Shown here: piece after piece, positions 1-64,000 of the stretch
Layout: each line of letters begins with the position of its first letter
Numbering within the stretch: position 1 is the first letter of the stretch
Source: Undibacterium sp.
Lineage (GTDB): Bacteria; Pseudomonadota; Gammaproteobacteria; Burkholderiales; Burkholderiaceae_D
Length of the DNA stretch: 64,000 bases
Direction: 5' to 3'
Assembly (NCBI GenBank): GCA_025352365.1
Contig: JANXTO010000136.1
Location: 2,010 to 66,009, forward strand
Program-made: the position numbers and the translations under genes
The notes under the pieces: generated by a model
What the model was told of the DNA's origin: nothing
Databases searched by the model: none
The model's input: the letters and a program-made list of their open reading frames with translations, nothing else

Positions 1-1224
1 ATCGGTGGTCGCTATCTAATCAGACCCATCATGCGCATTATCGCCAAAACCGGGATGCGCGAAATCTTCACTGCCTTTGCTTTACTCCTAGTGATCTCGA
101 TTGCGCTGCTGATGGAATCAGTCAATATGTCGATGGCACTTGGCACTTTTTTAGCGGGCGTGTTGCTGGCAGAATCTGAGTATCGGCATGCGCTCGAAAG
201 CGATCTTGAGCCATTCAAAGGTTTGTTGCTTGGCTTGTTTTTTATTGCCGTAGGTATGTCTGTCGATTTTGGATTATTTTTAAGCAAGCCGCTACAAATT
301 ATCGGTCTGGTCTTGGTATTTTTATTCTTGAAGATGTCAGTGCTGTACTTTCTTAGCGTGCGCTTTTCGATTCCCAAAGTGCAACGTTCTTTGTTCACTT
401 TTTTGTTGGCGCAAGGCGGCGAATTTGCCTTTGTCGTGTTTGCCACCGCGACTAGCGCCAAAGTATTTTCCGCTGAAACCTCCGCCCTACTGGTCGTCGT
501 GGTTGCCTTGTCGATGGTAGCGACACCGCTGTTGCTCGTGATTTACGATAAGTGGATAGAACCGCATTTACGCAACTTGTCAAAACCACCGGACGACGAA
601 ATCACCTCGCAAGACAATCCGGTCATCATTGCCGGATTTGGACGCTTTGGACAAATCATCGGGCGTTTGCTGTATGCCAACCGGATTACGTCCACTGTTC
701 TGGATCACGATCCTGACCAGATCGAATTGCTACGCAAATTTGGTTTTAAAATTTTTTACGGTGACGCCACTCGCGCTGATTTATTACTGTCTGCGGGTGC
801 AGATAAAGCCAAAGTCCTGGTGATTGCGATTGATGATGTGGAAGATAGTCTGGCACTGGTTGATATCGCCAAAGAACATTTTCCGAACCTGAGTATTATT
901 GCCAGAGCCCGTAATGTCGGGCATTGTTACCAGCTAATGGACAGAGGCGTAACGATTTTTGAACGGGAAACCTTTGAGGCATCATTGCAATTAGGTCGGC
1001 AAGTGCTAGAGCATCTTGGTTTTGGCGTGTATCAGGCACGGCAAACAGCAATGCGATTCCGCTCGCACAATATTAAAACGATCCATGCGGTTTATCCGCA
1101 CTACAAAGATCAACAGCAAGTCGTATCGATTGCCAAACAAGCGCGGGATGAGCTGGAGGAAATGTTTAACCGCGACAAGGAAGCGCGTGAGGCGGCGCAT
1201 AAAAGCGGTTGGGATGCGTCCTGA
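1..1224 (+). CDS. CPA2-family K+/H+ antiporter, C-terminal part (KefB/KefC-like); 5' end outside window
   Basis: The frame is open from base 1; the ORF track starts at internal Met 31. TM helices are followed by the KTN/RCK-N Rossmann motif IIAGFGRFGQIIG and a KefC-like tail. Confidence 0.85.
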   Translation: MGGRYLIRPIMRIIAKTGMREIFTAFALLLVISIALLMESVNMSMALGTFLAGVLLAESEYRHALESDLEPFKGLLLGLFFIAVGMSVDFGLFLSKPLQIIGLVLVFLFLKMSVLYFLSVRFSIPKVQRSLFTFLLAQGGEFAFVVFATATSAKVFSAETSALLVVVVALSMVATPLLLVIYDKWIEPHLRNLSKPPDDEITSQDNPVIIAGFGRFGQIIGRLLYANRITSTVLDHDPDQIELLRKFGFKIFYGDATRADLLLSAGADKAKVLVIAIDDVEDSLALVDIAKEHFPNLSIIARARNVGHCYQLMDRGVTIFERETFEASLQLGRQVLEHLGFGVYQARQTAMRFRSHNIKTIHAVYPHYKDQQQVVSIAKQARDELEEMFNRDKEAREAAHKSGWDAS

Positions 1225-1261
1225 GTTTGACAGAAATCGTATGCTGTATAATCCGAAACTT

Positions 1262-1480
1262 ATTTCATTGGGGAGTAGCCTGCTTCAGCGTTTTGTCAGC
1301 AATTTGCTTAACAACGCAGAAGAAAACGCATCAACATACTTGACAACCGTCATGGTGCGTTTGGCCTTGGTAAGTAGGAGCATGAGCTTGGTTATTGGTT
1401 GAACTGTTAGTTGAATTATTAGTTCAGCCTTAGCTGCATAAGCTAATCCGTATTTACAAAGATTGGGCAAGACCTTTGAT
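1262..1480 (+). promoter_or_regulatory. Candidate yybP-ykoY (Mn2+) riboswitch aptamer in the leader of the UPF0016 gene
   Basis: The leader contains GGGGAGTAGCC (1270-1280), TTGACA (1340-1345) and GGGCAAGACCTTTG (1465-1478). These match the conserved blocks I recall for the aptamer (GGGGAGUAG ... UUGACA ... GCAAGACCUUU). The flanks TCATTGG/CCTTTGA can form an imperfect P1. It is longer than typical aptamers and was not checked with a covariance model. Confidence 0.5.
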
Positions 1481-1482
1481 AT

Positions 1483-1536
1483 ATGCACCTTACTTACCTA
1501 GGATTGGGCGAGAGGTGCATTTATCATTGGTTTTTA
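1483..1536 (+). terminator. Intrinsic terminator / expression platform between the candidate aptamer and the UPF0016 start
   Basis: An 8-bp stem, ATGCACCT (1483-1490) with AGGTGCAT (1513-1520), is followed by the T-rich TTATCATTGGTTTTTATC. Confidence 0.55.
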
Positions 1537-1558
1537 TCTCGCCTGATCCGCACATCTC

Positions 1559-2131
1559 ATGGAAGCTTTCTTCGTCTCTGCCCTTGCCATCACCATTGGT
1601 GAAATTGGCGACAAAACTCAATTACTCGCGCTGCTTCTGGCCGCTCGCTATAAGAAACCCATCCCCATTATTTTAGGGATTTTAGTCGCAACATTGGCGA
1701 ATCATGCTCTGGCTGGTTTGTTAGGGCAATGGGTTGCCAGCCACGTCTCCCCTACCATTTTGCGCTGGGCATTGGGCTTATCGTTTCTGGCAATTGCGGC
1801 CTGGACGCTGAAGCCAGACGAGATGGAAGAGAGTACCGTTACCGAAGGTCGTTATGGTGTTTTTATAGTGACCTGCATCACATTTTTTCTGGCAGAAATC
1901 GGCGACAAAACGCAACTTGCAACGGTCGCCTTAGCTGCCAAATACAGCAATCTTGGTCTGGTCGTTGCGGGTAGTACCTTGGGTATGTTGATAGCCGATG
2001 TGCCTGCGGTGTTCCTAGGCAAAGTCGCCTCACCCAATTTCCCGTTTAAGCTGGTACGTTGGATCGCAGCCGCTATTTTTGCAATACTGGGGATCGTCGT
2101 TTTGACAGGACTCGGCAATCAATTTTTTTGA
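1559..2131 (+). CDS. UPF0016 (GDT1/TMEM165) family membrane protein, putative Mn2+/Ca2+ transporter
   Basis: The signature E-x-G-D-K-T motif occurs twice (GEIGDKTQLLAL and AEIGDKTQLAT) in a 190-aa six-TM-like protein. Confidence 0.88.
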   Translation: MEAFFVSALAITIGEIGDKTQLLALLLAARYKKPIPIILGILVATLANHALAGLLGQWVASHVSPTILRWALGLSFLAIAAWTLKPDEMEESTVTEGRYGVFIVTCITFFLAEIGDKTQLATVALAAKYSNLGLVVAGSTLGMLIADVPAVFLGKVASPNFPFKLVRWIAAAIFAILGIVVLTGLGNQFF

Positions 2132-2155
2132 ATTTTTAGAGTAGATCAGATCGAC

Positions 2156-2965
2156 ATGACGACATTTAGCTTACCCGCAGGAACACTGGTCAAATACGGC
2201 ACTGTCTCCACCCAGCTGTATCCGATTTTGCGTAACGGCATTCACGCTAGCAGCACCCGCCAAAGCTTGCATACCGGAGCTGAACAAGCTCATGTCGAAA
2301 ACGGCATCTACGTCGGCGAACTAATGGCCTACTTCGCCGCCTGCATCGCCTTCCGTCAAACCACCAGTGAATTGCATGCGGCACATGAAGCAACGCTGGG
2401 CACCTTTGTCCAAGCATTGCAAGAAGCACGCGGAGAAAAACCAAAGATGCCAGAACTGGAAGATATCGCCGTGCAAGCTGGTTTGCCAGTGGTGTTGGAA
2501 ATCGAGTTGGGTGAAGCCTGCGTGCTGCATGCCGACCAACAATTTATTGAAGCCGACAATGCGGAAAAGAGCTGGAAGCTCTGGCGCAGTGTCGCGATTG
2601 CCCGCGATGGCGGCATTCCGGCAAGCTGGGTCAAACGCTTCTATTTTCCGCGTTTGCTGGATTATCGGGATGTGGGCAGTTCACGTAACCCTAAGATGCT
2701 GGAGCAAACAACCGACAGCGCATTGATGGTCGGCGGCTTGATGCAGTACTGGCATAAAGATACGCCCGGTGATTTATTGCTGGCATTTAAACAGCAATAC
2801 AAGCGCACCAATTTCTCGCAAACCAGTAATTTTGATGACACCGCGCTGGAACGTTTTTTCAATCTCAACGCCATGCTTGATCCAGCAACGCGTTTGCTGA
2901 ATCAAATGAGCATCTGGCAAGACATTGATGCGCTGGCCAAGAAGCAAGAAATTCCACTGGACTAA
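2156..2965 (+). CDS. Hypothetical protein (269 aa), no family recognised
   Basis: A long ORF begins 24 bp after the UPF0016 gene on the same strand. It has no TM segment or signal peptide and no motif I recognise. Confidence 0.55.
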   Translation: MTTFSLPAGTLVKYGTVSTQLYPILRNGIHASSTRQSLHTGAEQAHVENGIYVGELMAYFAACIAFRQTTSELHAAHEATLGTFVQALQEARGEKPKMPELEDIAVQAGLPVVLEIELGEACVLHADQQFIEADNAEKSWKLWRSVAIARDGGIPASWVKRFYFPRLLDYRDVGSSRNPKMLEQTTDSALMVGGLMQYWHKDTPGDLLLAFKQQYKRTNFSQTSNFDDTALERFFNLNAMLDPATRLLNQMSIWQDIDALAKKQEIPLD

Positions 2966-3013
2966 GCTGAGCGAAATCGCGCGTGTGTATTGAAAGGAAT
3001 AAGGGGATTATTT

Positions 3014-3100
3014 AATATACTCCCCTTTATTTTATTAAAATATGCCCTATTGACCAATTATTATATGGACACCTAATACATACCCACCCAGAGTATATAA
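3014..3100 (-). repeat. Copy 1 of the ~85-bp structured intergenic repeat (consensus reads on the minus strand)
   Basis: ATATACTCCCC (3015-3025), core TTGACCAATTATTATATGGACA, and terminal GAGTATATAA (3091-3100). It lies between convergent gene ends. Confidence 0.8.
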
Positions 3101-3150
3101 TATATTATCTATGCCAATCAGTCACAAACCAAAGTGAATTGAGTCGCAAT

Positions 3151-3798
3151 TTAAGTACCCGGACTGCGCTTCACAAAAAATAACGCAGCACCAATCGCCA
3201 TTAAAATCCCACCGAAAAAGCGATTCTGCTTTTTCACTAAACGTGGATCGCGGAAATAGCGTTGCATCGATGACGCTGCCCATGCATAGCTATGCATCAC
3301 CACCAAATCTACAGCGCACATCGTCATCCCCAATATCAATAACTGTGGCAACAAGGGCGCGTCGTGGCTAATAAATTGCGGCAACACCGCCACCATAAAA
3401 ATGATCCCTTTTGGGTTCGTAGCATTGGTCAAAAATCCAATTAAAAATCGCTTACGCAAATCCGGTGCCATCGACGCTTGCGATGCCAAAGCACCTTCAT
3501 TCGCGCTGACATCGACTTTGGCACGCCATTGGCTAATGCCTAAATAAATCAAATACAAAGCACCGATGATTTTGACAGCGCTGAAAGCAAATTCGGACGC
3601 CATCAAGATAGATCCTACGCCAGCACCGGCAATCGTAAACACCAATAGCAAACCGGCTTGCAAACCCATGATGGTGCCGCTCGTTTTTTTAACGCCATAA
3701 TTTAAGCCATGCGCCATCGAGAGCACGGCACCAGAGCCCGGGGAAATCGCAATCAAACACGCTGCGAAAAAAAAGGTAAGCCAGAGGGTAAACGTCAT
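3151..3798 (-). CDS. LysE/RhtB-family amino-acid exporter
   Basis: The N-terminus MTFTLWLTFFFAACLIAISPGSGAV is typical of LysE/RhtB, in a ~215-aa six-TM protein. I chose the start at the internal ATG (3798) rather than the ORF-track start (3846). Confidence 0.8.
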   Translation of the reverse strand: MTFTLWLTFFFAACLIAISPGSGAVLSMAHGLNYGVKKTSGTIMGLQAGLLLVFTIAGAGVGSILMASEFAFSAVKIIGALYLIYLGISQWRAKVDVSANEGALASQASMAPDLRKRFLIGFLTNATNPKGIIFMVAVLPQFISHDAPLLPQLLILGMTMCAVDLVVMHSYAWAASSMQRYFRDPRLVKKQNRFFGGILMAIGAALFFVKRSPGT

Positions 3799-3958
3799 GA
3801 TGAGTCCGTAAGTATTTTGAGCAAGAGCGAATAAGCCAGGCAGCAAGTTTGCTGGGGGTCTATTTTAATCTGTGGAAGAAATTCGAGGACAAGCGCATCA
3901 CAAAATAAGAGAAATAAAATTTTTTCGCTTACTTATTTTGCTATTGGACTGGCTTTAC

Positions 3959-5524
3959 TTAGCCACGCATCATGGCGGCTAATAATTGACTCTTTAAGGT
4001 TTTAATCAATGCAGTTTCGTCAGGAGGAACACCCTCTTCTGCCGCAATTGCACGGTCTGCATAAAAAAATCCCAATGATTTTTTCTGGATGACGAGCGGT
4101 AATACAATAAAGCTCAGGGCATCTGGTAACAGCGCACGATGCCAGCTTGGGAGCAGTTTTTGTATCTTCGGAGCGGTCGCATCAGAGATCATCAAATCCG
4201 CATTATTGGTCATGGCCAAATGAAACACGTCTTGCTCTACTTTCATCGGGAATACAAAGCCTCGCTGTCGCTCTGCATATAGTTCGCCAACTGACACACG
4301 TGCCATAAAGCTGGAAGTGGACGGGTCTCGCAAACAAACCGTGGCGAAGCGAAAACCCATGCTGCTGTACAAGGTCTCCAGCACCAGCAATATCATGTCA
4401 TTGAGTTTGATTTGATCAGACGCCAGCATTTGCGTAACGTCTTGTACGCCTGCCAGCAAGAGGTCACGTGCATTGCGTGGCTTGCCGCTAGCGTAGCGTT
4501 CAGCCTGCTGCATTTGATCTGCATTAAAACTTTTTAGCAAAAATTCGCTAGGGAATTCGCCATCGGCAGACAGTGCGTCATCCGTGTCACCAGCAGCAGG
4601 CAGAGCGATGTCCATACTCTCTGCTAGTTGTCTGGTTTCTTGCGTTACTCGCGCCACCATTTCTTCCAGCTTGGCTTGATCGAGCTCTAAGACTTTGCCA
4701 AATTTTTGCAGTAAAGGTTTACAGCGTGCGCTCAGATTATCTGTGCCTGTGGTGAGTACCAGACTGGCTACGCCGTCGCTAAAGGTGGAGACTTGCTTAA
4801 GCCACTCGTTACGGTGGCTGGCTTTTTTTTGTTCACCGGCGGGTAATGCCCCCAGTGATTGAATAATGGTGTCGGGAATTTTCCAATCCTGCAATGCCAT
4901 CTCGCCAAAACGGTCATAACTGCAACCTAACAACAAGCTGGAGGCATCGGCAGCATTCGCCTGCCCGCTTGTTTGCATGGCCTGTATGCGTCCGTATAAA
5001 ACATGATCAAACGAGGCGACTAGAACCCGTCCAATATTTTTAAACAAAGCGGCAACGGCGGCTTCTTCTGCATCTTGATAATGACTACGCTGCGCTAGTT
5101 CACGTCCGACGATACTAGCGCAAAGCGCATGTACCAGCTCTTTGCGGACACTTTGCGCATGTTTTTTATCTTTAAAACAATCCACCAGCAACATCGCCAA
5201 TGCTCCGGTTTTTACCGTGTCAAACCCGAGCAAAAAAATCGCTCTTGAAATCGTAGTGACTGGGACGGTAGCCCGGGTGCGGTAATGAATGGTGTTTGAT
5301 AAACGCAATATTTTTTGCGTCAGTGCTACGTCAGCCAAAACAAAATGTGCCAGCTTGGCAATCGAATCTTCGCCAGAAGAAGTGATCTCCACCACCTTGG
5401 ATACGACTGCGCCCAAGGTCGGCAAAGTGGCATCTTCTGCAATTTTTCTGAGCAAGCGATCACGCGCAATTTCTGGCGCATTCTGCTCTAAATTAACGGA
5501 GGTATCGATAGGCATAGATAACAA
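3959..5524 (-). CDS. HDOD-domain signalling protein with a C-terminal GAF-like domain
   Basis: The N-terminal part has an HDOD-like pattern (LPTLGAVVSKVVEITSS...LAHFVLADVALTQKILRLSN). The C-terminal ~160 aa resembles GAF (ATVCLRD...LVLPLVIQKKSLGFFYADR). Confidence 0.7.
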   Translation of the reverse strand: MLSMPIDTSVNLEQNAPEIARDRLLRKIAEDATLPTLGAVVSKVVEITSSGEDSIAKLAHFVLADVALTQKILRLSNTIHYRTRATVPVTTISRAIFLLGFDTVKTGALAMLLVDCFKDKKHAQSVRKELVHALCASIVGRELAQRSHYQDAEEAAVAALFKNIGRVLVASFDHVLYGRIQAMQTSGQANAADASSLLLGCSYDRFGEMALQDWKIPDTIIQSLGALPAGEQKKASHRNEWLKQVSTFSDGVASLVLTTGTDNLSARCKPLLQKFGKVLELDQAKLEEMVARVTQETRQLAESMDIALPAAGDTDDALSADGEFPSEFLLKSFNADQMQQAERYASGKPRNARDLLLAGVQDVTQMLASDQIKLNDMILLVLETLYSSMGFRFATVCLRDPSTSSFMARVSVGELYAERQRGFVFPMKVEQDVFHLAMTNNADLMISDATAPKIQKLLPSWHRALLPDALSFIVLPLVIQKKSLGFFYADRAIAAEEGVPPDETALIKTLKSQLLAAMMRG

Positions 5525-5669
5525 TAAGTAGGTACGCTGGCGATTGGCTTGCTCGTTTTAGATCGTACTTTGGTTGTGCTTTGTTTTGCTTTGATTATGC
5601 GTCATTTGATTACTACGCCAAACTCAACGCGTCCTACTTTGCTTCTCTTTTTATTCTTAATTTATGTAT

Positions 5670-7304
5670 CTATTTCACTTTTCTTACTGCGGTAATACCA
5701 TATTTCTTTTGAAGCTCATCATACAAACCCTGAATCGCTTTGAGTCGTGGGTTCATCGGATCCAGGCGACGCGCAGATTCAATTAAATGTTTGGCCTGCT
5801 CCCCGATCTGATTGTCCCAACCCAGATTCTCCAGACACTTCAGCGCTGCCAATGCCGCGTTCATCACGACTTGCGGATTATCCGGCGATTTACGAGCGGC
5901 GGTTGTGAGTAATTCTACCGAGCCGCGGAAATCACCTTGCTTGGCTTTTCGCACACCTTGCGCTACCAAGTCCATGACTTCTTTTTGACTTTGCTGTGCC
6001 AGCTCTTTTGCCAGATGTCCTTTGCCTACGCTCTCAAATACACCGATCGCGCGGGTCATCATTTTTTGGTTAGTGGCATTGCGCATCACGTCAAGAATAA
6101 CCTCAGTGGCCTCACCCTCTTGATCATTTTCCAGACAGCTTTTGGCTAAACCTAATTTAAGATTAGTCGACAAACCTATATTTTCGCGGCTGGCGGCAAC
6201 TGCTGCGCCTAACTCATCACCGAGGCGCGCATCACCCGTAGCGGCATGGATTTTAGCGGTAGAAATCGCACGGCAGGCGGCAGTCTTTTTCAGCCCGACC
6301 ATGTTTTTTTCCATGTCGCGGATGACTGATTTGGCTTGCTCGTTATCGCCTTTTTTGACTAAGGCATCCACTAATTTGACATGGTCCTCAGGGTCACGGA
6401 ATTCTGAGAATTTGGCTTTGGCGACGACTTTTTTAAAAGTGGCTTCGGCAGTTTCTATATCCCCCGTTTCTAAGGCGATTTCACCCAGGCGACGCAAGCG
6501 ACGTACTGCGTGGGGCGATACTTCGATGGCGGTTTCCAGCACTGTCTGCGCCTCGGGTAACTCGCCGATCGCTTCGTGAGTTTTAGCCAGCCAGTCGTAG
6601 GCGTCCATGTATTTGTTATTCTCAGCAACCAGCGTTTTGAGAATATTTTCGGCCTCTTCAAAGCGCCCTTGCATAAATAAAGTTTTGGCTAAACCGAGTT
6701 TGGCCCAGGCCACGGCTTTCATTTCAAACAAAGCAGTGTAGAGCGCCTCTGCCTCGGCGTCTTCGCCCAGAACGACATGCAACTCGGCACGCCAGCGCAT
6801 GAAGTCAACGACGTATTTGGGGTAATCTCGCTCGCCGTGATGGCAGGCGGTAATTGCTTCGACCAAAGCACCTTGCTCCATCAGAGCGAAGATTTCGACA
6901 AAGGCTTTACGTTTTTCGATTGCCTTGATCACACGCTCTAGCAGCATGTCGGCGGTGAAGGGTTTTAATAAATAATCGGAAGGTGCCAGCTCTGCCGCAC
7001 TAACCACTTTGGCGTAAGCGCGCTCGGCCGTGACCATAATAAAGATGGTGGAAAGCGGTGTCAGTTTGTGGTGGCGCACGTCTTCTAATAATTGCTGACC
7101 ATCTTGGCCTACGCCAAGATCATATTCACATAAAATCAGATCAAACACTTTGGATTGGATCGTGCGGATCGCTGTACCAGCGGTCAAGGCGTGTTCAATT
7201 TTGGTAATGCCGCATAAATTGAGCATATTGTGCAAACTGACCCGCATGCCTGCATGCGGCTCAATGAGCAATGCTCTTATTTCAGCTAAATCGCTCATGG
7301 ACAC
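5670..7304 (-). CDS. Response-regulator receiver domain protein with C-terminal TPR repeats
   Basis: The N-terminal CheY-like fold has conserved Thr (IMVTAE) and Lys (LLKPF). It is followed by ~400 aa of TPR-like helical repeats. Confidence 0.75.
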   Translation of the reverse strand: MSMSDLAEIRALLIEPHAGMRVSLHNMLNLCGITKIEHALTAGTAIRTIQSKVFDLILCEYDLGVGQDGQQLLEDVRHHKLTPLSTIFIMVTAERAYAKVVSAAELAPSDYLLKPFTADMLLERVIKAIEKRKAFVEIFALMEQGALVEAITACHHGERDYPKYVVDFMRWRAELHVVLGEDAEAEALYTALFEMKAVAWAKLGLAKTLFMQGRFEEAENILKTLVAENNKYMDAYDWLAKTHEAIGELPEAQTVLETAIEVSPHAVRRLRRLGEIALETGDIETAEATFKKVVAKAKFSEFRDPEDHVKLVDALVKKGDNEQAKSVIRDMEKNMVGLKKTAACRAISTAKIHAATGDARLGDELGAAVAASRENIGLSTNLKLGLAKSCLENDQEGEATEVILDVMRNATNQKMMTRAIGVFESVGKGHLAKELAQQSQKEVMDLVAQGVRKAKQGDFRGSVELLTTAARKSPDNPQVVMNAALAALKCLENLGWDNQIGEQAKHLIESARRLDPMNPRLKAIQGLYDELQKKYGITAVRKVK

Positions 7305-7624
7305 CTTAGGTATTCGTTATTTTTATCGGGATGCTGACTTGCCGCCTGCAACTTGGATTTCGCTTGAATTTTAGTTTTAGCCTTAGTTCTAACCTCGGTT
7401 TTAAACTTAGCTTCAACCAAACTTCGTTGCTCGGGCACAACGTCTTTAAATTGACGGTCTCAATGTCTAAAACTTTAACCTATCCAAAATGGCTTTGGGC
7501 AATTTTCAAGCTAGCTTCACGCTAAAACCACATTCAACTGGTTTATGGAGGCTAACTCAGTTGCGAACTCAGTCGCTACATGAGTGACTAAGTGAATAAG
7601 CAACTAACAGTCAGACGTGTCAGC

Positions 7625-7828
7625 TTATTTGAGGAAACGTGCTAATAAGAGCACGGCCAGGGATAATAAAATGGTCGAGGCAAATGGCAGAGAGAAAACC
7701 CGACCAAATAATTTAAAGCGCACATCGCCAGGCAAACGCCCTATGCCCAGTTTTTCTAACCAAGGTAATAAGGCGCTAAAGACGATCAATGCGATAAAAA
7801 TCGTGAGTACCCAACGTATCATTGCCAA
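7625..7828 (-). CDS. DUF2905-family small membrane protein
   Basis: A 67-aa protein with two TM segments flanking the conserved LGIGRLPGDVRFKLFG motif. Confidence 0.75.
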   Translation of the reverse strand: MAMIRWVLTIFIALIVFSALLPWLEKLGIGRLPGDVRFKLFGRVFSLPFASTILLSLAVLLLARFLK

Positions 7829-7876
7829 GCCTCTGAGGTGAGGTTAGAAAATACGACTAAATTGGCGATGAATATC

Positions 7877-7960
7877 ATATACTCCCCTAATTTTTTTCTA
7901 AATACTGCTGATTGTCCAGACTTTAATTGGACGATTAAAATATACTTAATGGGAGTATAT
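7877..7960 (-). repeat. Copy 2 of the ~85-bp intergenic repeat
   Basis: ATATACTCCCC (7877-7887), core ATTGTCCAGACTTTAATTGGACGAT, and ATATACTTAATGGGAGTATAT ending at 7960. Confidence 0.8.
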
Positions 7961-8009
7961 ACGTATCGATCATTTCATCATTCTGCTTAAAGTGCGCTTT
8001 ATCGACTCT

Positions 8010-9254
8010 CTATAAGCGATGACTACGGTCGTGTCGCAATAGTCTGGCATCCAGTTCCACTCCCGTACCGACCACTAAGACTTTAAACAACTCCCCCATC
8101 TCGGCAGGCGAAATCAGCTTTTGCAGAGCGTTGGCTTTTGGCAGATACGCCATGGGGTCGCTGGCGGAGGTGCGCATAAGCAATTCACCGATGCCGGCTT
8201 CCAGCAAAAATCCCGCCTGGCTGACATAAGCTAATAATTCCAGCCCACCTGCTTGTGCTGCCAGCGCCATGCTGGTGAAATCCACATGCGCCGTAATATC
8301 TTGCAAACCCGGCAAATAAAATGGATCGGGATGCGCATGGTGCCGATAGTGACACATCAGCGTGCCTTGCGTACGTTGATCCAGATAGTATTCATGCGCA
8401 GGAAATCCATAATCAATCAGAATGGCGAGCGCGCCTTTGCCACTGAGTTCGCTCCCCTTTTTCAGCATTGCAGCCAAGCTGCGCATAAAGCCTGCGGCAA
8501 CCGGATGGAGTTCCGTCATGTATCCCAACGGAAGCTGATCAGCGCCGGGGATTTGTGCCAGCAGTTGTGACTGCAATTGTGCATCCATCTCGCGGTCAGT
8601 AAAAATCAGCTCTGGGCTCTGCTTGATTTTACTCTCTGCCGCCATTTGCTCTGGTTCCGCTTGATGGCGCACACTCACGCCGACTTCGCGCCAGCCCCGT
8701 TCTGTCCTCACCACCAAATGCACTGGCATAGCGTCCAGCACCTCGTTACCCAGCACAACGCCACAAAAAGCGTCGGGCATTTGTTGCAACCATTGCACCT
8801 GCGGGAAATTTTTCAGCAGATCTTCTTGTCTTGCTCTTAGCTCACCGGACAATTCCACGATAAAATAGCGCTCAACGGCAACCCCAGCAGCCTGACATTC
8901 TGACAAGAAGTCAAACGCCAGCCTCCCGGTACCCGCCCCGAATTCCATCACTTGCGCGCTGGTTTGCGCTAATAAAGAGGCTGCCAGTTGCGCCAAGGTC
9001 GCACCAAATAGCGCTGACATTTCTGGCGCGGTTGTAAAATCACCGTCTTTGCCTAGTTTTGCCGCACCACCGCTGTAATAACCCAGATCCGGCGCATACA
9101 AAGCCAGTTCCATATAACGAGCAAACGAGATCCAGCCTGCATTTGCGTCAATCTGTTGAATAATGTGCTGCTGTAAAGCCTCAGACGCCGCTTGGGCATC
9201 AGCGCCGGGTGCAGGTAATGTAAGTTGCTGTCGTGTGGAGTGAGATAGTCGCAT
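8010..9254 (-). CDS. Class I SAM-dependent methyltransferase, MidA/NDUFAF7 (DUF185) family
   Basis: A 414-aa protein with FTTAPE...FG, a VMEFGAGTG SAM-binding motif and a MidA-like overall pattern. Confidence 0.75.
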   Translation of the reverse strand: MRLSHSTRQQLTLPAPGADAQAASEALQQHIIQQIDANAGWISFARYMELALYAPDLGYYSGGAAKLGKDGDFTTAPEMSALFGATLAQLAASLLAQTSAQVMEFGAGTGRLAFDFLSECQAAGVAVERYFIVELSGELRARQEDLLKNFPQVQWLQQMPDAFCGVVLGNEVLDAMPVHLVVRTERGWREVGVSVRHQAEPEQMAAESKIKQSPELIFTDREMDAQLQSQLLAQIPGADQLPLGYMTELHPVAAGFMRSLAAMLKKGSELSGKGALAILIDYGFPAHEYYLDQRTQGTLMCHYRHHAHPDPFYLPGLQDITAHVDFTSMALAAQAGGLELLAYVSQAGFLLEAGIGELLMRTSASDPMAYLPKANALQKLISPAEMGELFKVLVVGTGVELDARLLRHDRSHRL

Positions 9255-9345
9255 AGCCGCATTGTATAAAAGTCGTCGCCTTCAAGGTGTAATTAAAGGT
9301 GAAATTTAAGATTAAAAAGAATCAGCCGAGTAAGAAAGTATCGCC

Positions 9346-10248
9346 ATGACAATTACCATTACAGCCGCTGATTCAGCCGCTCCTTCAGTATCTGCCACAG
9401 CATCTGATACCGCATCCGCTTCAGCTCCCAAGACAGAAGCGGTCATCAATTCGCCATCTGATTCGAAACGAGATGGTCTGACACGAGTGGTCTTGGTCAC
9501 CGGCGCTGCCAAACGCATCGGTCGCACCATTGCGCTGACTTTGGCGCAGCGTGGCTGGGATGTTGCAGTACATTATGGTCGCTCAGAAGAAGAGGCGCTT
9601 GGTGTGGTGGCAGAGATCAAGGCAATGGGCAGACGCTCAATTGCCTTGCATTGTGATCTGGCGAATGAAACTTCCGTCAAAGAACTGCTACCCAGAGTCA
9701 TCGCGGCCTTTGGCAGCGTGCAATGCGTTGTAAATAACGCCTCGCTATTTGAAGAGGATAGTATTAGCGATGTCTCCAAATTGCGCTTAGATAAACATAT
9801 GCATGCCAATTTGTTAGCGCCGCTCTTATTATCACGGGCTTTACATACAGCCACGCCGGATGGGCAACAAAGCTGCGTGATTAATTTGCTGGACCAAAAG
9901 CTGCAAAATCTGAATCCTGATTTTTTGTCGTACACCCTATCCAAAGCAGCCTTGCAATGCGCCACAACGACCTTGGCGCAAGCACTCGCGCCCAAGGTGC
10001 GCGTGGTTGGCGTGTCGCCCGGGATCACGATGGTGTCCGGCCACCAGACTGCCGACGATTTTGCGCAAGCACATCAAGTCACGCCGCTGGGTCGCTCTAG
10101 TACACCTGAGGATATCGCCAATACGGTCTGCTTTGTTGCCGACATGCCTGCGATTACCGGCACCACCATCATGGTGGATGGCGGCCAGCATTTGCTGCCG
10201 TCTGCACGTGACATTATGTTTTTAGCGACCTCGGCGACAACTAAATAA
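9346..10248 (+). CDS. SDR-family oxidoreductase, pteridine/dihydromonapterin reductase (FolM)-like
   Basis: VLVTGAAKRIGRTIA glycine motif and YTLSKAAL catalytic motif, located next to folB. The first ~45 aa are Ala/Ser/Thr-rich and low-complexity. An in-frame GTG near 9487 could be the true start. Confidence 0.75.
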   Translation: MTITITAADSAAPSVSATASDTASASAPKTEAVINSPSDSKRDGLTRVVLVTGAAKRIGRTIALTLAQRGWDVAVHYGRSEEEALGVVAEIKAMGRRSIALHCDLANETSVKELLPRVIAAFGSVQCVVNNASLFEEDSISDVSKLRLDKHMHANLLAPLLLSRALHTATPDGQQSCVINLLDQKLQNLNPDFLSYTLSKAALQCATTTLAQALAPKVRVVGVSPGITMVSGHQTADDFAQAHQVTPLGRSSTPEDIANTVCFVADMPAITGTTIMVDGGQHLLPSARDIMFLATSATTK

Positions 10249-10326
10249 AGATCTTATTCCTTACCTATATTCGACCTACTGTAGTTTTACAATTCCATAA
10301 TTCCATTACATTGAACTGACCCCATC

Positions 10327-10725
10327 ATGCTATCTGTCCTCCACTACCCACAACTCGCCGATTGTCGTCGTTTATTTTTGCGTAATTACGAAGTCATGAT
10401 CAATATCGGTGTGCACGATTTTGAGAAAAAAGGCGAGCAACGCGTGATCATCAATGTAGATTTATATATTCCGCTGGCGCTCTCCACTCCATCTGCAGAT
10501 CATCTGGATGAAGTAGTAGATTATGATTTTATCCGCGAAACCATCGCACAACGTATGGCACAAGGGCATGTTCATTTACAAGAAACCTTGTGTGACGATG
10601 TGACCAAAAGTATGCTAGCACATCCTCGCGTGCGAGCAGTGCGGGTCTCTACCATGAAGCCCGATGTCTACCCTGATTGCGAAGGTGTGGGCGTAGAAGT
10701 ATTTCAAATTAAAACCGACATTTAA
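10327..10725 (+). CDS. folB: Dihydroneopterin aldolase family protein (FolB-like)
   Basis: A 132-aa protein with a FolB-like pattern ([20 protein letters not shown]...DYDFIRE), adjacent to the pteridine-reductase-like SDR. Confidence 0.7.
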
Positions 10726-10733
10726 GCGCCATC

Positions 10734-11705
10734 ATGCAAGTACAAGAAACCAGTTTTGCCGATTTGTCTTATTTGTCTACTAGCGGTGCGATGCCAGTGC
10801 AGACGCAAATAAGCCAAAAGTCGCAAGAAAAAATCACTTACGAAAATAATAAGCTACACAAGCGCCTGTGCCGCCAGGTTGGTCAGGCAATCGGTGATTT
10901 TAATATGATAGAAGAAGGCGACAAGGTCATGGTTTGCCTGTCCGGCGGCAAAGATAGTTATGCCATGCTGGATATTTTGATGACGCTGCGTGAACGCGCA
11001 CCGATCAATTTTGAGATCATCGCCGTCAATCTCGATCAGAAGCAACCTAACTTTCCCGAGCATATTTTGCCAGCGTATCTGGAAAAACTAGGCATCCCTT
11101 ACCACATCGAAAATCAAGATACCTACAGCATCGTCAAGCGTCTGATCCCGGAAGGCAAAACCACCTGCTCGCTATGCTCCCGCCTGCGGCGTGGCATTTT
11201 GTATCGGGTTGCAGATGAACTGGGCGCGACTAAAATCGCTCTCGGTCACCATCGCGACGATATTTTAGAAACCTTTTTTCTGAATATGTTTTTCGGCGGC
11301 AAACTCAAAGGCATGCCCGCCAAATTGCAATCCGACGATGGCAAACATATTGTGATCCGTCCACTGGCTTATGTGAAGGAAGAGGATTCAGAACGCTACG
11401 CTCAGATCAAGCAATTCCCGATTATTCCCTGCGACCTCTGCGGTTCGCAAGAAAATCTGCAGCGTAAGCAAATCAAAAATATGTTGCGTGGCTGGGAAAA
11501 GACCAATCCTGGTCGCGTAGAAAGTATATTTTCGTCACTGACCACGGTGGTGCCATCGCACTTGATGGATAAAAATCTGTTTAGCTTTACGGAGTTAAAA
11601 ATCGATGGCGTAGCGAATGCCAACGGCGATATTGCCTTTGATGGCGAACCCTGCGCAACGCCATCGAAGAATGTGATTTCTTTTAATCTGGGGAGGGAAG
11701 AGTAA
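10734..11705 (+). CDS. ttcA: tRNA 2-thiocytidine(32) synthetase TtcA
   Basis: PP-loop motif CLSGGKDS, conserved Cys motifs ([10 protein letters not shown] and CDLCGSQ), and typical TtcA length. Confidence 0.9.
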
Positions 11706-11776
11706 TCTGTACTCAAAACACTAGTTGACGCTCTGGAGAAATAACACTGGGTTCAACTAGGATTCAGTTGTCTCTA

Positions 11777-11808
11777 TAAAAAAATAGGCACTTTATAAAA
11801 GTGCCTAT
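11777..11808 (-). terminator. Intrinsic terminator downstream of amtB
   Basis: An 8-bp stem, ATAGGCAC (11784-11791) with GTGCCTAT (11801-11808), is followed on the minus strand by TTTTTTTA. Confidence 0.65.
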
Positions 11809-11935
11809 CAAGTCAGTCACATGCGCTCTAAACATGCACTGAAGATACTACCCCGAGAAAAACTTTGCAGTTGATGTGAGAACCAGGTAACTGACTTTCA
11901 CATCAACGATTACATCCATACCTCAACAACATCCA

Positions 11936-13534
11936 TTAAGAATGGTAAGCCGATTCACCGTGGCTGGTGATGTCCAAACCTTCGCGCTCTTCATCTTCAG
12001 GCACACGCAGACCGATGACCAGATCAACTAATTTGTATGCGATCAGAGAAACGATACCGGACCACAAAATCGTCGTACCAACTGCAGTTGCCTGGATTTG
12101 AACCTGACCAATGATGGAGTAAACATCCGTAGACATTTTGTTGGTGACGTAGTCCATGATTCCCTGACCACCGAGTGCAGGTGATGCAAACACACCTGTC
12201 AACAAAGCGCCCAAAATACCACCGACACCGTGCACACCAAACACGTCCAATGAATCATCTGCACCCAACAAGCGTTTCAGTCCATTGACACCCCACAGAC
12301 AAATCACACCTGCCAGCAAACCAATGATCAGGGCACCCATAGGACCGACGAAACCGCACGCTGGTGTAATCGCAACCAGACCGGCAACCGCACCGGAAGC
12401 ACCACCCAGCATCGATGGCTTACCTTTAGACATCCACTCACCGAAGACCCAAGAAACAGTAGCAGCAGCCGTTGCCAGCAAGGTATTGATGAAAGCCAGT
12501 GCAGCAACATCGCCTGCTTCTAAAGCAGAACCTGCATTGAAACCAAACCAGCCCACCCACAATAATGACGCACCGATCATGGTCATTGTCAGGGAGTGTG
12601 GTGCCATCGATTCTTTACCGTAACCAACACGCTTGCCGATCAAATAAGCACCGACCAAACCTGCAACCGCCGCATTAATATGAACGACAGTACCGCCAGC
12701 GAAGTCCAATGCACCTTTTTGGAACAAGAAGCCGCCTTTTGCAGTTTCAGTCGCCAAAGTTGCCGCATCTTTAATTGCATCAGGACCAGTCCAGAACCAG
12801 ACCATATGTGCAATCGGCAGGTAACTGAAAGTAAACCACAACACAATGAACAGCAGAACGGCGGTGAACTTAGCACGCTCAGCAAACGCGCCGATGATCA
12901 GGCCGCAAGTAATTGCTGCAAAAGTCGCCTGGAAAGCCACATAGACAAATTCAGGAATCACAACACCTTTGCTGAAAGTTGCCGCAGTCGCGAACGTTGC
13001 TTTGGCCGGATCCCAAATACCGTTAAGGAATAAGCGATCAAAAGAACCGATAAATCTGCCGCCTTCTGTGAATGCCAATGAGTAGCCATAAATGCACCAC
13101 AATACGATAATCACGGCGAAAATCATGAATACCTGCATCAGGATTGACAGCATATTTTTAGAGCGAACCAAACCGCCGTAGAACAAAGCCAAGCCTGGAA
13201 TTGTCATCAAAATGACTAACAAAGTAGATACCATCATCCAGGCAGTATCGCCCTTGTTGGCAACAGGTGCAGGTGCTGCAACAGCGCCAGAAGCAGCTGT
13301 TGCATCTGCCGCCGCTGCTGGTGCTGCCGGTACTACTGGTGCCACGGCAGCGCTGGCCGCTGCGGATGTCATTTCAGCAGGCACTGATGCAACGGCTGGC
13401 GCAGTAACAGCAGCAGTAGAAGCTGGTGCATCCACTTTGGCAGATGCTTCATCAGCTGCGATTGCCGACGATGCAAAGCCAACGGACAGGAACAAGGCGC
13501 TAGTTATCAACGCTTTGCAGAATGTTTTTTTCAT
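11936..13534 (-). CDS. amtB: Ammonium transporter (Amt family) with signal peptide and Ala/Pro-rich N-terminal linker
   Basis: Amt core motifs (DFAGGTVVHINAAVAGL and GVHGVGGILG) are present. I chose the ATG at 13534, which is preceded by GGGAGA. It is immediately downstream of glnK. Confidence 0.92.
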   Translation of the reverse strand: MKKTFCKALITSALFLSVGFASSAIAADEASAKVDAPASTAAVTAPAVASVPAEMTSAAASAAVAPVVPAAPAAAADATAASGAVAAPAPVANKGDTAWMMVSTLLVILMTIPGLALFYGGLVRSKNMLSILMQVFMIFAVIIVLWCIYGYSLAFTEGGRFIGSFDRLFLNGIWDPAKATFATAATFSKGVVIPEFVYVAFQATFAAITCGLIIGAFAERAKFTAVLLFIVLWFTFSYLPIAHMVWFWTGPDAIKDAATLATETAKGGFLFQKGALDFAGGTVVHINAAVAGLVGAYLIGKRVGYGKESMAPHSLTMTMIGASLLWVGWFGFNAGSALEAGDVAALAFINTLLATAAATVSWVFGEWMSKGKPSMLGGASGAVAGLVAITPACGFVGPMGALIIGLLAGVICLWGVNGLKRLLGADDSLDVFGVHGVGGILGALLTGVFASPALGGQGIMDYVTNKMSTDVYSIIGQVQIQATAVGTTILWSGIVSLIAYKLVDLVIGLRVPEDEEREGLDITSHGESAYHS

Positions 13535-13563
13535 GTGTGATCTCCCTGATTCCACGATATCGG

Positions 13564-13914
<351 letters not shown>

Positions 13915-13926
13915 TTAATAAATGTT

Positions 13927-14679
13927 TTAGAACGACTTCAGTGCGGAGAAAACTAGGCTTGTCTTACCGGTAAATTTGCCGGCAGGAGTAAAGTACAATT
14001 TTTCGTCAGCGTTAGTTCCGATAGCGGCAAGGCTAAAAGTAACACCTACAAATTCTTTAGTCACACCGATTTTCCAATCTGTGTAGGAAGAAGCGCTATT
14101 GTTTTTGACTGTCTGGTGGCCTGCGTGCAAATTCAGTATGTAACCAGATTCTGGTACGACTTCTACGTTGGCACCGATATCAAGATAACCGCTGTTTTTA
14201 CTATCGACGAAACCGAAAAGATTCGTCACAGAGTGTGAATATTTTGCATAGACCGGACCGTAGCCAACTTGACCATAGATTTCCGTCGTGTTTGCATTTG
14301 CAAAGCCTGGCACACTACCTAGTCCGTTGGATGGATATACGTAGGAGAGAAAACCAACATCGTAAGAAACGTCTTTGACGATTTCGCCACGTTTTCCACC
14401 ATAGATATCCCACTCGATATTGCCGTCACCACCAGCATCTTTAGTCCATTTGATCGTTGATAACCAAGTACCTGCGTAAAAACCTGTTGGGTTGTGTGTG
14501 TAGTCAGCACCGCCTTGTAAAGCGGGATTTAGACGAGATTGCGAAATGCCGCGATAGCGGTAATCGCTTACACCCCCAATATTGAAACTAACTTCGTTGT
14601 CCGGCTTAGCATCTTCTGCATGGGCTAAACTCGCGCCAAATGAGGCTGCTACTGCGACTGCTAATAATAATTTTTTCAT
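13927..14679 (-). CDS. TorF-family (TIGR02001-type) putative outer-membrane beta-barrel protein, first gene of the glnK-amtB operon
   Basis: It has a signal peptide, the characteristic SDYRYRGISQS...ALQGGADY...GFYAGTW N-terminal pattern, and a C-terminal aromatic residue. Confidence 0.75.
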   Translation of the reverse strand: MKKLLLAVAVAASFGASLAHAEDAKPDNEVSFNIGGVSDYRYRGISQSRLNPALQGGADYTHNPTGFYAGTWLSTIKWTKDAGGDGNIEWDIYGGKRGEIVKDVSYDVGFLSYVYPSNGLGSVPGFANANTTEIYGQVGYGPVYAKYSHSVTNLFGFVDSKNSGYLDIGANVEVVPESGYILNLHAGHQTVKNNSASSYTDWKIGVTKEFVGVTFSLAAIGTNADEKLYFTPAGKFTGKTSLVFSALKSF

Positions 14680-14738
14680 CGTACTTTCCCATTTTTAGTT
14701 ATGTTACGGTTTAAAAAACTTTTATCATTCGTACCATT

Positions 14739-14754
14739 AGCAGGAGTCGTGCCA
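14739..14754 (-). promoter_or_regulatory. Sigma54 (-24/-12) promoter for torF-like-glnK-amtB
   Basis: The minus strand reads TGGCACGACTCCTGCT, against the consensus TGGCACG-N4-TTGCW. GG and GC are at the exact spacing. It lies ~60 nt upstream of the ATG at 14679. Confidence 0.8.
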
Positions 14755-14979
14755 AGTCTGGATTTAAACAAAATAAAATTTGCCAATTTGATGAATCATC
14801 CGCAGCAAACATCGTAAAAATTCATATTAGAGGGGGCATCTAAGTTCATAGATGTGTTTGTTACGTTATGATTTCACTCTGTTTAGCGTATAGTTAGGTA
14901 TTAAATAGGCAATACAATTCTGGACATCAAGAAAAATGCACCAATACTTAGCGCTACAAAATTACACACCTAAATTAAC

Positions 14980-14996
14980 TGCACTAATTTTGTGCA
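14980..14996. promoter_or_regulatory. NtrC-type enhancer site
   Basis: TGCACTAATTTTGTGCA matches TGCAC-N7-GTGCA. A half-site, TGCACCA, is at 14937-14943. The site is ~240 bp upstream of the sigma54 promoter. Confidence 0.55.
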
Positions 14997-15022
14997 TAAA
15001 AATCTACCAATAGGAAATCAAT

Positions 15023-15265
15023 ATGAACAAGCAAGATTTTTTTAGTGATATTCAAACCAAAATTAACCAAGTATTAGAAAACTCACCGGCCAAAGACATT
15101 GAAAAAAATGTCAAAGCGATGATGAGTCAGGGTTTCTCCAAACTAGATTTAGTGACCAGAGAAGAGTTTGATATCCAGGCGCAAGTCCTAGCAAAAACTC
15201 GTGCCAAGTTGGAGGCATTAGAAGCGCGCATCGCTGCGCTGGAAGTACCGGCCGATAAAACTTAA
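15023..15265 (+). CDS. ubiK: UbiK/YqiC-family accessory factor (coiled-coil)
   Basis: An 80-aa protein with a typical pattern (VTREEFDIQAQVLAKTRAKLEALEARIAALE) in the conserved position upstream of comM/yifB. Confidence 0.8.
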   Translation: MNKQDFFSDIQTKINQVLENSPAKDIEKNVKAMMSQGFSKLDLVTREEFDIQAQVLAKTRAKLEALEARIAALEVPADKT

Positions 15266-15284
15266 ACACTAAGCTCAAACAATA

Positions 15285-16799
15285 ATGTCACTCGCCGTAC
15301 TAAAAAGCCGTGCTCTTACCGGGATGGAGGCACCAGAGGTCACTGTGGAGGTGCATCTGGCAAATGGTCTTCCCTCGTTCACGATTGTTGGTCTGCCCGA
15401 AACTGAGGTCAAAGAATCTAAAGATCGTGTCAGAGCGGCTTTGCAAAATGCACGGTTTGATTTCCCTACCAAAAGGATTACTGTCAATCTTGCACCCGCA
15501 GATTTGCCTAAAGAATCTGGCCGGTTTGATTTGCCGATTGCCCTAGGTATTTTGGCGGCGTCTGGTCAAATCCCGGGTGACGCTTTAGATCAGTACGAAT
15601 TTGCAGGAGAATTATCGCTATCTGGTGAGTTGCGCCCTATCCGTGGCGCGCTGGCGATGACATTTGCGATTTGTAAAAATACCCAAAATCCACGTGCTTT
15701 TATCTTGCCTCGTGCTAACGCGGATGAGGCCGCACTGGTCAAAGACGCCACCATCTATCCTGCGGACTCGCTATTACAGGTGTGCGCCCACTTCGCTGGA
15801 TTTGACGCAGCGGCAAAGCTCAAGCCACATCAGGTGACTACGGTCACACAACGTCAGCCTTATCCCGATTTTATGGAAGTGAAAGGGCAACTGCAAGCCA
15901 AGCGCGCTTTAGAAGTTGCCGCAGCAGGCATGCATAGTGTCTTGATGGTGGGTCCGCCCGGTACTGGAAAATCCATGTTGGCAGCGCGCTTTCCCGGGAT
16001 TTTACCAAGCATGACAGACCAAGAGGCATTGGAATCTGCCGCGGTGCAATCCTTGACGAGCGGCTTCTCGGTGTCGAAATGGAAGAATCGTCCTTTTAGG
16101 TCGCCGCATCACACAGCATCTGGAGTTGCACTGGTTGGCGGAGGTAGTGTCCCGCGTCCGGGAGAAATCTCGCTCGCTCATCGCGGTGTATTGTTTTTAG
16201 ATGAGCTGCCTGAGTTTGATCGTCGTGTTCTAGAAGTCTTGCGTGAGCCACTGGAGTCTGGACATATTACGATTTCACGCGCGGCGCGACAAGCGGATTT
16301 TCCGGCTAAGTTCCAACTCATCGCTGCGATGAACCCCTGTCCATGTGGATACTTTGGACATGCCAATGGCAAATGCCGCTGCACACCGGACAACATCGCT
16401 CGTTATCAGGACAAAATTTCTGGCCCGTTATTGGATCGTATCGATATGCAAATCCAGGTCGGTGCGTTGCCGCATCAGGATTTATTGAAACAAGCGGACG
16501 GCGAAACGACTGCCGTAATTCATGCGCGGGTTGAGGCGGCTTTTGAGCGGCAAATCGCGCGCCAAGGTAAAACCAATAACCATTTATCGACGACAGAAAT
16601 TGATCAGTATTGTCAGCCTGACCAAGCTGCCGAGCAGCTTTTGCGACATGCCATGATCAAACTTAACTGGTCAGCGCGTGCCTACCATCGAGTGCTAAAA
16701 GTAGCGCGTACGATTGCCGATCTTGCCAACGTCGCGCAAATAGGTCAGCCACATGTTGCTGAGGCGATCCAGTATCGCAGAGCATTAAAAGAGCGCTGA
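15285..16799 (+). CDS. comM: YifB/ComM-family Mg-chelatase-like AAA+ ATPase
   Basis: N-terminal Lon-protease-like domain, Walker A GPPGTGKS, Walker B VLFLDELPEF, a CPCG zinc-ribbon-like insert and a C-terminal ChlI-like tail. Confidence 0.92.
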   Translation: MSLAVLKSRALTGMEAPEVTVEVHLANGLPSFTIVGLPETEVKESKDRVRAALQNARFDFPTKRITVNLAPADLPKESGRFDLPIALGILAASGQIPGDALDQYEFAGELSLSGELRPIRGALAMTFAICKNTQNPRAFILPRANADEAALVKDATIYPADSLLQVCAHFAGFDAAAKLKPHQVTTVTQRQPYPDFMEVKGQLQAKRALEVAAAGMHSVLMVGPPGTGKSMLAARFPGILPSMTDQEALESAAVQSLTSGFSVSKWKNRPFRSPHHTASGVALVGGGSVPRPGEISLAHRGVLFLDELPEFDRRVLEVLREPLESGHITISRAARQADFPAKFQLIAAMNPCPCGYFGHANGKCRCTPDNIARYQDKISGPLLDRIDMQIQVGALPHQDLLKQADGETTAVIHARVEAAFERQIARQGKTNNHLSTTEIDQYCQPDQAAEQLLRHAMIKLNWSARAYHRVLKVARTIADLANVAQIGQPHVAEAIQYRRALKER

Positions 16800-16946
16800 A
16801 GAACCTTGGGAGCAAATTAAGAACCGGTTGGAAACACTGAATTCAGGTTTATCCCTTGAAATGCGCCCATTCGTAGCAAAATAAGTCTCATTGTATGCAC
16901 CGCATTTACTCTATTACTCTGCGCACGCCTCTCCAAGGAGCAATCC

Positions 16947-17681
16947 ATGTCCCCCAGCGAAATTCAATTATTACAAACTTTTTTAACACAACTGGTGCAA
17001 ACCCAGGCCTTGAATAAGGATCAGCAGGCACAAAGCATGATTGCCGAAGCCACTGCACACCAGCCGGATGCGGCTTATTTGTTGGTGCAACGGAGTTTGC
17101 TGCTAGAACAAGCGGTGACCAACGCGCAAAGCCAGATCGCACAGTTACAAACGGAAAACGCGGAACTCAAAGCCACGCGTGGCAATACTGCCGGTGGATT
17201 TTTGCAAGCCACCAATACGGCCTGGGGCAACAGCGTCAGTAGTCCCCCAATAAACTCACCGATCAGCTCACCATCGACAGCTACCTCCATCAATGGAACC
17301 AGTGGAACAAACGGGACGGCGCTGGCACCCGCATTTGCGAATCCGATGGCATCTGCGCCAAGCTCTGGCTTCTTCGGCGGCAATGCCGGCAATATGCTGG
17401 GCACCGTTGCGGCAACAGCTGCTGGTGTCGCAGCAGGCGCGTTTTTGTTTCAGGGAATAGAGAATTTAGTTGGCAACCATCACGGAATGAATGCCGGAAC
17501 GAATCGAGAAACCAATCCGGCAGCCAGCCTCAGTAATGCTGACAACGGATTAATCCCGAATTCCTTTAGTGAAGATAAAACTGCTGCCGATAACAGCAAC
17601 AGTTTGGCCGACGCCAGCGGGATTGACGATATCAGCAGCATGGACGACAACGCTGGTGCTGATATCTTGGATGATATTTAA
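16947..17681 (+). CDS. DUF2076-domain protein
   Basis: The N-terminal coiled-coil pattern (MSPSEIQLLQTFL...AAYLLVQRSLLLEQAV) is followed by a Gly/Ser/Ala-rich tail, as in DUF2076/COG3416 proteins. Confidence 0.7.
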   Translation: MSPSEIQLLQTFLTQLVQTQALNKDQQAQSMIAEATAHQPDAAYLLVQRSLLLEQAVTNAQSQIAQLQTENAELKATRGNTAGGFLQATNTAWGNSVSSPPINSPISSPSTATSINGTSGTNGTALAPAFANPMASAPSSGFFGGNAGNMLGTVAATAAGVAAGAFLFQGIENLVGNHHGMNAGTNRETNPAASLSNADNGLIPNSFSEDKTAADNSNSLADASGIDDISSMDDNAGADILDDI

Positions 17682-17691
17682 GCTAGAGCGC

Positions 17692-18270
17692 TTAATCAGG
17701 TCTTGGATAAACCTCGCGGGAAAGCATTTTCCCACTTTGATCCAGCTTAATTAATACCATCTCACCGGCGGCGGTATCTACCCCAGAATACGCCGAGATA
17801 TTGACTTGATGCGTGACCAAAATCAATGCTTTTGCCCCTTTGGTTTTGATCGCGCTTTGAATAAACGTCGGTAAATCACTGGGCGGCAAGGCGGCGCTAT
17901 TCTTCTCTTCAAAAGTCGATGCCAGCGCGTTTTCTGGTGTGACTGGTCCAAAACCCAATAGACGCGCCGTATCGCTTGTCCGGCACCAAGGACTCGCATA
18001 CACCGCCGCAGTTTGTATGCCCTGCTGTTTTAACCACTGACCGATTCTTTTTGCCTGGGCGATGCCTTCATCGCTGAGGTTTCTTTGCGTCTTACAATCG
18101 CCCAGCTTGAAATTGGCAGGATCACCGACGCCTGGCGCTCTGGTGTGACGCATCATTAATACATAGTCGGGGCTTGCTAACTTAGCTGCAAGCTTTTGAG
18201 CTGGCTCATTGGTTTGGCAACAGGCATTACCTGCGAAAAAGAGTGTCAAAATTAGGAGTAATCGCTTCAT
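17692..18270 (-). CDS. Histidine phosphatase family protein (secreted)
   Basis: Signal peptide, an RHTRAPG catalytic motif (RHG-type), and a downstream HQ motif (LVTHQVN). Confidence 0.75.
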   Translation of the reverse strand: MKRLLLILTLFFAGNACCQTNEPAQKLAAKLASPDYVLMMRHTRAPGVGDPANFKLGDCKTQRNLSDEGIAQAKRIGQWLKQQGIQTAAVYASPWCRTSDTARLLGFGPVTPENALASTFEEKNSAALPPSDLPTFIQSAIKTKGAKALILVTHQVNISAYSGVDTAAGEMVLIKLDQSGKMLSREVYPRPD

Positions 18271-18332
18271 CGGTGGTTCTCTAATAATCTGGTTTTTAAT
18301 TAAAATCTGTTAATAAATCTCTATATCAAAAA

Positions 18333-18416
18333 ATATACTCCCCTCAGGTATATTTATATTGCCCATACAAAATCTGGACAATGAGCCAATTTTATCTAAA
18401 AATAAGGGGAGTATAT
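18333..18416 (+). repeat. Copy 3 of the ~85-bp intergenic repeat
   Basis: ATATACTCCCCTCAGGTATAT hairpin, core TTGCCCATACAAAATCTGGACAAT, and terminal AAGGGGAGTATAT (to 18416). Confidence 0.8.
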
Positions 18417-18435
18417 TCGTCTGATCTATTTTTAT

Positions 18436-19593
18436 TCAATTATGGATCGCCAGCAAAGTCGCCTGCAACAAGCCTGCCGCCGGACCTTTGTTGGCCCAGG
18501 TCTGGCTTAAATCGACATCGCCGTTGGTGCTGATCATGATCAGGTAGGCTTCGTTTTTGATGTCTACCAAATTGAGTGTGCGGATACCTCCTATCCAGCC
18601 TTGGCGCTCGACGATCATGCTGGCGGGTTTATCCGCCTTGGCAGAAAATGGATAAGACCAGACGCCCAAAGCGCCGCCAACGGCATTCGGTTTCACCATC
18701 TCAGCGCGGCTGGCTGGGGACAATAACCTACCACGGCTAAAGGCCTGATCAAAAGCCAATAAATCCCGCAAAGTCCCAAAAGTCGCGCCTGCGGCACCGT
18801 AGCTGGCAAAGTTGATCGGGATTTCTGGATTGCCGCCGACGATGCCATGTACATGGTTTACATCGTCGTAATACGGTGGACTGTACATACCAGAATGGGT
18901 CATTTTGGCGGGATTGAATATCTTTTGCTGCAATAACTTTTGATATTTGATGCCAGTGACTTTTTCTAGCAGCGCACCTAAGACGATGAAATCGCAATTA
19001 TTGTAATCAAATGCTTCACCTGGCGCGCGCTGCAAAGGCGTAGCGCAGACTGTTGTGGCGTTCAGCTGCATGTCACCGGATGCTGGTGTGCGGGCAAAAT
19101 AAAACTGCGGTAACTTATCTGGATTAGGCAAGCCAGACATGTGCAACATCAACTGCCGGAGGGTGATTGCCCGCGCTGCCTCGTTAGGGAAATCCGGCCA
19201 GAATTTGCCCAGCGGCATATCCAACGCCAGCTTACCGGCATCCACCTGCTGCATCACCATGACCGAGGTGAATAGCTTGGTAATGGAGGCATATCGAAAT
19301 ACACTATCTTTACTCAAAGCAGGCTGCCCGATTTGCGGCTCACCAATAACTTTCTCTAGCAAGACCTGATCACCGTGCGCGGCTAATACCAATCCCTTAA
19401 ATCCGTCAGCCTCTAATTTGCTTGCTGCGGCCTCAAGCCCGGGATTTAGGGCTGGATCAGATGCGGTATTGGGCGCTGCCAAAGATAAAGGCGAGACCGA
19501 CGACAAAGATAACAAAGCACTAACGCATATGCTTGCGACTAAAAAAAGCTTTTTTCGGGACTTCATCAGACCTGACATGGCGACTCCAGACAA
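18436..19593 (-). CDS. Serine hydrolase, beta-lactamase/PBP4*-like family
   Basis: Signal peptide, an SxxK motif (SITK) and a YxN motif (YNN). The start is uncertain among several N-terminal Met codons. Confidence 0.8.
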   Translation of the reverse strand: MSGVAMSGLMKSRKKLFLVASICVSALLSLSSVSPLSLAAPNTASDPALNPGLEAAASKLEADGFKGLVLAAHGDQVLLEKVIGEPQIGQPALSKDSVFRYASITKLFTSVMVMQQVDAGKLALDMPLGKFWPDFPNEAARAITLRQLMLHMSGLPNPDKLPQFYFARTPASGDMQLNATTVCATPLQRAPGEAFDYNNCDFIVLGALLEKVTGIKYQKLLQQKIFNPAKMTHSGMYSPPYYDDVNHVHGIVGGNPEIPINFASYGAAGATFGTLRDLLAFDQAFSRGRLLSPASRAEMVKPNAVGGALGVWSYPFSAKADKPASMIVERQGWIGGIRTLNLVDIKNEAYLIMISTNGDVDLSQTWANKGPAAGLLQATLLAIHN

Positions 19594-19875
19594 GATTAAA
19601 AAATCAACTGACGGCTGCTATGTTGCGTCATCAGGAATTACGCAAACCGCCCTAGCTTAGCCACAACTGACCCACAACTGAGTTACAGCCGAGTTACAGC
19701 CTGTTACTAAATTTGCAGATTCAGCGGAAAAACCATGATAACTTTTTTCCTTGTGCTGCGTTGTAACTAGACGGCAAAGTCGCTTTCTATACCAGATGCA
19801 AATACTGTAAAGCGGGCGGGTAGCAATTTCACATCAGTTTAATTTCATCTGATTATCGATTTACGAAGGTCGATC

Positions 19876-21474
19876 ATGACAACAAATTCTCTCACTCTGG
19901 CGCGCTGCGGGATCAGGCTCGCTAACATCACCAATATCGCCGGCTTAGGCTCACTATTATTACTGGCAAGCTGCGCGAATACGCCGCAAAACCAAACCAC
20001 TCAAATTAATAACGCCCCCGTAAGTCATGTGCTGGAAGCCGCACATGTAGATCCAGACAAGCTGCTCAACCGCATTACCTGGGGCGCCAACGCCTCTTCC
20101 TCACAAGAATTGCGTGCGGCGGGCATGGATCGTTACCTTGACCAGCAATTGCGTGGCCGTGTTGCTATCTTGCCGCCGGCAATACAGGCACAAATTGATA
20201 GTATGACGATTACCCAGCGGCCTTTTGACCAGTTAATGCAAGATCTGGAAACCCGTCGTATTACAGCAGAAAAACAAAAGGGTATTGACGACACGCTAGG
20301 CAAAGACTACCAACAAGAATTATCCCGTCTGGCAAAAGAGGCCGCAACCAGATCGCTATTGCGCGCCGTGTATTCACAAAACCAATTACAAGAACAGATG
20401 AGCTGGTTTTGGATGAATCATTTTAATATTCATAACGGCAAAGCCAACGAACGCGCCTTGTTGGGCGACTTTGAAGAACGTGCGATTCGCCCTAATGCTT
20501 TGGGCAATTTCCATGATTTATTACGCGCCACGGTATTGCATCCGGCAATGTTGCGTTATCTTGATAATGACCAAAATGCGGTCAATCGTATCAACGAAAA
20601 CTATGCCAGAGAATTGATGGAACTACACACTATGGGTGTCGGCAGCGGCTATTCCCAAGGCGATGTACAGGAACTTGCGCGAGTTCTGACTGGTTTCGGC
20701 GTCAATCAAAATCCCGACACGCCCAAGATAAAAGCCGAACTGCAGCGACTGTATGTACGCAACGGTATTTTTGAATTCAATCCACAGCGCCACGATTTTG
20801 GCGATAAAAAAATACTCAACAAAGTCGTACATGGTCGCGGTTTGCCAGAGTTGGATGAAGTCATCACCTTACTCAGTCGCCAGCCTGCGACGGCACAATT
20901 TATCAGCCGCAAACTAGCGATTTATTTTGTCTCTGATACACCGTCCGATGCGCTGGTATCCAAAATGGCGCAACGGTTTTTACAGACCGATGGCAATATT
21001 CCAGCGGTCTTGCGCAGCATGTTTGAGTCGCCAGAATTTATCGCCTCGCTGGGCAATAAGTTTAAAGATCCTATGCATTATGTCGTCTCTTCAATACGTC
21101 TGGCTTACGACGGCAATCCCATCATGAACACCGGCCCGATGCTAAATTGGCTGAATATGCTGGGCCAACAGGCCAATGGCCGCCAGACTCCTGATGGCTA
21201 TTCTATGCAAGAAAGCGCATGGGCCAGCCCGGGGCAGATGACCATGCGTTTTGACGTCGCCAAATCGCTGGCGAACAATAATCCAGGTTTATTCAAAATA
21301 GATAATCAGACAGCGCCGCCACGTCCGCCGCAGCCTGCGCTAGTCAACTCACCGTATGTCAAAAATTGGGCAAATAGCTTTAGCGTAGGGACACAACAAG
21401 CACTGATGCAGGCTAATTCACCACAAGAATGGAACGCGTTTTTTCTGGCGTCGCCAGAGATGATGCGTCGGTGA
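19876..21474 (+). CDS. DUF1800-domain protein
   Basis: Characteristic NENYARELMELHTMGVG...DV.ELARVLTG block, paired with DUF1501 downstream. Confidence 0.85.
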   Translation: MTTNSLTLARCGIRLANITNIAGLGSLLLLASCANTPQNQTTQINNAPVSHVLEAAHVDPDKLLNRITWGANASSSQELRAAGMDRYLDQQLRGRVAILPPAIQAQIDSMTITQRPFDQLMQDLETRRITAEKQKGIDDTLGKDYQQELSRLAKEAATRSLLRAVYSQNQLQEQMSWFWMNHFNIHNGKANERALLGDFEERAIRPNALGNFHDLLRATVLHPAMLRYLDNDQNAVNRINENYARELMELHTMGVGSGYSQGDVQELARVLTGFGVNQNPDTPKIKAELQRLYVRNGIFEFNPQRHDFGDKKILNKVVHGRGLPELDEVITLLSRQPATAQFISRKLAIYFVSDTPSDALVSKMAQRFLQTDGNIPAVLRSMFESPEFIASLGNKFKDPMHYVVSSIRLAYDGNPIMNTGPMLNWLNMLGQQANGRQTPDGYSMQESAWASPGQMTMRFDVAKSLANNNPGLFKIDNQTAPPRPPQPALVNSPYVKNWANSFSVGTQQALMQANSPQEWNAFFLASPEMMRR

Positions 21475-21577
21475 TTTGCTGCGCAGTTTCACTAAACGAT
21501 AGCCCAAAAATTGGTTAGCCGCGCAGTCCAAATGACTTAGCCGACCAATATCAGCACACCAGTAAAAAGGAATTATC

Positions 21578-22798
21578 ATGAACCGTCGTGATCTACTCAA
21601 AGCATTTGCCGCGCTGTCTGCCACCAGTATCAGCAGCAGCCTGTTTGCCGCACCAGCTACCCAAAATCGATTACTGATTGTATTTTTGCGTGGGGGATAC
21701 GATGCCAGTAATTTACTGATCCCGACGTCGAGTAATTTTTATTACGAAGCGCGTCCCAATATCGCTATCGCCCGTCCGTTGAGTGGAAGCGGTTCAGGAA
21801 ATACTACGGGCATCAGTACAGATCTCAATGCCGCATTGGAACTGAATGCGGATTGGGGCTTGCACCCAGCTTTGCGCGACAGCATTTATCCCTTATATCA
21901 AAAAGGAGAAGCTGCCTTTATCCCGTTTGCAGGTACGGATGATCTCTCGCGCAGCCATTTTGAAACTCAAGATAGCATAGAACTAGGCCAGCCCCTGGTC
22001 GGCTCTCGTAATTTCCATTCTGGTTTTTTAAACCGTCTGGCGGATGTATTGAATGGTGCGCCAGCAATGTCATTCACCGACCAATTACCGATCGTCATGC
22101 AAGGCAAGGCACGCATTGCCAACACGTCGCTGAGGTCGCCGGGCAAATCGAATGTGGATAATCGCCAGAGTAAAATCATCTCGCAAATGTATAGCCAGAC
22201 CGGTCTGGCGCAGCAAGTCACCGAAGGTTTTGCGGTACGTGAAGAAGTCTCGCGCGAGATGCAAGAAGAGATGAATTCAGCTAACCGCAATGCGATCTCG
22301 ACCAAGGGCTTTGAACTGGAAGCAAGACGCATCGCCAAAATGATGCGAGAAAAATATGCGCTCGGCTTTGTCGATGTCGGTGGTTGGGATACCCACGTCA
22401 ATCAAGGCGGTGCCAGCGGCACATTAGCCAGTAAATTTGATGAGCTGGGGCGCGGACTGGTCGCGTATCAGCAAGAAATGGGCGACGCCTGGCGCAATAC
22501 GACGGTGGTGGTGCTAAGTGAATTTGGTCGTACCTTCCGCGAAAACGGCAAGCGCGGCACCGATCATGGGCATGGCAGTGTGTACTGGGTTTTAGGTGGC
22601 GGTATCAAAGGCGGCCAGGTCGCCGGTGAGCAAATTCAGCTGGAACAACCCAAATTATTCCAAAACCGCGATTACCCCGTATTGAATGAATATCGCGCCG
22701 TATTGGGCGGATTATTTGCGGGTATTTACGGCTTGAATGCCAGCCAGTTGGACCATATATTTGCCGGAGTCAAAGCACGTAATATTGGCTTAGTCTGA
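21578..22798 (+). CDS. DUF1501-domain protein (Tat-signal, sulfatase-like fold)
   Basis: Twin-arginine leader MNRRDLLKAF and a conserved GTDHGHG block. It is the usual partner of DUF1800. Confidence 0.85.
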   Translation: MNRRDLLKAFAALSATSISSSLFAAPATQNRLLIVFLRGGYDASNLLIPTSSNFYYEARPNIAIARPLSGSGSGNTTGISTDLNAALELNADWGLHPALRDSIYPLYQKGEAAFIPFAGTDDLSRSHFETQDSIELGQPLVGSRNFHSGFLNRLADVLNGAPAMSFTDQLPIVMQGKARIANTSLRSPGKSNVDNRQSKIISQMYSQTGLAQQVTEGFAVREEVSREMQEEMNSANRNAISTKGFELEARRIAKMMREKYALGFVDVGGWDTHVNQGGASGTLASKFDELGRGLVAYQQEMGDAWRNTTVVVLSEFGRTFRENGKRGTDHGHGSVYWVLGGGIKGGQVAGEQIQLEQPKLFQNRDYPVLNEYRAVLGGLFAGIYGLNASQLDHIFAGVKARNIGLV

Positions 22799-24994
22799 TG
22801 CTGGATTAGCAGTTGGTGGTGATATTGATGAAGAAGGCGAGATCAAAGGCAAGGACGAGATCGGCAATTCAATATAAAAACATGTTCCCGCTTCTGCGTG
22901 CTGGCCTTCATATCCGATCTCGCCATGCATTTGATGCATGATCGCCTGGGTGATCGCCAACCCCAGTCCCGTGCCACCTTTGGCGCGGGTATCTGAAGAA
23001 TCTGCCTGCGAGAATTTTTGAAAAATCCGCTCGCGGAAATCTTCAGGAATACCGCTACCCTGATCGATCACTTCGACCCGCACTTTATTCACCCCAGATA
23101 ACTTCACCAGGAGTTGTACATCCGCACCCTTGGGAGAATATTTACAGGCGTTTGACAGCAAATTGGCCATCACTTGCTGAAACCGCCCCTCGTCTACATT
23201 GACCGATACCGCCGGAATCTCTTCGCTCAGCGCAATCCGCACGCCCAGGTTTTGCGCAAACGCCTGGTTGGTTTGTACCGCGCTGATTAATAAGTCACGT
23301 AATGGCAAGGTCTGAAAAGAGAAATCCATTTTGCCCGCTTCGATTTTTTGGCTATCTAATAAATCGTTAATCAGGCGCGTCAGACTCTCACTATTTTTAT
23401 GTGCAATCGTAATCAGCATCTGCGCTTTTTCTGGAATGGCACCAACCACGCCGCCTAGCAGCAAACTTAACGAGCCGCGTATCGAGGTTAACGGTGTGCG
23501 CAACTCATGGCTGACGGTAGAGATAAATTCACTCTTCATCTTCTCCATCTTGCGTCGCTCGCTGATGTCACGCACGATGACGATCAGTTTGCGTTGTCCT
23601 GATATCTGGTAGCGGCTAATCGATAATTCAGCGGGGAATAAGCTGCCATCTTTGCGCATGCGCTCGGCCTCCAGATAAATCATCCCTGAGCTCACAAACT
23701 CGGGATAACTCATCGCCAGCGCCATCAAGTCTTTACTATCGGGCGGGACAAAAAACTCTCCGTGCTTGCCAACGACATCTTCAGGATCATACCCATACAT
23801 CGCTAAAGCAGCTGGATTGGAGGTTTCAATATTACCGTTCTCATCGACCATGATGATGCCATCGGCTGCGTTTTGAAATACCGCCAGAAACCGGTCAGAC
23901 GATTCTTTTAACTCGCGTTTTTGCTGCGTCAGATCTTGTAATAAAGTCGCTTGATTACGGTTGATCACTTCGGCCTGACGCTTTAATTCTTTGGTGATTT
24001 CTAAATCAATTTCGCGCCGTTTTAACAAACTAAGCAATAAAGTAAACGCCATGATGACCGCGATCACACCGCCCAAAGCTACGGCAACAATCACGCCGCT
24101 GGTGCGGCGCCAGTCAGTAAGATAAAGCTCTTCTTCAATCGAAAAATTAATGATCAAAGGATATTTATCCAGTGTCTGGATCGCCGCCATACGCATCAGC
24201 GGCTTTCCACCATCTGCCATTCGTTCAGTATTGGTAATGATCACCCCAGATTTCTTTTTCTGATTATGTACTAACTGGTAGGTGCTACCCGTAAGGCTGC
24301 GCTTACCCATCAGATCATCACGCTCTGGCCAACGTGTCAGAAAGGTAAAATCATCCCGGAACAAAGTCACCGCGGCACGACCACCAATACTAATTTTTTC
24401 GTAAAAGCTGGAATAAAGGGAGGGCGACACACCAATTGCAGCGATACCAATAAACTCGCCATCACTGCCCGTTAAGCGGCGACTGATAAAAAATGTCCAT
24501 TGACCAGTGGCTTTATTGCGTGTGGAAGTGCTGACATACTCTTTAAGGCTAGCGTCATTTTTTTGTGCCACAAAGTAATCGCGGTCGACACCATTGAGTG
24601 CAACGGAAGGGAAACTACGTGAATTGGCAATCAGATTACCATCAGCATCAAGTATAAAAATCACATCGATCTGCGGCGATAACTTCTTTTTTTCAGCCAA
24701 TACTTGATGAAACTCCAACGTGTTGACATGGGTATTTAAATACGCAGAATCGATAGTCCAGCGATCCTGAATCCGCTCCACCACATTATCTAAAGCGAGG
24801 TAGGCAGTGCCCATTTGCTGGGCCGTATTTTCGGCCAGCATCAGGCTGAATGCCTCGGTCTGCTTTTGCCATTTTTCAACCTCTTGACCGCGCAATACCC
24901 AGATGGAGGCAACGGCAGAAACGATGATCGTCAGCACCAGAAAAATACCAAGTGCGGCAGCCAAACGACTGGTCTGTTTTCCGTTACTTTTCAT
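22790..24994 (-). CDS. Sensor histidine kinase (periplasmic Cache-like domain, PAS, HisKA, HATPase_c)
   Basis: Two TM segments flank a ~270-aa periplasmic domain. There is a PAS region, an H-box SHELRTPL, and N/G boxes (NLLSNACKY and GTGLGLAI). I chose the start at the ATG at 24994. Confidence 0.88.
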   Translation of the reverse strand: MKSNGKQTSRLAAALGIFLVLTIIVSAVASIWVLRGQEVEKWQKQTEAFSLMLAENTAQQMGTAYLALDNVVERIQDRWTIDSAYLNTHVNTLEFHQVLAEKKKLSPQIDVIFILDADGNLIANSRSFPSVALNGVDRDYFVAQKNDASLKEYVSTSTRNKATGQWTFFISRRLTGSDGEFIGIAAIGVSPSLYSSFYEKISIGGRAAVTLFRDDFTFLTRWPERDDLMGKRSLTGSTYQLVHNQKKKSGVIITNTERMADGGKPLMRMAAIQTLDKYPLIINFSIEEELYLTDWRRTSGVIVAVALGGVIAVIMAFTLLLSLLKRREIDLEITKELKRQAEVINRNQATLLQDLTQQKRELKESSDRFLAVFQNAADGIIMVDENGNIETSNPAALAMYGYDPEDVVGKHGEFFVPPDSKDLMALAMSYPEFVSSGMIYLEAERMRKDGSLFPAELSISRYQISGQRKLIVIVRDISERRKMEKMKSEFISTVSHELRTPLTSIRGSLSLLLGGVVGAIPEKAQMLITIAHKNSESLTRLINDLLDSQKIEAGKMDFSFQTLPLRDLLISAVQTNQAFAQNLGVRIALSEEIPAVSVNVDEGRFQQVMANLLSNACKYSPKGADVQLLVKLSGVNKVRVEVIDQGSGIPEDFRERIFQKFSQADSSDTRAKGGTGLGLAITQAIMHQMHGEIGYEGQHAEAGTCFYIELPISSLPLISPSSSISPPTANPASD

Positions 24995-25280
24995 TCGAAT
25001 GGTTTTATCCTGGCAGCACAAAAATTTATCATCGACTTTCGCTATCGTACACCGACTCATGCGGATTCAGATTGGATAGTCAGCATGAATAGTAAAAACA
25101 GTGGATGAACCGATAACAATAAGTATCAACGGACTGTCGCCGGCACATCAACTGCACATCAAGCACCCATCACTTATCGGTATCAAGCGAGCTCGCTTTT
25201 TTTAGAAAAGTTGGAAGCAGGCTGGACTGTCACAAAATCCTAATAGGTAGAAATAATACGTTTTTACCATCTAAGCATCA

Positions 25281-25310
25281 TGAATAATCATAAATAATCA
25301 TAAATAATCA
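25281..25310. repeat. Three tandem 10-mers T(G/A)AATAATCA
   Basis: The sequence tgaataatca taaataatca taaataatca is immediately followed by the inverted repeat AATCAC-AA-GTGATT (25305-25318). Confidence 0.7.
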
Positions 25311-25452
25311 CAAGTGATTGTCGCAGCCAGATTTATGTGCCATTGTTGCACTGAGGGCAAGAGTTAAAATCACAGATTCATCCACATGGGGCTTGCGCAG
25401 CATCACAAAAACAATGTTGCCCAAATCCTGACAATGACAAGGAGCGTGTTCA

Positions 25453-25698
25453 ATGAAAAAACTTATCTTAGCAAGCAGCTTGATGTTGGTTTCTGCCTCT
25501 GGCATGGCAGCCATCATACCTTGTGCAGAAATCAAAGAAAAGATTGAAGCAAAGCTGGAGGGGAAAGGGGTTAAAAACTACCGTCTGCAAGTAGTTAGTG
25601 CAGATACAGAAACCAAAAACCGGGTGGTCGCAAACTGTGACGGTGGACGTAAAAAAATCATTTACCAGAAATCTCACAAAGCTGACGCTACAGAATAG
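25453..25698 (+). CDS. DUF1161-domain periplasmic protein
   Basis: An 81-aa protein with a signal peptide and the conserved pattern CAEIKEKIEAKL...NCDGGRKKIIY. Confidence 0.8.
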   Translation: MKKLILASSLMLVSASGMAAIIPCAEIKEKIEAKLEGKGVKNYRLQVVSADTETKNRVVANCDGGRKKIIYQKSHKADATE

Positions 25699-25824
25699 CG
25701 TCTCAGGTAAGCTGGTTTGCAAAACAAACTTCTTAGGACTTGCGCAATTGGGACGGTTTTGCATAAGTTCTGACTTCTACGCCGACAAACCGGGCTGCCA
25801 GATGTCTACGGTAGTTCAGCCCAA

Positions 25825-26295
25825 TTAGCTGCGCTTGCCACGGAAAATCGCCAAGCCTTTGGCAGCCTGGGCTTGCACGGCATTTTTCACCAGCGGCGTC
25901 CAGCCCAGTAACCAGCCTTTCAAACCCAAAGCCTGGCGCGACCATTTCCATAAATCAAACTGATCTGTGTGCTGTACGATTTTGCCATCGCGGAAAGCAA
26001 AGCTGGCATGAATATCATTGATCACTGTGTTACCCGTTTGCGAGAACGTGTAAGTTGCCACCCAATGCGCCTGCCCGCGCTGATCGTCAGCTGAAATACC
26101 GTCAAACACGACAGAAAAATTCTGCGCTTTGCTAGTCAGCATGCGCCACATATCCGCCGCCGCTGCCCCCTGCAAAGAAGGAAAAACCGGATCAGAAAAA
26201 ATCACGTCAGCGGCATAGCAAGCCGCCATCGCTTCGGCATCCAGACGCTGGAAGGCGGTATAAAACTGGGTGATTAATTGGGCATTCGCATGCAT
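25825..26295 (-). CDS. NTF2-like / SnoaL-like (ketosteroid-isomerase fold) protein
   Basis: The N-terminus (ITQFYTAFQRLDAEAMAACYAADVIFSDPVF) is typical of SnoaL_2 proteins, and the length is 156 aa. Confidence 0.75.
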   Translation of the reverse strand: MHANAQLITQFYTAFQRLDAEAMAACYAADVIFSDPVFPSLQGAAAADMWRMLTSKAQNFSVVFDGISADDQRGQAHWVATYTFSQTGNTVINDIHASFAFRDGKIVQHTDQFDLWKWSRQALGLKGWLLGWTPLVKNAVQAQAAKGLAIFRGKRS

Positions 26296-26368
26296 GGGAT
26301 TTCCTTTTAGCGGATCAGGGCACGGCTGGTTTGACTACATTCTTGGTCATGATTCATGGGGGAAATTT

Positions 26369-26454
26369 TATATACTCCCCCGTTATTTTACAGAAATCGT
26401 CTTACTGACCAATGATTATATGGACACCTTAAAATACTATATAGGAGTATCTAT
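26369..26454 (-). repeat. Copy 4 of the ~85-bp intergenic repeat
   Basis: TATATACTCCCCC (26369-26381), core CTGACCAATGATTATATGGACA, and AATACTATATAGGAGTATCTAT. Confidence 0.8.
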
Positions 26455-26533
26455 TTTACGTAGATAGATATCTTGATGCATCGCCAGCAATCATACGGTG
26501 GCGGCAAATCAGGTTTATTCCACCGGCCACCAC

Positions 26534-26938
26534 TTAATGCTTGGCGGATTTGCCTTTGGCACTAGCACTTTCGTTAGCACTGTCCGATGCCGATGCGCTA
26601 GCAGAAGGTGCGCTGGCCGAGGCACTGGCACCCACTTCCATCTTGGCATGCGCCTCTGCGTCTACCTTCTCTGGCTTGACGGTCTCAATTTTATTTTCGC
26701 GCATGTAGTCGCTCATCTCTTTCCAACCGGCATACACGGCGGATCTGGACGCCTCGGGATTAAGCACATAGCAATCTTCCAACGCGCGGCCAGAATGACG
26801 ACATGCACCACCAGTAGCACGGCCATCGGCCTCTTTGGCGGCGGCCTCTTTAGCGGGATCAGGCAGCCCAAGGCGATCGCAACCCGCCAGCAAAGTCAAA
26901 GCGCAAACGCCGAGGCAAAGAGAGGAACGAAGTGACAT
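26534..26938 (-). CDS. Hypothetical lipoprotein with Ala/Ser-rich C-terminal tail
   Basis: The lipobox LLAGC follows MSLRSSLCLGVCALT. I chose the start at the ATG at 26938. No family was recognised. Confidence 0.6.
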   Translation of the reverse strand: MSLRSSLCLGVCALTLLAGCDRLGLPDPAKEAAAKEADGRATGGACRHSGRALEDCYVLNPEASRSAVYAGWKEMSDYMRENKIETVKPEKVDAEAHAKMEVGASASASAPSASASASDSANESASAKGKSAKH

Positions 26939-27074
26939 CGCAGCACCGATCAGATATGGGGATAACTGCATGGTAACAAATCCTGCCCAGCATTTCATCT
27001 TATCTTGGCGGATTTGTTTGCCTGCCGCGATGACTCGCAATCAGTTCTTATGGTTGGATGTCGTAATTCAGATT

Positions 27075-28112
27075 TTAAGGTCTTGGAAAGTTATAAGGAA
27101 TACCTGTCTTTTCCTGGTCTGTGCTGATGATATTGGCACGATAGTCGCGGCTGACTTGGTTGAGTCGGACACGGCCTTTAGCAACGTCGACCGGGCTGCC
27201 GCCAGGTTGACTGTCGCTTACCAAAATCAAAAAATTATTTTGTGCCATCCAGGCATTGCGACTTTGTGAAATCGTGCCATCATCCAGACGTCCAGCTTGT
27301 ATATCAAAGATGACCGTCCAAGCAGCATTGGATGAACCGTTGCCATAGTAGTCCACGCGAGGATCGTTCGACGTCGTGGCAAATACCGTCGGGAAAGCCA
27401 GTTGGGCAGACCCATTACGCTAGGCATCGGCGTAAGTCGATGGCGCACCAGTTGAGACGGTACCGGGAACTAGCAAAAATAAGAACTTACCGCGTAAATT
27501 AGCAATAGTCGGCCAGTTACCAGTCTGAATCGCGGACTCTGGAGTGGCATAACGGCTGGTGCAGTTGCCTGGCCAGCCTTTGCACATCAAATCATTAGGC
27601 TTAAAAATCCATTCTTTAGGGATACGGGCAGCGCCGCCATTGCCTTGGATATCGGCAATCAAATCATCCAGACTGGAGGCAGAATTGCCCAGACCAGCTT
27701 TAAATTCAAATTTCACAACTACTAGATCATGATTAGGATGCGCATCATGCCACTTGCGCAAACCATCTACGCACGAGCGCAAATCCTGATTGCGGGTCGC
27801 GCCTGCATTGCCGTTTTTGGGGCAGTTATTGTCATTGGCGACAGGATTACTATGCGATACATACCATTTGCCGGCACCCGCCCAGACATCTAGCTCGATC
27901 AATTGCACATAGATTAAGGCATCCGACAAATACTGAAAGTCACTTTTTTTGTCGTAAGTGTTATGTGAGCCTGCCAGCGTCACCTGATTGAGCCGATAGT
28001 TACTTAAATCCTGTGCCAAGGCGGAACTAACAAAACCAATCGCACTGACAGCACTAATGACAGAACAAGACAGGAACGTTGAAATCAAATTTTTAACAAT
28101 AGATACGCGCAT
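27075..28112 (-). pseudogene. Secreted PI-PLC-like (PLC-like phosphodiesterase) gene interrupted by one in-frame TAG
   Basis: The 230-aa ORF (27420-28112) and the 93-aa ORF (27075-27356) are in the same frame, since 28112-27356=756. My translation across the gap is *RNGSAQLAFPTVFATTSNDPRV with no further stop. The TAG is at 27420-27422. The N-terminal part has a signal peptide and a LAGSHNTYD motif. Confidence 0.7.
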
Positions 28113-28284
28113 ACCGTTTCCCTAAAAAGTGAAATTAAAGTAGGTGAAGCAGCGCGATGCTAAATCAGCAATATGTCGAGGCGATGACTTCTCAACAGAG
28201 ACAATTCAGTGAGCGTAGGTGCGATTACGCTACGCTAATCGTACCTACAATTTCTACTAAATTTGAATTTTCAGGCTCTGGAAA

Positions 28285-28372
28285 ATATAGATACTCTTAG
28301 TGAGTATTTATGAGTTGTCCATATAATCATTGGACAATCTGACATTTCGGGTAAAAATATTGGGGAGTATAT
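28285..28372 (+). repeat. Copy 5 of the ~85-bp intergenic repeat
   Basis: ATAGATACTCTTAGTGAGTAT hairpin, core TTGTCCATATAATCATTGGACAAT, and terminal TTGGGGAGTATAT. Confidence 0.8.
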
Positions 28373-28476
28373 TCATTTCAACTACACAGTCATCACTAGC
28401 GGCCGCTTAGAAACAGCCTCATTCTATTGAGCGGCTGGTCTAAGCAATTGCTGTTGCTATTGTCGTGGTCGCCCCG

Positions 28477-29319
28477 CTACATCTGCTGAAAAAGGTGCGC
28501 ATGGTTGCGGCTGACTTCTAGTTTTTCTGGATGATTTTTTAGTTGGATTAATTGCCGTCCTCGAAAATCGCGTGTCACTTCGGTAATCGCATCAACTCGT
28601 ACCAGAGTCGAGCGGTGGATGCGCCAGAACTCATCTGGGTCAAGTTCATCCTCCAGCTCTTTGAGGGTTTTTCGGATCAACACCTCGGTGGTGTCTGTTT
28701 GTACCCGCGTATATTTTTCATCCGATTGAAAAAACAAAATCTCCCGCGTGCTGATCATGCGCAGACTGCTGCCGACGCTGGCTTGTATCCAGCGCAGATA
28801 GTCGCGCTTGGCTTGCTTTTGTTGCGCAAGCTGGCCCAGCAAATCTATGATCTGCTGGTTTTGTTCCAGATTCTTTGTTGGATTTTGCGGCGCTTGTGAT
28901 TGTGTGGCTCGTGCGGCCAAGGCCAAGCGCTTTTGTAATCGTTCGCAGGTTGCGCGCAGACGGTCTGCATCGACTGGCTTGAGTAAATAGTCCAAAGCGC
29001 CTTGTTCAAACGCTTGTACCGCATATTCGTCGTAAGCCGTGACGAATACGATATGCGATTGCCCTACCAATTCACGTGCGGCCTCAATCCCGCTTTGTCC
29101 GGGCATGCGGATGTCGAGAAAAATAATATCCGGACGGTGTAAATTCGCCAGTTCGACCGCCGCCATACCGTTGCCCGCCTCGGCAATAATCTGCAACTCT
29201 GGCCAGACTTCGCGCAATCTGGCGCGTAACTGATCGCGCATCGGAGGTTCGTCATCCACGATGAGCGCGGTGAGAGGGGTCGAAGGGGTCGAGATTGGAT
29301 TCGTCATTTTTTGATTCAC
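28477..29319 (-). CDS. LytR/AlgR-family response regulator (REC + LytTR DNA-binding domain)
   Basis: The receiver domain (LIVDDEPPMR...IIFLDIRMPG...LLKP) is followed by a C-terminal LytTR pattern (FFQSDEKYTRV...HRSTLVRVD). Confidence 0.88.
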   Translation of the reverse strand: MNQKMTNPISTPSTPLTALIVDDEPPMRDQLRARLREVWPELQIIAEAGNGMAAVELANLHRPDIIFLDIRMPGQSGIEAARELVGQSHIVFVTAYDEYAVQAFEQGALDYLLKPVDADRLRATCERLQKRLALAARATQSQAPQNPTKNLEQNQQIIDLLGQLAQQKQAKRDYLRWIQASVGSSLRMISTREILFFQSDEKYTRVQTDTTEVLIRKTLKELEDELDPDEFWRIHRSTLVRVDAITEVTRDFRGRQLIQLKNHPEKLEVSRNHAHLFQQM

Positions 29320-29381
29320 AAAAATTTTTTCAAAATTTACTCTACAAATTTAAGATTTTGTACTTGTTGATTCAATAGGAC

Positions 29382-30269
29382 TTAAGGACGTCCTGAATAC
29401 GGTATGCGAATACTCACAATCGCTCCACCGGTAATCGGTGCCTCAATCATTAGCTGCGCATCTTGTCCGTATAAAATTTTTAGTCGCTCGCGGATATTAC
29501 TTAAGCCTATACCATCGTCGGCATGGACGTTAAAACCGATGCCGCTGTCTCTGACATTGACTTGCAAATAGTTGCCTGCGGCAGCGGCGCTGACATGGAT
29601 TATGCCGCCTTCGGTCTTCGGTTCCAGACCATGTTTGATCGCATTTTCAACCAGGGTTTGTAACATCATCGACGGGAAAGCAGCGTCTGCCAGATGCACA
29701 GGAACATCGAAATTGACTTGCAAACGTTCACGCATCCTAGCTTGCATAATATGAAGGTAAGCCCGCGACAGCGCAACCTGCTGCCCTAATCTGCCACCGC
29801 CCTGCTCGCGCATTTGCGGTAAAGCCGAGCGCAGATATTGAATCAGATGGGTGTGGATTTGTGCGGCCTGTAGCGGATCGGTTTCTATCAACTGACCAAT
29901 CAAGGCTAAGGTATTAAACAAAAAATGCGGCTCGATTTGTGCCTGCAAGGTTGCCATTTGCGCTTCCATCAAACGCCGCTCCAAGGCTTCGACATTGGCC
30001 TTGGTAGTGGCATCGGCCGCTTTTAAATCAGCCTGACGCTTGCCACCTGCCAGCACTTTGATAGCGACCGAGCTGATGGCAAAAAAAGCGCCTAATTCAG
30101 GTGTCCGCAATATCGGGCCGACCACCATCATCACCGCAAAACAAACAATGGCCAGATTCTGCCAGGACACCACCGCCAGCCAATCGAAAAACCGCCACCA
30201 CAATACGGTTGTGGTTTCAACGATGTCTAAAACGATCGTCAAAATGCGATTGTTTCCATCGGATTTCAT
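29382..30269 (-). CDS. Sensor histidine kinase, LytS/YehU-type (His_kinase PF06580-like + HATPase_c)
   Basis: IEPHFLFNTLA H-box, ENAIKHG N-box, and a short membrane-anchored N-terminus. It is paired with the LytTR regulator. Confidence 0.85.
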   Translation of the reverse strand: MKSDGNNRILTIVLDIVETTTVLWWRFFDWLAVVSWQNLAIVCFAVMMVVGPILRTPELGAFFAISSVAIKVLAGGKRQADLKAADATTKANVEALERRLMEAQMATLQAQIEPHFLFNTLALIGQLIETDPLQAAQIHTHLIQYLRSALPQMREQGGGRLGQQVALSRAYLHIMQARMRERLQVNFDVPVHLADAAFPSMMLQTLVENAIKHGLEPKTEGGIIHVSAAAAGNYLQVNVRDSGIGFNVHADDGIGLSNIRERLKILYGQDAQLMIEAPITGGAIVSIRIPYSGRP

Positions 30270-30631
30270 TGTCCACCGCCGCTCTGATCGCCCTGATCAG
30301 GATGACTCCCCGCTACTGAACGGGAATGCTCAAGACGTGTGGCGCGTTGACGACTTTTTCTGGTGGCTAAGACACTCACCAAAATTAAGAGCTTAATCAT
30401 CAAAAAGCTAAGAAATAAAACCAGAGCCAAAGGCAAAATGGTCAGCAAAATGGCTAATGCAATCGACAAGATGAGCAATTGCGGCGCAGGCAAGCGGCGC
30501 ACCCAGCGCAGACCAGTGCGGGCAAGATCGATGACAGTCGTCCACAATTCTCTCAATAAAGCGGTGACAGCGTCGAATGTGCTTTCTGGTTTTTGTGTTT
30601 GCGAGTTGGTTTGTTGTGTTTGCTCTTGCAT
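30266..30631 (-). CDS. Small membrane protein (121 aa), translationally coupled to the LytS-type kinase
   Basis: An ATG at 30631 lies 7 nt after GGAG. There are two hydrophobic helices. The stop overlaps the kinase start (ATGA at 30266-30269). The upstream part of the 211-aa track ORF looks non-coding. Confidence 0.5.
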   Translation of the reverse strand: MQEQTQQTNSQTQKPESTFDAVTALLRELWTTVIDLARTGLRWVRRLPAPQLLILSIALAILLTILPLALVLFLSFLMIKLLILVSVLATRKSRQRATRLEHSRSVAGSHPDQGDQSGGGQ

Positions 30632-31052
30632 GATCATGCTCCATTGGTTTGAAAGGTGGGAACTTCTAACAACCCTATAGTCGAGATGCAGCGCTAGGCA
30701 CAAAACGCAGCAATACGTCGGTATTGCGAGGCTTTGTAACGACGCGATGCGCTCGAGTATAGAGTTGTAAGAAATTCCCGAGGCATTGCTGCCGACATGC
30801 ACACTATATTTAAGATGGATCAGCGTCACCAGCAACATATGACCGATTGCTGACTTGAGGGTTTTATTGGTCGATGTGCCGGATAAACGGTAGTCAGGCA
30901 AAAACCCAGTGCTATCTGTACCAGGATTTCGACCATATCTCTGGCTAAATAGCTAATTGGTGCTTGTAACATACAATAGAAGAACTTCTATAAGAAAAAC
31001 ATTATCTTAGCTGCGTCCGGTTTAACCAAATCATTTGAACTGCCCTTATTAA

Positions 31053-31601
31053 TTGATTGTACAAATGTCTTTATTTTTATCCTCAAAAATGCCACGTCGT
31101 TACCCTCACCTGATCGCACTTGCTTGTGCATTTTTATTGTGTGCTTGCTCACCTAAGTTCGATTGGCGTGAGGTTCGCGGCAGCGATGTGCCGTACACAG
31201 TTTTAATGCCCGCCAAGCCAGCCAGTTTTTCACGCGATATGCAGTTGGACGGTACGCAATTTAAAATGGAAATGACAGGCGCAGACGTAGACGGCGTGAG
31301 CTTTGCCATCGGCACCGCTAAAATTGAGGATGCGAGCAAAATTGCTATGGTATTGGCAGCCATGAAAAATGGCATGATCAATAATATCCACGGGTCCATC
31401 GTGAGCGAAAAACCTAGCAAACTTGAGCATTCAGTTGATGTTGAGGCGCACGGCAATTTGCAAAATGGTCAGCCAGTCCTATTGGTCGCGCGGTTTATCA
31501 CACGTGGACCCTGGGTGTATCAGGCGGTGATTATGGGGCGAGAAAAAGCCGTCACCCCTGATGTGATTGATACTTTTATGACCTCATTTAAAATTAATTA
31601 A
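31053..31601 (+). CDS. Hypothetical lipoprotein
   Basis: Lipobox LLCAC, with possible starts at 31053, 31065 or 31089. No family was recognised. Confidence 0.55.
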   Translation: MIVQMSLFLSSKMPRRYPHLIALACAFLLCACSPKFDWREVRGSDVPYTVLMPAKPASFSRDMQLDGTQFKMEMTGADVDGVSFAIGTAKIEDASKIAMVLAAMKNGMINNIHGSIVSEKPSKLEHSVDVEAHGNLQNGQPVLLVARFITRGPWVYQAVIMGREKAVTPDVIDTFMTSFKIN

Positions 31602-31670
31602 ATCATTGATTAAGTAAGTAATCGGACTTACGCAAAACCATTATCTTTTTATCTTTGAGACTCACACAGT

Positions 31671-31928
31671 ATGAAATTACCAGAACTTGATACCGCAACA
31701 GTCGATCGCGTCATACAAATGGCGTGGGAAGATAGGACGCCGTTTGAGGCAATCCAAGTACAATTTGGGCTGGATGAAAAAAACGTGATCGCTGTCATGC
31801 GTAAATATATGAAGCGATCCAGTTTTGAGATGTGGCGCAAACGGGTCACAGGGCGCAGTACCAAGCACCTGGCCTTGCGCGATCCTGACGTGACGCGCTT
31901 CCGCTCAGAAGATCAGCGTACCCGTTGA
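31671..31928 (+). CDS. TIGR03643 (DUF2805) family protein
   Basis: The highly characteristic block MAWEDRTPFEAIQVQFGL...MWRKRVTGRSTKH. Confidence 0.85.
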   Translation: MKLPELDTATVDRVIQMAWEDRTPFEAIQVQFGLDEKNVIAVMRKYMKRSSFEMWRKRVTGRSTKHLALRDPDVTRFRSEDQRTR

Positions 31929-32141
31929 TGTGACTCAAATAAGCTGAATGGGTTAAGAATTGCCGAGGCTAATTTTTCGGCATATCATTAATCTAAAGCT
32001 TAACTGAACTATTCATCAACCAGCACCAACGAAAAAACTGTTATAGCGAGGCTGCGATAGCGGTTTTGTGCAAGCTCTGCCAGACTCCAACAAATTCAAT
32101 CAAAAATAGCATCAGCTCATATTTATCAATAGGGAAAATTC

Positions 32142-32486
32142 ATGTTAATCACGTTCAAATCGAAAGCCGCCACCGAAGTCACCATGTACAAAGAACACGC
32201 GCGTCGGATATTGGATATGCTGAATAAAAATGTCGATCAGGGCATTATCACTGCGGCAGAAACTGCGCATGCGATCCAGGTCATCGAGGCTGCGGTTGCT
32301 GACAGCAAAGCGCATAGTGTGTCGGAAGAATTGCAACGCGATATTGATGCGCACCACCACGACGATCAGCATGATAACGAGCATGAAAAAGCTGAAACAG
32401 TCAGTTTCTCCAGCCGCGCGTATCCTTTGCTTGAAATGCTGCATGCAGCGCATAAAATGCAAAGAGAAGTGATGTGGGGCGTTTAG
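32142..32486 (+). CDS. DUF1840-domain protein
   Basis: The N-terminus MLITFKSKAATEVTMYKEHARRILDML is typical of DUF1840. Confidence 0.75.
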   Translation: MLITFKSKAATEVTMYKEHARRILDMLNKNVDQGIITAAETAHAIQVIEAAVADSKAHSVSEELQRDIDAHHHDDQHDNEHEKAETVSFSSRAYPLLEMLHAAHKMQREVMWGV

Positions 32487-32508
32487 TTTAGCCCCATCGG
32501 AGGCAGCG

Positions 32509-33375
32509 ATGACATCGCATATTGATAAAACGCTAGAGTTTAGCTTGTCCGCCAGTGACGGCACGTCTCTCTTTGTGCGTGACTGGCCATTGTCTCTGAC
32601 GGATGACAAAAAACCGGTACACGATGGCATTGTGATCATGCATGGTCTGGGCGAGCATTGCGGTCGCTATGCGCATGTGGCGCGGTTTTTTAACGCATTG
32701 GGATTTGCGGTACGCACTTATGATCATCGCGGCCATGGCGCATCTGGTGGTGCACGTGGCGATAGTCCTGACGAAGAATCTTTGCTGCGTGATGCCAGAC
32801 TGGTGATTAATGATTTCAGCAAACATCTGACTGCGCCTCCGTTATTGTTAGGGCATAGCATGGGCGGCTTGTTTGCAGCGCGTTTTGCGACTGCTGGTTT
32901 GGCGCCTATCCGTGGATTAATTTTGTCCTCCCCGGCGTTGGCATTACCGATGTCTGGCATGCAGCTGGCCTTACTCAAAGTTGCCAGTGTCTTGTTCCCT
33001 GGCCTTGGTGTTTCTAATGGTTTAAAAACAAAGTATTTGTCGCATGATGCAGAGGTAATTCAGGCCTACATCAACGATACTCAGGTGCACTCCAAAATCA
33101 GCGCACGCTTATTAAATAGTATGCTGGCCTCGATGGAATACGCCCATGATCACGCGCCACAACTTAAAATTCCGGTACTAATGATCGTCGCAGGCGATGA
33201 TCATCTGGTTGACCCCGAGGGCAGCCAACGCTTTTTTGTCCGCTTACCGGAAGAAACTGCGCAGGCGTATTTTTACGATGGCTTTTATCACGAGATTTTT
33301 AATGAGCTGGAAGCCACCCGTGTCTTTGACGATGTGCGGACATGGCTGGTGCAGCGACATTTCATCGCAGCCTGA
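32509..33375 (+). CDS. Alpha/beta hydrolase (lysophospholipase / monoacylglycerol lipase-like)
   Basis: HG oxyanion motif (IMHGLGEH), nucleophile elbow GHSMGG, and C-terminal D and H residues (GDDHLVD and YHEIF). Confidence 0.82.
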   Translation: MTSHIDKTLEFSLSASDGTSLFVRDWPLSLTDDKKPVHDGIVIMHGLGEHCGRYAHVARFFNALGFAVRTYDHRGHGASGGARGDSPDEESLLRDARLVINDFSKHLTAPPLLLGHSMGGLFAARFATAGLAPIRGLILSSPALALPMSGMQLALLKVASVLFPGLGVSNGLKTKYLSHDAEVIQAYINDTQVHSKISARLLNSMLASMEYAHDHAPQLKIPVLMIVAGDDHLVDPEGSQRFFVRLPEETAQAYFYDGFYHEIFNELEATRVFDDVRTWLVQRHFIAA

Positions 33376-33395
33376 CCACAGCTTAGCCACAAAAC

Positions 33396-33481
33396 ATAAA
33401 TACTCCCAGTAGGTATATATTAGTTGTCCTTATAAAACCTACCTGATACGTCATTTTTAAGATGAAAATTGGGGGGTATAT
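33396..33481 (+). repeat. Copy 6 of the ~85-bp intergenic repeat (degenerate core)
   Basis: AAATACTCCCAGTAGGTATAT hairpin, a half core TTGTCCTTATAAAA, and terminal TTGGGGGGTATAT. Confidence 0.65.
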
Positions 33482-33670
33482 TAAAACCTAGGACATTTGA
33501 TATTGGCTGATATCGAACTATTAGTTATTCTCACGATCTTCTCCTTGCCTTTGTAATTCTCAGTGGCGAACGGTTTTACCTCAAAAGCTGGCTGACCAGA
33601 ACGCGTTTTTAGCGAATACGCTAGCGCGGCTGTTACACTGGCAGCCAAAATTGTTTAAACGAATGCACAT

Positions 33671-35383
33671 ATGCTACAACCGCCAAGAAAAACCTTAAAG
33701 ATCACTAAAACTGCCGCATCAGGCGCTGTCCAAAAGGACAATAAGACCAATAAATCAGGCAGGCCAGCGACCTCTAAGCCATATGCAAAGTCCGACCAAC
33801 CGGCACGGTCGGCACCATTAGCACCAGCGCCAAAATCCTCCCCGTCATCTGATGACATTGCAGACCAGCGTAGGCCCGGCAAACCGGCGGCAACTGATGC
33901 AGCAGCGGCTAGACCTTTAGCACCAGCCTCATTAAGCCCGTCAAGCTCATCAAACGCCCCTAGCGCGCAGCCAAACGCTTATGTGCACGATATATCGGGC
34001 GTAGAGTATCTAGATATAAAAGCAGATTCGCTCGCCTTTAGTCTGGTGGGGGCGGCGCAAGCCGTAGCTTATGTATTAGACGGCGTGGCATTGCCACAAG
34101 CCTTGGCTAAAGTGTTTACGCAAAGCAAGGCAACGCCGCAAATTAAAGGGGCGATTCAAGACATTTCTTATCGCACTATGCGTCAGGTTGGTCGGGTTGA
34201 TGCCTTACTCACTTTGATGACAACCAAAGCACCGGAACCGGCATTGTTATACGGATTGCTGTGTTGTGCGTTGACTTTGCTGGTCAAAAACGAGGCGGAA
34301 GAAGATCAGGAACTGCCTTACGAAGCCTTTGTAGTGGTCGACCAAGCAGTGAATGCGGCGGCATCCAGTTCACACATGGCGCATGCCAAAAACATGGTCA
34401 ACGCGATTTTGCGGCGCTTTCTGCGTGAGCAAGACAGTTTGCTGGCTACCGTGATCAAACAACCAGCGGCGCTGTGGAATTATCCGCAATGGTGGATTGA
34501 TCAATGCAAGGCGGCGTACCCTGATCAATGGCAAGCGATTTTGCGCACAGGCAATCAACATCCGCCGATGACGCTGCGGGTGAATCGTCGTCAGATCACG
34601 ACTGAGGCGTATCTACAAACGCTGGCAAGCGAACACATAGAAGCAATCCAAATCGGACCGTATGCAGTGCGTCTGACAAAACCGATGCCGGTGGCACAAA
34701 TCCCTGGTTTTGAGCAAGGCTGGGTTTCAGTACAAGATGCAGGCGCACAATTAGCTGCAAGTTTGCTCGATGTACAAGACGGTATGCGAGTGCTAGATGC
34801 CTGTGCTGCTCCGGGCGGCAAGTCTTGCCATATTCTGGAAACAGCCAATGTCGGTTTATTAGCCTTGGATGCAGACCCGCAGCGCTTGGGGCGGATCGAC
34901 GAAAATCTGGCGCGCTTGCAATTGTCAGCAGAGGTGAAAGAAGGCGATGCCAGCCGCTCTGGCTGGTGGGATAAACAGGGGTTTGACCGGATTTTGGCAG
35001 ATATTCCTTGCACCGCATCCGGCGTGGTGCGCCGTCATCCTGATATTCGCTGGTTAAGGCGCAAGGCGGATGCAGTGCAGTTATCGACCTTATCCGCCCG
35101 GATTTTAGACAATCTATGGCGCATGCTGAAACCGGAGGGCAAACTGCTGTTGGTCACTTGTTCTATCTGGCCAATGGAGTCTGAATTGCAGGCAGCGGCG
35201 TTTGCAAAACGTCATAAGGCCATCCGTCTGGATGCACCTGGTCAACTTTTGCCGACCGCAATTGTGCTGAATAAAGCGACGGAGCAGCTAACTGAGCAAG
35301 CGACTGAGGCAGGCACAACGTCGGCTGAGAACAACGATCATGACGGTTTGTTCTACGCTTTGTTTCAAAAACCCGCCGCTTAG
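33671..35383 (+). CDS. rsmB: 16S rRNA (cytosine967-C5)-methyltransferase RsmB; start uncertain
   Basis: NusB-like N-domain, SAM motif DACAAPGGK, and catalytic DIPCTASG and C in LVTCS. The ~105-aa Lys/Pro/Ser/Ala-rich N-terminal extension may be real. Alternatively the start may be the in-frame GTG at 33983. Confidence 0.88.
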   Translation: MLQPPRKTLKITKTAASGAVQKDNKTNKSGRPATSKPYAKSDQPARSAPLAPAPKSSPSSDDIADQRRPGKPAATDAAAARPLAPASLSPSSSSNAPSAQPNAYVHDISGVEYLDIKADSLAFSLVGAAQAVAYVLDGVALPQALAKVFTQSKATPQIKGAIQDISYRTMRQVGRVDALLTLMTTKAPEPALLYGLLCCALTLLVKNEAEEDQELPYEAFVVVDQAVNAAASSSHMAHAKNMVNAILRRFLREQDSLLATVIKQPAALWNYPQWWIDQCKAAYPDQWQAILRTGNQHPPMTLRVNRRQITTEAYLQTLASEHIEAIQIGPYAVRLTKPMPVAQIPGFEQGWVSVQDAGAQLAASLLDVQDGMRVLDACAAPGGKSCHILETANVGLLALDADPQRLGRIDENLARLQLSAEVKEGDASRSGWWDKQGFDRILADIPCTASGVVRRHPDIRWLRRKADAVQLSTLSARILDNLWRMLKPEGKLLLVTCSIWPMESELQAAAFAKRHKAIRLDAPGQLLPTAIVLNKATEQLTEQATEAGTTSAENNDHDGLFYALFQKPAA

Positions 35384-35466
35384 CACTTATTGCTAAAACT
35401 TAATAAAATTCAGAGCGACTTTCAAGCTATGATGCGAAAAACCGCACTCATACTTATCAGACAATC

Positions 35467-36105
35467 ATGATCCTTGTTTCGCCTCATCATAATTTTATGA
35501 TCAGACGCTCTATTCACTTACTCAACGGCCTGCAGGCCGGATGGTTCAGCATGCTGTTAATGCTGGCGTTTGCCTGCATTACTGCCTTAGCGGCACCAAC
35601 AGTTTTTGCCGCCGATGTTGAAGTGACCCTGGCAAAACTGGAAACTACCGAAGAAGGTTACCGGATTGCTACCGGTTTTGCTTTTGAGTTAAGTCACGGG
35701 CTAGAAGATGCGATCACCCGCGGCATACCGATGGTATTTACGACCGAGGTTGAGCTAAGCCGACCACGTTGGTACTGGTTTGACGAAAAAACCATACGCT
35801 CGTCTCAGACCGTCCGCATTGCCTACAATATTTTGACGCTCAAATATACTGCGACGATCAACAATGGCGTACAGCAAACATTTGACAGCCTCAGCGAAGC
35901 GATGGCCGTGGTACTTCGCCCAAGGCGCTGGATCGTTGTAGAGCATGGCATTCTGACGAATGGCGCAGTGTACAACGTAGCAGTTCGTTTAAAACTTGAT
36001 TTAAGCCAGCTACCGAAACCGTTTTTGATCAGCGCTTTAAATAATAGCGACTGGCGGCTTGCTTCGGACTGGAAACAGTTCACCTTCAAGGCGGAAGAGA
36101 AGTGA
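35467..36105 (+). CDS. DUF4390-domain protein
   Basis: A signal-peptide protein in the conserved betaproteobacterial position between rsmB and ntrY. Its 3' end overlaps the start of the next gene (36102-36105). An alternative start is at 35497. Confidence 0.65.
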   Translation: MILVSPHHNFMIRRSIHLLNGLQAGWFSMLLMLAFACITALAAPTVFAADVEVTLAKLETTEEGYRIATGFAFELSHGLEDAITRGIPMVFTTEVELSRPRWYWFDEKTIRSSQTVRIAYNILTLKYTATINNGVQQTFDSLSEAMAVVLRPRRWIVVEHGILTNGAVYNVAVRLKLDLSQLPKPFLISALNNSDWRLASDWKQFTFKAEEK

Positions 36106-38456
36106 CACGCTTTCTCCGGTATGCCCTGATTATTGGCGGTGCTCTGATGAGCATCTTGCTATTCTTTTTGACCACTGCATCCGAAAATTCTGCTAATTTT
36201 GAGCATTATTACGGCTGGTTGCTGGGTGCAAATGCCGTCATCGCTTTTGCGCTGTCGGTGTTAGTCATCACTCTTTTGTGGCGTCTGTTGAGGCGCTATC
36301 GGTCTAAGGAGTTTGGCTCTCGCTTGATGACGCGACTGGTGATGTTATTTGCGTTAGTGGGGATTTTGCCGGGCGCGGTGATTTACGTCGTGTCAGTGCA
36401 ATTCGTCACCCGCTCTATCGAATCCTGGTTTGATGTCAAAGTCGAGGCGGCGATTGAATCAGGCTTAAATCTGGGACGTAGTGCGCTAGAGTTCTCATTA
36501 GCCGATCTGGAATCCAAAGCCCAAAATATGTCCGGCCGCTTAGCAGAGCCCTCTGAATTGAGCTTGTCGATCCGGTTAGGACGCTTACGAGAACAGCTGG
36601 ATGTGCAAGACGCCACTCTCGTTAATAGCAAAGGACGGGTTATTGCCACCGCCTCCGCCAACATGGGGCGACTGGTGCCAGATTTGCCTACCCCGGCGAT
36701 GATACGGCAGGCGCGGGTATCGCATGCGTATGCCGCGACTGAGGGCAATTCTGAACCGGTCTCGTTTATTGACAATAGTGCCGCTAATGCAGGTGCTAGC
36801 CGCCCAGTGCTGCCAGCAGAGCCACGTGATCTGCTACGTTCGCGCGTCGTGATTGCCCTGCACTCCGCCACTGGCACCAATACAAGTGGTTTGTCTCTGC
36901 AAAATGAAGCAATTTATTTGCAATTAATCCATCCCGTACCTACCACGCTCGCCACGCATGCAGAAGCACTTCGCAATGCGTCGGCAGAATATCAAGTCCG
37001 CTCATTAGGACGCGGCAGCTTGAAGACGATGTATATCTTTACCCTCACGCTGACTTTATTGCTGGCAATTTTTGCCGCAGTCACCAGCGCTTTTCTGATC
37101 TCCGGCGAGCTGGCGCGCCCTCTTCTGTTATTGGCCGAAGGTACCAAAGCGGTAGCAGAAGGTAATCTCTCGCCACGCCCGATCATCACAACATCGGATG
37201 AACTTGGCAGTCTGACGCAATCGTTTAACACCATGACCCGGCAGCTATTTGATGCGCGTGCCGCAGTAGAGAAAAACCGTAGCGAGTTAGAAAACGCCAA
37301 AGCCTATTTAGAATCCGTATTGGCCAACATGTCCGCTGGTGTAATGGTGCTTGATCAGCATGCCAATTTAGTTACCTGTAACGAGTCGGTAGAGCGGATT
37401 TTGCAACGCAGTTTAGAGCATGACATCGGCAAGCCAATCAGCGAGATCGAAGGCATGAGCGGCTTCGCCGTGGCAGTCGATAAAGCATTCTCTGAGCAGC
37501 ATGCACAATCCGCCGCCGGTGGCGAGGATGAGAACGCGCAGCATTGGCAGCAGCAAATCGAAATTCCGCGTCTACAAACTAACAGAACAGAAAGCACGGC
37601 GCCTAATAATACCGAAGAACAAGGTATTACCTTATTAGCACGCGGCTCACATTTGCCGGTCTCTTCGGGCAACGGTTATGTGGTGGTATTTGATGACATC
37701 AGCAATATTATCTCGGCACAGCGGTCAATCGCTTGGGGCGAAGTGGCGCGAAGGCTGGCGCATGAGATCAAAAATCCGCTGACACCGATCCAGTTATCGG
37801 CCGAACGTCTGCAGATGAAGTTGCAAGACAAACTAAGCGAAGCCGATGTTGCTATTCTTAAGAAAAGTACGACCACGATAGTCAATCAGGTCACCTCGAT
37901 GAAGCGTATGGTGGATGATTTCCGCGATTACGCAAAAACACCGCCCGCCGTTCTGACGCCATTAAATCTGGCCGCCTTAATCGATGAGGTACTCCATTTG
38001 TATATGGCTGGCGATGGGCGGGATGCGATCAAACTCAAGTTGGCCAGCAATCTTCCCTTAGTCATGGGTGATGCTACCCAGCTGCGCCAGGTAATCCATA
38101 ATCTTTTACAAAACGCGCAAGATGCGGTTGCTGACAACGCCAAACCAGGCGCGATCCCGCAAATTGATGTGGTTGCGGAGCTAGTTCGTTACACCAGTGC
38201 CGACAAGGCAGAACGCGCTGCGGTGCGGCTGTCTATCATTGATAACGGGCCAGGTTTTTCTAGTAAAATTTTAGCGCGCGCCTTTGAGCCGTATGCCACC
38301 TCCAAACCACGCGGCACCGGTTTAGGCCTGGCGATGGTGAAAAAAATTATTGATGAACATGGCGGTAGAATTGATATTCAAAATCGTAGCGATACAAACG
38401 GTGCAAAAATATCGATTTTGCTGTTAAAGTTAGCACCGGATTCAAATGTCGTTTAA
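36102..38456 (+). CDS. ntrY: NtrY-like sensor histidine kinase (multi-TM, HAMP, PAS, HisKA, HATPase_c)
   Basis: N-terminal TM bundle, HAMP (ELARPLLLLAEGTKAVAEGNL), PAS, H-box AHEIKNPLTPI, and N/G boxes (NLLQNAQDA and GTGLGLAMV). Confidence 0.8.
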   Translation: MTRFLRYALIIGGALMSILLFFLTTASENSANFEHYYGWLLGANAVIAFALSVLVITLLWRLLRRYRSKEFGSRLMTRLVMLFALVGILPGAVIYVVSVQFVTRSIESWFDVKVEAAIESGLNLGRSALEFSLADLESKAQNMSGRLAEPSELSLSIRLGRLREQLDVQDATLVNSKGRVIATASANMGRLVPDLPTPAMIRQARVSHAYAATEGNSEPVSFIDNSAANAGASRPVLPAEPRDLLRSRVVIALHSATGTNTSGLSLQNEAIYLQLIHPVPTTLATHAEALRNASAEYQVRSLGRGSLKTMYIFTLTLTLLLAIFAAVTSAFLISGELARPLLLLAEGTKAVAEGNLSPRPIITTSDELGSLTQSFNTMTRQLFDARAAVEKNRSELENAKAYLESVLANMSAGVMVLDQHANLVTCNESVERILQRSLEHDIGKPISEIEGMSGFAVAVDKAFSEQHAQSAAGGEDENAQHWQQQIEIPRLQTNRTESTAPNNTEEQGITLLARGSHLPVSSGNGYVVVFDDISNIISAQRSIAWGEVARRLAHEIKNPLTPIQLSAERLQMKLQDKLSEADVAILKKSTTTIVNQVTSMKRMVDDFRDYAKTPPAVLTPLNLAALIDEVLHLYMAGDGRDAIKLKLASNLPLVMGDATQLRQVIHNLLQNAQDAVADNAKPGAIPQIDVVAELVRYTSADKAERAAVRLSIIDNGPGFSSKILARAFEPYATSKPRGTGLGLAMVKKIIDEHGGRIDIQNRSDTNGAKISILLLKLAPDSNVV

Positions 38457-38540
38457 TTTGATTTCCACTATTGCTATGTGCGATGGAACCCACCAGAGGA
38501 ACACTGCATGGTAATGGACCAGAATTTAATAGGGTAATTT

Positions 38541-39296
38541 ATGGCAAACATATTGGTCGTCGATGACGAAATGGGCATCCGGGAACTACTCTCGGAGATT
38601 TTAGGCGACGAGGGACACGTCGTTCAACTGGCAGAAAATGCCCAGCAAGCGCGCGAAGCAAGAGCGGCATCCCGCCCTGACTTGGTGTTGCTGGATATCT
38701 GGATGCCAGATACCGACGGCGTCACACTCCTTAAAGAATGGCAACGCGACGGTATGTTGACGATGCCCGTCATCATGATGTCTGGTCACGCCACCATCGA
38801 TACTGCGGTCGAGGCCACCCGGATTGGCGCACTGAACTTTTTAGAAAAGCCCATCGCCCTGCAAAAACTGCTGAAAGCAGTTCAGCAAGGTCTGACGCGC
38901 ACGCCAGAAGTAGCCCGCCCTGCGGCACCCGCTTTACGTGTGATCACTGGCGATTCTCTTGGCAATAGTGGCAATAGCAATAGCTTGAGTAACTCCAATA
39001 GCCTGACATCTAGTAGCTTCGCCTCCAGCGCCAGCAATTTTGATCAGCGCAATTTTACGACGGCGCAAAGTCCTCTACCGGCGGTGAATAATCAGTTTGC
39101 CAATCTGTCCTTCGATTTGCCACTGAGAGAAGCACGCGATGCTTTTGAGCGTATTTATTTTGAATACCATCTCAACCGCGAAGGTGGCAGCATGACCCGC
39201 GTAGCAGAAAAAACGGGTTTAGAACGCACCCATCTGTATCGTAAATTAAAGCAACTTGGAGTGGAGTCAGTTAAATACGCCAAACGCGGCGAATAA
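38541..39296 (+). CDS. NtrX-like response regulator (REC + C-terminal Fis-type HTH, no AAA+ domain)
   Basis: Receiver domain (ILVVDDEMGIR...LVLLDIWMPD...LEKP), a Ser/Asn-rich linker, and a C-terminal HTH (GSMTRVAEKTGLERTHLYRKLKQLG). Confidence 0.8.
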   Translation: MANILVVDDEMGIRELLSEILGDEGHVVQLAENAQQAREARAASRPDLVLLDIWMPDTDGVTLLKEWQRDGMLTMPVIMMSGHATIDTAVEATRIGALNFLEKPIALQKLLKAVQQGLTRTPEVARPAAPALRVITGDSLGNSGNSNSLSNSNSLTSSSFASSASNFDQRNFTTAQSPLPAVNNQFANLSFDLPLREARDAFERIYFEYHLNREGGSMTRVAEKTGLERTHLYRKLKQLGVESVKYAKRGE

Positions 39297-39302
39297 AACT
39301 GC

Positions 39303-39773
39303 ATGCAAGAATCTAACTTGCGCACGTTGCCCACATGTCCTACATCAGTCACGCTGGTCAGCGGCGGCAGTTATCAGCAAAGAGAGTCTGCGATTGCTGC
39401 CGCTGTACAAAAGATGCAAGTCCTTGCCGGTATCCATAGCGTCAATTCTGTCGCCGTCATACTGGAAGGCTTGCCCAGTGGTGAACTGGCACTCCAAGTC
39501 ATCAACGATAGATTGTCTGATCCGGCAACAGCACCGCAGACAAAGCTCAAACCCACACTACGAATACAACGCATCGCACCTGGCTGTATGTGTTGCATAG
39601 GCAATCTCGCCATGCGCGTTACACTCAATCGTCTGTTACGACAAAAACCCAATTATCTGTTTCTGGCACTAGGCAATCCAGAGCATTTAACACAACTGCG
39701 TGACTTTTTATCACAAGCGCCGTATGTGGACTTGCTGAAATTCGATGCAGATATTATTTTAAGCTCTGGCTGA
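39303..39773 (+). CDS. Hypothetical protein resembling a P-loop-less CobW/COG0523 (G3E) N-domain
   Basis: The block order resembles CobW. VTLVSGGSYQQRES occupies the Walker-A position, followed by VAVILEG, GCMCC (as in GCICC) and LFLALGNPEHL. There is no GxxGxGK[ST]. The alignment is by eye only. Confidence 0.45.
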   Translation: MQESNLRTLPTCPTSVTLVSGGSYQQRESAIAAAVQKMQVLAGIHSVNSVAVILEGLPSGELALQVINDRLSDPATAPQTKLKPTLRIQRIAPGCMCCIGNLAMRVTLNRLLRQKPNYLFLALGNPEHLTQLRDFLSQAPYVDLLKFDADIILSSG

Positions 39774-39793
39774 TAAAATAAAGCTCAAAAATT

Positions 39794-39879
39794 TATATAC
39801 TCCCCATCATTTTTACAAAAATAGCCGTATTGTCCAATCATTATATGGACAATAAAATATACTCCTACAAGCATAAATA
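39794..39879 (-). repeat. Copy 7 of the ~85-bp intergenic repeat
   Basis: TATATACTCCCC (39794-39805), core TTGTCCAATCATTATATGGACAAT, and AAAATATACTCCTACAAGCATAAATA. Confidence 0.8.
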
Positions 39880-40165
39880 AAATCACTTGATTGAGCTTGA
39901 CTCAATTATTCAACATTGACGTGTTTTCTTGAGCAAAGAATCCGTCTAAGTCCGAAAAAGCTAAAGCTCTGCGTTGCCCGGCCGTAACACTAATAAGACA
40001 AAGATAAAAATTATTCCAGCAAGATGCAAAGTCAAAAGTAATATGAGGTGGCAAGCTAAAGAAGGCAGTTGTAGTGGGGAGGCTTGAAATCTGCGCAGAT
40101 CAGCACCATGTCCTTAGTAACAGAAATTGAAACCACCAACGATTTCCGACCAGAAAGGATGCAAA

Positions 40166-40423
40166 ATGAATCTCATCTACAACAGCGAGCAATATAGCGT
40201 CTTTGAATACGGCGCCGACACCGACCATGAAGCTTTGCGCTTTGGCGGTTATGAAATCACCGACAAATCGGTGCGTCGCGAATGGTTTATCGGCGGCCCG
40301 CTAGCAGCCAACTTCCGAAAAGATGTTCACGAATTAATCGCTAGCGAACCCAGTGTTGAAGACATTGACGATTTTCTCGGCCAGTTCGATTCTTACATGA
40401 AGCAATCGGTACAACTGCACTAA
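40166..40423 (+). CDS. DUF3567-domain protein
   Basis: MNLIYNSEQYSVFEYG...GYEITDKSVRRE is typical of the Burkholderiales DUF3567 family. The ATG at 40166 is preceded by AAAGGA. Confidence 0.75.
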   Translation: MNLIYNSEQYSVFEYGADTDHEALRFGGYEITDKSVRREWFIGGPLAANFRKDVHELIASEPSVEDIDDFLGQFDSYMKQSVQLH

Positions 40424-40494
40424 GCACTGTGCTTATCAGTAAGTCAACTGTCGTAAAAGATCGCGATCTATTCGAATCACACAAGCTTTACATG

Positions 40495-40521
40495 ACCCTG
40501 AGCACGCTCTGCGCTCAGGGT
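40495..40521 (+). terminator. Intrinsic terminator after the DUF3567 gene
   Basis: A 9-bp stem, ACCCTGAGC (40495-40503) with GCTCAGGGT (40513-40521), is followed by only a modest T-tract (TATTCAATC). Confidence 0.5.
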
Positions 40522-40662
40522 TATTCAATCATCTACCAGTGATGGCTTGCATACACTTAGCTGTATGCAATGAGATCGTAGAAATGCTATTGTCAGGCTT
40601 CATGCATTTTTGTCCTCACAAGTGCCAACAGGCGCTACTAAGCCTCACTAAACGCCTCCATT

Positions 40663-42659
<1,997 letters not shown>

Positions 42660-42778
42660 TGTAAGCTAATCTGACGAAGCGGTTTGAACTTTTGGCATAT
42701 GAGTGTAGCGACTCGACTCAGACCAACATAACCAATACAAGTTGCGGCTCATTTGCTTGAACCGCTTGCCGCCAAATT

Positions 42779-42864
42779 AATATATTCCCCATAAAATTTT
42801 AGCAATTAGGCTTAATGTCCAATCATTATTTGGACGTCTAAAATATACTTACAGCAGTATATTT
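42779..42864 (-). repeat. Copy 8 of the ~85-bp intergenic repeat
   Basis: TATATTCCCC (42781-42790), core ATGTCCAATCATTATTTGGACGT, and ATATACTTACAGCAGTATAT hairpin. Confidence 0.75.
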
Positions 42865-42951
42865 TTAATCACAAATTATCGCGGCAAACAACGTCATATC
42901 AGATCGCATAAATTCAGATGCCCCAATTAAATTCATAGTTAAATTTTAGGC

Positions 42952-43015
42952 AAAAAAAAGCCCGCAGAGTGTGCGGGCTGAAATCCAAACCTTTACGGTG
43001 TTGGAGGAGACAGGT
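42952..43015 (-). ncRNA. Candidate sRNA A (sibling pair); 5' end approximate
   Basis: The minus strand reads (TATAGT -10-like)...CUGUCUCCUCCAACACCGUAAAGGUUUGGAUUUCAGCCCGCACACUCUGCGGGCUUUUUUUU. The parts are a single-stranded CU-rich seed, a hairpin CCAA(C)ACC/GGUUUGG, an AU-rich linker, and a GC-rich terminator hairpin followed by U8. Confidence 0.6.
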
Positions 43016-43209
43016 ATAACTATATCGCAGTGCAGCAAATAAACAAAACATTATTTTTGCATATCAATCATTCACAAAGCGAATATCAAACTACCGAGTA
43101 TTTCCTCTAAATTTTCCCTCAAAATATTACGCAACATCAAAGCGAATTTACTTCCATAGGAAAGCCCGTCATTTTCTATGCGGAATAAACTACCACTGAT
43201 TTCATAGGC

Positions 43210-43278
43210 AAAAAAAAACCCCCTACCTTAAGGTTGCGGGCTGAAATCCAAACCTTTACGGTGTTGGAGGAGACAAAC
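43210..43278 (-). ncRNA. Candidate sRNA B (sibling pair); 5' end approximate
   Basis: It shares a 40-nt block (GCGGGCTGAAATCCAAACCTTTACGGTGTTGGAGGAGACA on the plus strand) that is identical to copy A. It has its own imperfect terminator hairpin (CCCGCAACC/GGTAGGGGG) plus U9, and a conserved upstream block TTATTTGCTGC(A/G)CTGCGATA(T/A)AGT. Confidence 0.55.
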
Positions 43279-43383
43279 TCACTTTATCGCAGCGCAGCAA
43301 ATAAGGCTGCTTTATTTTTCGTATACCAGTTATTTCCAAAACACATAATGTTCATTTGCAGCAACAAGTTAATAAGATAGGAC

Positions 43384-44406
43384 TTACCCACCGCTAGATT
43401 CATTTAAATGACAAGCTGAAAAATGTTGCGAAGCTATCTCTTTAAGAGCGGGTTGTTCAGCTGCGCAACGTGGCATAGCATGCGGACAGCGTGGATGAAA
43501 ATAGCATCCAGAAGGTGGATTCAGCGGAGATGGAATTTCACCCTTGATAGCAAAAAATGTAGTTTTTTTCACCTCTAGCTTAGGTGCTGCGGCCAACAAT
43601 GCTTGCGTATACGGATGGTTGGCATGTCCAAATATCTCCTCTGCAAGTGCCGACTCCACCACTTTGCCCAAATACATAATCACTACCCGATCCGACAAAT
43701 GGCGCACCACGCCAAGATCATGGCTAATAAACAGATAGGTCAGGTTTAATTCCTGCCGTAGTTGCATAAATAAGTTCAGCACTTGCGCCTGAATCGAGAC
43801 GTCCAACGCTGCGACGGCTTCATCACAGACTAAAAATTCGGGCTTTACAGCCAGCGCGCGGGCAATGCCGATCCGCGCACGCTGTCCGCCAGAAAACTGA
43901 TGTGGAAAACGCCGTAAAACAGCAGGATCTAAACCGACCCGCTGCAACAAATTTTCGACATAAGACTTTTGTTCAGAGGCTGAGATAATCTGATGCACAA
44001 CGGGCGCTTCGCCAATAATGTCTTGTACTCGCATACGCGGATTAAGAGACGCATACGGATCTTGAAAAATCATTTGTATGCCAAGCTGTACCTTGCGCTG
44101 GGCAGTGCTTTCCATTTGCCTCACTTCTTGCCCGCGCCACCAACGCGAGCCATCAGACAACGAATGCAAACCGACCGCCATGCGTCCTAGAGTCGATTTG
44201 CCACAACCAGATTCACCAACCAGACCAACCACCTCACCGGCTTGCACCACCAGATTCACCTGATCAACCGCGTGCACGGTCTGTTGCTGCATATCGGCAC
44301 CAAACACATTGGCGATCTTGGCGGCGGTATCCAATGGTTTGACGAAACGTTTGCTGACATTGCGCAGCTCTAATATCGGTGTAGCGTCAGAGTGAATAAT
44401 GCTCAT
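43384..44406 (-). CDS. Peptide/nickel (Dpp/Opp-type) ABC transporter ATP-binding protein (F-type subunit)
   Basis: Walker A GESGCGKST, signature FSGGQRARI, Walker B LVCDEAV, and a C-terminal oligopeptide-transporter Cys-rich tail. The ATG at 44406 overlaps the upstream stop (ATGA). Confidence 0.9.
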   Translation of the reverse strand: MSIIHSDATPILELRNVSKRFVKPLDTAAKIANVFGADMQQQTVHAVDQVNLVVQAGEVVGLVGESGCGKSTLGRMAVGLHSLSDGSRWWRGQEVRQMESTAQRKVQLGIQMIFQDPYASLNPRMRVQDIIGEAPVVHQIISASEQKSYVENLLQRVGLDPAVLRRFPHQFSGGQRARIGIARALAVKPEFLVCDEAVAALDVSIQAQVLNLFMQLRQELNLTYLFISHDLGVVRHLSDRVVIMYLGKVVESALAEEIFGHANHPYTQALLAAAPKLEVKKTTFFAIKGEIPSPLNPPSGCYFHPRCPHAMPRCAAEQPALKEIASQHFSACHLNESSGG

Positions 44407-45416
44407 GCGACTAACTCGCTCTCTAAGGGTACTGGATGAAAACAACGCACAGAGCGGCCATCGATCTCTGTTAAAGCTGGCACATTGGCGCAATCGCTCT
44501 GCGCCTGACTACAACGCTCACGAAAAACACAGCCGACGGGTAAGCTTAATAAGGAAGGTGTCATGCCGGGAATCTGATGTAAAGCCTGACCACGCGGGTT
44601 GCGTGACGGCGCCGAGGCGATCAAGCCATAGGTGTAGGGGTGACGTGGCTGATTCAGCACTTGCTCCACCGTACCACTCTCAACAATCCGGCCAGCATAC
44701 ATCACGCTCACGGTATCGGCCAATCCGGCAATCACCGATAAATCATGCGTGATCCAGATTAAGGAGGTACCGGATTCGCGGCAAAGTTTTTGCATCTCAA
44801 ACAGAATTTGTCCTTGTATCGTCACGTCCAAGGCCGTTGTCGGCTCGTCGCAAATAATCAGATCAGGTTTATTCAGCAGAGCAATCGCAATCGCCACGCG
44901 TTGACGCATGCCGCCAGAAAATTGATGCGGATACGACATCAACCGCTCGTCCGGTGAAGGAATGCCTACCCGCACCAAAGCATCACGTGCCATTTCCATC
45001 GCAGCAGATTTACTTACTTTGTGATGGGCAAAAATGCCCTCGGTCATTTGCGTGTCTATCCGCAATACCGGATTTAAAGTCATCATCGGATCTTGAAAAA
45101 TCATCGCAATGCGGTCACCTCTTACCTGACGCATTTGCTCTGCAGACATCGCCCGCAAGTCCTGACCTTTGAGTAAAATTTGACCACCCACGACTTTACC
45201 CGGCGCATCAATCAAACCCATGATGGAATAACCGGTCATCGATTTGCCCGATCCAGACTCACCCACTAATCCCATAATTTGACCAGGCATCACCGAGAAC
45301 GAGACATCATTCACTGCGGTTGCTATTCCTGCGCGGGTATGGAACTCGGTCGTCAATCCTTCGACACTCAGCATTGCTTGGCTTGTTTGCCTTGCTTTTT
45401 TTTCTTCTAGCATCAT
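44403..45416 (-). CDS. Peptide/nickel ABC transporter ATP-binding protein (D-type subunit)
   Basis: Walker A GESGSGKS, signature FSGGMRQRV, and Walker B IICDEPTTALD. Confidence 0.9.
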   Translation of the reverse strand: MMLEEKKARQTSQAMLSVEGLTTEFHTRAGIATAVNDVSFSVMPGQIMGLVGESGSGKSMTGYSIMGLIDAPGKVVGGQILLKGQDLRAMSAEQMRQVRGDRIAMIFQDPMMTLNPVLRIDTQMTEGIFAHHKVSKSAAMEMARDALVRVGIPSPDERLMSYPHQFSGGMRQRVAIAIALLNKPDLIICDEPTTALDVTIQGQILFEMQKLCRESGTSLIWITHDLSVIAGLADTVSVMYAGRIVESGTVEQVLNQPRHPYTYGLIASAPSRNPRGQALHQIPGMTPSLLSLPVGCVFRERCSQAQSDCANVPALTEIDGRSVRCFHPVPLESELVA

Positions 45417-45422
45417 GTCCCC

Positions 45423-46340
45423 TTATTGTGTTTGCAAACGCGGATTAAGCACATCGCGCAACTGATCAGCCACCAGATTAATGGACACGACCGTCACCAA
45501 TAAAGCGATACCAGGGAAGAAACTGATCCAGTATTTACCCGACAACAGATATTGGAAACCATTTGCAATCAGCAGTCCCAGCGAGGGTTCAGTGACTGGC
45601 AAACCCAAACCTAAAAAGGATAACGTCGCCTCTAGTGAAATCGCCGAAGCTACCTGTAAGGCGGCGATCACAATCAACGGCGGTAAGCAATTAGGTAACA
45701 GATGCCGCAAAATAATTCGGGCGGGTGACAAACCCAAGCCTATTGCAGCTTCCACATATTCCTTTTTGCGCTCCACCAAGGCTGCGCTCCTTGCGGTGCG
45801 GGCGTAGTAAGCCCATTGCACTGCGACCAGCGCGATGATGATTTTGCCCACGCCCTGCCCGCTCAGCGCCAGCAAAATCAAGGCAATCAAAATCGGTGGA
45901 AACGACAACTGAATATCTGCAATCCGCATAATTAATGACTCGATCTTGCCACCGGCATAGCCAGCGAATAGCCCCAACGTTAAGCCAATCACCAAAGCAA
46001 TCACGGTACTGCTAACACCAACCATCACTGAAATACGTAAGCCATAAATAATCGCAGAGAGCATGTCACGTCCCTGCTCATCAGTGCCCATCAGAAAACG
46101 TAATTTGCCATCGGCCGACATCTGACCAGGCTCCAGACGCGAGTCCATCACATCTAAATTACCCAGATCGTAGGGATTTTGTGGTGATATCCAAGGGGCG
46201 AAAAGTGCCGCCAACAAAATCAATACCAGCAACACTAAACCAGCCGTAGCGATTTTGCTTTCAAAAAATTGGCGGGTAAATCGCCGGAACGGCGTATCCG
46301 CTTTAAACGGGGCTGCTGTTTTTTGCACTGTCGTCGTCAT
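45423..46340 (-). CDS. Peptide ABC transporter permease (DppC/OppC-like)
   Basis: BPD_transp_1 EAA-like loop (EYVEAAIGLGLSPARIILRHLLPN) in a six-TM protein. Confidence 0.88.
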   Translation of the reverse strand: MTTTVQKTAAPFKADTPFRRFTRQFFESKIATAGLVLLVLILLAALFAPWISPQNPYDLGNLDVMDSRLEPGQMSADGKLRFLMGTDEQGRDMLSAIIYGLRISVMVGVSSTVIALVIGLTLGLFAGYAGGKIESLIMRIADIQLSFPPILIALILLALSGQGVGKIIIALVAVQWAYYARTARSAALVERKKEYVEAAIGLGLSPARIILRHLLPNCLPPLIVIAALQVASAISLEATLSFLGLGLPVTEPSLGLLIANGFQYLLSGKYWISFFPGIALLVTVVSINLVADQLRDVLNPRLQTQ

Positions 46341-47314
46341 GATTTGCTCTCAGAAAGTCGGACTCGTGGGTCGAGCAAAGAATACAAAACATCTACCACC
46401 AGATTAATCAAAATAAACATCGTCACAATCAGCAGCAAATACGCCACGATGACAGGCCGGTCCAGTACACGGATAGAATCAATAATCAGCTTCCCCATAC
46501 CCGGCCAGGCGAACACCGATTCCGTCACAATCGCGAACGCAATAATCGAACCAAATTGCAAAGCAATCACGGTAATGATCGGTATTAAAATATTTTTGAG
46601 CACATGCACGCCAATGATGCGGCTATTTCGCAAACCCTTGGCACGTGCAAATTTGACATAGTCTTGCAACAGCGCTTCTTGCGCACCGGCACGCGTCAGG
46701 CGTATGACCAATGCGACGTTAAACAAGGCCAGATTAAATGCGGGCATCAGGATATGTCGCAGGCCATCCCAACTTAAAAAACTTACGGGAATACCGAAGA
46801 GCAAACTGGTTTCGCCACGTCCGCTGGAGGGCAACCAGCCTAACTGCACTGCAAACACCATAATCAGCATCAACCCTACCCAAAATGTAGGCAATGAAAA
46901 ACCGAGAATGGAAACCGCCATAATCGTTTTTCCCGCTACGCCGTTGGGACGCAACCCCGCCCACAAACCAAGCGGTATGCCTATCACTACCGACAAAAAG
47001 ATAGCGCAGACTGCGAGCTCCATTGTTGCTGGCATGCGTTCAAAAATCAGCGCAAGGGCCGGCGTAGAAAACGCAAATGAGCGTCCCATATCACCGCTGA
47101 GTGCATTTTTTAAAAATATAAAATATTGCTCGACCATCGGTTTATCTAAACCAAATGCGGCAATGGTGCGAGCACGCTCTAGCTGATCGGCGTCTGGACT
47201 AATCAATACATCAATAGGGTTACCGATTGCGTACACGCCGGCAAACACCAGCAGCGACATCACCAGTAAAACAATGATGCTTTGCATCAGACGGCGAATA
47301 ATAAAAACCAACAT
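46337..47314 (-). CDS. Peptide ABC transporter permease (DppB/OppB-like)
   Basis: The N-terminus MLVFIIRRLMQSIIVLL is typical of DppB, with a YVKFARAKGL EAA loop. Its stop region overlaps the start of the downstream permease gene. Confidence 0.88.
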   Translation of the reverse strand: MLVFIIRRLMQSIIVLLVMSLLVFAGVYAIGNPIDVLISPDADQLERARTIAAFGLDKPMVEQYFIFLKNALSGDMGRSFAFSTPALALIFERMPATMELAVCAIFLSVVIGIPLGLWAGLRPNGVAGKTIMAVSILGFSLPTFWVGLMLIMVFAVQLGWLPSSGRGETSLLFGIPVSFLSWDGLRHILMPAFNLALFNVALVIRLTRAGAQEALLQDYVKFARAKGLRNSRIIGVHVLKNILIPIITVIALQFGSIIAFAIVTESVFAWPGMGKLIIDSIRVLDRPVIVAYLLLIVTMFILINLVVDVLYSLLDPRVRLSESKS

Positions 47315-47437
47315 GCTGCTTCCTATTCCACTGTCAAAACTTACTCAAAATTACGTCAAGCGTCATCGATCATTCTCATGCACGAATATGAAAATGAACG
47401 ATGACGTAGTAAGACACATACGACTATTCAGGTCTGA

Positions 47438-49057
47438 TTACTTAGCACTAAAATCGTACGCATGAGTGCGTTCGTCGGTACGTGGAATATAGGTAATATT
47501 CTTCTTCATGGCCCAGGTCGTCACCTGCTGATGAATCGGAATGATCTCGGCATCATTGATCACCAGCGCAGTCGCATCTTGCAATAACTTCAGGCGGACT
47601 TTATCGTCTACTGTGTTCATTGCCTTACCTAAGATTTCATTCACTTTAGGATTGCAATATTTGAGGTAGTTGTTACCGCCAAACCCTTTTTCAGGCTCAT
47701 CACAGGCGGCAATCGCGCGTAAAGGGGAAGAGACTTCGCCAGTCTGTGCGCCCCAGCCGAGCAGGCCCATAGAGTATTCACGCTTAATCCCGCGCGAGGC
47801 GTAGATCGACATTGGCATACCTTCTACCTTGGCTGCGATACCGATTTTTGACAGCATTTGGGCAATTGTTTGGGTAATTTTCTCATCATTGACATAACGA
47901 TTATTCGGGGTCTGGATGGTGACACCAAAGCCGTTGGGATAACCAGCCTCGGTCAATAATTTTTTAGCCATGTCTGGATCGTATTTCATGACTTTGAGTT
48001 CGGGATTATGCCCAAATAAAGTGATAGGAACCAAGTTGGCAGTCGGCTGTGACAGTCCTTCCATAACACGATCTTTAATCGCGTCACGATTGATCGCCAT
48101 CGAAATCGCTTTACGGACACGGATATCTTTCAATGGATTTTTATCCATAGGCTTGCCATCTTTGTCCGTGATAAACGGTGATTTATCGCGAGTACCATCC
48201 AGATATAAATAGATCAGGCGGTGCGATACTTTTGACATCATGGTCAGATTGGTGTCGCTACGGATACGGGCAACATCGGGGGTCGGTACGTTCTCTAAGG
48301 CTTGCACATCACCCGCTAACAAAGCCGCAATGCGGGTCGCGCCGTTAGGAATAAAACGCAACGTCATTTTGCTCCATTTACCGGCTTTTTTACCCCAATA
48401 ACCATCGAAGCGATCCATCTCAATTCTGTCATCGCGCAGAAATTTGACAAACTTGTACGAGCCGGTACCGACCATCCCTTTGCCGCTAGAAAAATCATCG
48501 CTGGTCAAACCTTGCGTGGCTTTTTTAGAAACGATGTAAATCGCTGACAAATCCGGCAACATTAACGGGTAAGGCTCTTTGGTGGTCAGGCGAATGGTGT
48601 AGGCATCGACGATCTTTTTATTGATGATTGCTTTGGTGTAGACATCAAATTTGCCCGGGCTACCTACGATGGTTGCCGGACGATCTAATGACCACATCAC
48701 GTCGTCGGCAGTCATTTCGGAACCGTCATGAAACTTGACGCCTTTGCGCAGTTTTAATTCCCAGGTCAGGTTATTCACCAGCGTCCATGATTCTGCCAGG
48801 CCAGGAATGATGCGACTATCGGCATCCATGGTGACCAGAGTCTCAAACATATGGTCTGAGACATTCAGGTTAGGAAACACATTATAAAAATGGGGATCGA
48901 GCGAAGTCGGTGGCGAACTCATCGCCAATTTAAATTCTTGCGCAAAACTCTGTGGCGAGACAGCCATTAATGCAGAGAAGGCAGAGATACTGGCAGCCAG
49001 CAACACTGTGCGTGGTTTTATTTTTATTTTGCTTTTGATTGTGTGCAGCATCGACAT
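47438..49057 (-). CDS. Family-5 ABC substrate-binding protein (peptide/nickel binding)
   Basis: A 539-aa protein with a signal peptide and SBP_bac_5-like blocks (LVTMDADSRIIPGLAESW...KFHDGSEMTADDV). It is the first gene of the five-gene operon. Confidence 0.88.
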   Translation of the reverse strand: MSMLHTIKSKIKIKPRTVLLAASISAFSALMAVSPQSFAQEFKLAMSSPPTSLDPHFYNVFPNLNVSDHMFETLVTMDADSRIIPGLAESWTLVNNLTWELKLRKGVKFHDGSEMTADDVMWSLDRPATIVGSPGKFDVYTKAIINKKIVDAYTIRLTTKEPYPLMLPDLSAIYIVSKKATQGLTSDDFSSGKGMVGTGSYKFVKFLRDDRIEMDRFDGYWGKKAGKWSKMTLRFIPNGATRIAALLAGDVQALENVPTPDVARIRSDTNLTMMSKVSHRLIYLYLDGTRDKSPFITDKDGKPMDKNPLKDIRVRKAISMAINRDAIKDRVMEGLSQPTANLVPITLFGHNPELKVMKYDPDMAKKLLTEAGYPNGFGVTIQTPNNRYVNDEKITQTIAQMLSKIGIAAKVEGMPMSIYASRGIKREYSMGLLGWGAQTGEVSSPLRAIAACDEPEKGFGGNNYLKYCNPKVNEILGKAMNTVDDKVRLKLLQDATALVINDAEIIPIHQQVTTWAMKKNITYIPRTDERTHAYDFSAK

Positions 49058-49385
49058 CGACGACTCCTTAAAAATAGTACGGAACGGTGCTCACAATCAG
49101 ATTCTTAGGATAGAAAACGAACTAGATTCCGATTGCAGCAAAATGATTTACACTTGAATTTATTAATACAGTTTCTTGACACTATTTTTTGACACTGTTT
49201 TTACAACAAGCACTATGGCAAAAACATTTGGCGATTGCACATCTAATGTAGAGATGATGGCTTGGATTAATTGATTGTTTGCTCGATCTTTTTGCCCGAT
49301 TACTTGCCAATCTGCATTGTGCAACAACATACACTGCGCACTGTTTTGGCGCAACAAATTAGCAAGTATCCTGAGTGAATTCTTA

Positions 49386-49443
49386 GGTTCGCTATTGGTT
49401 CGCTATTTTGTTCGCCATTGCTACCGCTATTGCCCACTATTTG
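49386..49443. repeat. Five phased imperfect direct repeats with core C(G/C)CTATT, 10-13 bp apart
   Basis: The units are ggttcgctatt / ggttcgctatttt / gttcgccatt / gctaccgctatt / gcccactattt. They lie immediately upstream of the RBS of the M20 gene. Confidence 0.6.
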
Positions 49444-49456
49444 TACGGAGAACATC

Positions 49457-50656
49457 ATGCAATTAATTGACCCTATCCTCCAGTTCCATACAGAACTACA
49501 ACAAATCCGACGCGATATTCACGCCCATCCTGAGTTGAGTTTCGAAGAGCATCGCACCTCAGATGTTGTGGCCCGCAAGTTACAAGAATGGGGCATCCCT
49601 GTCATTCGCGGCCTTGGCACCACCGGCGTAGTTGGCATCATCAAAAACGGTCACAGCCAGCGCGCCATCGGATTGCGTGCTGACATTGATGCTTTACCGA
49701 TGCAAGAATTCAATACCTTTGCGCATGCCTCAAAAAATGAAGGCAAAATGCATGCCTGCGGCCATGACGGTCACACAGCGATGCTGTTAGGTGCGGCACA
49801 TTATTTATCTCAGCACAAAGAATTTGACGGCACTGTGTATGTGATCTTTCAACCGGCAGAAGAAGGTGGCGGTGGCGCCAAGCGCATGATGGATGACGGC
49901 TTGTTTGAACAGTGTCCGATGGAAGCGGTATTTGGCATGCATAACTGGCCGGGTGCGGCAGTGGGTAGTTTTGGCGTGACCTCCGGGCCGATGATGGCGT
50001 CGTCCAATGAATTTGACGTCGTCGTCAAAGGTAAAGGTGCCCATGCGGCGCAACCTCACAAGGGTATCGATCCCATCATGGTCGCGGTGCAAATTGCGCA
50101 AAGCTGGCAAACTATTATCACCCGCAACAAAAGCCCGCTGGACACCGCGGTGCTATCCATTACCCAAATCCACGCCGGTAGTGCAACCAATGTCATCCCC
50201 GATGAAGCCAGCTTAATCGGTACGGTGCGCGGCTTCACCACATCGGTGGTGGATCTGCTGGAAAACCGGATGCGTGCTATTGCAGAACATACTGCCGCTG
50301 CCTTTGATGCCTCCGTTGAATTTAGCTTTAAACGTAACTATCCGCCACTGATCAATCACGCCAGAGAGACCGCCTTTGCTGTCGATGTAATGCGCTCTAT
50401 CGTCGGAGATGAGCGCGTTGATGCGCAGGTAGAACCCACTATGGGCGCAGAAGATTTCGCCTTTATGTTGCAGGCCAAACCGGGTTGTTATGTCTTCTTA
50501 GGCAATGGCGATGGCGAGCACCGCGATATGGGTCATGGTCTGGGACCATGCAACCTGCATAACCCCAGTTATGACTTTAACGATGATTTGCTGCCGATAG
50601 GTGCAACTTATTGGGTACGACTGGCAGAAGCCTACTTGAAAAATACAAGCCCATAG
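49457..50656 (+). CDS. M20-family amidohydrolase (hippurate hydrolase / N-acyl-amino-acid amidohydrolase-like)
   Basis: Blocks RRDIHAHPELSFEE, ALRADIDALP, HACGHDGH and FQPAEEGGGGA. The ATG at 49457 lies 8 nt after GGAG. Confidence 0.88.
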   Translation: MQLIDPILQFHTELQQIRRDIHAHPELSFEEHRTSDVVARKLQEWGIPVIRGLGTTGVVGIIKNGHSQRAIGLRADIDALPMQEFNTFAHASKNEGKMHACGHDGHTAMLLGAAHYLSQHKEFDGTVYVIFQPAEEGGGGAKRMMDDGLFEQCPMEAVFGMHNWPGAAVGSFGVTSGPMMASSNEFDVVVKGKGAHAAQPHKGIDPIMVAVQIAQSWQTIITRNKSPLDTAVLSITQIHAGSATNVIPDEASLIGTVRGFTTSVVDLLENRMRAIAEHTAAAFDASVEFSFKRNYPPLINHARETAFAVDVMRSIVGDERVDAQVEPTMGAEDFAFMLQAKPGCYVFLGNGDGEHRDMGHGLGPCNLHNPSYDFNDDLLPIGATYWVRLAEAYLKNTSP

Positions 50657-50730
50657 CCATCTAAAGCAAGCTATACATCAGCTACACAAAATTTCCACCC
50701 ACTACACCAATCCAACCAAACGACAATATT

Positions 50731-51309
50731 ATGGCCGACGAAAATAACAACGACAACGCACCACGTAGCCCTTTTCTGGAAGAAAAAGCCTTCAAATCAC
50801 GCACCGTGCTGGTATTTGGCACCATCAACGACAAGTTGGCTGCTGATGTCAGCAAGCGTCTGATCGCTCTGGCGGCTGAATCCAAAGATCCGATCACGAT
50901 ATTGGTATCGTCGCCCGGCGGCCATGTGGAATCAGGCGACGTCATTCATGACATCGTCAAGTTTATCGATGCACCGGTAAATATGGTCGGCACGGGCTGG
51001 GTCGGCAGCGCCGCAGTGAATGTATTTTTGGCGGTACCAAAAGAGCGTCGCTTCTGCTTGACCAATACCCGCTTCCTGATTCATCAACCCAGCGGCGGCG
51101 CAGGCGGGCAAGCCAGCGACATCGCCATCCAGGCGCGTGAAATCGTCAAAGTCCGTGAACGCATTGCAGCATTGATCGCAAAAGAGTCAGGACAATCACT
51201 GGAAAGAGTCACAACCGACATCGACCGCGACTATTGGATGAATGCATCCGAGGCCAGCGAATACGGTCTGGTATCACGCATTATCGTCAAGCAAACTGAG
51301 TTAAGTTAA
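50731..51309 (+). CDS. ClpP-family serine protease paralog (no adjacent Clp ATPase)
   Basis: ClpP-like blocks are present: SPGGHVESGDVIHD, GSAA (Ser), LIHQPSGG (His), and DRDYWM..EA.EYGLV (Asp). The N-terminal region is shorter than in canonical ClpP. Confidence 0.75.
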   Translation: MADENNNDNAPRSPFLEEKAFKSRTVLVFGTINDKLAADVSKRLIALAAESKDPITILVSSPGGHVESGDVIHDIVKFIDAPVNMVGTGWVGSAAVNVFLAVPKERRFCLTNTRFLIHQPSGGAGGQASDIAIQAREIVKVRERIAALIAKESGQSLERVTTDIDRDYWMNASEASEYGLVSRIIVKQTELS

Positions 51310-51318
51310 TTACTGAAA

Positions 51319-51404
51319 ATATATACTCCTGCCATGTATATTTTATTGTCCGTATAATCTATGGACAATAGCGTGTTTTTATTAAAAATGAGGGGGAGTA
51401 TATT
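51319..51404 (+). repeat. Copy 9 of the ~85-bp intergenic repeat (best-preserved)
   Basis: ATATACTCCTGCCATGTATAT hairpin, core TTGTCCGTATAATCTATGGACAAT, and terminal GAGGGGGAGTATAT. It starts about 10 bp after the clpP-like stop. Confidence 0.85.
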
Positions 51405-51486
51405 ATTTTGCAGATGTTTTTTATCGTTAAGGTATCGCAATAGCACTACCTTAACGCCTGGTGAGTTTCAGATTTTAGACATGCTT

Positions 51487-51534
51487 AAAAACCTGTCAGC
51501 TTGGTATTTAAGATGCCACCTGACAGGTTTTTTT
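51487..51534. terminator. Bidirectional intrinsic terminator between the clpP-like gene and the MCP
   Basis: A stem, ACCTGTCAG (51491-51499) with CTGACAGGT (51520-51528), is flanked by an A-run upstream and a T-run downstream. Confidence 0.75.
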
Positions 51535-51537
51535 ATC

Positions 51538-53277
51538 TCAAAATTCTTCCCAGTCACCCGTTTCCACCGTGGCGACTTTAGACTTTGCAGCGCCAGAACT
51601 GCCTTTACGCGGAGCTGCCGTGGTGGATTTTGGCAAAGCGCGCGCAACTGGTTTGGGCTTGTTTACCACAGACATAGAGCGTGCGGTAACGATGGACGAT
51701 TTGCCGGATGAAGTGCGGCTGAGGTTAGTTTGGTCGAGTTTGAATACGCTGACGATTTCGCTGAGATTCGCGGCTTGATCCTGCAAGGATTTTGCTGCCG
51801 CGGCGGCCTCTTCGACCAAGGCGGCATTCTGTTGCGTAACCTGATCCATCTGGGTGACAGCGGTGTTGATCTGATCAATCCCCGAGCTTTGTTCTGCGCC
51901 AGCGGCACTGATTTCGCTGATGATGTCACTGACCCGCCGGACGCTTTCAACCACCTCATTCATCGTATTACCCGCCTGATCCACCAGTCGTGAACCCTGA
52001 TATACTTTTTCGACCGAATCATTGATCAGTTCCTTAATCTCTTTTGCTGCGCTGGCAGAACGTTGCGCAAGATTACGCACTTCCGACGCAACCACCGCAA
52101 ATCCTCGTCCCTGCTCACCGGCACGGGCAGCCTCAACAGCAGCATTCAGCGCCAGTATATTTGTCTGAAAGGCGATGCCATCGATGACACCGATAATATC
52201 GACAATTTTTTTCGATGAGGCATTAATCGCTCCCATCGTATCAACCACTTGTGAGACCACATCACCGCCTTTCATCGCGACCTGCGTGGCAGAAATCGAC
52301 AGCTGATTTGCTTGCCGTGCATTATCGCTATTGTGCCTGACGGTCGAGGTTAATTCCTCCATGGAAGAGGCGGTCTCTTCCAATGAACTGGCCTGAGTTT
52401 CGGTGCGATTGGATAAATCCATATTACCTTGCGCAATCTGCATCGACGCAGACGCAATTTGATCCGTTCCGTTGCGAACTTCACTGACAACTTTCAGCAA
52501 ACTTGCATTCATTTCTTTGAGCGCCTGTAGCAACATACCGGTCTCGTCCTTGCTAGTCACATCGATCTGACTAGTCAGATCACCAGATGCTACCGTTTGC
52601 GCTACCTTGACTGCATACTGCAAAGGACTGGAAATAACGTTAGCAATCCAGTACGTCAACGTCAGCCCTAACAAAATGCTTGCGGCAAGAACGCCAATAA
52701 TCCATAAGCGTGAGCTTTTATACACTTCAGTACTTTGCTGATAGGAGGCGGCGGCGCCCTCACTGTTGATCTTGACCAGTTTGTCGACAATCGTGCGAAT
52801 CTGGGTATTTAGCTTGGATGATTCATTACGCAAAATTGCTGTTGCGTCCTTGTTGTTACCCTCATGCGCCAGAGCAGCCATTTTGTCCGAGAGTGCGAGA
52901 TAGCTAGTCATCATTTTCAGGTACTCGTCGAACTCGGCTTTTTCTTGTGGCAAGCTGATCAAAACCTGATATTTTTTTTCATATTCTCTGAGCCCGGCAA
53001 CGGCCTCTTTAACCCTTCCAGCATATTTATCGGCCTCTTCTGGACTTTCGGCAGAAACAACCTGCGCCTCTTGCGAGCGGATACGGGAGATACGCTCTTT
53101 AATCCCCATCGCGGCATCAACGCTTGGCAACCAGTTGGTACCGAGATCGGTAGTGGTCTGATTCACCTGAGCTAATTGATAGATAGAAAACACACCGAGA
53201 AAGCAGGTGAGCAATAACAAGGTAATAAAGCCCACAAATAGTTTTGTCGAAATCTTCAGGTCATAAAACAATTTCAC
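51538..53277 (-). CDS. Methyl-accepting chemotaxis protein (4HB-type sensor, HAMP, MA domain), C-terminal DWEEF
   Basis: A highly conserved signalling hairpin ([41 protein letters not shown]). I chose the GTG at 53277, which lies 6 nt after AAGGA and gives (M)[12 protein letters not shown]. Confidence 0.9.
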
Positions 53278-53487
53278 GGTAAGTCCTTCCAATGAAGTAA
53301 TAACGATCGGGAATTGCCAAACAAGATGCAGAAAAATACTGATGAATGAATATAAGCGTACTGAGTGAGACGAATGAATGTTTGAATAATGAATGTATGG
53401 GTAATTATGAAAAATGTATACGTTTTACATTTCTGAACAACGGTATTGATTCAATTTGCACGCAATTTGCATTCAGTCTTTTAGGCA

Positions 53488-53520
53488 TAAAAAAATCCGC
53501 TTGAAGCCAATCAAGCGGAT
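53488..53520 (-). terminator. Intrinsic terminator after the second MCP
   Basis: The minus strand reads ATCCGCTTGA-TTGGCT-TCAAGCGGAT followed by TTTTTTTA. Confidence 0.8.
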
Positions 53521-53572
53521 GGGAGGAAACGAATTGATCTTAGTATTCTGGCATCAGACCGAAGCCGAATAT

Positions 53573-55177
53573 CTAATCCATTCCTATCGCCGTTGCCTGG
53601 TAAGCCTTGGTCTTGGCAGCAGGACTAGCTGGTCGTGCTTTGATGCCATGTGCCGGCGCCGCAGACGATAACTTGAACACATCGAGTGCTTGGGTCAGAT
53701 GATCGGCTTGCTCTTCCAGCGACTCAGCAGCCGCAGCGGCCTGTTCTACCAAGGCGGAGTTTTGTTGTGTCATCTCATCCATTTGGCCGATCGCAACGCT
53801 GACCTCTTGTATGCCCGCACTTTGCTCTTGGCTGGCTGATGTAATCTCCGCCATGATGTCGCTGACGCGTTTAACCGAGGCAACGATCTCATCCATTGTA
53901 TTACCCGCCTGATCTACCAATTGCGAACCGATATTAACTTTATCGACTGAATCACCGATCAGAGTTTTGATTTCTTTTGCGGCTGCTGCACTTCTTTGTG
54001 CCAAATTACGTACTTCAGAGGCAACCACCGCAAAACCACGGCCTTGCTCACCTGCGCGCGCAGCCTCTACCGCAGCGTTCAGTGCCAGAATATTGGTTTG
54101 AAAAGCGATACCATCAATCACCGCAATAATATCGACGATCTTTTTAGAGGACTGGTTAATCTCTGCCATGGTTGTTACCACCTGGCTCACCACATTACCA
54201 CCCTTAACCGCCACACCGGAGGCGCTTTGTACCAACTGATTTGCCTGACGTGCATTGTCGGCATTTTGTTTTACGGTATCGGTTAATGTCTCCATCGAGC
54301 TGGCGGTTTCTTCCAGGCTGCTAGCTTGCGATTCGGTACGGCTGGATAAGTCTGCATTACCCGAAGCGATCTCTGAGCTAGCCACTTTAATGGTTTCTGC
54401 AGAAGTTTTAATGTCGGAGACCATGGATTGCAAACGCACCTGCATTTCTTGCAAGGCAGATAGCAAACTCGCTCCATTTCCGCCATCGACACTAATCTCC
54501 ATACTCAAATCACCAGCGGCAACGGCAGCAGCGATTTCGCGGGCGTATTCTGGCTCACCGCCTAATTGTTGCCAGATCGTGCGCACGACAAAGAAAGACA
54601 CAACACCCAGAGAAATTGTCACCATCAGTCCGACCAAAATTGCGGTGTAGAGCACGTTGCGAACGTTATCGCCGCTTTTCTCAATACCCATGGTGAATTG
54701 GCTTTGTGCAGTTTCTACGGTTTTGGTCAAATCAGCCTGTAAGATTTTTAACGCACCTTGCATGGTGCCGATCTCTGCTTGCGGATCACCTTGCTCAATC
54801 TCCAGCATGATTTTGGCGACCTTTAGGGCGGGCGCATAATAGGCATCAAACTCGCCGCTTAATTTATCAGAGAGTGCTTTTTGACCTGGCACTTCACCTA
54901 ATTTTTTGAGTTTTTCTTTCACTTTTTTGGCAGTCTCAGCCACCGCATCAATACGCTTTTTATCGCCTTCAGATACGGCGTCCCTCAACATGTCGGTCAA
55001 ACCCTGAACATCGGAGGACAAAATTTTCGCGCGGTCGAGTACAGGATAGTCGACATCAGCAGTAGCTTTAATCGACGAAATCGCTACGGTAGAAAAATAT
55101 ACACTGACTGCCAGACCAACACCGAAGATGACCGTGGCAATGACTGGTAAGGCCCATATTCTGCGTTTAATGCTCAT
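53573..55177 (-). CDS. Methyl-accepting chemotaxis protein (small helical sensor, HAMP, MA domain)
   Basis: It has the same conserved signalling hairpin as its neighbour, two TM segments flanking a ~160-aa periplasmic helical domain, and no C-terminal pentapeptide. Confidence 0.9.
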   Translation of the reverse strand: MSIKRRIWALPVIATVIFGVGLAVSVYFSTVAISSIKATADVDYPVLDRAKILSSDVQGLTDMLRDAVSEGDKKRIDAVAETAKKVKEKLKKLGEVPGQKALSDKLSGEFDAYYAPALKVAKIMLEIEQGDPQAEIGTMQGALKILQADLTKTVETAQSQFTMGIEKSGDNVRNVLYTAILVGLMVTISLGVVSFFVVRTIWQQLGGEPEYAREIAAAVAAGDLSMEISVDGGNGASLLSALQEMQVRLQSMVSDIKTSAETIKVASSEIASGNADLSSRTESQASSLEETASSMETLTDTVKQNADNARQANQLVQSASGVAVKGGNVVSQVVTTMAEINQSSKKIVDIIAVIDGIAFQTNILALNAAVEAARAGEQGRGFAVVASEVRNLAQRSAAAAKEIKTLIGDSVDKVNIGSQLVDQAGNTMDEIVASVKRVSDIMAEITSASQEQSAGIQEVSVAIGQMDEMTQQNSALVEQAAAAAESLEEQADHLTQALDVFKLSSAAPAHGIKARPASPAAKTKAYQATAIGMD

Positions 55178-55192
55178 GTCTTACGCCTTTAC

Positions 55193-55221
55193 TTGCTGAT
55201 AATTCATTTGCTGATAATTCA
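55193..55221. repeat. Direct repeat TTGCTGATAATTCA x2 upstream of the MCP start
   Basis: The units are at 55193-55206 and 55208-55221, separated by 1 nt. They lie 16 bp upstream of the MCP start codon (minus strand). Confidence 0.7.
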
Positions 55222-55478
55222 AATGAAGGAAATCATTGTTAAATACGGAATGTCTCAACTAACGAACACGATACGTGTAAACCAAAAGATACAGGGAACT
55301 ACCCCAGCTTGTTTTGTCAAAATAATGAAAAATATTGTGTCTTCGCATTCGTTTTGCTCTTCTCTTCACTACCTGAGCAATACCTTCACTTGTGCTTAGA
55401 CTTTTAATTTTTTTTGACTACAACTGGGGTCAAACATAAGAATAAATCACTCTGAATTACCTCTCTTCACAACAACCC

Positions 55479-55895
55479 TTAATTCGCAATCATTTTAACG
55501 GTCGCATCTACACTGGATTTTTCAATATAGCCGATGGCATTCAGATCAGATGCTACTGCTTTCTTTACCTCGGCGCTGGAGCCATATTCTTTGGGTAAAG
55601 TACCTTTGCCGGTGAAGACTAATTTTGACCAAATTGCCTTTACTTGTGAGGGTTCTTTATCTGCTACCTTTTTATAAAACTCTGCCCGTATAGCGGAGTT
55701 TTCAGGCTGATCTACCGGCGTAAAAGTAGTGGATTTACCGAGAAAATACTGCGCCACCTGTTCCGGCGTCATATTTGCTACCGGGTTTTTAGGATTGACT
55801 ACAATCACGACATCTGCCAAGGCTGGCAATGCCATTGCGGTTAAAGTGAAGGTCAAACTCAAGGCCAAAAAAATACGGTGGGAAATTGCTTTCAT
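55479..55895 (-). CDS. Small (138 aa) periplasmic PstS/PBP-like single-domain protein
   Basis: A signal peptide precedes the blocks VVIVVNPKNP...QVAQYFLGK...WSKLVFTGKG...IGYIE, which resemble half of a type-2 phosphate-binding-like PBP. The ATG is preceded by GGAGG. Confidence 0.65.
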   Translation of the reverse strand: MKAISHRIFLALSLTFTLTAMALPALADVVIVVNPKNPVANMTPEQVAQYFLGKSTTFTPVDQPENSAIRAEFYKKVADKEPSQVKAIWSKLVFTGKGTLPKEYGSSAEVKKAVASDLNAIGYIEKSSVDATVKMIAN

Positions 55896-55904
55896 ATCGC
55901 CTCC

Positions 55905-57110
55905 TTAAAATACAAAATCAATAGCAGCAGCAAAGACATTCACAGGGCCCTGGAATGTTGGCTTGGCATTGATGAAAGTACCCGATCCATTTTCAGGGGA
56001 AAACCGATCAAACTGCAATTTCAGATCGGCAGATTTGTTAAAGTCCCAACGCAGACCGATGCTATTACTGGTTTGTATCGGTGCCAGTGACGCAAATATA
56101 TTAGCACCCGCAGTCAATCCGGCCAAAGGTCCGGTAGTCGGCAAACCAGCAACTGTTCTAGGACTGTCTTGCTTGACCGAAGCATGGGTAAAGTAAGGTG
56201 TAAACTTACCCATTCTGTAACCAAACATTGTGTACCAGGAGCTGGTATCCGGTAGCGACAAACTCTCTGATTTACGTTTGCCGTATTCAGATTGCACCAG
56301 AATATTTTTCCAGTCGATCCCTAAACCAAGTGAAGTAAACGTGGCTTTGTTATCGTGAACCTTGATGCTATTAGCTTGTGAAATGAAGCCAAATTGGGTG
56401 AGCCCGCCAACCACTGCATTTAATGGCGCGGAATCATCCACACTAAATTTGGTATAGATATGGCCAAAACGTACTGTAAAAGGTCCATTCTCAAGCAACA
56501 GATTCACACCGGCGATGGTATTAAATTTTGCGGTATAGGAATTGCCTGCACTCTTTGTTTCGCTTTTTCCTAAAGCGACCTGGCTCGTTAACGTGTTTTC
56601 ACCAAACGATGTCTGGTAAATCGCATCGATACCGTCCACACGTTCCAAGTTAACCTGACTATACATTTCTACCGGAGGACGTAAGTAGGTATTGGAGTAA
56701 CCGACATTAAGATAATCGGAGATCATATATACCGGCAAACCCATCCGGCCAACGCGAAAACTCAAATTATCAGAGGCTTTAAATTTAGCGAATGCCCAGC
56801 TCAGCTCTGCACCGAACTCATCCGTAATTTGTTTGCGTACTAAACCTTGGGCTGTCAGTGATAGCCAATCATTCATTTTGGCAGTAGCTTGAATACCGAA
56901 ATTGGAATCAGGTCCCGTTTTAGCTGTCGTTTTGACGCCAGCTATCTGTAGAACACGGGCAAATTCTGCATCATCCGTGGAGGCGCGGGTTAAGGCTGCT
57001 GTGCCAAAACCGCTGATCGTAATCGTCGGGCCATCAGGTATATCGGCGGCATAGGCTGTGGAGATTGCCAGTGGCAATGCAAGCAGACTGAGGTAAGGTT
57101 TGAATTTCAT
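55905..57110 (-). CDS. Porin-like outer-membrane beta-barrel protein
   Basis: Signal peptide (MKFKPYLSLLALPLAISTAYA), alternating beta-strand pattern, and a C-terminal ...AAAIDFVF with terminal Phe. I chose the ATG at 57110. Confidence 0.7.
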   Translation of the reverse strand: MKFKPYLSLLALPLAISTAYAADIPDGPTITISGFGTAALTRASTDDAEFARVLQIAGVKTTAKTGPDSNFGIQATAKMNDWLSLTAQGLVRKQITDEFGAELSWAFAKFKASDNLSFRVGRMGLPVYMISDYLNVGYSNTYLRPPVEMYSQVNLERVDGIDAIYQTSFGENTLTSQVALGKSETKSAGNSYTAKFNTIAGVNLLLENGPFTVRFGHIYTKFSVDDSAPLNAVVGGLTQFGFISQANSIKVHDNKATFTSLGLGIDWKNILVQSEYGKRKSESLSLPDTSSWYTMFGYRMGKFTPYFTHASVKQDSPRTVAGLPTTGPLAGLTAGANIFASLAPIQTSNSIGLRWDFNKSADLKLQFDRFSPENGSGTFINAKPTFQGPVNVFAAAIDFVF

Positions 57111-57274
57111 AAACGCCTCTTTTATATTGAACATCATGCATGTGAATACAAACGGAAAATCATCAAAACAAATGAAATGAACCGCCAATACTAAAAAAGC
57201 ACAACAACAAATTACATTGCAAATCTAAAGAGATTACGACTGAAACTGAATTCGAAAATGAAATCAAAACTAAA

Positions 57275-57304
57275 GCGCTCTGTTGTAGAGTCACAACAGA
57301 GCGC
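57275..57304 (-). terminator. Intrinsic terminator separating the two OMP/PBP-like modules
   Basis: A 12-bp stem, GCGCTCTGTTGT with ACAACAGAGCGC, is followed on the minus strand by TTTAGTTTTGATTT. Confidence 0.75.
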
Positions 57305-57319
57305 ACACCTGAACCAGGC

Positions 57320-57730
57320 TTATGGAAGACTGACGACTACTTTGACACTGGAATCAACCGCAGATTTTTCGATATAACCGATCAAATTCGTATCCGCAGC
57401 AACGGCTTTTTTAACATCTGCACTAGAGCCGTATTCTTTTGGCAGAGTACCTTTGCCAGTAAAGACCAACTTTGACCAAATCGACTTCACCTGAGATGGT
57501 TCTTTGTCTGCCACTTTTTTATAAAACTCGGCACGAATTGGAGAACTTTCTGGCTGATCTACTGGTGTTAATTTGGCAGATTTACCTAGGAAAAATTGTG
57601 ATACCTCATCTGCCGACATAGCAGAAGCGGCACTCTTTGCACTAACGATGGCAACAACTTCAGCCATTGCCGGAACAGCAAAAAGTGTCAGACTGGCGGC
57701 AACAACACTAGCTTGAATAATTTTTTTCAT
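57320..57730 (-). CDS. Small periplasmic PstS/PBP-like single-domain protein (paralog of 55479-55895)
   Basis: The C-terminal two-thirds is nearly identical in protein sequence to its paralog (PVDQPE.S.IRAEFYKKVADKEPSQVK.IWSKLVFTGKGTLPKEYGSSA). The ATG at 57730 is preceded by GGGGGA. Confidence 0.65.
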   Translation of the reverse strand: MKKIIQASVVAASLTLFAVPAMAEVVAIVSAKSAASAMSADEVSQFFLGKSAKLTPVDQPESSPIRAEFYKKVADKEPSQVKSIWSKLVFTGKGTLPKEYGSSADVKKAVAADTNLIGYIEKSAVDSSVKVVVSLP

Positions 57731-57740
57731 GTCGTCCCCC

Positions 57741-58946
57741 TTAAAATACGAAATCAATAGCAGCCGCAACGACATTCACAGGACCCTGGAATGTTGGCTT
57801 GGCGTTGACGAAGGTACCTGAGCCATTTTCTGGAGACAATCTGTCGAACTGAATTTTCAGATCAGCGGATTTATTGAAGTCCCAACGTACACCAATGCTG
57901 TTGCTGGTTTGTATCGGTGCCAGTGAGGCGAATGTGTTAGCACCTGCCGTTAATCCTGCCAAAGGTCCTGCCGTTGGTAATCCTGCGACCGTTCTTGGGC
58001 TGTCTTGTTTGACAGAGCCGTGAGTGAAGTACGGAGTAAATTTACCGAAGCGGTAACCAAACATAGTGTACCAAGAGGAGGTATCTGGTAACGAGACGCT
58101 CTCTGATTTACGTTTGCCGTATTCCGTTTGTACTAAGATATTTTTCCAGTCGACGGTGAGTCCGAGCGAAGTAAAAGTCGCTTTGTTGTCGTGGATTTTG
58201 ACGCTGTTGGCTTGGGATGTAAAACCAAATTGGTTTAAACCACCGACTACGGCATTTAAGGATGGAGAGTCATCAACGCTAAATTTTGTGTAAATATGTC
58301 CGAAGCGAACAGTAAAAGGACCGTTCTCCAACACCATGTTGAGTCCGGCGATGCTTTTAAATTTCGCCGTGTAAGAATTACCATTGCCCTTTGTTTCACT
58401 TTGTCCCGCAGCGATCTGCGTTGTCAGTGTGCTTTCGCCAAACGAGCTTTGATAAATCGCGTCAACACCGTCTACATTTTCTAAGTTGACTTGGCTGTAC
58501 ATTTCTACCGGTGGACGCAGGTAAGTACTGGCGTAGCCTACGTTGAGGTAATCAGAAATCATGTAGACAGGAAGTCCCATGCGACCTACGCGGACATTTA
58601 AATTGTCGGTTACTTTGAATTTGGCGAATGCCCAGGCGAGTTCGCCGCCAAACTCGTCGGTGACGTGTTTGCGCACTAAGCCTTGCGCTGTAAACGACAG
58701 CCAATCATTCATTTTGGCGGTAGCTTGAATACCAAAATTAGAATCCACGCCAGTACCAGCGCTGGTTTTAACGCCGCCTAGTTGGGCGATGCGGGCAAAT
58801 TCTGCATCATCCGTGGAGGCGCGGGTTAAGGCTGCTGTGCCAAAACCGCTGATCGTAATCGTCGGGCCATCAGGTATATCGGCGGCATAGGCTGTAGAGA
58901 TTGCCAGTGGCAATGCAAGCAGACCGAGGTAAGGCTTTAGTTTCAT
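57741..58946 (-). CDS. Porin-like outer-membrane beta-barrel protein (paralog of 55905-57110)
   Basis: It has the same architecture and the same C-terminal AAAIDFVF. The ATG at 58946 is preceded by AAGGGA. Confidence 0.7.
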   Translation of the reverse strand: MKLKPYLGLLALPLAISTAYAADIPDGPTITISGFGTAALTRASTDDAEFARIAQLGGVKTSAGTGVDSNFGIQATAKMNDWLSFTAQGLVRKHVTDEFGGELAWAFAKFKVTDNLNVRVGRMGLPVYMISDYLNVGYASTYLRPPVEMYSQVNLENVDGVDAIYQSSFGESTLTTQIAAGQSETKGNGNSYTAKFKSIAGLNMVLENGPFTVRFGHIYTKFSVDDSPSLNAVVGGLNQFGFTSQANSVKIHDNKATFTSLGLTVDWKNILVQTEYGKRKSESVSLPDTSSWYTMFGYRFGKFTPYFTHGSVKQDSPRTVAGLPTAGPLAGLTAGANTFASLAPIQTSNSIGVRWDFNKSADLKIQFDRLSPENGSGTFVNAKPTFQGPVNVVAAAIDFVF

Positions 58947-59358
58947 ATAGTCCCTTTTAAGTAAAACGTAGTGGTAAATTACTCTCTCAAACAACAGGTG
59001 TTCATCTCTCGTGATGAGAGACTTGAGTGATTTTGTATGATCTGAAATGCACGGACAGATGGTCGAAAATGCTCAACAATTATTCGATTTATGTCCGGTT
59101 TGCGCTCAAGGGGAGCTAAGTTACCACAAAGCAACGAATTAGGGGTAATGCTCTATTTTTATTTGTACCCTAGCTTAGCCGATTGGTATTTTTTATCAAG
59201 TTTGAAAAGTGATTAAGGGCAATTTCGCAACAAGAGTGTAATTTGCTCATGTGGAATAAGATTTCCACTCTTTTTTAGTTTAGAGTAGTTGGTTAGCTAG
59301 CTTTATTTTCTTCTTCGCTCTCTGTCTTGCCTGTTGTTTTTTCATTTGAGCGACTTAC

Positions 59359-60390
59359 TTAGTTACCCTGCTTTAGACTGAACTCCAGTATTTTTGTTTG
59401 TGGGCTGGAGATCGGTGCGTACTTCCACTGCGATGCGGCGGCAATCACTTCTTTATCAAATAATTTGGTCGGTTTAGATTTAATAATCTCGACCTGGCTT
59501 ACCTTTCCATCTGTACCAATACTGATACGGGCACTGACCAGACCCTCAGTCACGCCAGCCTGAGTTGCAGCGGCAGGGAATACAGGCTGCACGCTAGACA
59601 ATAATTTGAGGGCACTTTGAAAACTCAATTCCACTATTTTTGTTTGCGGGCTTGCCAGCGGTGCATATCTCCATTGCGATACCGCGGCAATCACTTCTTT
59701 ATCGAACACTTTAGTCGGTCTGGCTTTGACAATCTCAACTTGCACTACTTTGCCGTCGGTACCAATGCTGACGCGCGCAGTCACAGAGCCCTCAGTCACA
59801 CCAGCCAACGTGGCGGTAACCGGGAATGTCGGCTGAATACTAGACAATAGTTTTGGCTGATTTTGCTCAGCATTTTCTTGTGATTGTGATTGTGCAGGCG
59901 TTGGCACTGCAACTATTGCTGGCGCAGGTTTGGGTGATACCGCAGCCACTTGGAGTGGCGGTGCGTCTGCCGGTTTTATTGCGGTAGTTGCTGGTGGTAT
60001 GACCACAGCAGTGGTCTTTACCGGGTCATGCGCAAGCGGTGCCGCCGGCGGAATTGCCGTGGTTTTGGCCGCAAGAGCTTTGGCATCCGAGGCTAGTTTG
60101 GCCTCTTGCTCCAGCCTTGCATCTTTGGCGACTTTCGTCAATCTCGCCTCTTCAGCAAGTTGTGCAGGCGTTTTACTCGATGCCATTTCCATCCACTTGG
60201 TAACATCTGCGGTCTCCTCGGTATGGCGTATCGCATTTTTTACGATACCGGTTGGCGCGGTCGCCGATGCGGCCGTCTGATCGGCTGATGCAGTCGCAGC
60301 AGAATTATCGGGTGCTGGTTTTTTTTGGCAGCCAGAGACCAGTGCCACGGCACCCAATAGTACAAAAAGCAGATGAGAAAATGGTCTCAT
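59359..60390 (-). CDS. Lipoprotein with Ala/Pro-rich linker and two tandem TonB_C-like domains
   Basis: Lipobox LVSGC. There are two ~78-aa repeats (LLSS.QP.FP..AT.AGVTEG.V.AR.SIGTDGKV.QVEI.K..PTK.FDKEVIAA.SQW.YAP) resembling the TonB C-terminal domain. Confidence 0.7.
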   Translation of the reverse strand: MRPFSHLLFVLLGAVALVSGCQKKPAPDNSAATASADQTAASATAPTGIVKNAIRHTEETADVTKWMEMASSKTPAQLAEEARLTKVAKDARLEQEAKLASDAKALAAKTTAIPPAAPLAHDPVKTTAVVIPPATTAIKPADAPPLQVAAVSPKPAPAIVAVPTPAQSQSQENAEQNQPKLLSSIQPTFPVTATLAGVTEGSVTARVSIGTDGKVVQVEIVKARPTKVFDKEVIAAVSQWRYAPLASPQTKIVELSFQSALKLLSSVQPVFPAAATQAGVTEGLVSARISIGTDGKVSQVEIIKSKPTKLFDKEVIAAASQWKYAPISSPQTKILEFSLKQGN

Positions 60391-60621
60391 AATGTGTCCA
60401 ATAAAAAGCTGATAAGCGATAGTCTAGCCAATTATATTACGCTGAACACATCAAAATGTGGCGATCAAAATGTATTCCTGGTTAGCGTATTAGCAATAAG
60501 ATTAATCTGGAAGGCATCGTACTGGGTCGTAACTCACCTACATATTCAGCAGAATAGCCGTGAAAATAACGACCTAAATATTCTGTTAAATGAGCACATA
60601 AGCATCAACGAAAATGCCAAT

Positions 60622-60662
60622 AAAAAAGCTCTTCCGGCAGATACCACCGAAAGAGCTTTTCT
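60622..60662. terminator. Bidirectional intrinsic terminator downstream of the TonB-dependent receptor
   Basis: A stem, AAAGCTCTT with AAGAGCTTT, is flanked by A-run and T-run. It lies 36 bp after the receptor stop on the minus strand. Confidence 0.7.
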
Positions 60663-60697
60663 AATTTCTGTCAAAAATTTGATACGTGATTTCAGCC

Positions 60698-62938
60698 TCA
60701 GAAATCTGCACTCAGCGATACAGCCCAGCTACGTTCTGGCTGAAACGTATATTGGTCAAAAGCAGCGCCTTTACTGTTGGCAGAAATAGACGTTGTATCT
60801 AATTTGTTCAACAGATTATTGATACCTACTTGCGTTCTGACATTTTTAACCATGCCGCCAATGTCTTTCCAGCGATAACCGATGGTCATATCTGCTGTCG
60901 TGTAGCTAGCAATTTTATAGGCAGCAGGTTCTCCGTCTTTAGCGTATTGGCTACCGACCATTTTGGCAATCAGTGATCCGTATAAACCGTTCGCCTTATA
61001 AAGCAAACCCAAAGCCGATGTGGAGTCTGGCGCTTTAGCTACTTGCAATCCTGTGTCTTTGGCTTTAGCACTATTCAACGATGCATTCGCGTGTACCGAG
61101 AAACCGCTACCCACATAGTAAGTCGCCGCCGCCTCTATACCCTTGTACACAACACCGCCCTGGTTGTAATACACCAGATCATTGCCTGTACCTGTGGAGG
61201 CAATTTTATTATTGAAGTCGATGTAATAAATATCTGCATCCAGCGTCAGATTTTGTGACTGATGTACCGTGCCTAACTGGTAGTTTGTAGAGGTCTGTGG
61301 CTTTGGTGTGCTGAGTAGCGGATTGTTCACATAGAACAAAGATAAATCTGGCACCAGAAAACCCTTAGCAACTTGTGCATAAGCCGACCATTCTTTATTG
61401 ACGCTGTAATTCACCGTCAGAAAAGGTAAGGTCGCTGTATAAGTCTGATCAGTCTGGGTGGCGATCCGCGTAGTCTGATTCACTGTCGCATCTAAAGAAC
61501 GTTGGAAGTTGAGATACTTCAGTCCTGGCGTTACTGTCCATTGCGGGGCGACTGCCCATTCAAACTCAACAAATGGTTGGTATTGCTTCCATGATGAACG
61601 CTGATCATAAGATACCGATTTAGGCGCTGTTGCCTCTTTAGGATTGGGCAAACCCAGCGTCCAATCCAGATCATAGGTATGACGATTGGTATTGGAACTT
61701 TCTAACCAGATCCCAGCTCGTAACAAGCCTGCATTCAGTTGATTAGTCGCCTTAAAAATATCCCCAGTAACACGATAAGAATTGAGCTTGTTATAACCAG
61801 GTACATCTTTATTACCCGTGGCTGCCGCCTTGGTACCGTTGGCAGTTGCGCCGCTTGCATCTTGGCCAGAATAGGTATCGTTGTTGTAAGCGTAGGTGTA
61901 CAAAGTATTGTCGATACCCCAGCCAGCCAACTTGGATTGCACGCGGATATAGTCAAAATCTGTGGTCTTATTATTGTAGTTGTAGCCAAAATAATTCTGG
62001 CTAGTGGGATCATTATTCAGCGCATAATTTTTACCGAATTGCGCAACCTGGCTCAAAGTCACACCTCCTTTATCCGCTACATAACTATGGATTTTGTTGT
62101 AAGTAGAAAATACAGTAACCAAGGTATCGCTACCAAATGCACGTTGCGCCTTGATCTGATAATTATCTTCGGTGACGCCGCTATACGTCAGATACCCATC
62201 CGTCGTCAGATGCGAGGCATTAAACATAAAGCTGGTATCACCATAATTTGACAACAAACCGCTATCGATTTGCGCACCTAGCATCTTGGTATTCCAAGAC
62301 CCAAAAGTCGCATAGGGCGTGAAATGAAAATCGTGCGATAACTCTTTAGAAAATAAATTTATCGAGCCGCCAAAAGTAGCCTGCCCAAGATTACTCGCGT
62401 TGCCAGGGCCACGCTCGATCACCATACCGCCAATGATACGAGCCGGAAAATACGAGGTCGAATGATGGGTAGGATTGTTGGTATCGCCGAATGGAATACC
62501 GTCATACGTCATATTATATTCACCATCTTGAAAGCCACGTAATGTGACTTTAGTTTCGCCAAGACCAGGACCGTTTGGTGACATACCAGACCCAACGCTA
62601 GGTGCAATCCGTGCTACCGCATTAAAGTCCGCCAGTGGTGTGACGGCTTGTTCAATAAAGGTGGCAGAGATAATCGATTGTGGCTGTGTCGCTTTTAATG
62701 AACTCTGCACAGGTGCGCGATTGGCAACGCTAGAACCATTAATCACGACTTTATCTTTAATCGCATTGGCATCCAGCGCAGAACCTGACTCAACTATTGA
62801 TGAAGCAGAATTTTCAGCAGTTTGCGCATTAGAATTGACATGGGACGCCATCAATGCAACAGCGATCAGGACCTGTGTTGATAACAGCGAGCGATTAAAT
62901 TTCTGTCGTGGATTTTGGTTTTGTGTGCGATTCATCAT
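60698..62938 (-). CDS. TonB-dependent outer-membrane receptor
   Basis: A 746-aa protein with a signal peptide, plug-domain blocks (RGF...YDGIP...ERGPG), a long beta-barrel and a C-terminal ...SLSADF. Confidence 0.88.
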   Translation of the reverse strand: MMNRTQNQNPRQKFNRSLLSTQVLIAVALMASHVNSNAQTAENSASSIVESGSALDANAIKDKVVINGSSVANRAPVQSSLKATQPQSIISATFIEQAVTPLADFNAVARIAPSVGSGMSPNGPGLGETKVTLRGFQDGEYNMTYDGIPFGDTNNPTHHSTSYFPARIIGGMVIERGPGNASNLGQATFGGSINLFSKELSHDFHFTPYATFGSWNTKMLGAQIDSGLLSNYGDTSFMFNASHLTTDGYLTYSGVTEDNYQIKAQRAFGSDTLVTVFSTYNKIHSYVADKGGVTLSQVAQFGKNYALNNDPTSQNYFGYNYNNKTTDFDYIRVQSKLAGWGIDNTLYTYAYNNDTYSGQDASGATANGTKAAATGNKDVPGYNKLNSYRVTGDIFKATNQLNAGLLRAGIWLESSNTNRHTYDLDWTLGLPNPKEATAPKSVSYDQRSSWKQYQPFVEFEWAVAPQWTVTPGLKYLNFQRSLDATVNQTTRIATQTDQTYTATLPFLTVNYSVNKEWSAYAQVAKGFLVPDLSLFYVNNPLLSTPKPQTSTNYQLGTVHQSQNLTLDADIYYIDFNNKIASTGTGNDLVYYNQGGVVYKGIEAAATYYVGSGFSVHANASLNSAKAKDTGLQVAKAPDSTSALGLLYKANGLYGSLIAKMVGSQYAKDGEPAAYKIASYTTADMTIGYRWKDIGGMVKNVRTQVGINNLLNKLDTTSISANSKGAAFDQYTFQPERSWAVSLSADF

Positions 62939-63053
62939 ATTGCCTTCCTAAATAATTCTCGGTGGGTAAAAATTCCACGAGTGTAGGAAAGCGATGTGAC
63001 GAGCACATGAAATTCAGATGACAGCTTAATGACACTACAACAAAATCTAAAAT

Positions 63054-63087
63054 AAAAAAGCGAGACAAATAAATGTCTCGCTTTTTT
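63054..63087 (-). terminator. Intrinsic terminator after the metallophosphoesterase gene
   Basis: The stem GCGAGACA-loop-TGTCTCGC is flanked by A6/T6. On the minus strand it is followed by TTTTTTATTTT. Confidence 0.8.
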
Positions 63088-63130
63088 CACAATACCGCTA
63101 AAAAAACCAATATCAGTGTGACTGTTCTTA

Positions 63131-64000
63131 CTATTGCGCGGCAGCCTCACAAGTAGTTTTGCCATTTTTCAGCAAACAATTAGTCATCAACTTGCCGTCT
63201 TTATTCCAGGCTTGCATCTTCCAGCCCTGTGCTTCGCGCTCCATCGTCATAAAGCCGACGTCATTAGTATTACTAAAATAATCCACTTCTGCCCCCATAA
63301 ATGGTGTCGCCGTAGCAGGACGTAAATTAGGCATAGGAATGTCCAGCGACGAGCCGCCATTGCCAGTCACAAATTGTGTCGGGTGATCGGTTTTGAAAGT
63401 GATCGCCTCAAACAAATGCACATGGCCGGATAAAACAGCTTGTACATTGTCGGGGAATAGACGCGCAAAATGAATATTTTGCATCAGATCTTGCAAGGCG
63501 GCGTTACCAGGTTTGAAATCCACTGGGCTACCTTTTTTCTTCTCTGGCGCAAACCCGAGTATAGGATGATGGTCGACAAAAATATTGAAGCTAGCTTGCC
63601 TGGATAGTTGCTCTACCTGATTGAACTGGTTCATGTACAAGGCATATGCAGGGTCGGTTTTTGCCAGGACTTTATTCGGCACTTTGGCAGAATCAAAGAC
63701 GATCAGTTGTGCGTCATCAGTCCCGATTTTGCCCAAAGGGACGCCATACGGTGCGCTGTAGTCGCCACTTAAATCATCTTGCGGCAAATTGCAATCACGC
63801 CCTGGTAGCAAAGGACGCGGGTCCATCAAGCGCCACCAGCCCTGGCCTGCACGGACGCAACTCTCATGATTGCCGCGGACGAATACCCAAGGTGCAACAC
63901 GCAATAAAGGTTGGGCTGGCGCGAAAAAATCGGCATTCCAGGTATCCCAGCCATAACCCCAAGGACTACCGGCGCAATCCGCATTGCCGTCGGGGCAACG
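63131..64000 (-). CDS. Metallophosphoesterase (calcineurin-like), 5' end outside window
   Basis: GNHE motif (VRGNHES) and GH.H motif (SGHVHLFE). My translation shows the frame stays open upstream of the track start (TTG at 63904) to the window edge. Confidence 0.8.
   Translation of the reverse strand, partial: RCPDGNADCAGSPWGYGWDTWNADFFAPAQPLLRVAPWVFVRGNHESCVRAGQGWWRLMDPRPLLPGRDCNLPQDDLSGDYSAPYGVPLGKIGTDDAQLIVFDSAKVPNKVLAKTDPAYALYMNQFNQVEQLSRQASFNIFVDHHPILGFAPEKKKGSPVDFKPGNAALQDLMQNIHFARLFPDNVQAVLSGHVHLFEAITFKTDHPTQFVTGNGGSSLDIPMPNLRPATATPFMGAEVDYFSNTNDVGFMTMEREAQGWKMQAWNKDGKLMTNCLLKNGKTTCEAAAQ

Follow-up and report, generated by a model that had tools for sequence, protein, structure and literature searches.

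An old, non-coding 84-bp interspersed repeat family between the genes of Undibacterium

What are the nine short sequences that recur between the genes of this stretch of Undibacterium DNA, and do they still move? The window, by which we mean the whole stretch of 64,000 nucleotides analysed here, is 93-96% identical at the nucleotide level to Undibacterium sp. GrIS 1.8, a sister strain. A first-pass annotation had described the sequences as a structured, strictly intergenic repeat that lies in either orientation, usually a short distance 3' of a gene, and had considered it active or recently active. The former description was borne out, while the latter was not: the nine sequences belong to a previously undescribed family of old interspersed repeats in Undibacterium (Oxalobacteraceae, Betaproteobacteria), which are 84 bp long and non-coding. 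All nine copies are real, as a profile HMM and a covariance model (CM) each recover these nine alone within the window, with boundaries that differ by only 1-4 bp from those proposed earlier. Searches with nhmmer, using an HMM built from nine copies and then one built from 47, returned the same nine window copies (E = 1e-14 to 1e-23), and the covariance model, run with filters off, scored them at 53-86 bits, the remaining matches being opposite-strand echoes of these copies. A separate repeat finder also picks up the family (as D5-D8, D11 and I1-I7). The end motif GGGGAGTATAT, allowing at most one mismatch, occurs 11 times in the window compared to 0.23 expected, always inside a copy, and none of 100 shuffles reached this number. 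Five of the nine have to be reverse-complemented for alignment, as indicated by their strand below; the L numbers denote the contigs or records that carry a copy in related genomes.

c1, 3014-3100, minus strand: between convergent genes, a 269-aa ORF ending at 2965 and a LysE-family gene ending at 3151; nhmmer 62.5 bits, CM 82.5 bits; orthologous copy in GrIS 1.8 (L109), L110, L111 and L112.
c2, 7877-7960, minus strand: 50 bp past the stop of a Methyltransf_28 gene (8010-9254, minus strand) and upstream of a DUF2905 gene; nhmmer 64.1 bits, CM 81.6 bits; orthologous copies in L109, L110, L111 and L112.
c3, 18333-18416, plus strand: 20 bp past the stop of a beta-lactamase-family gene (18436-19593, minus strand) and antisense to it; nhmmer 62.6 bits, CM 77.7 bits; orthologous copy at L110:18117-18204.
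c4, 26369-26454, minus strand: between two minus-strand genes, a 145-aa ORF and a SnoaL gene (25825-26295); nhmmer 55.3 bits, CM 72.7 bits; also on Logan contigs L096 and L097, which are near-identical.
c5, 28285-28372, plus strand: closest of the nine to the consensus; block A (ATAGATACTC) from about 28287, block B GAGTAT, centre TTGTCCA-TATAATCAT-TGGACAA at 28315-28338 (a 24-mer matching the consensus exactly), block E GGGGAGTATAT at 28362-28372; nhmmer 65.3 bits, CM 85.6 bits.
c6, 33396-33481, plus strand: degenerate, the central palindrome lacking its right arm (GGGGGGTATAT); 21 bp past the stop of a hydrolase gene (32509-33375); nhmmer 47.7 bits, CM 53.3 bits; orthologous copy at L102:4844-4931; site without element in Xuan67W, Jales W-56 and U. 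jejuense.
c7, 39794-39879, minus strand: left arm degenerate; 21 bp past the stop of a 156-aa ORF (39303-39773); nhmmer 52.0 bits, CM 73.0 bits; orthologous copy at L102:11492-11568; site without element in three other species.
c8, 42779-42864, minus strand (GGGGAATATAT): 120 bp past an adenosine deaminase stop, between convergent genes; nhmmer 52.7 bits, CM 79.7 bits; orthologous copy at L102:14515-14601 and a probable diverged orthologue in Xuan67W at L098:13989-14074.
c9, 51319-51404, plus strand: 10 bp past the ClpP stop (51309), between convergent genes; the most stable fold among the nine (-30.1 kcal/mol, z = -5.1); nhmmer 60.2 bits, CM 80.7 bits; orthologous copies in L105, L106 and L107.

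Copy c6, which had been called degenerate from the outset, is indeed the lowest-scoring and most degenerate of the nine. The distances to the nearest stop codon are 10-120 bp in the window, the earlier estimate for most copies having been 8-130 bp. The neighbours of the copies are genuine genes. A single ORF (51361-51711) runs into a copy, c9, and the annotation of the orthologous GrIS 1.8 record has no gene call for it.

The unit spans 83-85 bp and has sharp ends. Across the family, 46 of 47 copies are 82-85 bp long (mode 84), the remaining one carrying a 25-bp insertion. From left to right, a unit consists of ATATACTCC-loop-AGTATATTTT, the central palindrome TTGTCCA-TATAATnAT-TGGACAA, an A/T palindrome and GGGGAGTATAT, and conservation sits in five blocks rather than being spread evenly. 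The ends form a terminal inverted repeat of 9-11 bp, ATACTCC(CC) ... GGGGAGTAT, whose right arm extends to GGGGAGTATAT; ATATACTCC(CC) can pair with GGGGAGTATAT, pairs 3-9 with 81-87 being present in 65-100% of copies. That the termini are inverted repeats, as first noted, is thus confirmed, with the correction that conservation of the left arm is high only as far as ATACTC; the CCCC that follows pairs with GGGG in just 33-76% of copies. The AT at the left boundary is much less conserved than the AT at the right one (T in 31/47 versus 47/47 copies); two copies that end in GC carry AT at the left. The end motif recurs, as AGTATATTTT, 7 nt inward from the left end, so that the conserved motif GAGTATAT occurs three times per unit, twice as direct copies about 63 bp, or six helical turns, apart and once inverted. 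End motifs outside full units were found neither in the window nor in 576 kb of Undibacterium DNA. The flanks are A/T-rich, with at least 85% A/T at positions -5, -4, -3 and -1. A possible further pairing beyond the 3' end, between a C-rich flank and GGGGAG, was seen in 5 of 47 copies compared to 0-2 in controls and was dropped. The unit has no coding capacity, as neither an ORF nor a start codon is conserved across copies.

The family is not confined to the window but genome-wide: GrIS 1.8 carries at least 40 copies in 28 loci, on at least 20 contigs. In a set of 46 copies, 39 are clearly intergenic (24 between tandem, 11 between convergent and 4 between divergent genes), and relative to neighbouring genes 11 copies are in sense and 14 in antisense orientation. 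Diverged copies are present in Xuan67W and Jales W-56, and copies also occur on metagenome contigs of a U. oligocarboniphilum/griseum relative; in three U. oligocarboniphilum/griseum-like genomes, the purE-purK spacer keeps one copy while the remaining spacer is scrambled. Related units in other Undibacterium species keep the ends but differ in the centre. The family is therefore genus-wide in Undibacterium, with a lineage-specific central hairpin. Copies are denser in the GrIS 1.8 group, at 3 per ~20 kb compared to 0-1 per ~20 kb in other Undibacterium species, indicating that the family did expand at some time; this expansion took place in that group's ancestor and led to roughly one copy per 7-19 kb. 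A single match in Keguizhuia sedimenti (L052) and dozens of single matches in unrelated taxa fail the HMM and represent chance hits to a degenerate pattern, and a scan of viral contigs gave four partial matches only, likewise chance.

How long ago the family last moved can be judged from the copies themselves. Pairwise identity among 46 copies averages 0.70 and does not exceed 0.83, and mean identity by column is 0.955 in the blocks compared to 0.41 in the variable columns, where 0.29 is expected at random. All seven orthologous sites that could be evaluated (c1, c2, c3, c6, c7, c8 and c9) are filled in genomes that are 87-96% identical, and these same genomes differ from one another by a different 235-bp repeat and by a 115-bp insert. 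In species with NtrX 82-88% identical, no element is present at the sites of c6 and c7, with flanks too diverged to define a clean empty site. Clean empty sites for c6, c7 and c8 were also sought in Xuan67W, Jales W-56 and U. jejuense, where the intergenic DNA was too diverged to align, and an additional GrIS 1.8 copy beside a synteny break (window ~60.5 kb) provided no usable empty site either. With regard to target-site duplication, direct repeats of 2-6 bp, at all boundary offsets, were not enriched above a flank-shuffled control. The initial impression of an active or recently active family is thereby not supported: its closest pair is 83% identical, all testable sites are filled in relatives, target sites are not duplicated and conservation is block-wise. 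The family has been static since its expansion, with copies vertically inherited at fixed sites and none of them young.

While the copies no longer move, their blocks are not simply decaying. As judged from orthologous sequences, the blocks accumulated 0.049 substitutions per column, compared to 0.215 in the variable columns and 0.138 in the flanking intergenic DNA, that is, they evolve about 3x slower than the flanks (p = 5e-5) and about 4x slower than the variable columns (p = 4e-7) over seven loci from a few genomes with shared ancestry. Against the ~88% identical relative L111, the element is 85% and other intergenic DNA 70% identical. The variable columns in turn outpace the flanks (p = 0.007), so that uneven mutation, for example hypermutability of loops, could contribute to these differences in rate. 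In the helices considered (hairpin 1, central hairpin, A/T hairpin and terminal pairing), covariation did not exceed that of shuffles, with for example 27 double-change cells compared to 22.6 +/- 3.6, a number matched or exceeded in 73 of 500 shuffles. As no covariation was seen, the blocks appear to be kept as sequence rather than as base pairs. Compensatory changes in hairpin 1 do occur in a few single copies (L077, L016 and U. oligocarboniphilum/griseum), suggesting that pairing may matter after all.

Based on these results, we consider it probable that the family is an ancient, now static, MITE-like one whose blocks are kept for recognition by a putative protein. Its small, non-coding units in many dispersed copies, bounded by terminal inverted repeats, are those of a MITE, whereas target-site duplication, which classical MITEs with terminal inverted repeats generate, was not found, nor was insertion polymorphism among relatives at the seven sites evaluated. 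The bacterial MITEs Correia/NEMIS of Neisseria and ERIC/IRU of enterobacteria resemble it in being short (100-155 bp, compared to ~84 bp), non-coding and high-copy. They too lie between genes in either orientation, frequently within 3' UTRs, have inverted repeats at their termini and can fold into a hairpin as a whole. ERIC copies are old and largely fixed, as are those described here. Correia and ERIC duplicate a TA target, while the unit shows no target-site duplication; its inverted termini are also short (9-11 bp) and asymmetrically conserved, and the end motif recurs a third time in its interior. We know of no sequence likeness to the Correia or ERIC consensus, and the motifs of the unit matched no relevant paper in the literature collection searched.

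Could a transposase encoded elsewhere still move the unit, so that strain-specific insertions reshape 3' UTRs? Such an active MITE would be in keeping with a small, high-copy unit that encodes nothing, is bounded by terminal inverted repeats and sits at A/T-rich intergenic targets, and with the higher copy density in the GrIS 1.8 group. This possibility is largely refuted already by the divergence of even the closest copies, by the seven insertions common to genomes in which other small elements differ, and by the lack of target-site duplications, and we regard it as very improbable. The window is devoid of a transposase, as initially reported, both by Pfam searches of flanking and remaining ORFs and by the gene calls of orthologous records, and neither a solo end nor a long element with the ends of the unit was found in ~576 kb of Undibacterium DNA. 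The units could instead be slow, vertically inherited passengers of a single-copy domesticated transposase, of the HUH or another type, which would act on single-stranded DNA and recognise hairpin 1 together with the end motif, in the manner of REPINs and RAYTs. Long persistence, vertical inheritance at fixed sites and hundreds of palindromic intergenic copies without target duplication are common to both, as are conserved motifs that are presumably read by a protein; persistence, vertical inheritance, palindromic intergenic copies and the lack of target duplication are described for REPINs in the REPIN/RAYT literature. The occasional compensatory changes in hairpin 1 point in the same direction. 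However, REPs carry by definition a GT(A/G)G head in front of an imperfect palindrome (PMC2817692), while the 46-copy consensus has no GTAG or GTGG at either end of a palindrome. The unit, A/T-rich instead of G+C-rich, is also one 84-bp entity and not a doublet of two like REPs in inverted arrangement, and singlets are absent from the window and the 576 kb. Selection for complementary changes is not significant, the many identical master copies that REPIN populations normally hold are absent, and RAYTs are reported to be essentially gammaproteobacterial (PMC2817692). Tblastn with RayT and IS200 TnpA queries gave nothing below E = 0.08, and thus no RAYT-like ORF, in about 1.07 Mb of fetched DNA, a sample covering about 10% of a genome, the weak matches being the housekeeping ORFs ScpA, PanC and PriA. 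We consider a REPIN/RAYT-like relationship unlikely. Palindrome-associated elements (PATEs), which derive from IS200/IS605, share with the unit asymmetric ends, a hairpin at one end and the lack of target duplication. In contrast to PATEs, the ends of the unit have no similar subterminal hairpins, hairpin 1 abuts the boundary rather than lying ~20 nt inside, and there is no fixed tetra- or pentanucleotide at the left flank.

It is also conceivable that the unit acts as RNA, either as part of 3' UTRs or in a transcript that starts at promoter-like hexamers of its own; its role would then be that of a small RNA, a weak terminator, a site of processing or a stem-loop that stabilises the transcript. 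Many copies begin 10-50 bp past a stop codon and must thus lie in the transcript of the upstream gene, and the predicted folds of the nine RNAs are more stable than those of dinucleotide-shuffled sequences (mean z of about -2.5). Moreover, TATAAT stands without mismatch in the central loop, and c5 and c7 have promoter-like scores for TGGACA-16-AAAAAT. Against a main function as RNA stand the missing orientation bias of an asymmetric sequence, the lack of significant covariation and the replacement of the central palindrome in other species, in which the ends are kept. The regional count of promoter-like matches is at chance (23 compared to 23.8), and the conserved TATAAT has no -35 hexamer at the right distance; a promoter reading was rejected. 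None of c4-c8 was reported by a scan of 26-44 kb for intrinsic terminators; the stems are A/T-rich and the T run begins 8-9 nt after the central hairpin. No copy matched Rfam at the gathering threshold, and at E <= 10 two copies gave only unrelated families, different for each copy, at 11-20 bits. A Shine-Dalgarno/small-ORF arrangement was discarded because the ATG preceding GGGGAG is not conserved, and likenesses to sigma-54 promoters, Fur boxes, IHF sites, dif and DUS were rejected by eye on spacing or sequence. Altogether we think it improbable that the RNA is what is maintained, while the unit may have a secondary role as a 3'-UTR stem-loop.

For the ancient, protein-read MITE-like family that we favour, the fixed length, sharp ends and both orientations over hundreds of unrelated intergenic sites can be accounted for only by spread through transposition, a past activity that we infer from the distribution of copies. 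The unit would once have moved as a miniature, non-autonomous transposon, inserting without target-site duplication into A/T-rich sites mostly just beyond stop codons. The most likely reason for the subsequent upkeep of the blocks would be a protein that reads them on DNA. Candidates would be the transposase that once moved the unit, which may by now exist as a single copy or have been domesticated, and a DNA-binding protein of the host whose targets are the three GAGTATAT motifs together with the central GTCCA-N9-TGGAC palindrome. A more specific proposal, which we put forward tentatively and with some doubt, is that the units are fixed, selectively maintained binding platforms of a putative Undibacterium-specific protein, either as a REPIN-like but non-REP replicator of Betaproteobacteria that is inherited vertically, possibly with a non-RAYT enzyme, or as a former transposon recruited by the host as a genome-wide cis-element. 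Both forms would require the three motifs to be read on DNA.

The family adds a well-delimited, hitherto unnamed repeat to the Betaproteobacteria outside Neisseria, where few such families are described, and it comes with clear boundaries, a genus-wide range and a lineage-specific core. Its practical use is modest, as a typing marker and as a recognisable source of assembly breaks and intergenic annotation noise in Undibacterium. Of greater interest is that purifying selection is signalled by the blocks of copies which have kept their sites across species-level divergence. If this constraint holds genome-wide, the family would lend itself to studying what makes bacteria retain old miniature repeats, a function in the host or a resident single-copy enzyme.

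The intergenic repeat of ~85 bp reported by the first-pass annotation was borne out by an HMM, a covariance model and an independent repeat finder, and the boundaries first given for its nine copies were correct within a few bases.

Copies of the 84-bp unit (window positions)
3014-3100: c1
7877-7960: c2
18333-18416: c3
26369-26454: c4
28285-28372: c5
33396-33481: c6
39794-39879: c7
42779-42864: c8
51319-51404: c9

The nine stretches aligned poorly in their given orientation and cleanly once c1, c2, c4, c7 and c8 had been reverse-complemented (on average 71% identity per column across 109 columns, flanks included). The motif GGGGAGTATAT, with at most one mismatch, occurred 11 times in the window against 0.23 expected, all 11 inside the nine copies, and the central 24-mer five times against 0 expected. 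Searches with nhmmer, using a 9-copy and then a 47-copy HMM, returned exactly these nine copies even at E ≤ 10, surplus matches being opposite-strand echoes of the palindromic units; the covariance model with filters off scored the same nine at 53-86 bits.

An alignment of 47 copies, nine from the window and 38 from Undibacterium sp. GrIS 1.8, showed sharp boundaries and a length of 82-85 bp (modal 84) in all but one copy, which carries a 25-bp insertion. The consensus reads (A)ATATACTCC-nnnTn-AGTATATTTT-AA-TTGTCCA-TATAATnAT-TGGACAA-TAAGGC-ATTTTT-nnn-AAAAAT-AAT-GGGGAGTATAT and contains five blocks, each at least 90% identical across copies.

Conserved blocks of the unit
Block A: ATACTC
Block B: AGTATAT, inverse of A, with which it forms hairpin 1 at the left end
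Block C: GTCCATATAAT, first half of the central palindrome
Block D: TTGGACAAT, second half of the central palindrome
Block E: GGGGAGTATAT, inverse of A, giving the terminal inverted repeat

Blocks B and E are direct repeats, ~63 bp apart. Conservation is stronger at the right end of the unit than at the left: the final AT is present in 45-47 of 47 copies, the matching left T in 31. The DNA flanking the units is A/T-rich, and a search for target-site duplications, proposed in the first-pass annotation, found none at any offset. Neither the window nor 576 kb of Undibacterium DNA contained the motifs outside full units, and this sampled DNA held no singlets and no long element bearing the unit ends.

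When the context of 46 copies was scored with a simple gene caller, 39 were clearly intergenic (24 between tandem, 11 between convergent and 4 between divergent genes), the remaining seven lying at locus edges or overlapping dubious ORFs. Between tandem genes the unit was closer to the upstream stop codon than to the downstream start in 17 of 24 cases; relative to the genes, 11 units were sense and 14 antisense. Genes in the window are of ordinary chromosomal kinds with no transposase among them, as first noted, and the gene tables of orthologous records agree.

Several other features share the region. A manganese (yybP-ykoY) riboswitch (1258-1389, plus strand, 63.3 bits) lies upstream of a GDT1-family gene (1559-2131), and a hairpin with a 13-bp stem, starting GTAGGT, occupies 28215-28248, 37 bp before c5. 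Between c8 and the opp operon, two tandem minus-strand matches to RF02278, a Betaproteobacteria toxic small RNA (42952-43012, 50.7 bits, at the gathering threshold; 43210-43275, 37.4 bits), have a perfect 41-nt repeat in common (42972-43012, 43235-43275). The stretch from 51.5 to 59 kb contains local gene duplications, namely MCP paralogues (51948-52247 and 53881-54180, 75%) and a porin-like gene duplicated together with a 151-aa gene (55494-56199 and 57341-58035, 74-81%), and a TonB gene has a 246-bp internal tandem repeat (59377-59853).

Although the NtrX-like proteins of the window and GrIS 1.8 are 100% identical, the window DNA matches contigs 1 and 6 of GrIS 1.8 at only 93-96% identity, indicating a sister strain or species and hence natural genomes for comparison; GCA_034314085.1 is 94-96.5% identical and shares gene order. 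Synteny with GrIS 1.8 breaks at ~11.7 kb and ~60.5 kb, with other genes beyond; gene order at 11.7 kb runs on unbroken in GCA_034314085.1, and GrIS 1.8 has an extra unit (L105:19873-19960) 65 bp past the 60.5-kb break.

The suggestion that the family is active or recently active did not hold. Pairwise identity among 46 paralogues averages 0.70 and reaches at most 0.83; their variable columns, at 0.41 where chance would give 0.29, are almost saturated, and block columns are 0.955 identical. Every checkable window copy is present at its orthologous site in close relatives (c1, c2 and c3 across records L109-L112, of which L111, a ~88% identical relative, has c1 and c2; c6 to c9 across L102 and L105-L107), so that the comparison of filled and empty sites revealed no insertion polymorphism. 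This comparison had the power to detect recent mobility, because the same genome pairs differ by other small insertions, a 235-bp element and a 115-bp insert. At the c6 and c7 sites, no unit is seen in three species further away (NtrX 82-88% identical); Xuan67W has a diverged, probable orthologue of c8. These patterns place the expansion of the family in the ancestor of the GrIS 1.8 group, with stasis from then on.

The 235-bp repeat is MITE-like and unrelated to the 84-bp family; present in GrIS 1.8 (L102:11243-11476) and absent from the window, where the equivalent position is ~39780, 14 bp from c7, it varies in presence between close strains, as the 84-bp family does not. It has ~17-bp inverted ends (CCCAGATTTTCCATTGG / ...AATGGAAAATCTGGG), an apparent T(T)AAA duplication and further GrIS 1.8 copies at L084:2867-3023 and L092:5290-5390, and two Logan contigs break exactly where it starts. 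The 115-bp insert (30650-30763) is bounded by inverted ends (CCTATAGTCGAG ... CTCGAGTATAG), carries the adjacent 16 bp in inverted copy, and is situated upstream of ORF 30266-30901 or at its 5' end; GrIS 1.8 lacks it (L102 ~2195), and the near-identical Logan contig L096 has it.

A degenerate-pattern scan of a genome collection gave ~28 matches in GrIS 1.8, spread over at least 20 contigs, in keeping with the genome-wide spread first proposed. Of the single matches in many unrelated taxa, those outside Undibacterium that were put to the HMM failed it and were dismissed as chance. Unit density is ~1 per 7 kb in the window and anchor-fetched sister loci and ~1 per 19 kb from extra copies in pattern-ascertained loci, which by extrapolation implies a few hundred units per genome. 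Scanning metagenomes with blocks B and E turned up units that share the ends, A/T palindrome and length and have a different centre, on contigs of 50-56% G+C that PurC places beside U. oligocarboniphilum and U. griseum (97% identity). In both species a unit occupies the purE-purK spacer at the position it has in the metagenome contig; outside the unit the alignment of the three spacers is lost. Xuan67W and Jales W-56 have one such unit each per 20 kb, and U. jejuense none at two loci. From this recurrence, the family is old and spans the genus, its termini being conserved and its core specific to the lineage.

To measure constraint in place, orthologous copies were aligned to the family HMM and changes counted per column, blocks being the columns with at least 90% conservation across the family.

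Changes between orthologous copies
Blocks: 11 changes in 223 columns, rate 0.049
Intermediate columns of the unit: 18 in 166, rate 0.108
Variable columns of the unit: 41 in 191, rate 0.215
Flanking intergenic DNA, same alignments: 254 in 1836, rate 0.138

Across seven loci in related genomes, where uneven mutation may contribute, blocks changed more slowly than flanks (p = 5e-5) and variable columns (p = 4e-7), and variable columns faster than flanks (p = 0.007). In the comparison with L111, identity is 85% for the element and 70% for other intergenic DNA. Ascertainment was rejected as the cause of the low block rate, because one block substitution costs few of 50-65 bits and orthologues were located by synteny. 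Most likely, the blocks of this apparently ancient and immobile family are still under purifying selection.

What is conserved seems to be mainly sequence. Predicted RNA folds were somewhat better than dinucleotide shuffles (z -1.1 to -5.1) and hairpin 1 shows a few clear compensatory changes; among 46 paralogues, no helix exceeded column shuffles in paired cells or compensatory changes, and a common T-to-C variant of the central stem is uncompensated in ~40% of copies. Such conservation points to blocks that would be recognised by a protein rather than as an RNA fold.

The family appears to be unnamed, as first supposed: Rfam 15 gave no match at gathering or relaxed thresholds, and no description was found in the searched literature. 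As a REP, defined by a GT(A/G)G head (Nunvar et al., PMC2817692), the unit was rejected, since it lacks this head and does not pair two like REPs; a tblastn search with RayT and IS200 TnpA queries turned up no RAYT-like gene in the 1.07 Mb of DNA fetched. It resembles a TIR-type MITE in being small, high-copy, bounded by inverted repeats and set in A/T-rich targets, but shows no target-site duplication or insertion polymorphism and, within the sampled DNA, no visible parent IS. In its working it comes closest to an old MITE or ERIC-type element, and it shares persistence with REPINs. Its best place is as a new family within the general class of bacterial short interspersed palindromic repeats. 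Of the original reading, an unnamed, MITE-like, genome-wide family stands and its recency does not. Most likely, the units form an ancient non-autonomous transposon family of Undibacterium, now immobile, whose motif blocks purifying selection would still maintain, probably for recognition by a protein. This constraint in place is the part worth following.

Follow-up and report, generated by a model that had tools for sequence, protein, structure and literature searches.

A tandem pair of probable RF02278 small RNA genes beside a peptide ABC transporter operon in a relative of Undibacterium

Introduction

What is encoded by two short units with an identical core that lie about 260 bp apart between a peptide ABC transporter operon and an adenosine deaminase gene? 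The units were found in a 64-kb stretch of DNA (hereafter the window), and a preliminary description had read them as sibling small RNAs (sRNAs) with a CU-rich seed, naming the Rfam 'Betaproteobacteria toxic small RNA' family (RF02278) as a guess. Members of RF02278 are expressed, CU-rich RNAs that slow growth if overexpressed (PMC5688073, PMC4603805), and 55–80% of their predicted interactions cover ribosome-binding sites (PMC5688073, PMC10987360). In Burkholderia cenocepacia levels of the RF02278 RNAs increase in biofilms, under starvation and in stationary phase; growth slows when one of them, NcS27, is overexpressed and becomes faster when its CU region is silenced by antisense (PMC5688073, PMC10987360). 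The Hfq-dependent S17S of Bordetella pertussis represses a sigma-54 activator directly via single-stranded CU-rich sites; its candidate targets include many transporters, and its targets, reached by ribosome-binding site pairing, are enriched for transporters and regulators (PMC11722255). The Neisseria sRNAs NmsR (NgncR_162-163) bind Hfq and repress TCA-cycle and amino-acid genes through anti-Shine-Dalgarno (anti-SD) sequences (PMC5362039, PMC9973317).

Results

All coordinates below refer to the plus strand of the window, and both RNAs are encoded on the minus strand. A repeat search placed a 41-nt direct repeat with 100% identity at 42972–43012 and 43235–43275, 263 bp apart, in agreement with the 40-nt identical block described earlier; the 40-mer occurred exactly twice in the 64-kb window, compared to zero occurrences expected from 100 shuffles. 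The conservation claimed for the upstream region was also borne out by a second, 24-nt repeat at 43019–43042 and 43281–43304 (92% identity), which reads TTATTTGCTGC(A/G)CTGCGATA(T/A)AGT on the minus strand and stands once before each copy. Copy A (42952–43012) would specify an RNA of ~61 nt, UGUCUCCUCCAACACCGUAAAGGUUUGGAUUUCAGCCCGCACACUCUGCGGGCUUUUUUUU, and copy B (43210–43275) an RNA of ~66 nt, which has the same first 41 nt as copy A and a different terminator.

Folding reproduced the sRNA layout that had been proposed: both RNAs were predicted to start with a 7-nt free 5′ UGUCUCC. Hairpin 1, which has a single bulged C (UCCAA(C)ACC-GUAAA-GGUUUGGA), comes next and is linked by AUUUC to the terminator. 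In copy A, the CU-rich seed UGUCUCCUCC, corresponding to the anti-SD 'site 1', covers 43003–43012, and hairpin 1, with its GUAAA loop devoid of a second CU motif, covers 42984–43005. The seed as a whole is thus less exposed than first described, since UGUCUCC alone (nt 1–7 of the RNA) is unpaired in the predicted 5′ end and the UCCAA after it is taken up in the base of hairpin 1. Each unit carries an intrinsic terminator of its own, as had been claimed. The terminator of copy A (42952–42979) consists of a clean 8-bp stem with six G-C pairs, a CACUC loop and a U8 tract (42979→42959). The copy B terminator (43210–43242) has an imperfect stem with internal mismatches, AGCCCGCAACC-UUAA-GGUAGGGGGUU, followed by U9. 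The folding energy was −22.8 kcal/mol (z = −4.25) for copy A and −19.9 kcal/mol (z = −1.9) for the whole copy B RNA. Both copies have a U8–9 tail and an AUUUC linker, which would suit Hfq-dependent trans-acting sRNAs.

The upstream blocks (43019–43060 for copy A and 43281–43322 for copy B) have the appearance of promoter regions. Copy A is preceded by a −10 hexamer TATAGT at 43019–43024, which spans −12 to −7 when counted from the U at 43012, by the conserved spacer TTATTTGCTGCACTGCGA and by an A-rich tract farther upstream; its −35 element (TTTGTT or TTGTTT) is poor. The −10 hexamer of copy B, TAAAGT at 43281–43286, lies one nucleotide nearer the start, 5 nt before the RNA, and is accompanied by the conserved spacer TTATTTGCTGCGCTGCGA and by a AAAAATAAAGCAG element typical of the first copies in Undibacterium arrays. 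Weak −35 elements were common to both copies, and TTATTTGCTGCNCTGCGATA represents the conserved promoter spacer. The same upstream block precedes Undibacterium-type copies elsewhere, with the −10 hexamer at the canonical distance and conserved across copies and species. These positions agree with the mapped 5′ end in B. cenocepacia, which is the G of GUCUCC (PMC5688073 supplement). Each gene would be served by a putative sigma-70-type promoter with its −10 hexamer 5–6 nt before the RNA start. As a separate observation, Massilia and Janthinobacterium loci (L002, L011, L045, L091 and others) carry a perfect inverted repeat, ATGCTG-N5-CAGCAT, at about −30 to −7 of each sRNA, where it overlaps the promoter −10 and forms a candidate operator; the equivalent block in the window and in Undibacterium, TTGCTGCNCTGCGAT, is conserved and not palindromic.

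We then compared the whole window with Rfam 15 by cmscan, at gathering thresholds and at permissive thresholds. Two matches passed the gathering thresholds: RF02278 (Betaproteobacteria_toxic_sRNA) at 42952–43012 on the minus strand, coinciding with copy A and scoring 50.7 bits (gathering score, 50), and an unrelated Mn2+ riboswitch (yybP-ykoY, RF00080; 1258–1389, plus strand; 63.3 bits; gathering score, 45). The next best match to RF02278 was copy B, which scored 37.4 bits and so fell below the gathering score (E = 1.2e-05 in a local search); this sub-threshold score arises because the 3′ arm of its terminator is mutated and the stem weakened. A model derived from Oxalobacteraceae relatives (R1) gave 73.4 bits for copy A and 64.5 bits for copy B, and by this score copy B is clearly homologous to the family despite the low Rfam score. 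The family named in the preliminary description was thus recovered. Weak overlapping matches to Bp1_781, anti-hemB and Trp_leader were rejected: all fell well short of the respective gathering scores and owed their bits to the terminator and the CU stretch. No further RF02278 copy was found in the 64 kb, either with Rfam at E ≤ 1 or with our own model run with filters off.

Direct alignment with the B. cenocepacia RNAs ncS03, ncS05 and ncS62, which are known from dRNA-seq and TSS mapping, pointed to the same family. The window copies have GUCUCCUCCA, UGGAUU, AGCCCG and the terminator layout in common with all three, and the 5′ motif (U)GUCUCCUCC at the RNA start is identical in the five RNAs; the seed UGUCUCCUCC of copy A was invariant in all family members found and forms the 5′ end of ncS03 and ncS05. 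Both copies show the two-hairpin RF02278 architecture, in which hairpin 1 is closed by CCA/UGG and is followed by a short AU-rich linker and a Rho-independent terminator. The second CU-rich stretch in the hairpin 1 loop, which the Rfam model does not require, is absent from both copies. Taken together, the two units belong to RF02278, a betaproteobacterial sRNA family that has already been described, and are very probably (about 0.88) independently transcribed sibling genes for a trans-acting sRNA.

Relatives were collected by searching 185,579 species genomes for the pattern TGTCTCCTCCAAN{8,22}TTGGATTT, and the siblings in related bacteria proved numerous, at least 120 loci with at least 142 copies, with hairpin and terminator conserved. 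Almost all of the matches listed were from Oxalobacteraceae, with Massilia, Janthinobacterium, Undibacterium, Herbaspirillum, Noviherbaspirillum, Pseudoduganella and Glaciimonas among the genera. A scan of metagenomes with the exact 32-mer including the GUAAA loop returned no match. Besides the window, at least 15 loci carry two to three same-strand copies 185–1100 bp apart, and the largest array among the matches listed, four tandem copies ~190–220 bp apart, lies at 3472–4125 (plus strand) of L044, a MAG assigned to Burkholderiales REEB395. The array carriers are Undibacterium, the allied Oxalobacteraceae genera Pseudoduganella and Rugamonas, and unclassified MAGs. Undibacterium and allied genera of this family typically have same-strand arrays of two to four copies.

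The flanks of the window array belong to the same group of bacteria. On one side, xdhC (encoding a xanthine dehydrogenase accessory protein) and the adenosine deaminase gene (40663–42659, plus strand) converge on the array. On the other side lies the peptide ABC operon (dppABCDF-like; 43384–49057, minus strand), the dppF stop codon of which is at 43384, and an M20 peptidase gene is located at 49418–50656. The flanking genes and the array are syntenic with loci of Undibacterium and Oxalobacteraceae, at 70–88% nucleotide identity, and the GC content of the window (~48%) together with the flanks matches the Undibacterium group. Judged by these matches, the host is an Oxalobacteraceae bacterium near Undibacterium and hence a member of Burkholderiales, which provides the betaproteobacterial host expected for RF02278. 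In the Undibacterium clade, arrays adjoin an adenosine deaminase gene (L083 and L049), a dpp operon (dppF/dppD homologues with 73–84% amino-acid identity in L025, L067, L084 and L105) or an M20 peptidase gene, which directly adjoins the array without an intervening dpp operon in L013, L043 and L098. These shared flanks across the clade indicate that the array is old and positionally conserved, with the neighbouring dpp operon variably present.

This arrangement bears on the origin of copy B, which the preliminary description had considered as a possible 3′-UTR-derived sRNA of the ABC operon. According to this explanation, copy B, and perhaps copy A, would be made mainly by read-through from dpp, with RNase E freeing the ~66-nt RNA and the output following the operon. 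The dppF stop codon is separated from copy B by only ~110 nt on the same strand, and no terminator-like site was found on the minus strand between them (43276–43384), which implies that operon read-through would end at the copy B terminator; judging from this layout, the peptide ABC operon probably terminates there. Processing also has precedents in the family: RNase E generates S17S from the longer S17L (PMC11722255), and a processing site is reported for ncS27 (PMC5688073). However, copy B has a conserved promoter block of its own, whose −10 hexamer precedes the RNA by 5 nt, and the same block stands before the first copies in the three M20-adjacent loci that have no dpp operon there. In addition, the gap between dppF and the array, ~170 nt in L084, extends to roughly 0.8–2.4 kb in L025, L067 and L105. 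We therefore regard the 3′ UTR as an unlikely main source of these RNAs. The two routes are compatible with each other, and the 3′ UTR is a possible second input to copy B that is not required, because copy B has its own putative promoter.

Independent transcription of two sRNA genes remains the preferred reading. From the matches listed, at least 142 terminator-bearing copies were extracted, 123 of them unique, and all 123, when folded singly, formed two hairpins after a 7-nt lead. A covariance model was built from 53 representatives and 87 copies were aligned with it; 95.8% of the cells in this alignment paired, and compensatory changes were present in 8 of the 14 pairs, the covariation being carried by the inner stem of hairpin 1 (AU/UA, CG/UA) and by the terminator. 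None of 500 shuffles reached any of these measures, and slid controls paired in 19–51% of the cells. The five outer pairs of hairpin 1 were invariant, partly because the search pattern had fixed them. The combination of MAFFT and RNAalifold on the 53 representatives recovered the outer stem of hairpin 1 only and missed the terminator because differences in loop length put the arms out of register, and the covariance-model alignment was used instead.

These data also bear on a more passive explanation, in which the units would be a non-functional intergenic repeat (REP-like or a miniature mobile element) or mere terminators of the adenosine deaminase and dpp genes, with no trans-acting RNA role. 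The convergent intergenic position and the terminators at the ends of both units are in keeping with it, and these terminators may well also halt dpp read-through. Nevertheless, the 64 kb contain no more than two copies, neither inverted repeats nor target duplications were seen at their flanks, and each copy has a conserved putative promoter before it. Moreover, the seed and hairpin 1, which covaries, are the best-conserved portion across Oxalobacteraceae, more so than the terminator, and the Burkholderia and Bordetella homologues are verified sRNAs (PMC5688073, PMC11722255), all of which makes a passive repeat highly improbable. Still less credible is a small protein or a dual-function RNA encoded by the 45-aa ORF at 42914–43051 (minus strand), which does have an ATG start and overlaps copy A, and for which a putative 32-aa ORF noted in the longer Bordetella S17 RNA (PMC11722255) offers a parallel, but which starts before the predicted promoter −10 and continues through it, has no minus-strand counterpart at copy B and no Pfam match, and lies where conservation tracks the RNA structure rather than a reading frame.

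The two siblings differ in their history in spite of the identical core. The promoter (AAAAATAAAGCAG...) and terminator (..CCUUAAGGUAG..) of copy B match the first copy of Undibacterium arrays, while the promoter type and exact terminator of copy A match the middle copy of L025 (Undibacterium sp. RuTC16W). This correspondence to different array positions argues that copies A and B are old paralogues and not products of a recent duplication. The loop of the L025 middle copy is UCCUAA, and that of copy A in the window is GUAAA, as in copy B. We infer that the 41-nt identity reflects family-wide constraint together with probable local gene conversion. The 3′ arm of the copy B terminator is GGUAGGGGGU, whereas its orthologues have GGUAGCGGGC or GGUCGCGGGC at this place. 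By this comparison the copy B terminator is a weakened version of the one in its orthologues, which qualifies the earlier view that the terminators conserve structure and not sequence: the two stems do differ in sequence, but that of copy B is a degraded form.

The loss of the second CU site in both siblings is a minor local peculiarity. Among the matches listed, 93 of the 123 unique relatives have such a site (CUCC, UCCU or CCUC), and only nine have no CU tetramer in the loop at all. As S17S and ncS03 use the second site, the target range of the window copies is possibly narrower than that in the model organisms.

A third sibling, which is usual in relatives, is absent from the window. In its neighbourhood, at ~42800–42905 on the minus strand, there is a promoter-like block, CTGATA-16-GATAAT (42902→42875), in which gttgtttgccgcgataatttgt is similar to the promoter block of the siblings. 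A perfect, AT-rich hairpin of 10 bp (42840–42865) comes next, and after it GUCCAAauaaugaUUGGACAUUAAGCC, which has CCAA...UUGGA like hairpin 1 and the linker, without the CU seed. From these resemblances the element may be a decayed third sibling; our own model, with filters off, gave this look-alike only 2.8 bits, which is not significant.

Discussion

Our analysis provides a correct annotation for two previously unannotated sRNA genes. The current understanding of the RF02278 family is unchanged by these copies, and the novelty is limited to details: the tandem layout as opposed to the dispersed copies of Burkholderia, the lost second seed and a possible coupling to dpp.

The closest well-studied counterparts are ncS03, ncS05, ncS27 (NcS27) and ncS62 of B. 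cenocepacia, which, like the window copies, have a 5′ GUCUCCUCCA seed, hairpin 1, a UGGAUU(U)(C)AGCCCG linker and a terminator. The double-hairpin RNAs of that species are likewise ~60 nt long and multi-copy, and three of the Burkholderia copies, similar to the window siblings, have a conserved upstream DNA motif in common (PMC5688073). They differ from the window copies in the hairpin stem (CCAUGUC/GAUAUGG in Burkholderia, CCAACACC/GGUUUGG in the window), in the loop, where a second CU-rich site CUCCUC takes the place of GUAAA, and in being dispersed: the Burkholderia literature states that they 'occur not in tandem' (PMC5688073), whereas the window copies are 263 bp apart and RF02278 genes in Undibacterium and allied Oxalobacteraceae form tandem arrays. 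S17S of B. pertussis resembles the window RNAs in its family-level 5′ sequence and two-hairpin layout, but is a single-copy RNA without a promoter of its own that RNase E releases from a ~190-nt precursor (PMC11722255), and it uses sites 1 and 2, of which the two window copies keep site 1 only. Within Oxalobacteraceae, the family to which the window host would belong, Hsnc059, Hsnc063, Hsnc086 and Hsnc107 of Herbaspirillum seropedicae are RF02278 members at four separate loci, and were among the predicted sRNAs profiled for expression by RNA-seq (PMC7011215). Their hairpins (CCAAUUUCCUCCU...) keep the second CU site that the window copies do not have.

The Neisseria RNAs NmsRA and NmsRB (NgncR_162/163) are tandem intergenic siblings with CU-rich anti-SD sequences in unpaired regions (PMC5362039, PMC9973317), as are the window genes. 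However, these Neisseria RNAs exceed the window RNAs in length, have three stem-loops and two anti-SD sites in contrast to two stem-loops and one CU site, are ~70% identical to each other, and occupy the dsbB-lrp locus instead of the add/dpp locus. We saw no Rfam link between the two groups, and NmsRA/NmsRB are a functional analogue that resembles the window copies in layout only.

By analogy with NcS27 and ncS03 of B. cenocepacia and S17S of B. pertussis, from which transcription, Hfq dependence, targets and physiological role would all carry over, the two tandem siblings would be transcribed independently to give trans-acting sRNAs of roughly 60–66 nt belonging to the 'toxic sRNA'/double-hairpin family. 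The free 5′ UGUCUCC(UCC) seed would pair with GGAGG-containing ribosome-binding sites of many mRNAs, the expected targets being GGAGGAGA-type sites, mainly on transporter and amino-acid or carbon catabolism mRNAs. With Hfq assisting, such pairing would block translation initiation and reduce mRNA levels once nutrients are exhausted. Hfq-assisted anti-SD repression of transporter and catabolic mRNAs through site 1 only is thus the most likely mode of action suggested by these homologues. If the role of the family, to shut down the uptake and catabolism of nutrients, applies here as well, the siblings are probably major post-transcriptional regulators in this bacterium, and the loss of the second seed in both of them amounts to a natural test of the contribution of each seed.

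A further step, which we consider doubtful, would combine two of the local peculiarities, with the siblings homogenised to a single-seed form and copy B doubling as the terminator and 3′ end of the dpp operon. If true, transcribing a peptide-uptake operon would in itself add to the supply of a global repressor directed against ribosome-binding sites, and the dual input from the 3′ UTR and from its own promoter would be an arrangement not described for RF02278. The tandem arrays of the Undibacterium clade would then also form a link between the dispersed copies of Burkholderia and the tandem NmsR siblings of Neisseria.

Within the 64-kb window, which is too small for target prediction, neither a search for perfect seed complements of at least 8 nt nor RNAduplex against 307 candidate start regions returned a convincing target; the scans gave only strong generic Shine-Dalgarno sites, and the top matches did not include the dpp gene for the substrate-binding protein. 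Within the window, seed pairing was strongest (−15.1 and −13.4 kcal/mol) with two paralogous ~137-aa genes at 55479–55895 and 57320–57730 (both minus strand), and these duplexes may reflect no more than strong Shine-Dalgarno sites. The two genes have a common leader, CUAUUGAUUUYGUAUUUUAAGGRGG, and one of them showed a weak, sub-threshold match to PBP_like_2.
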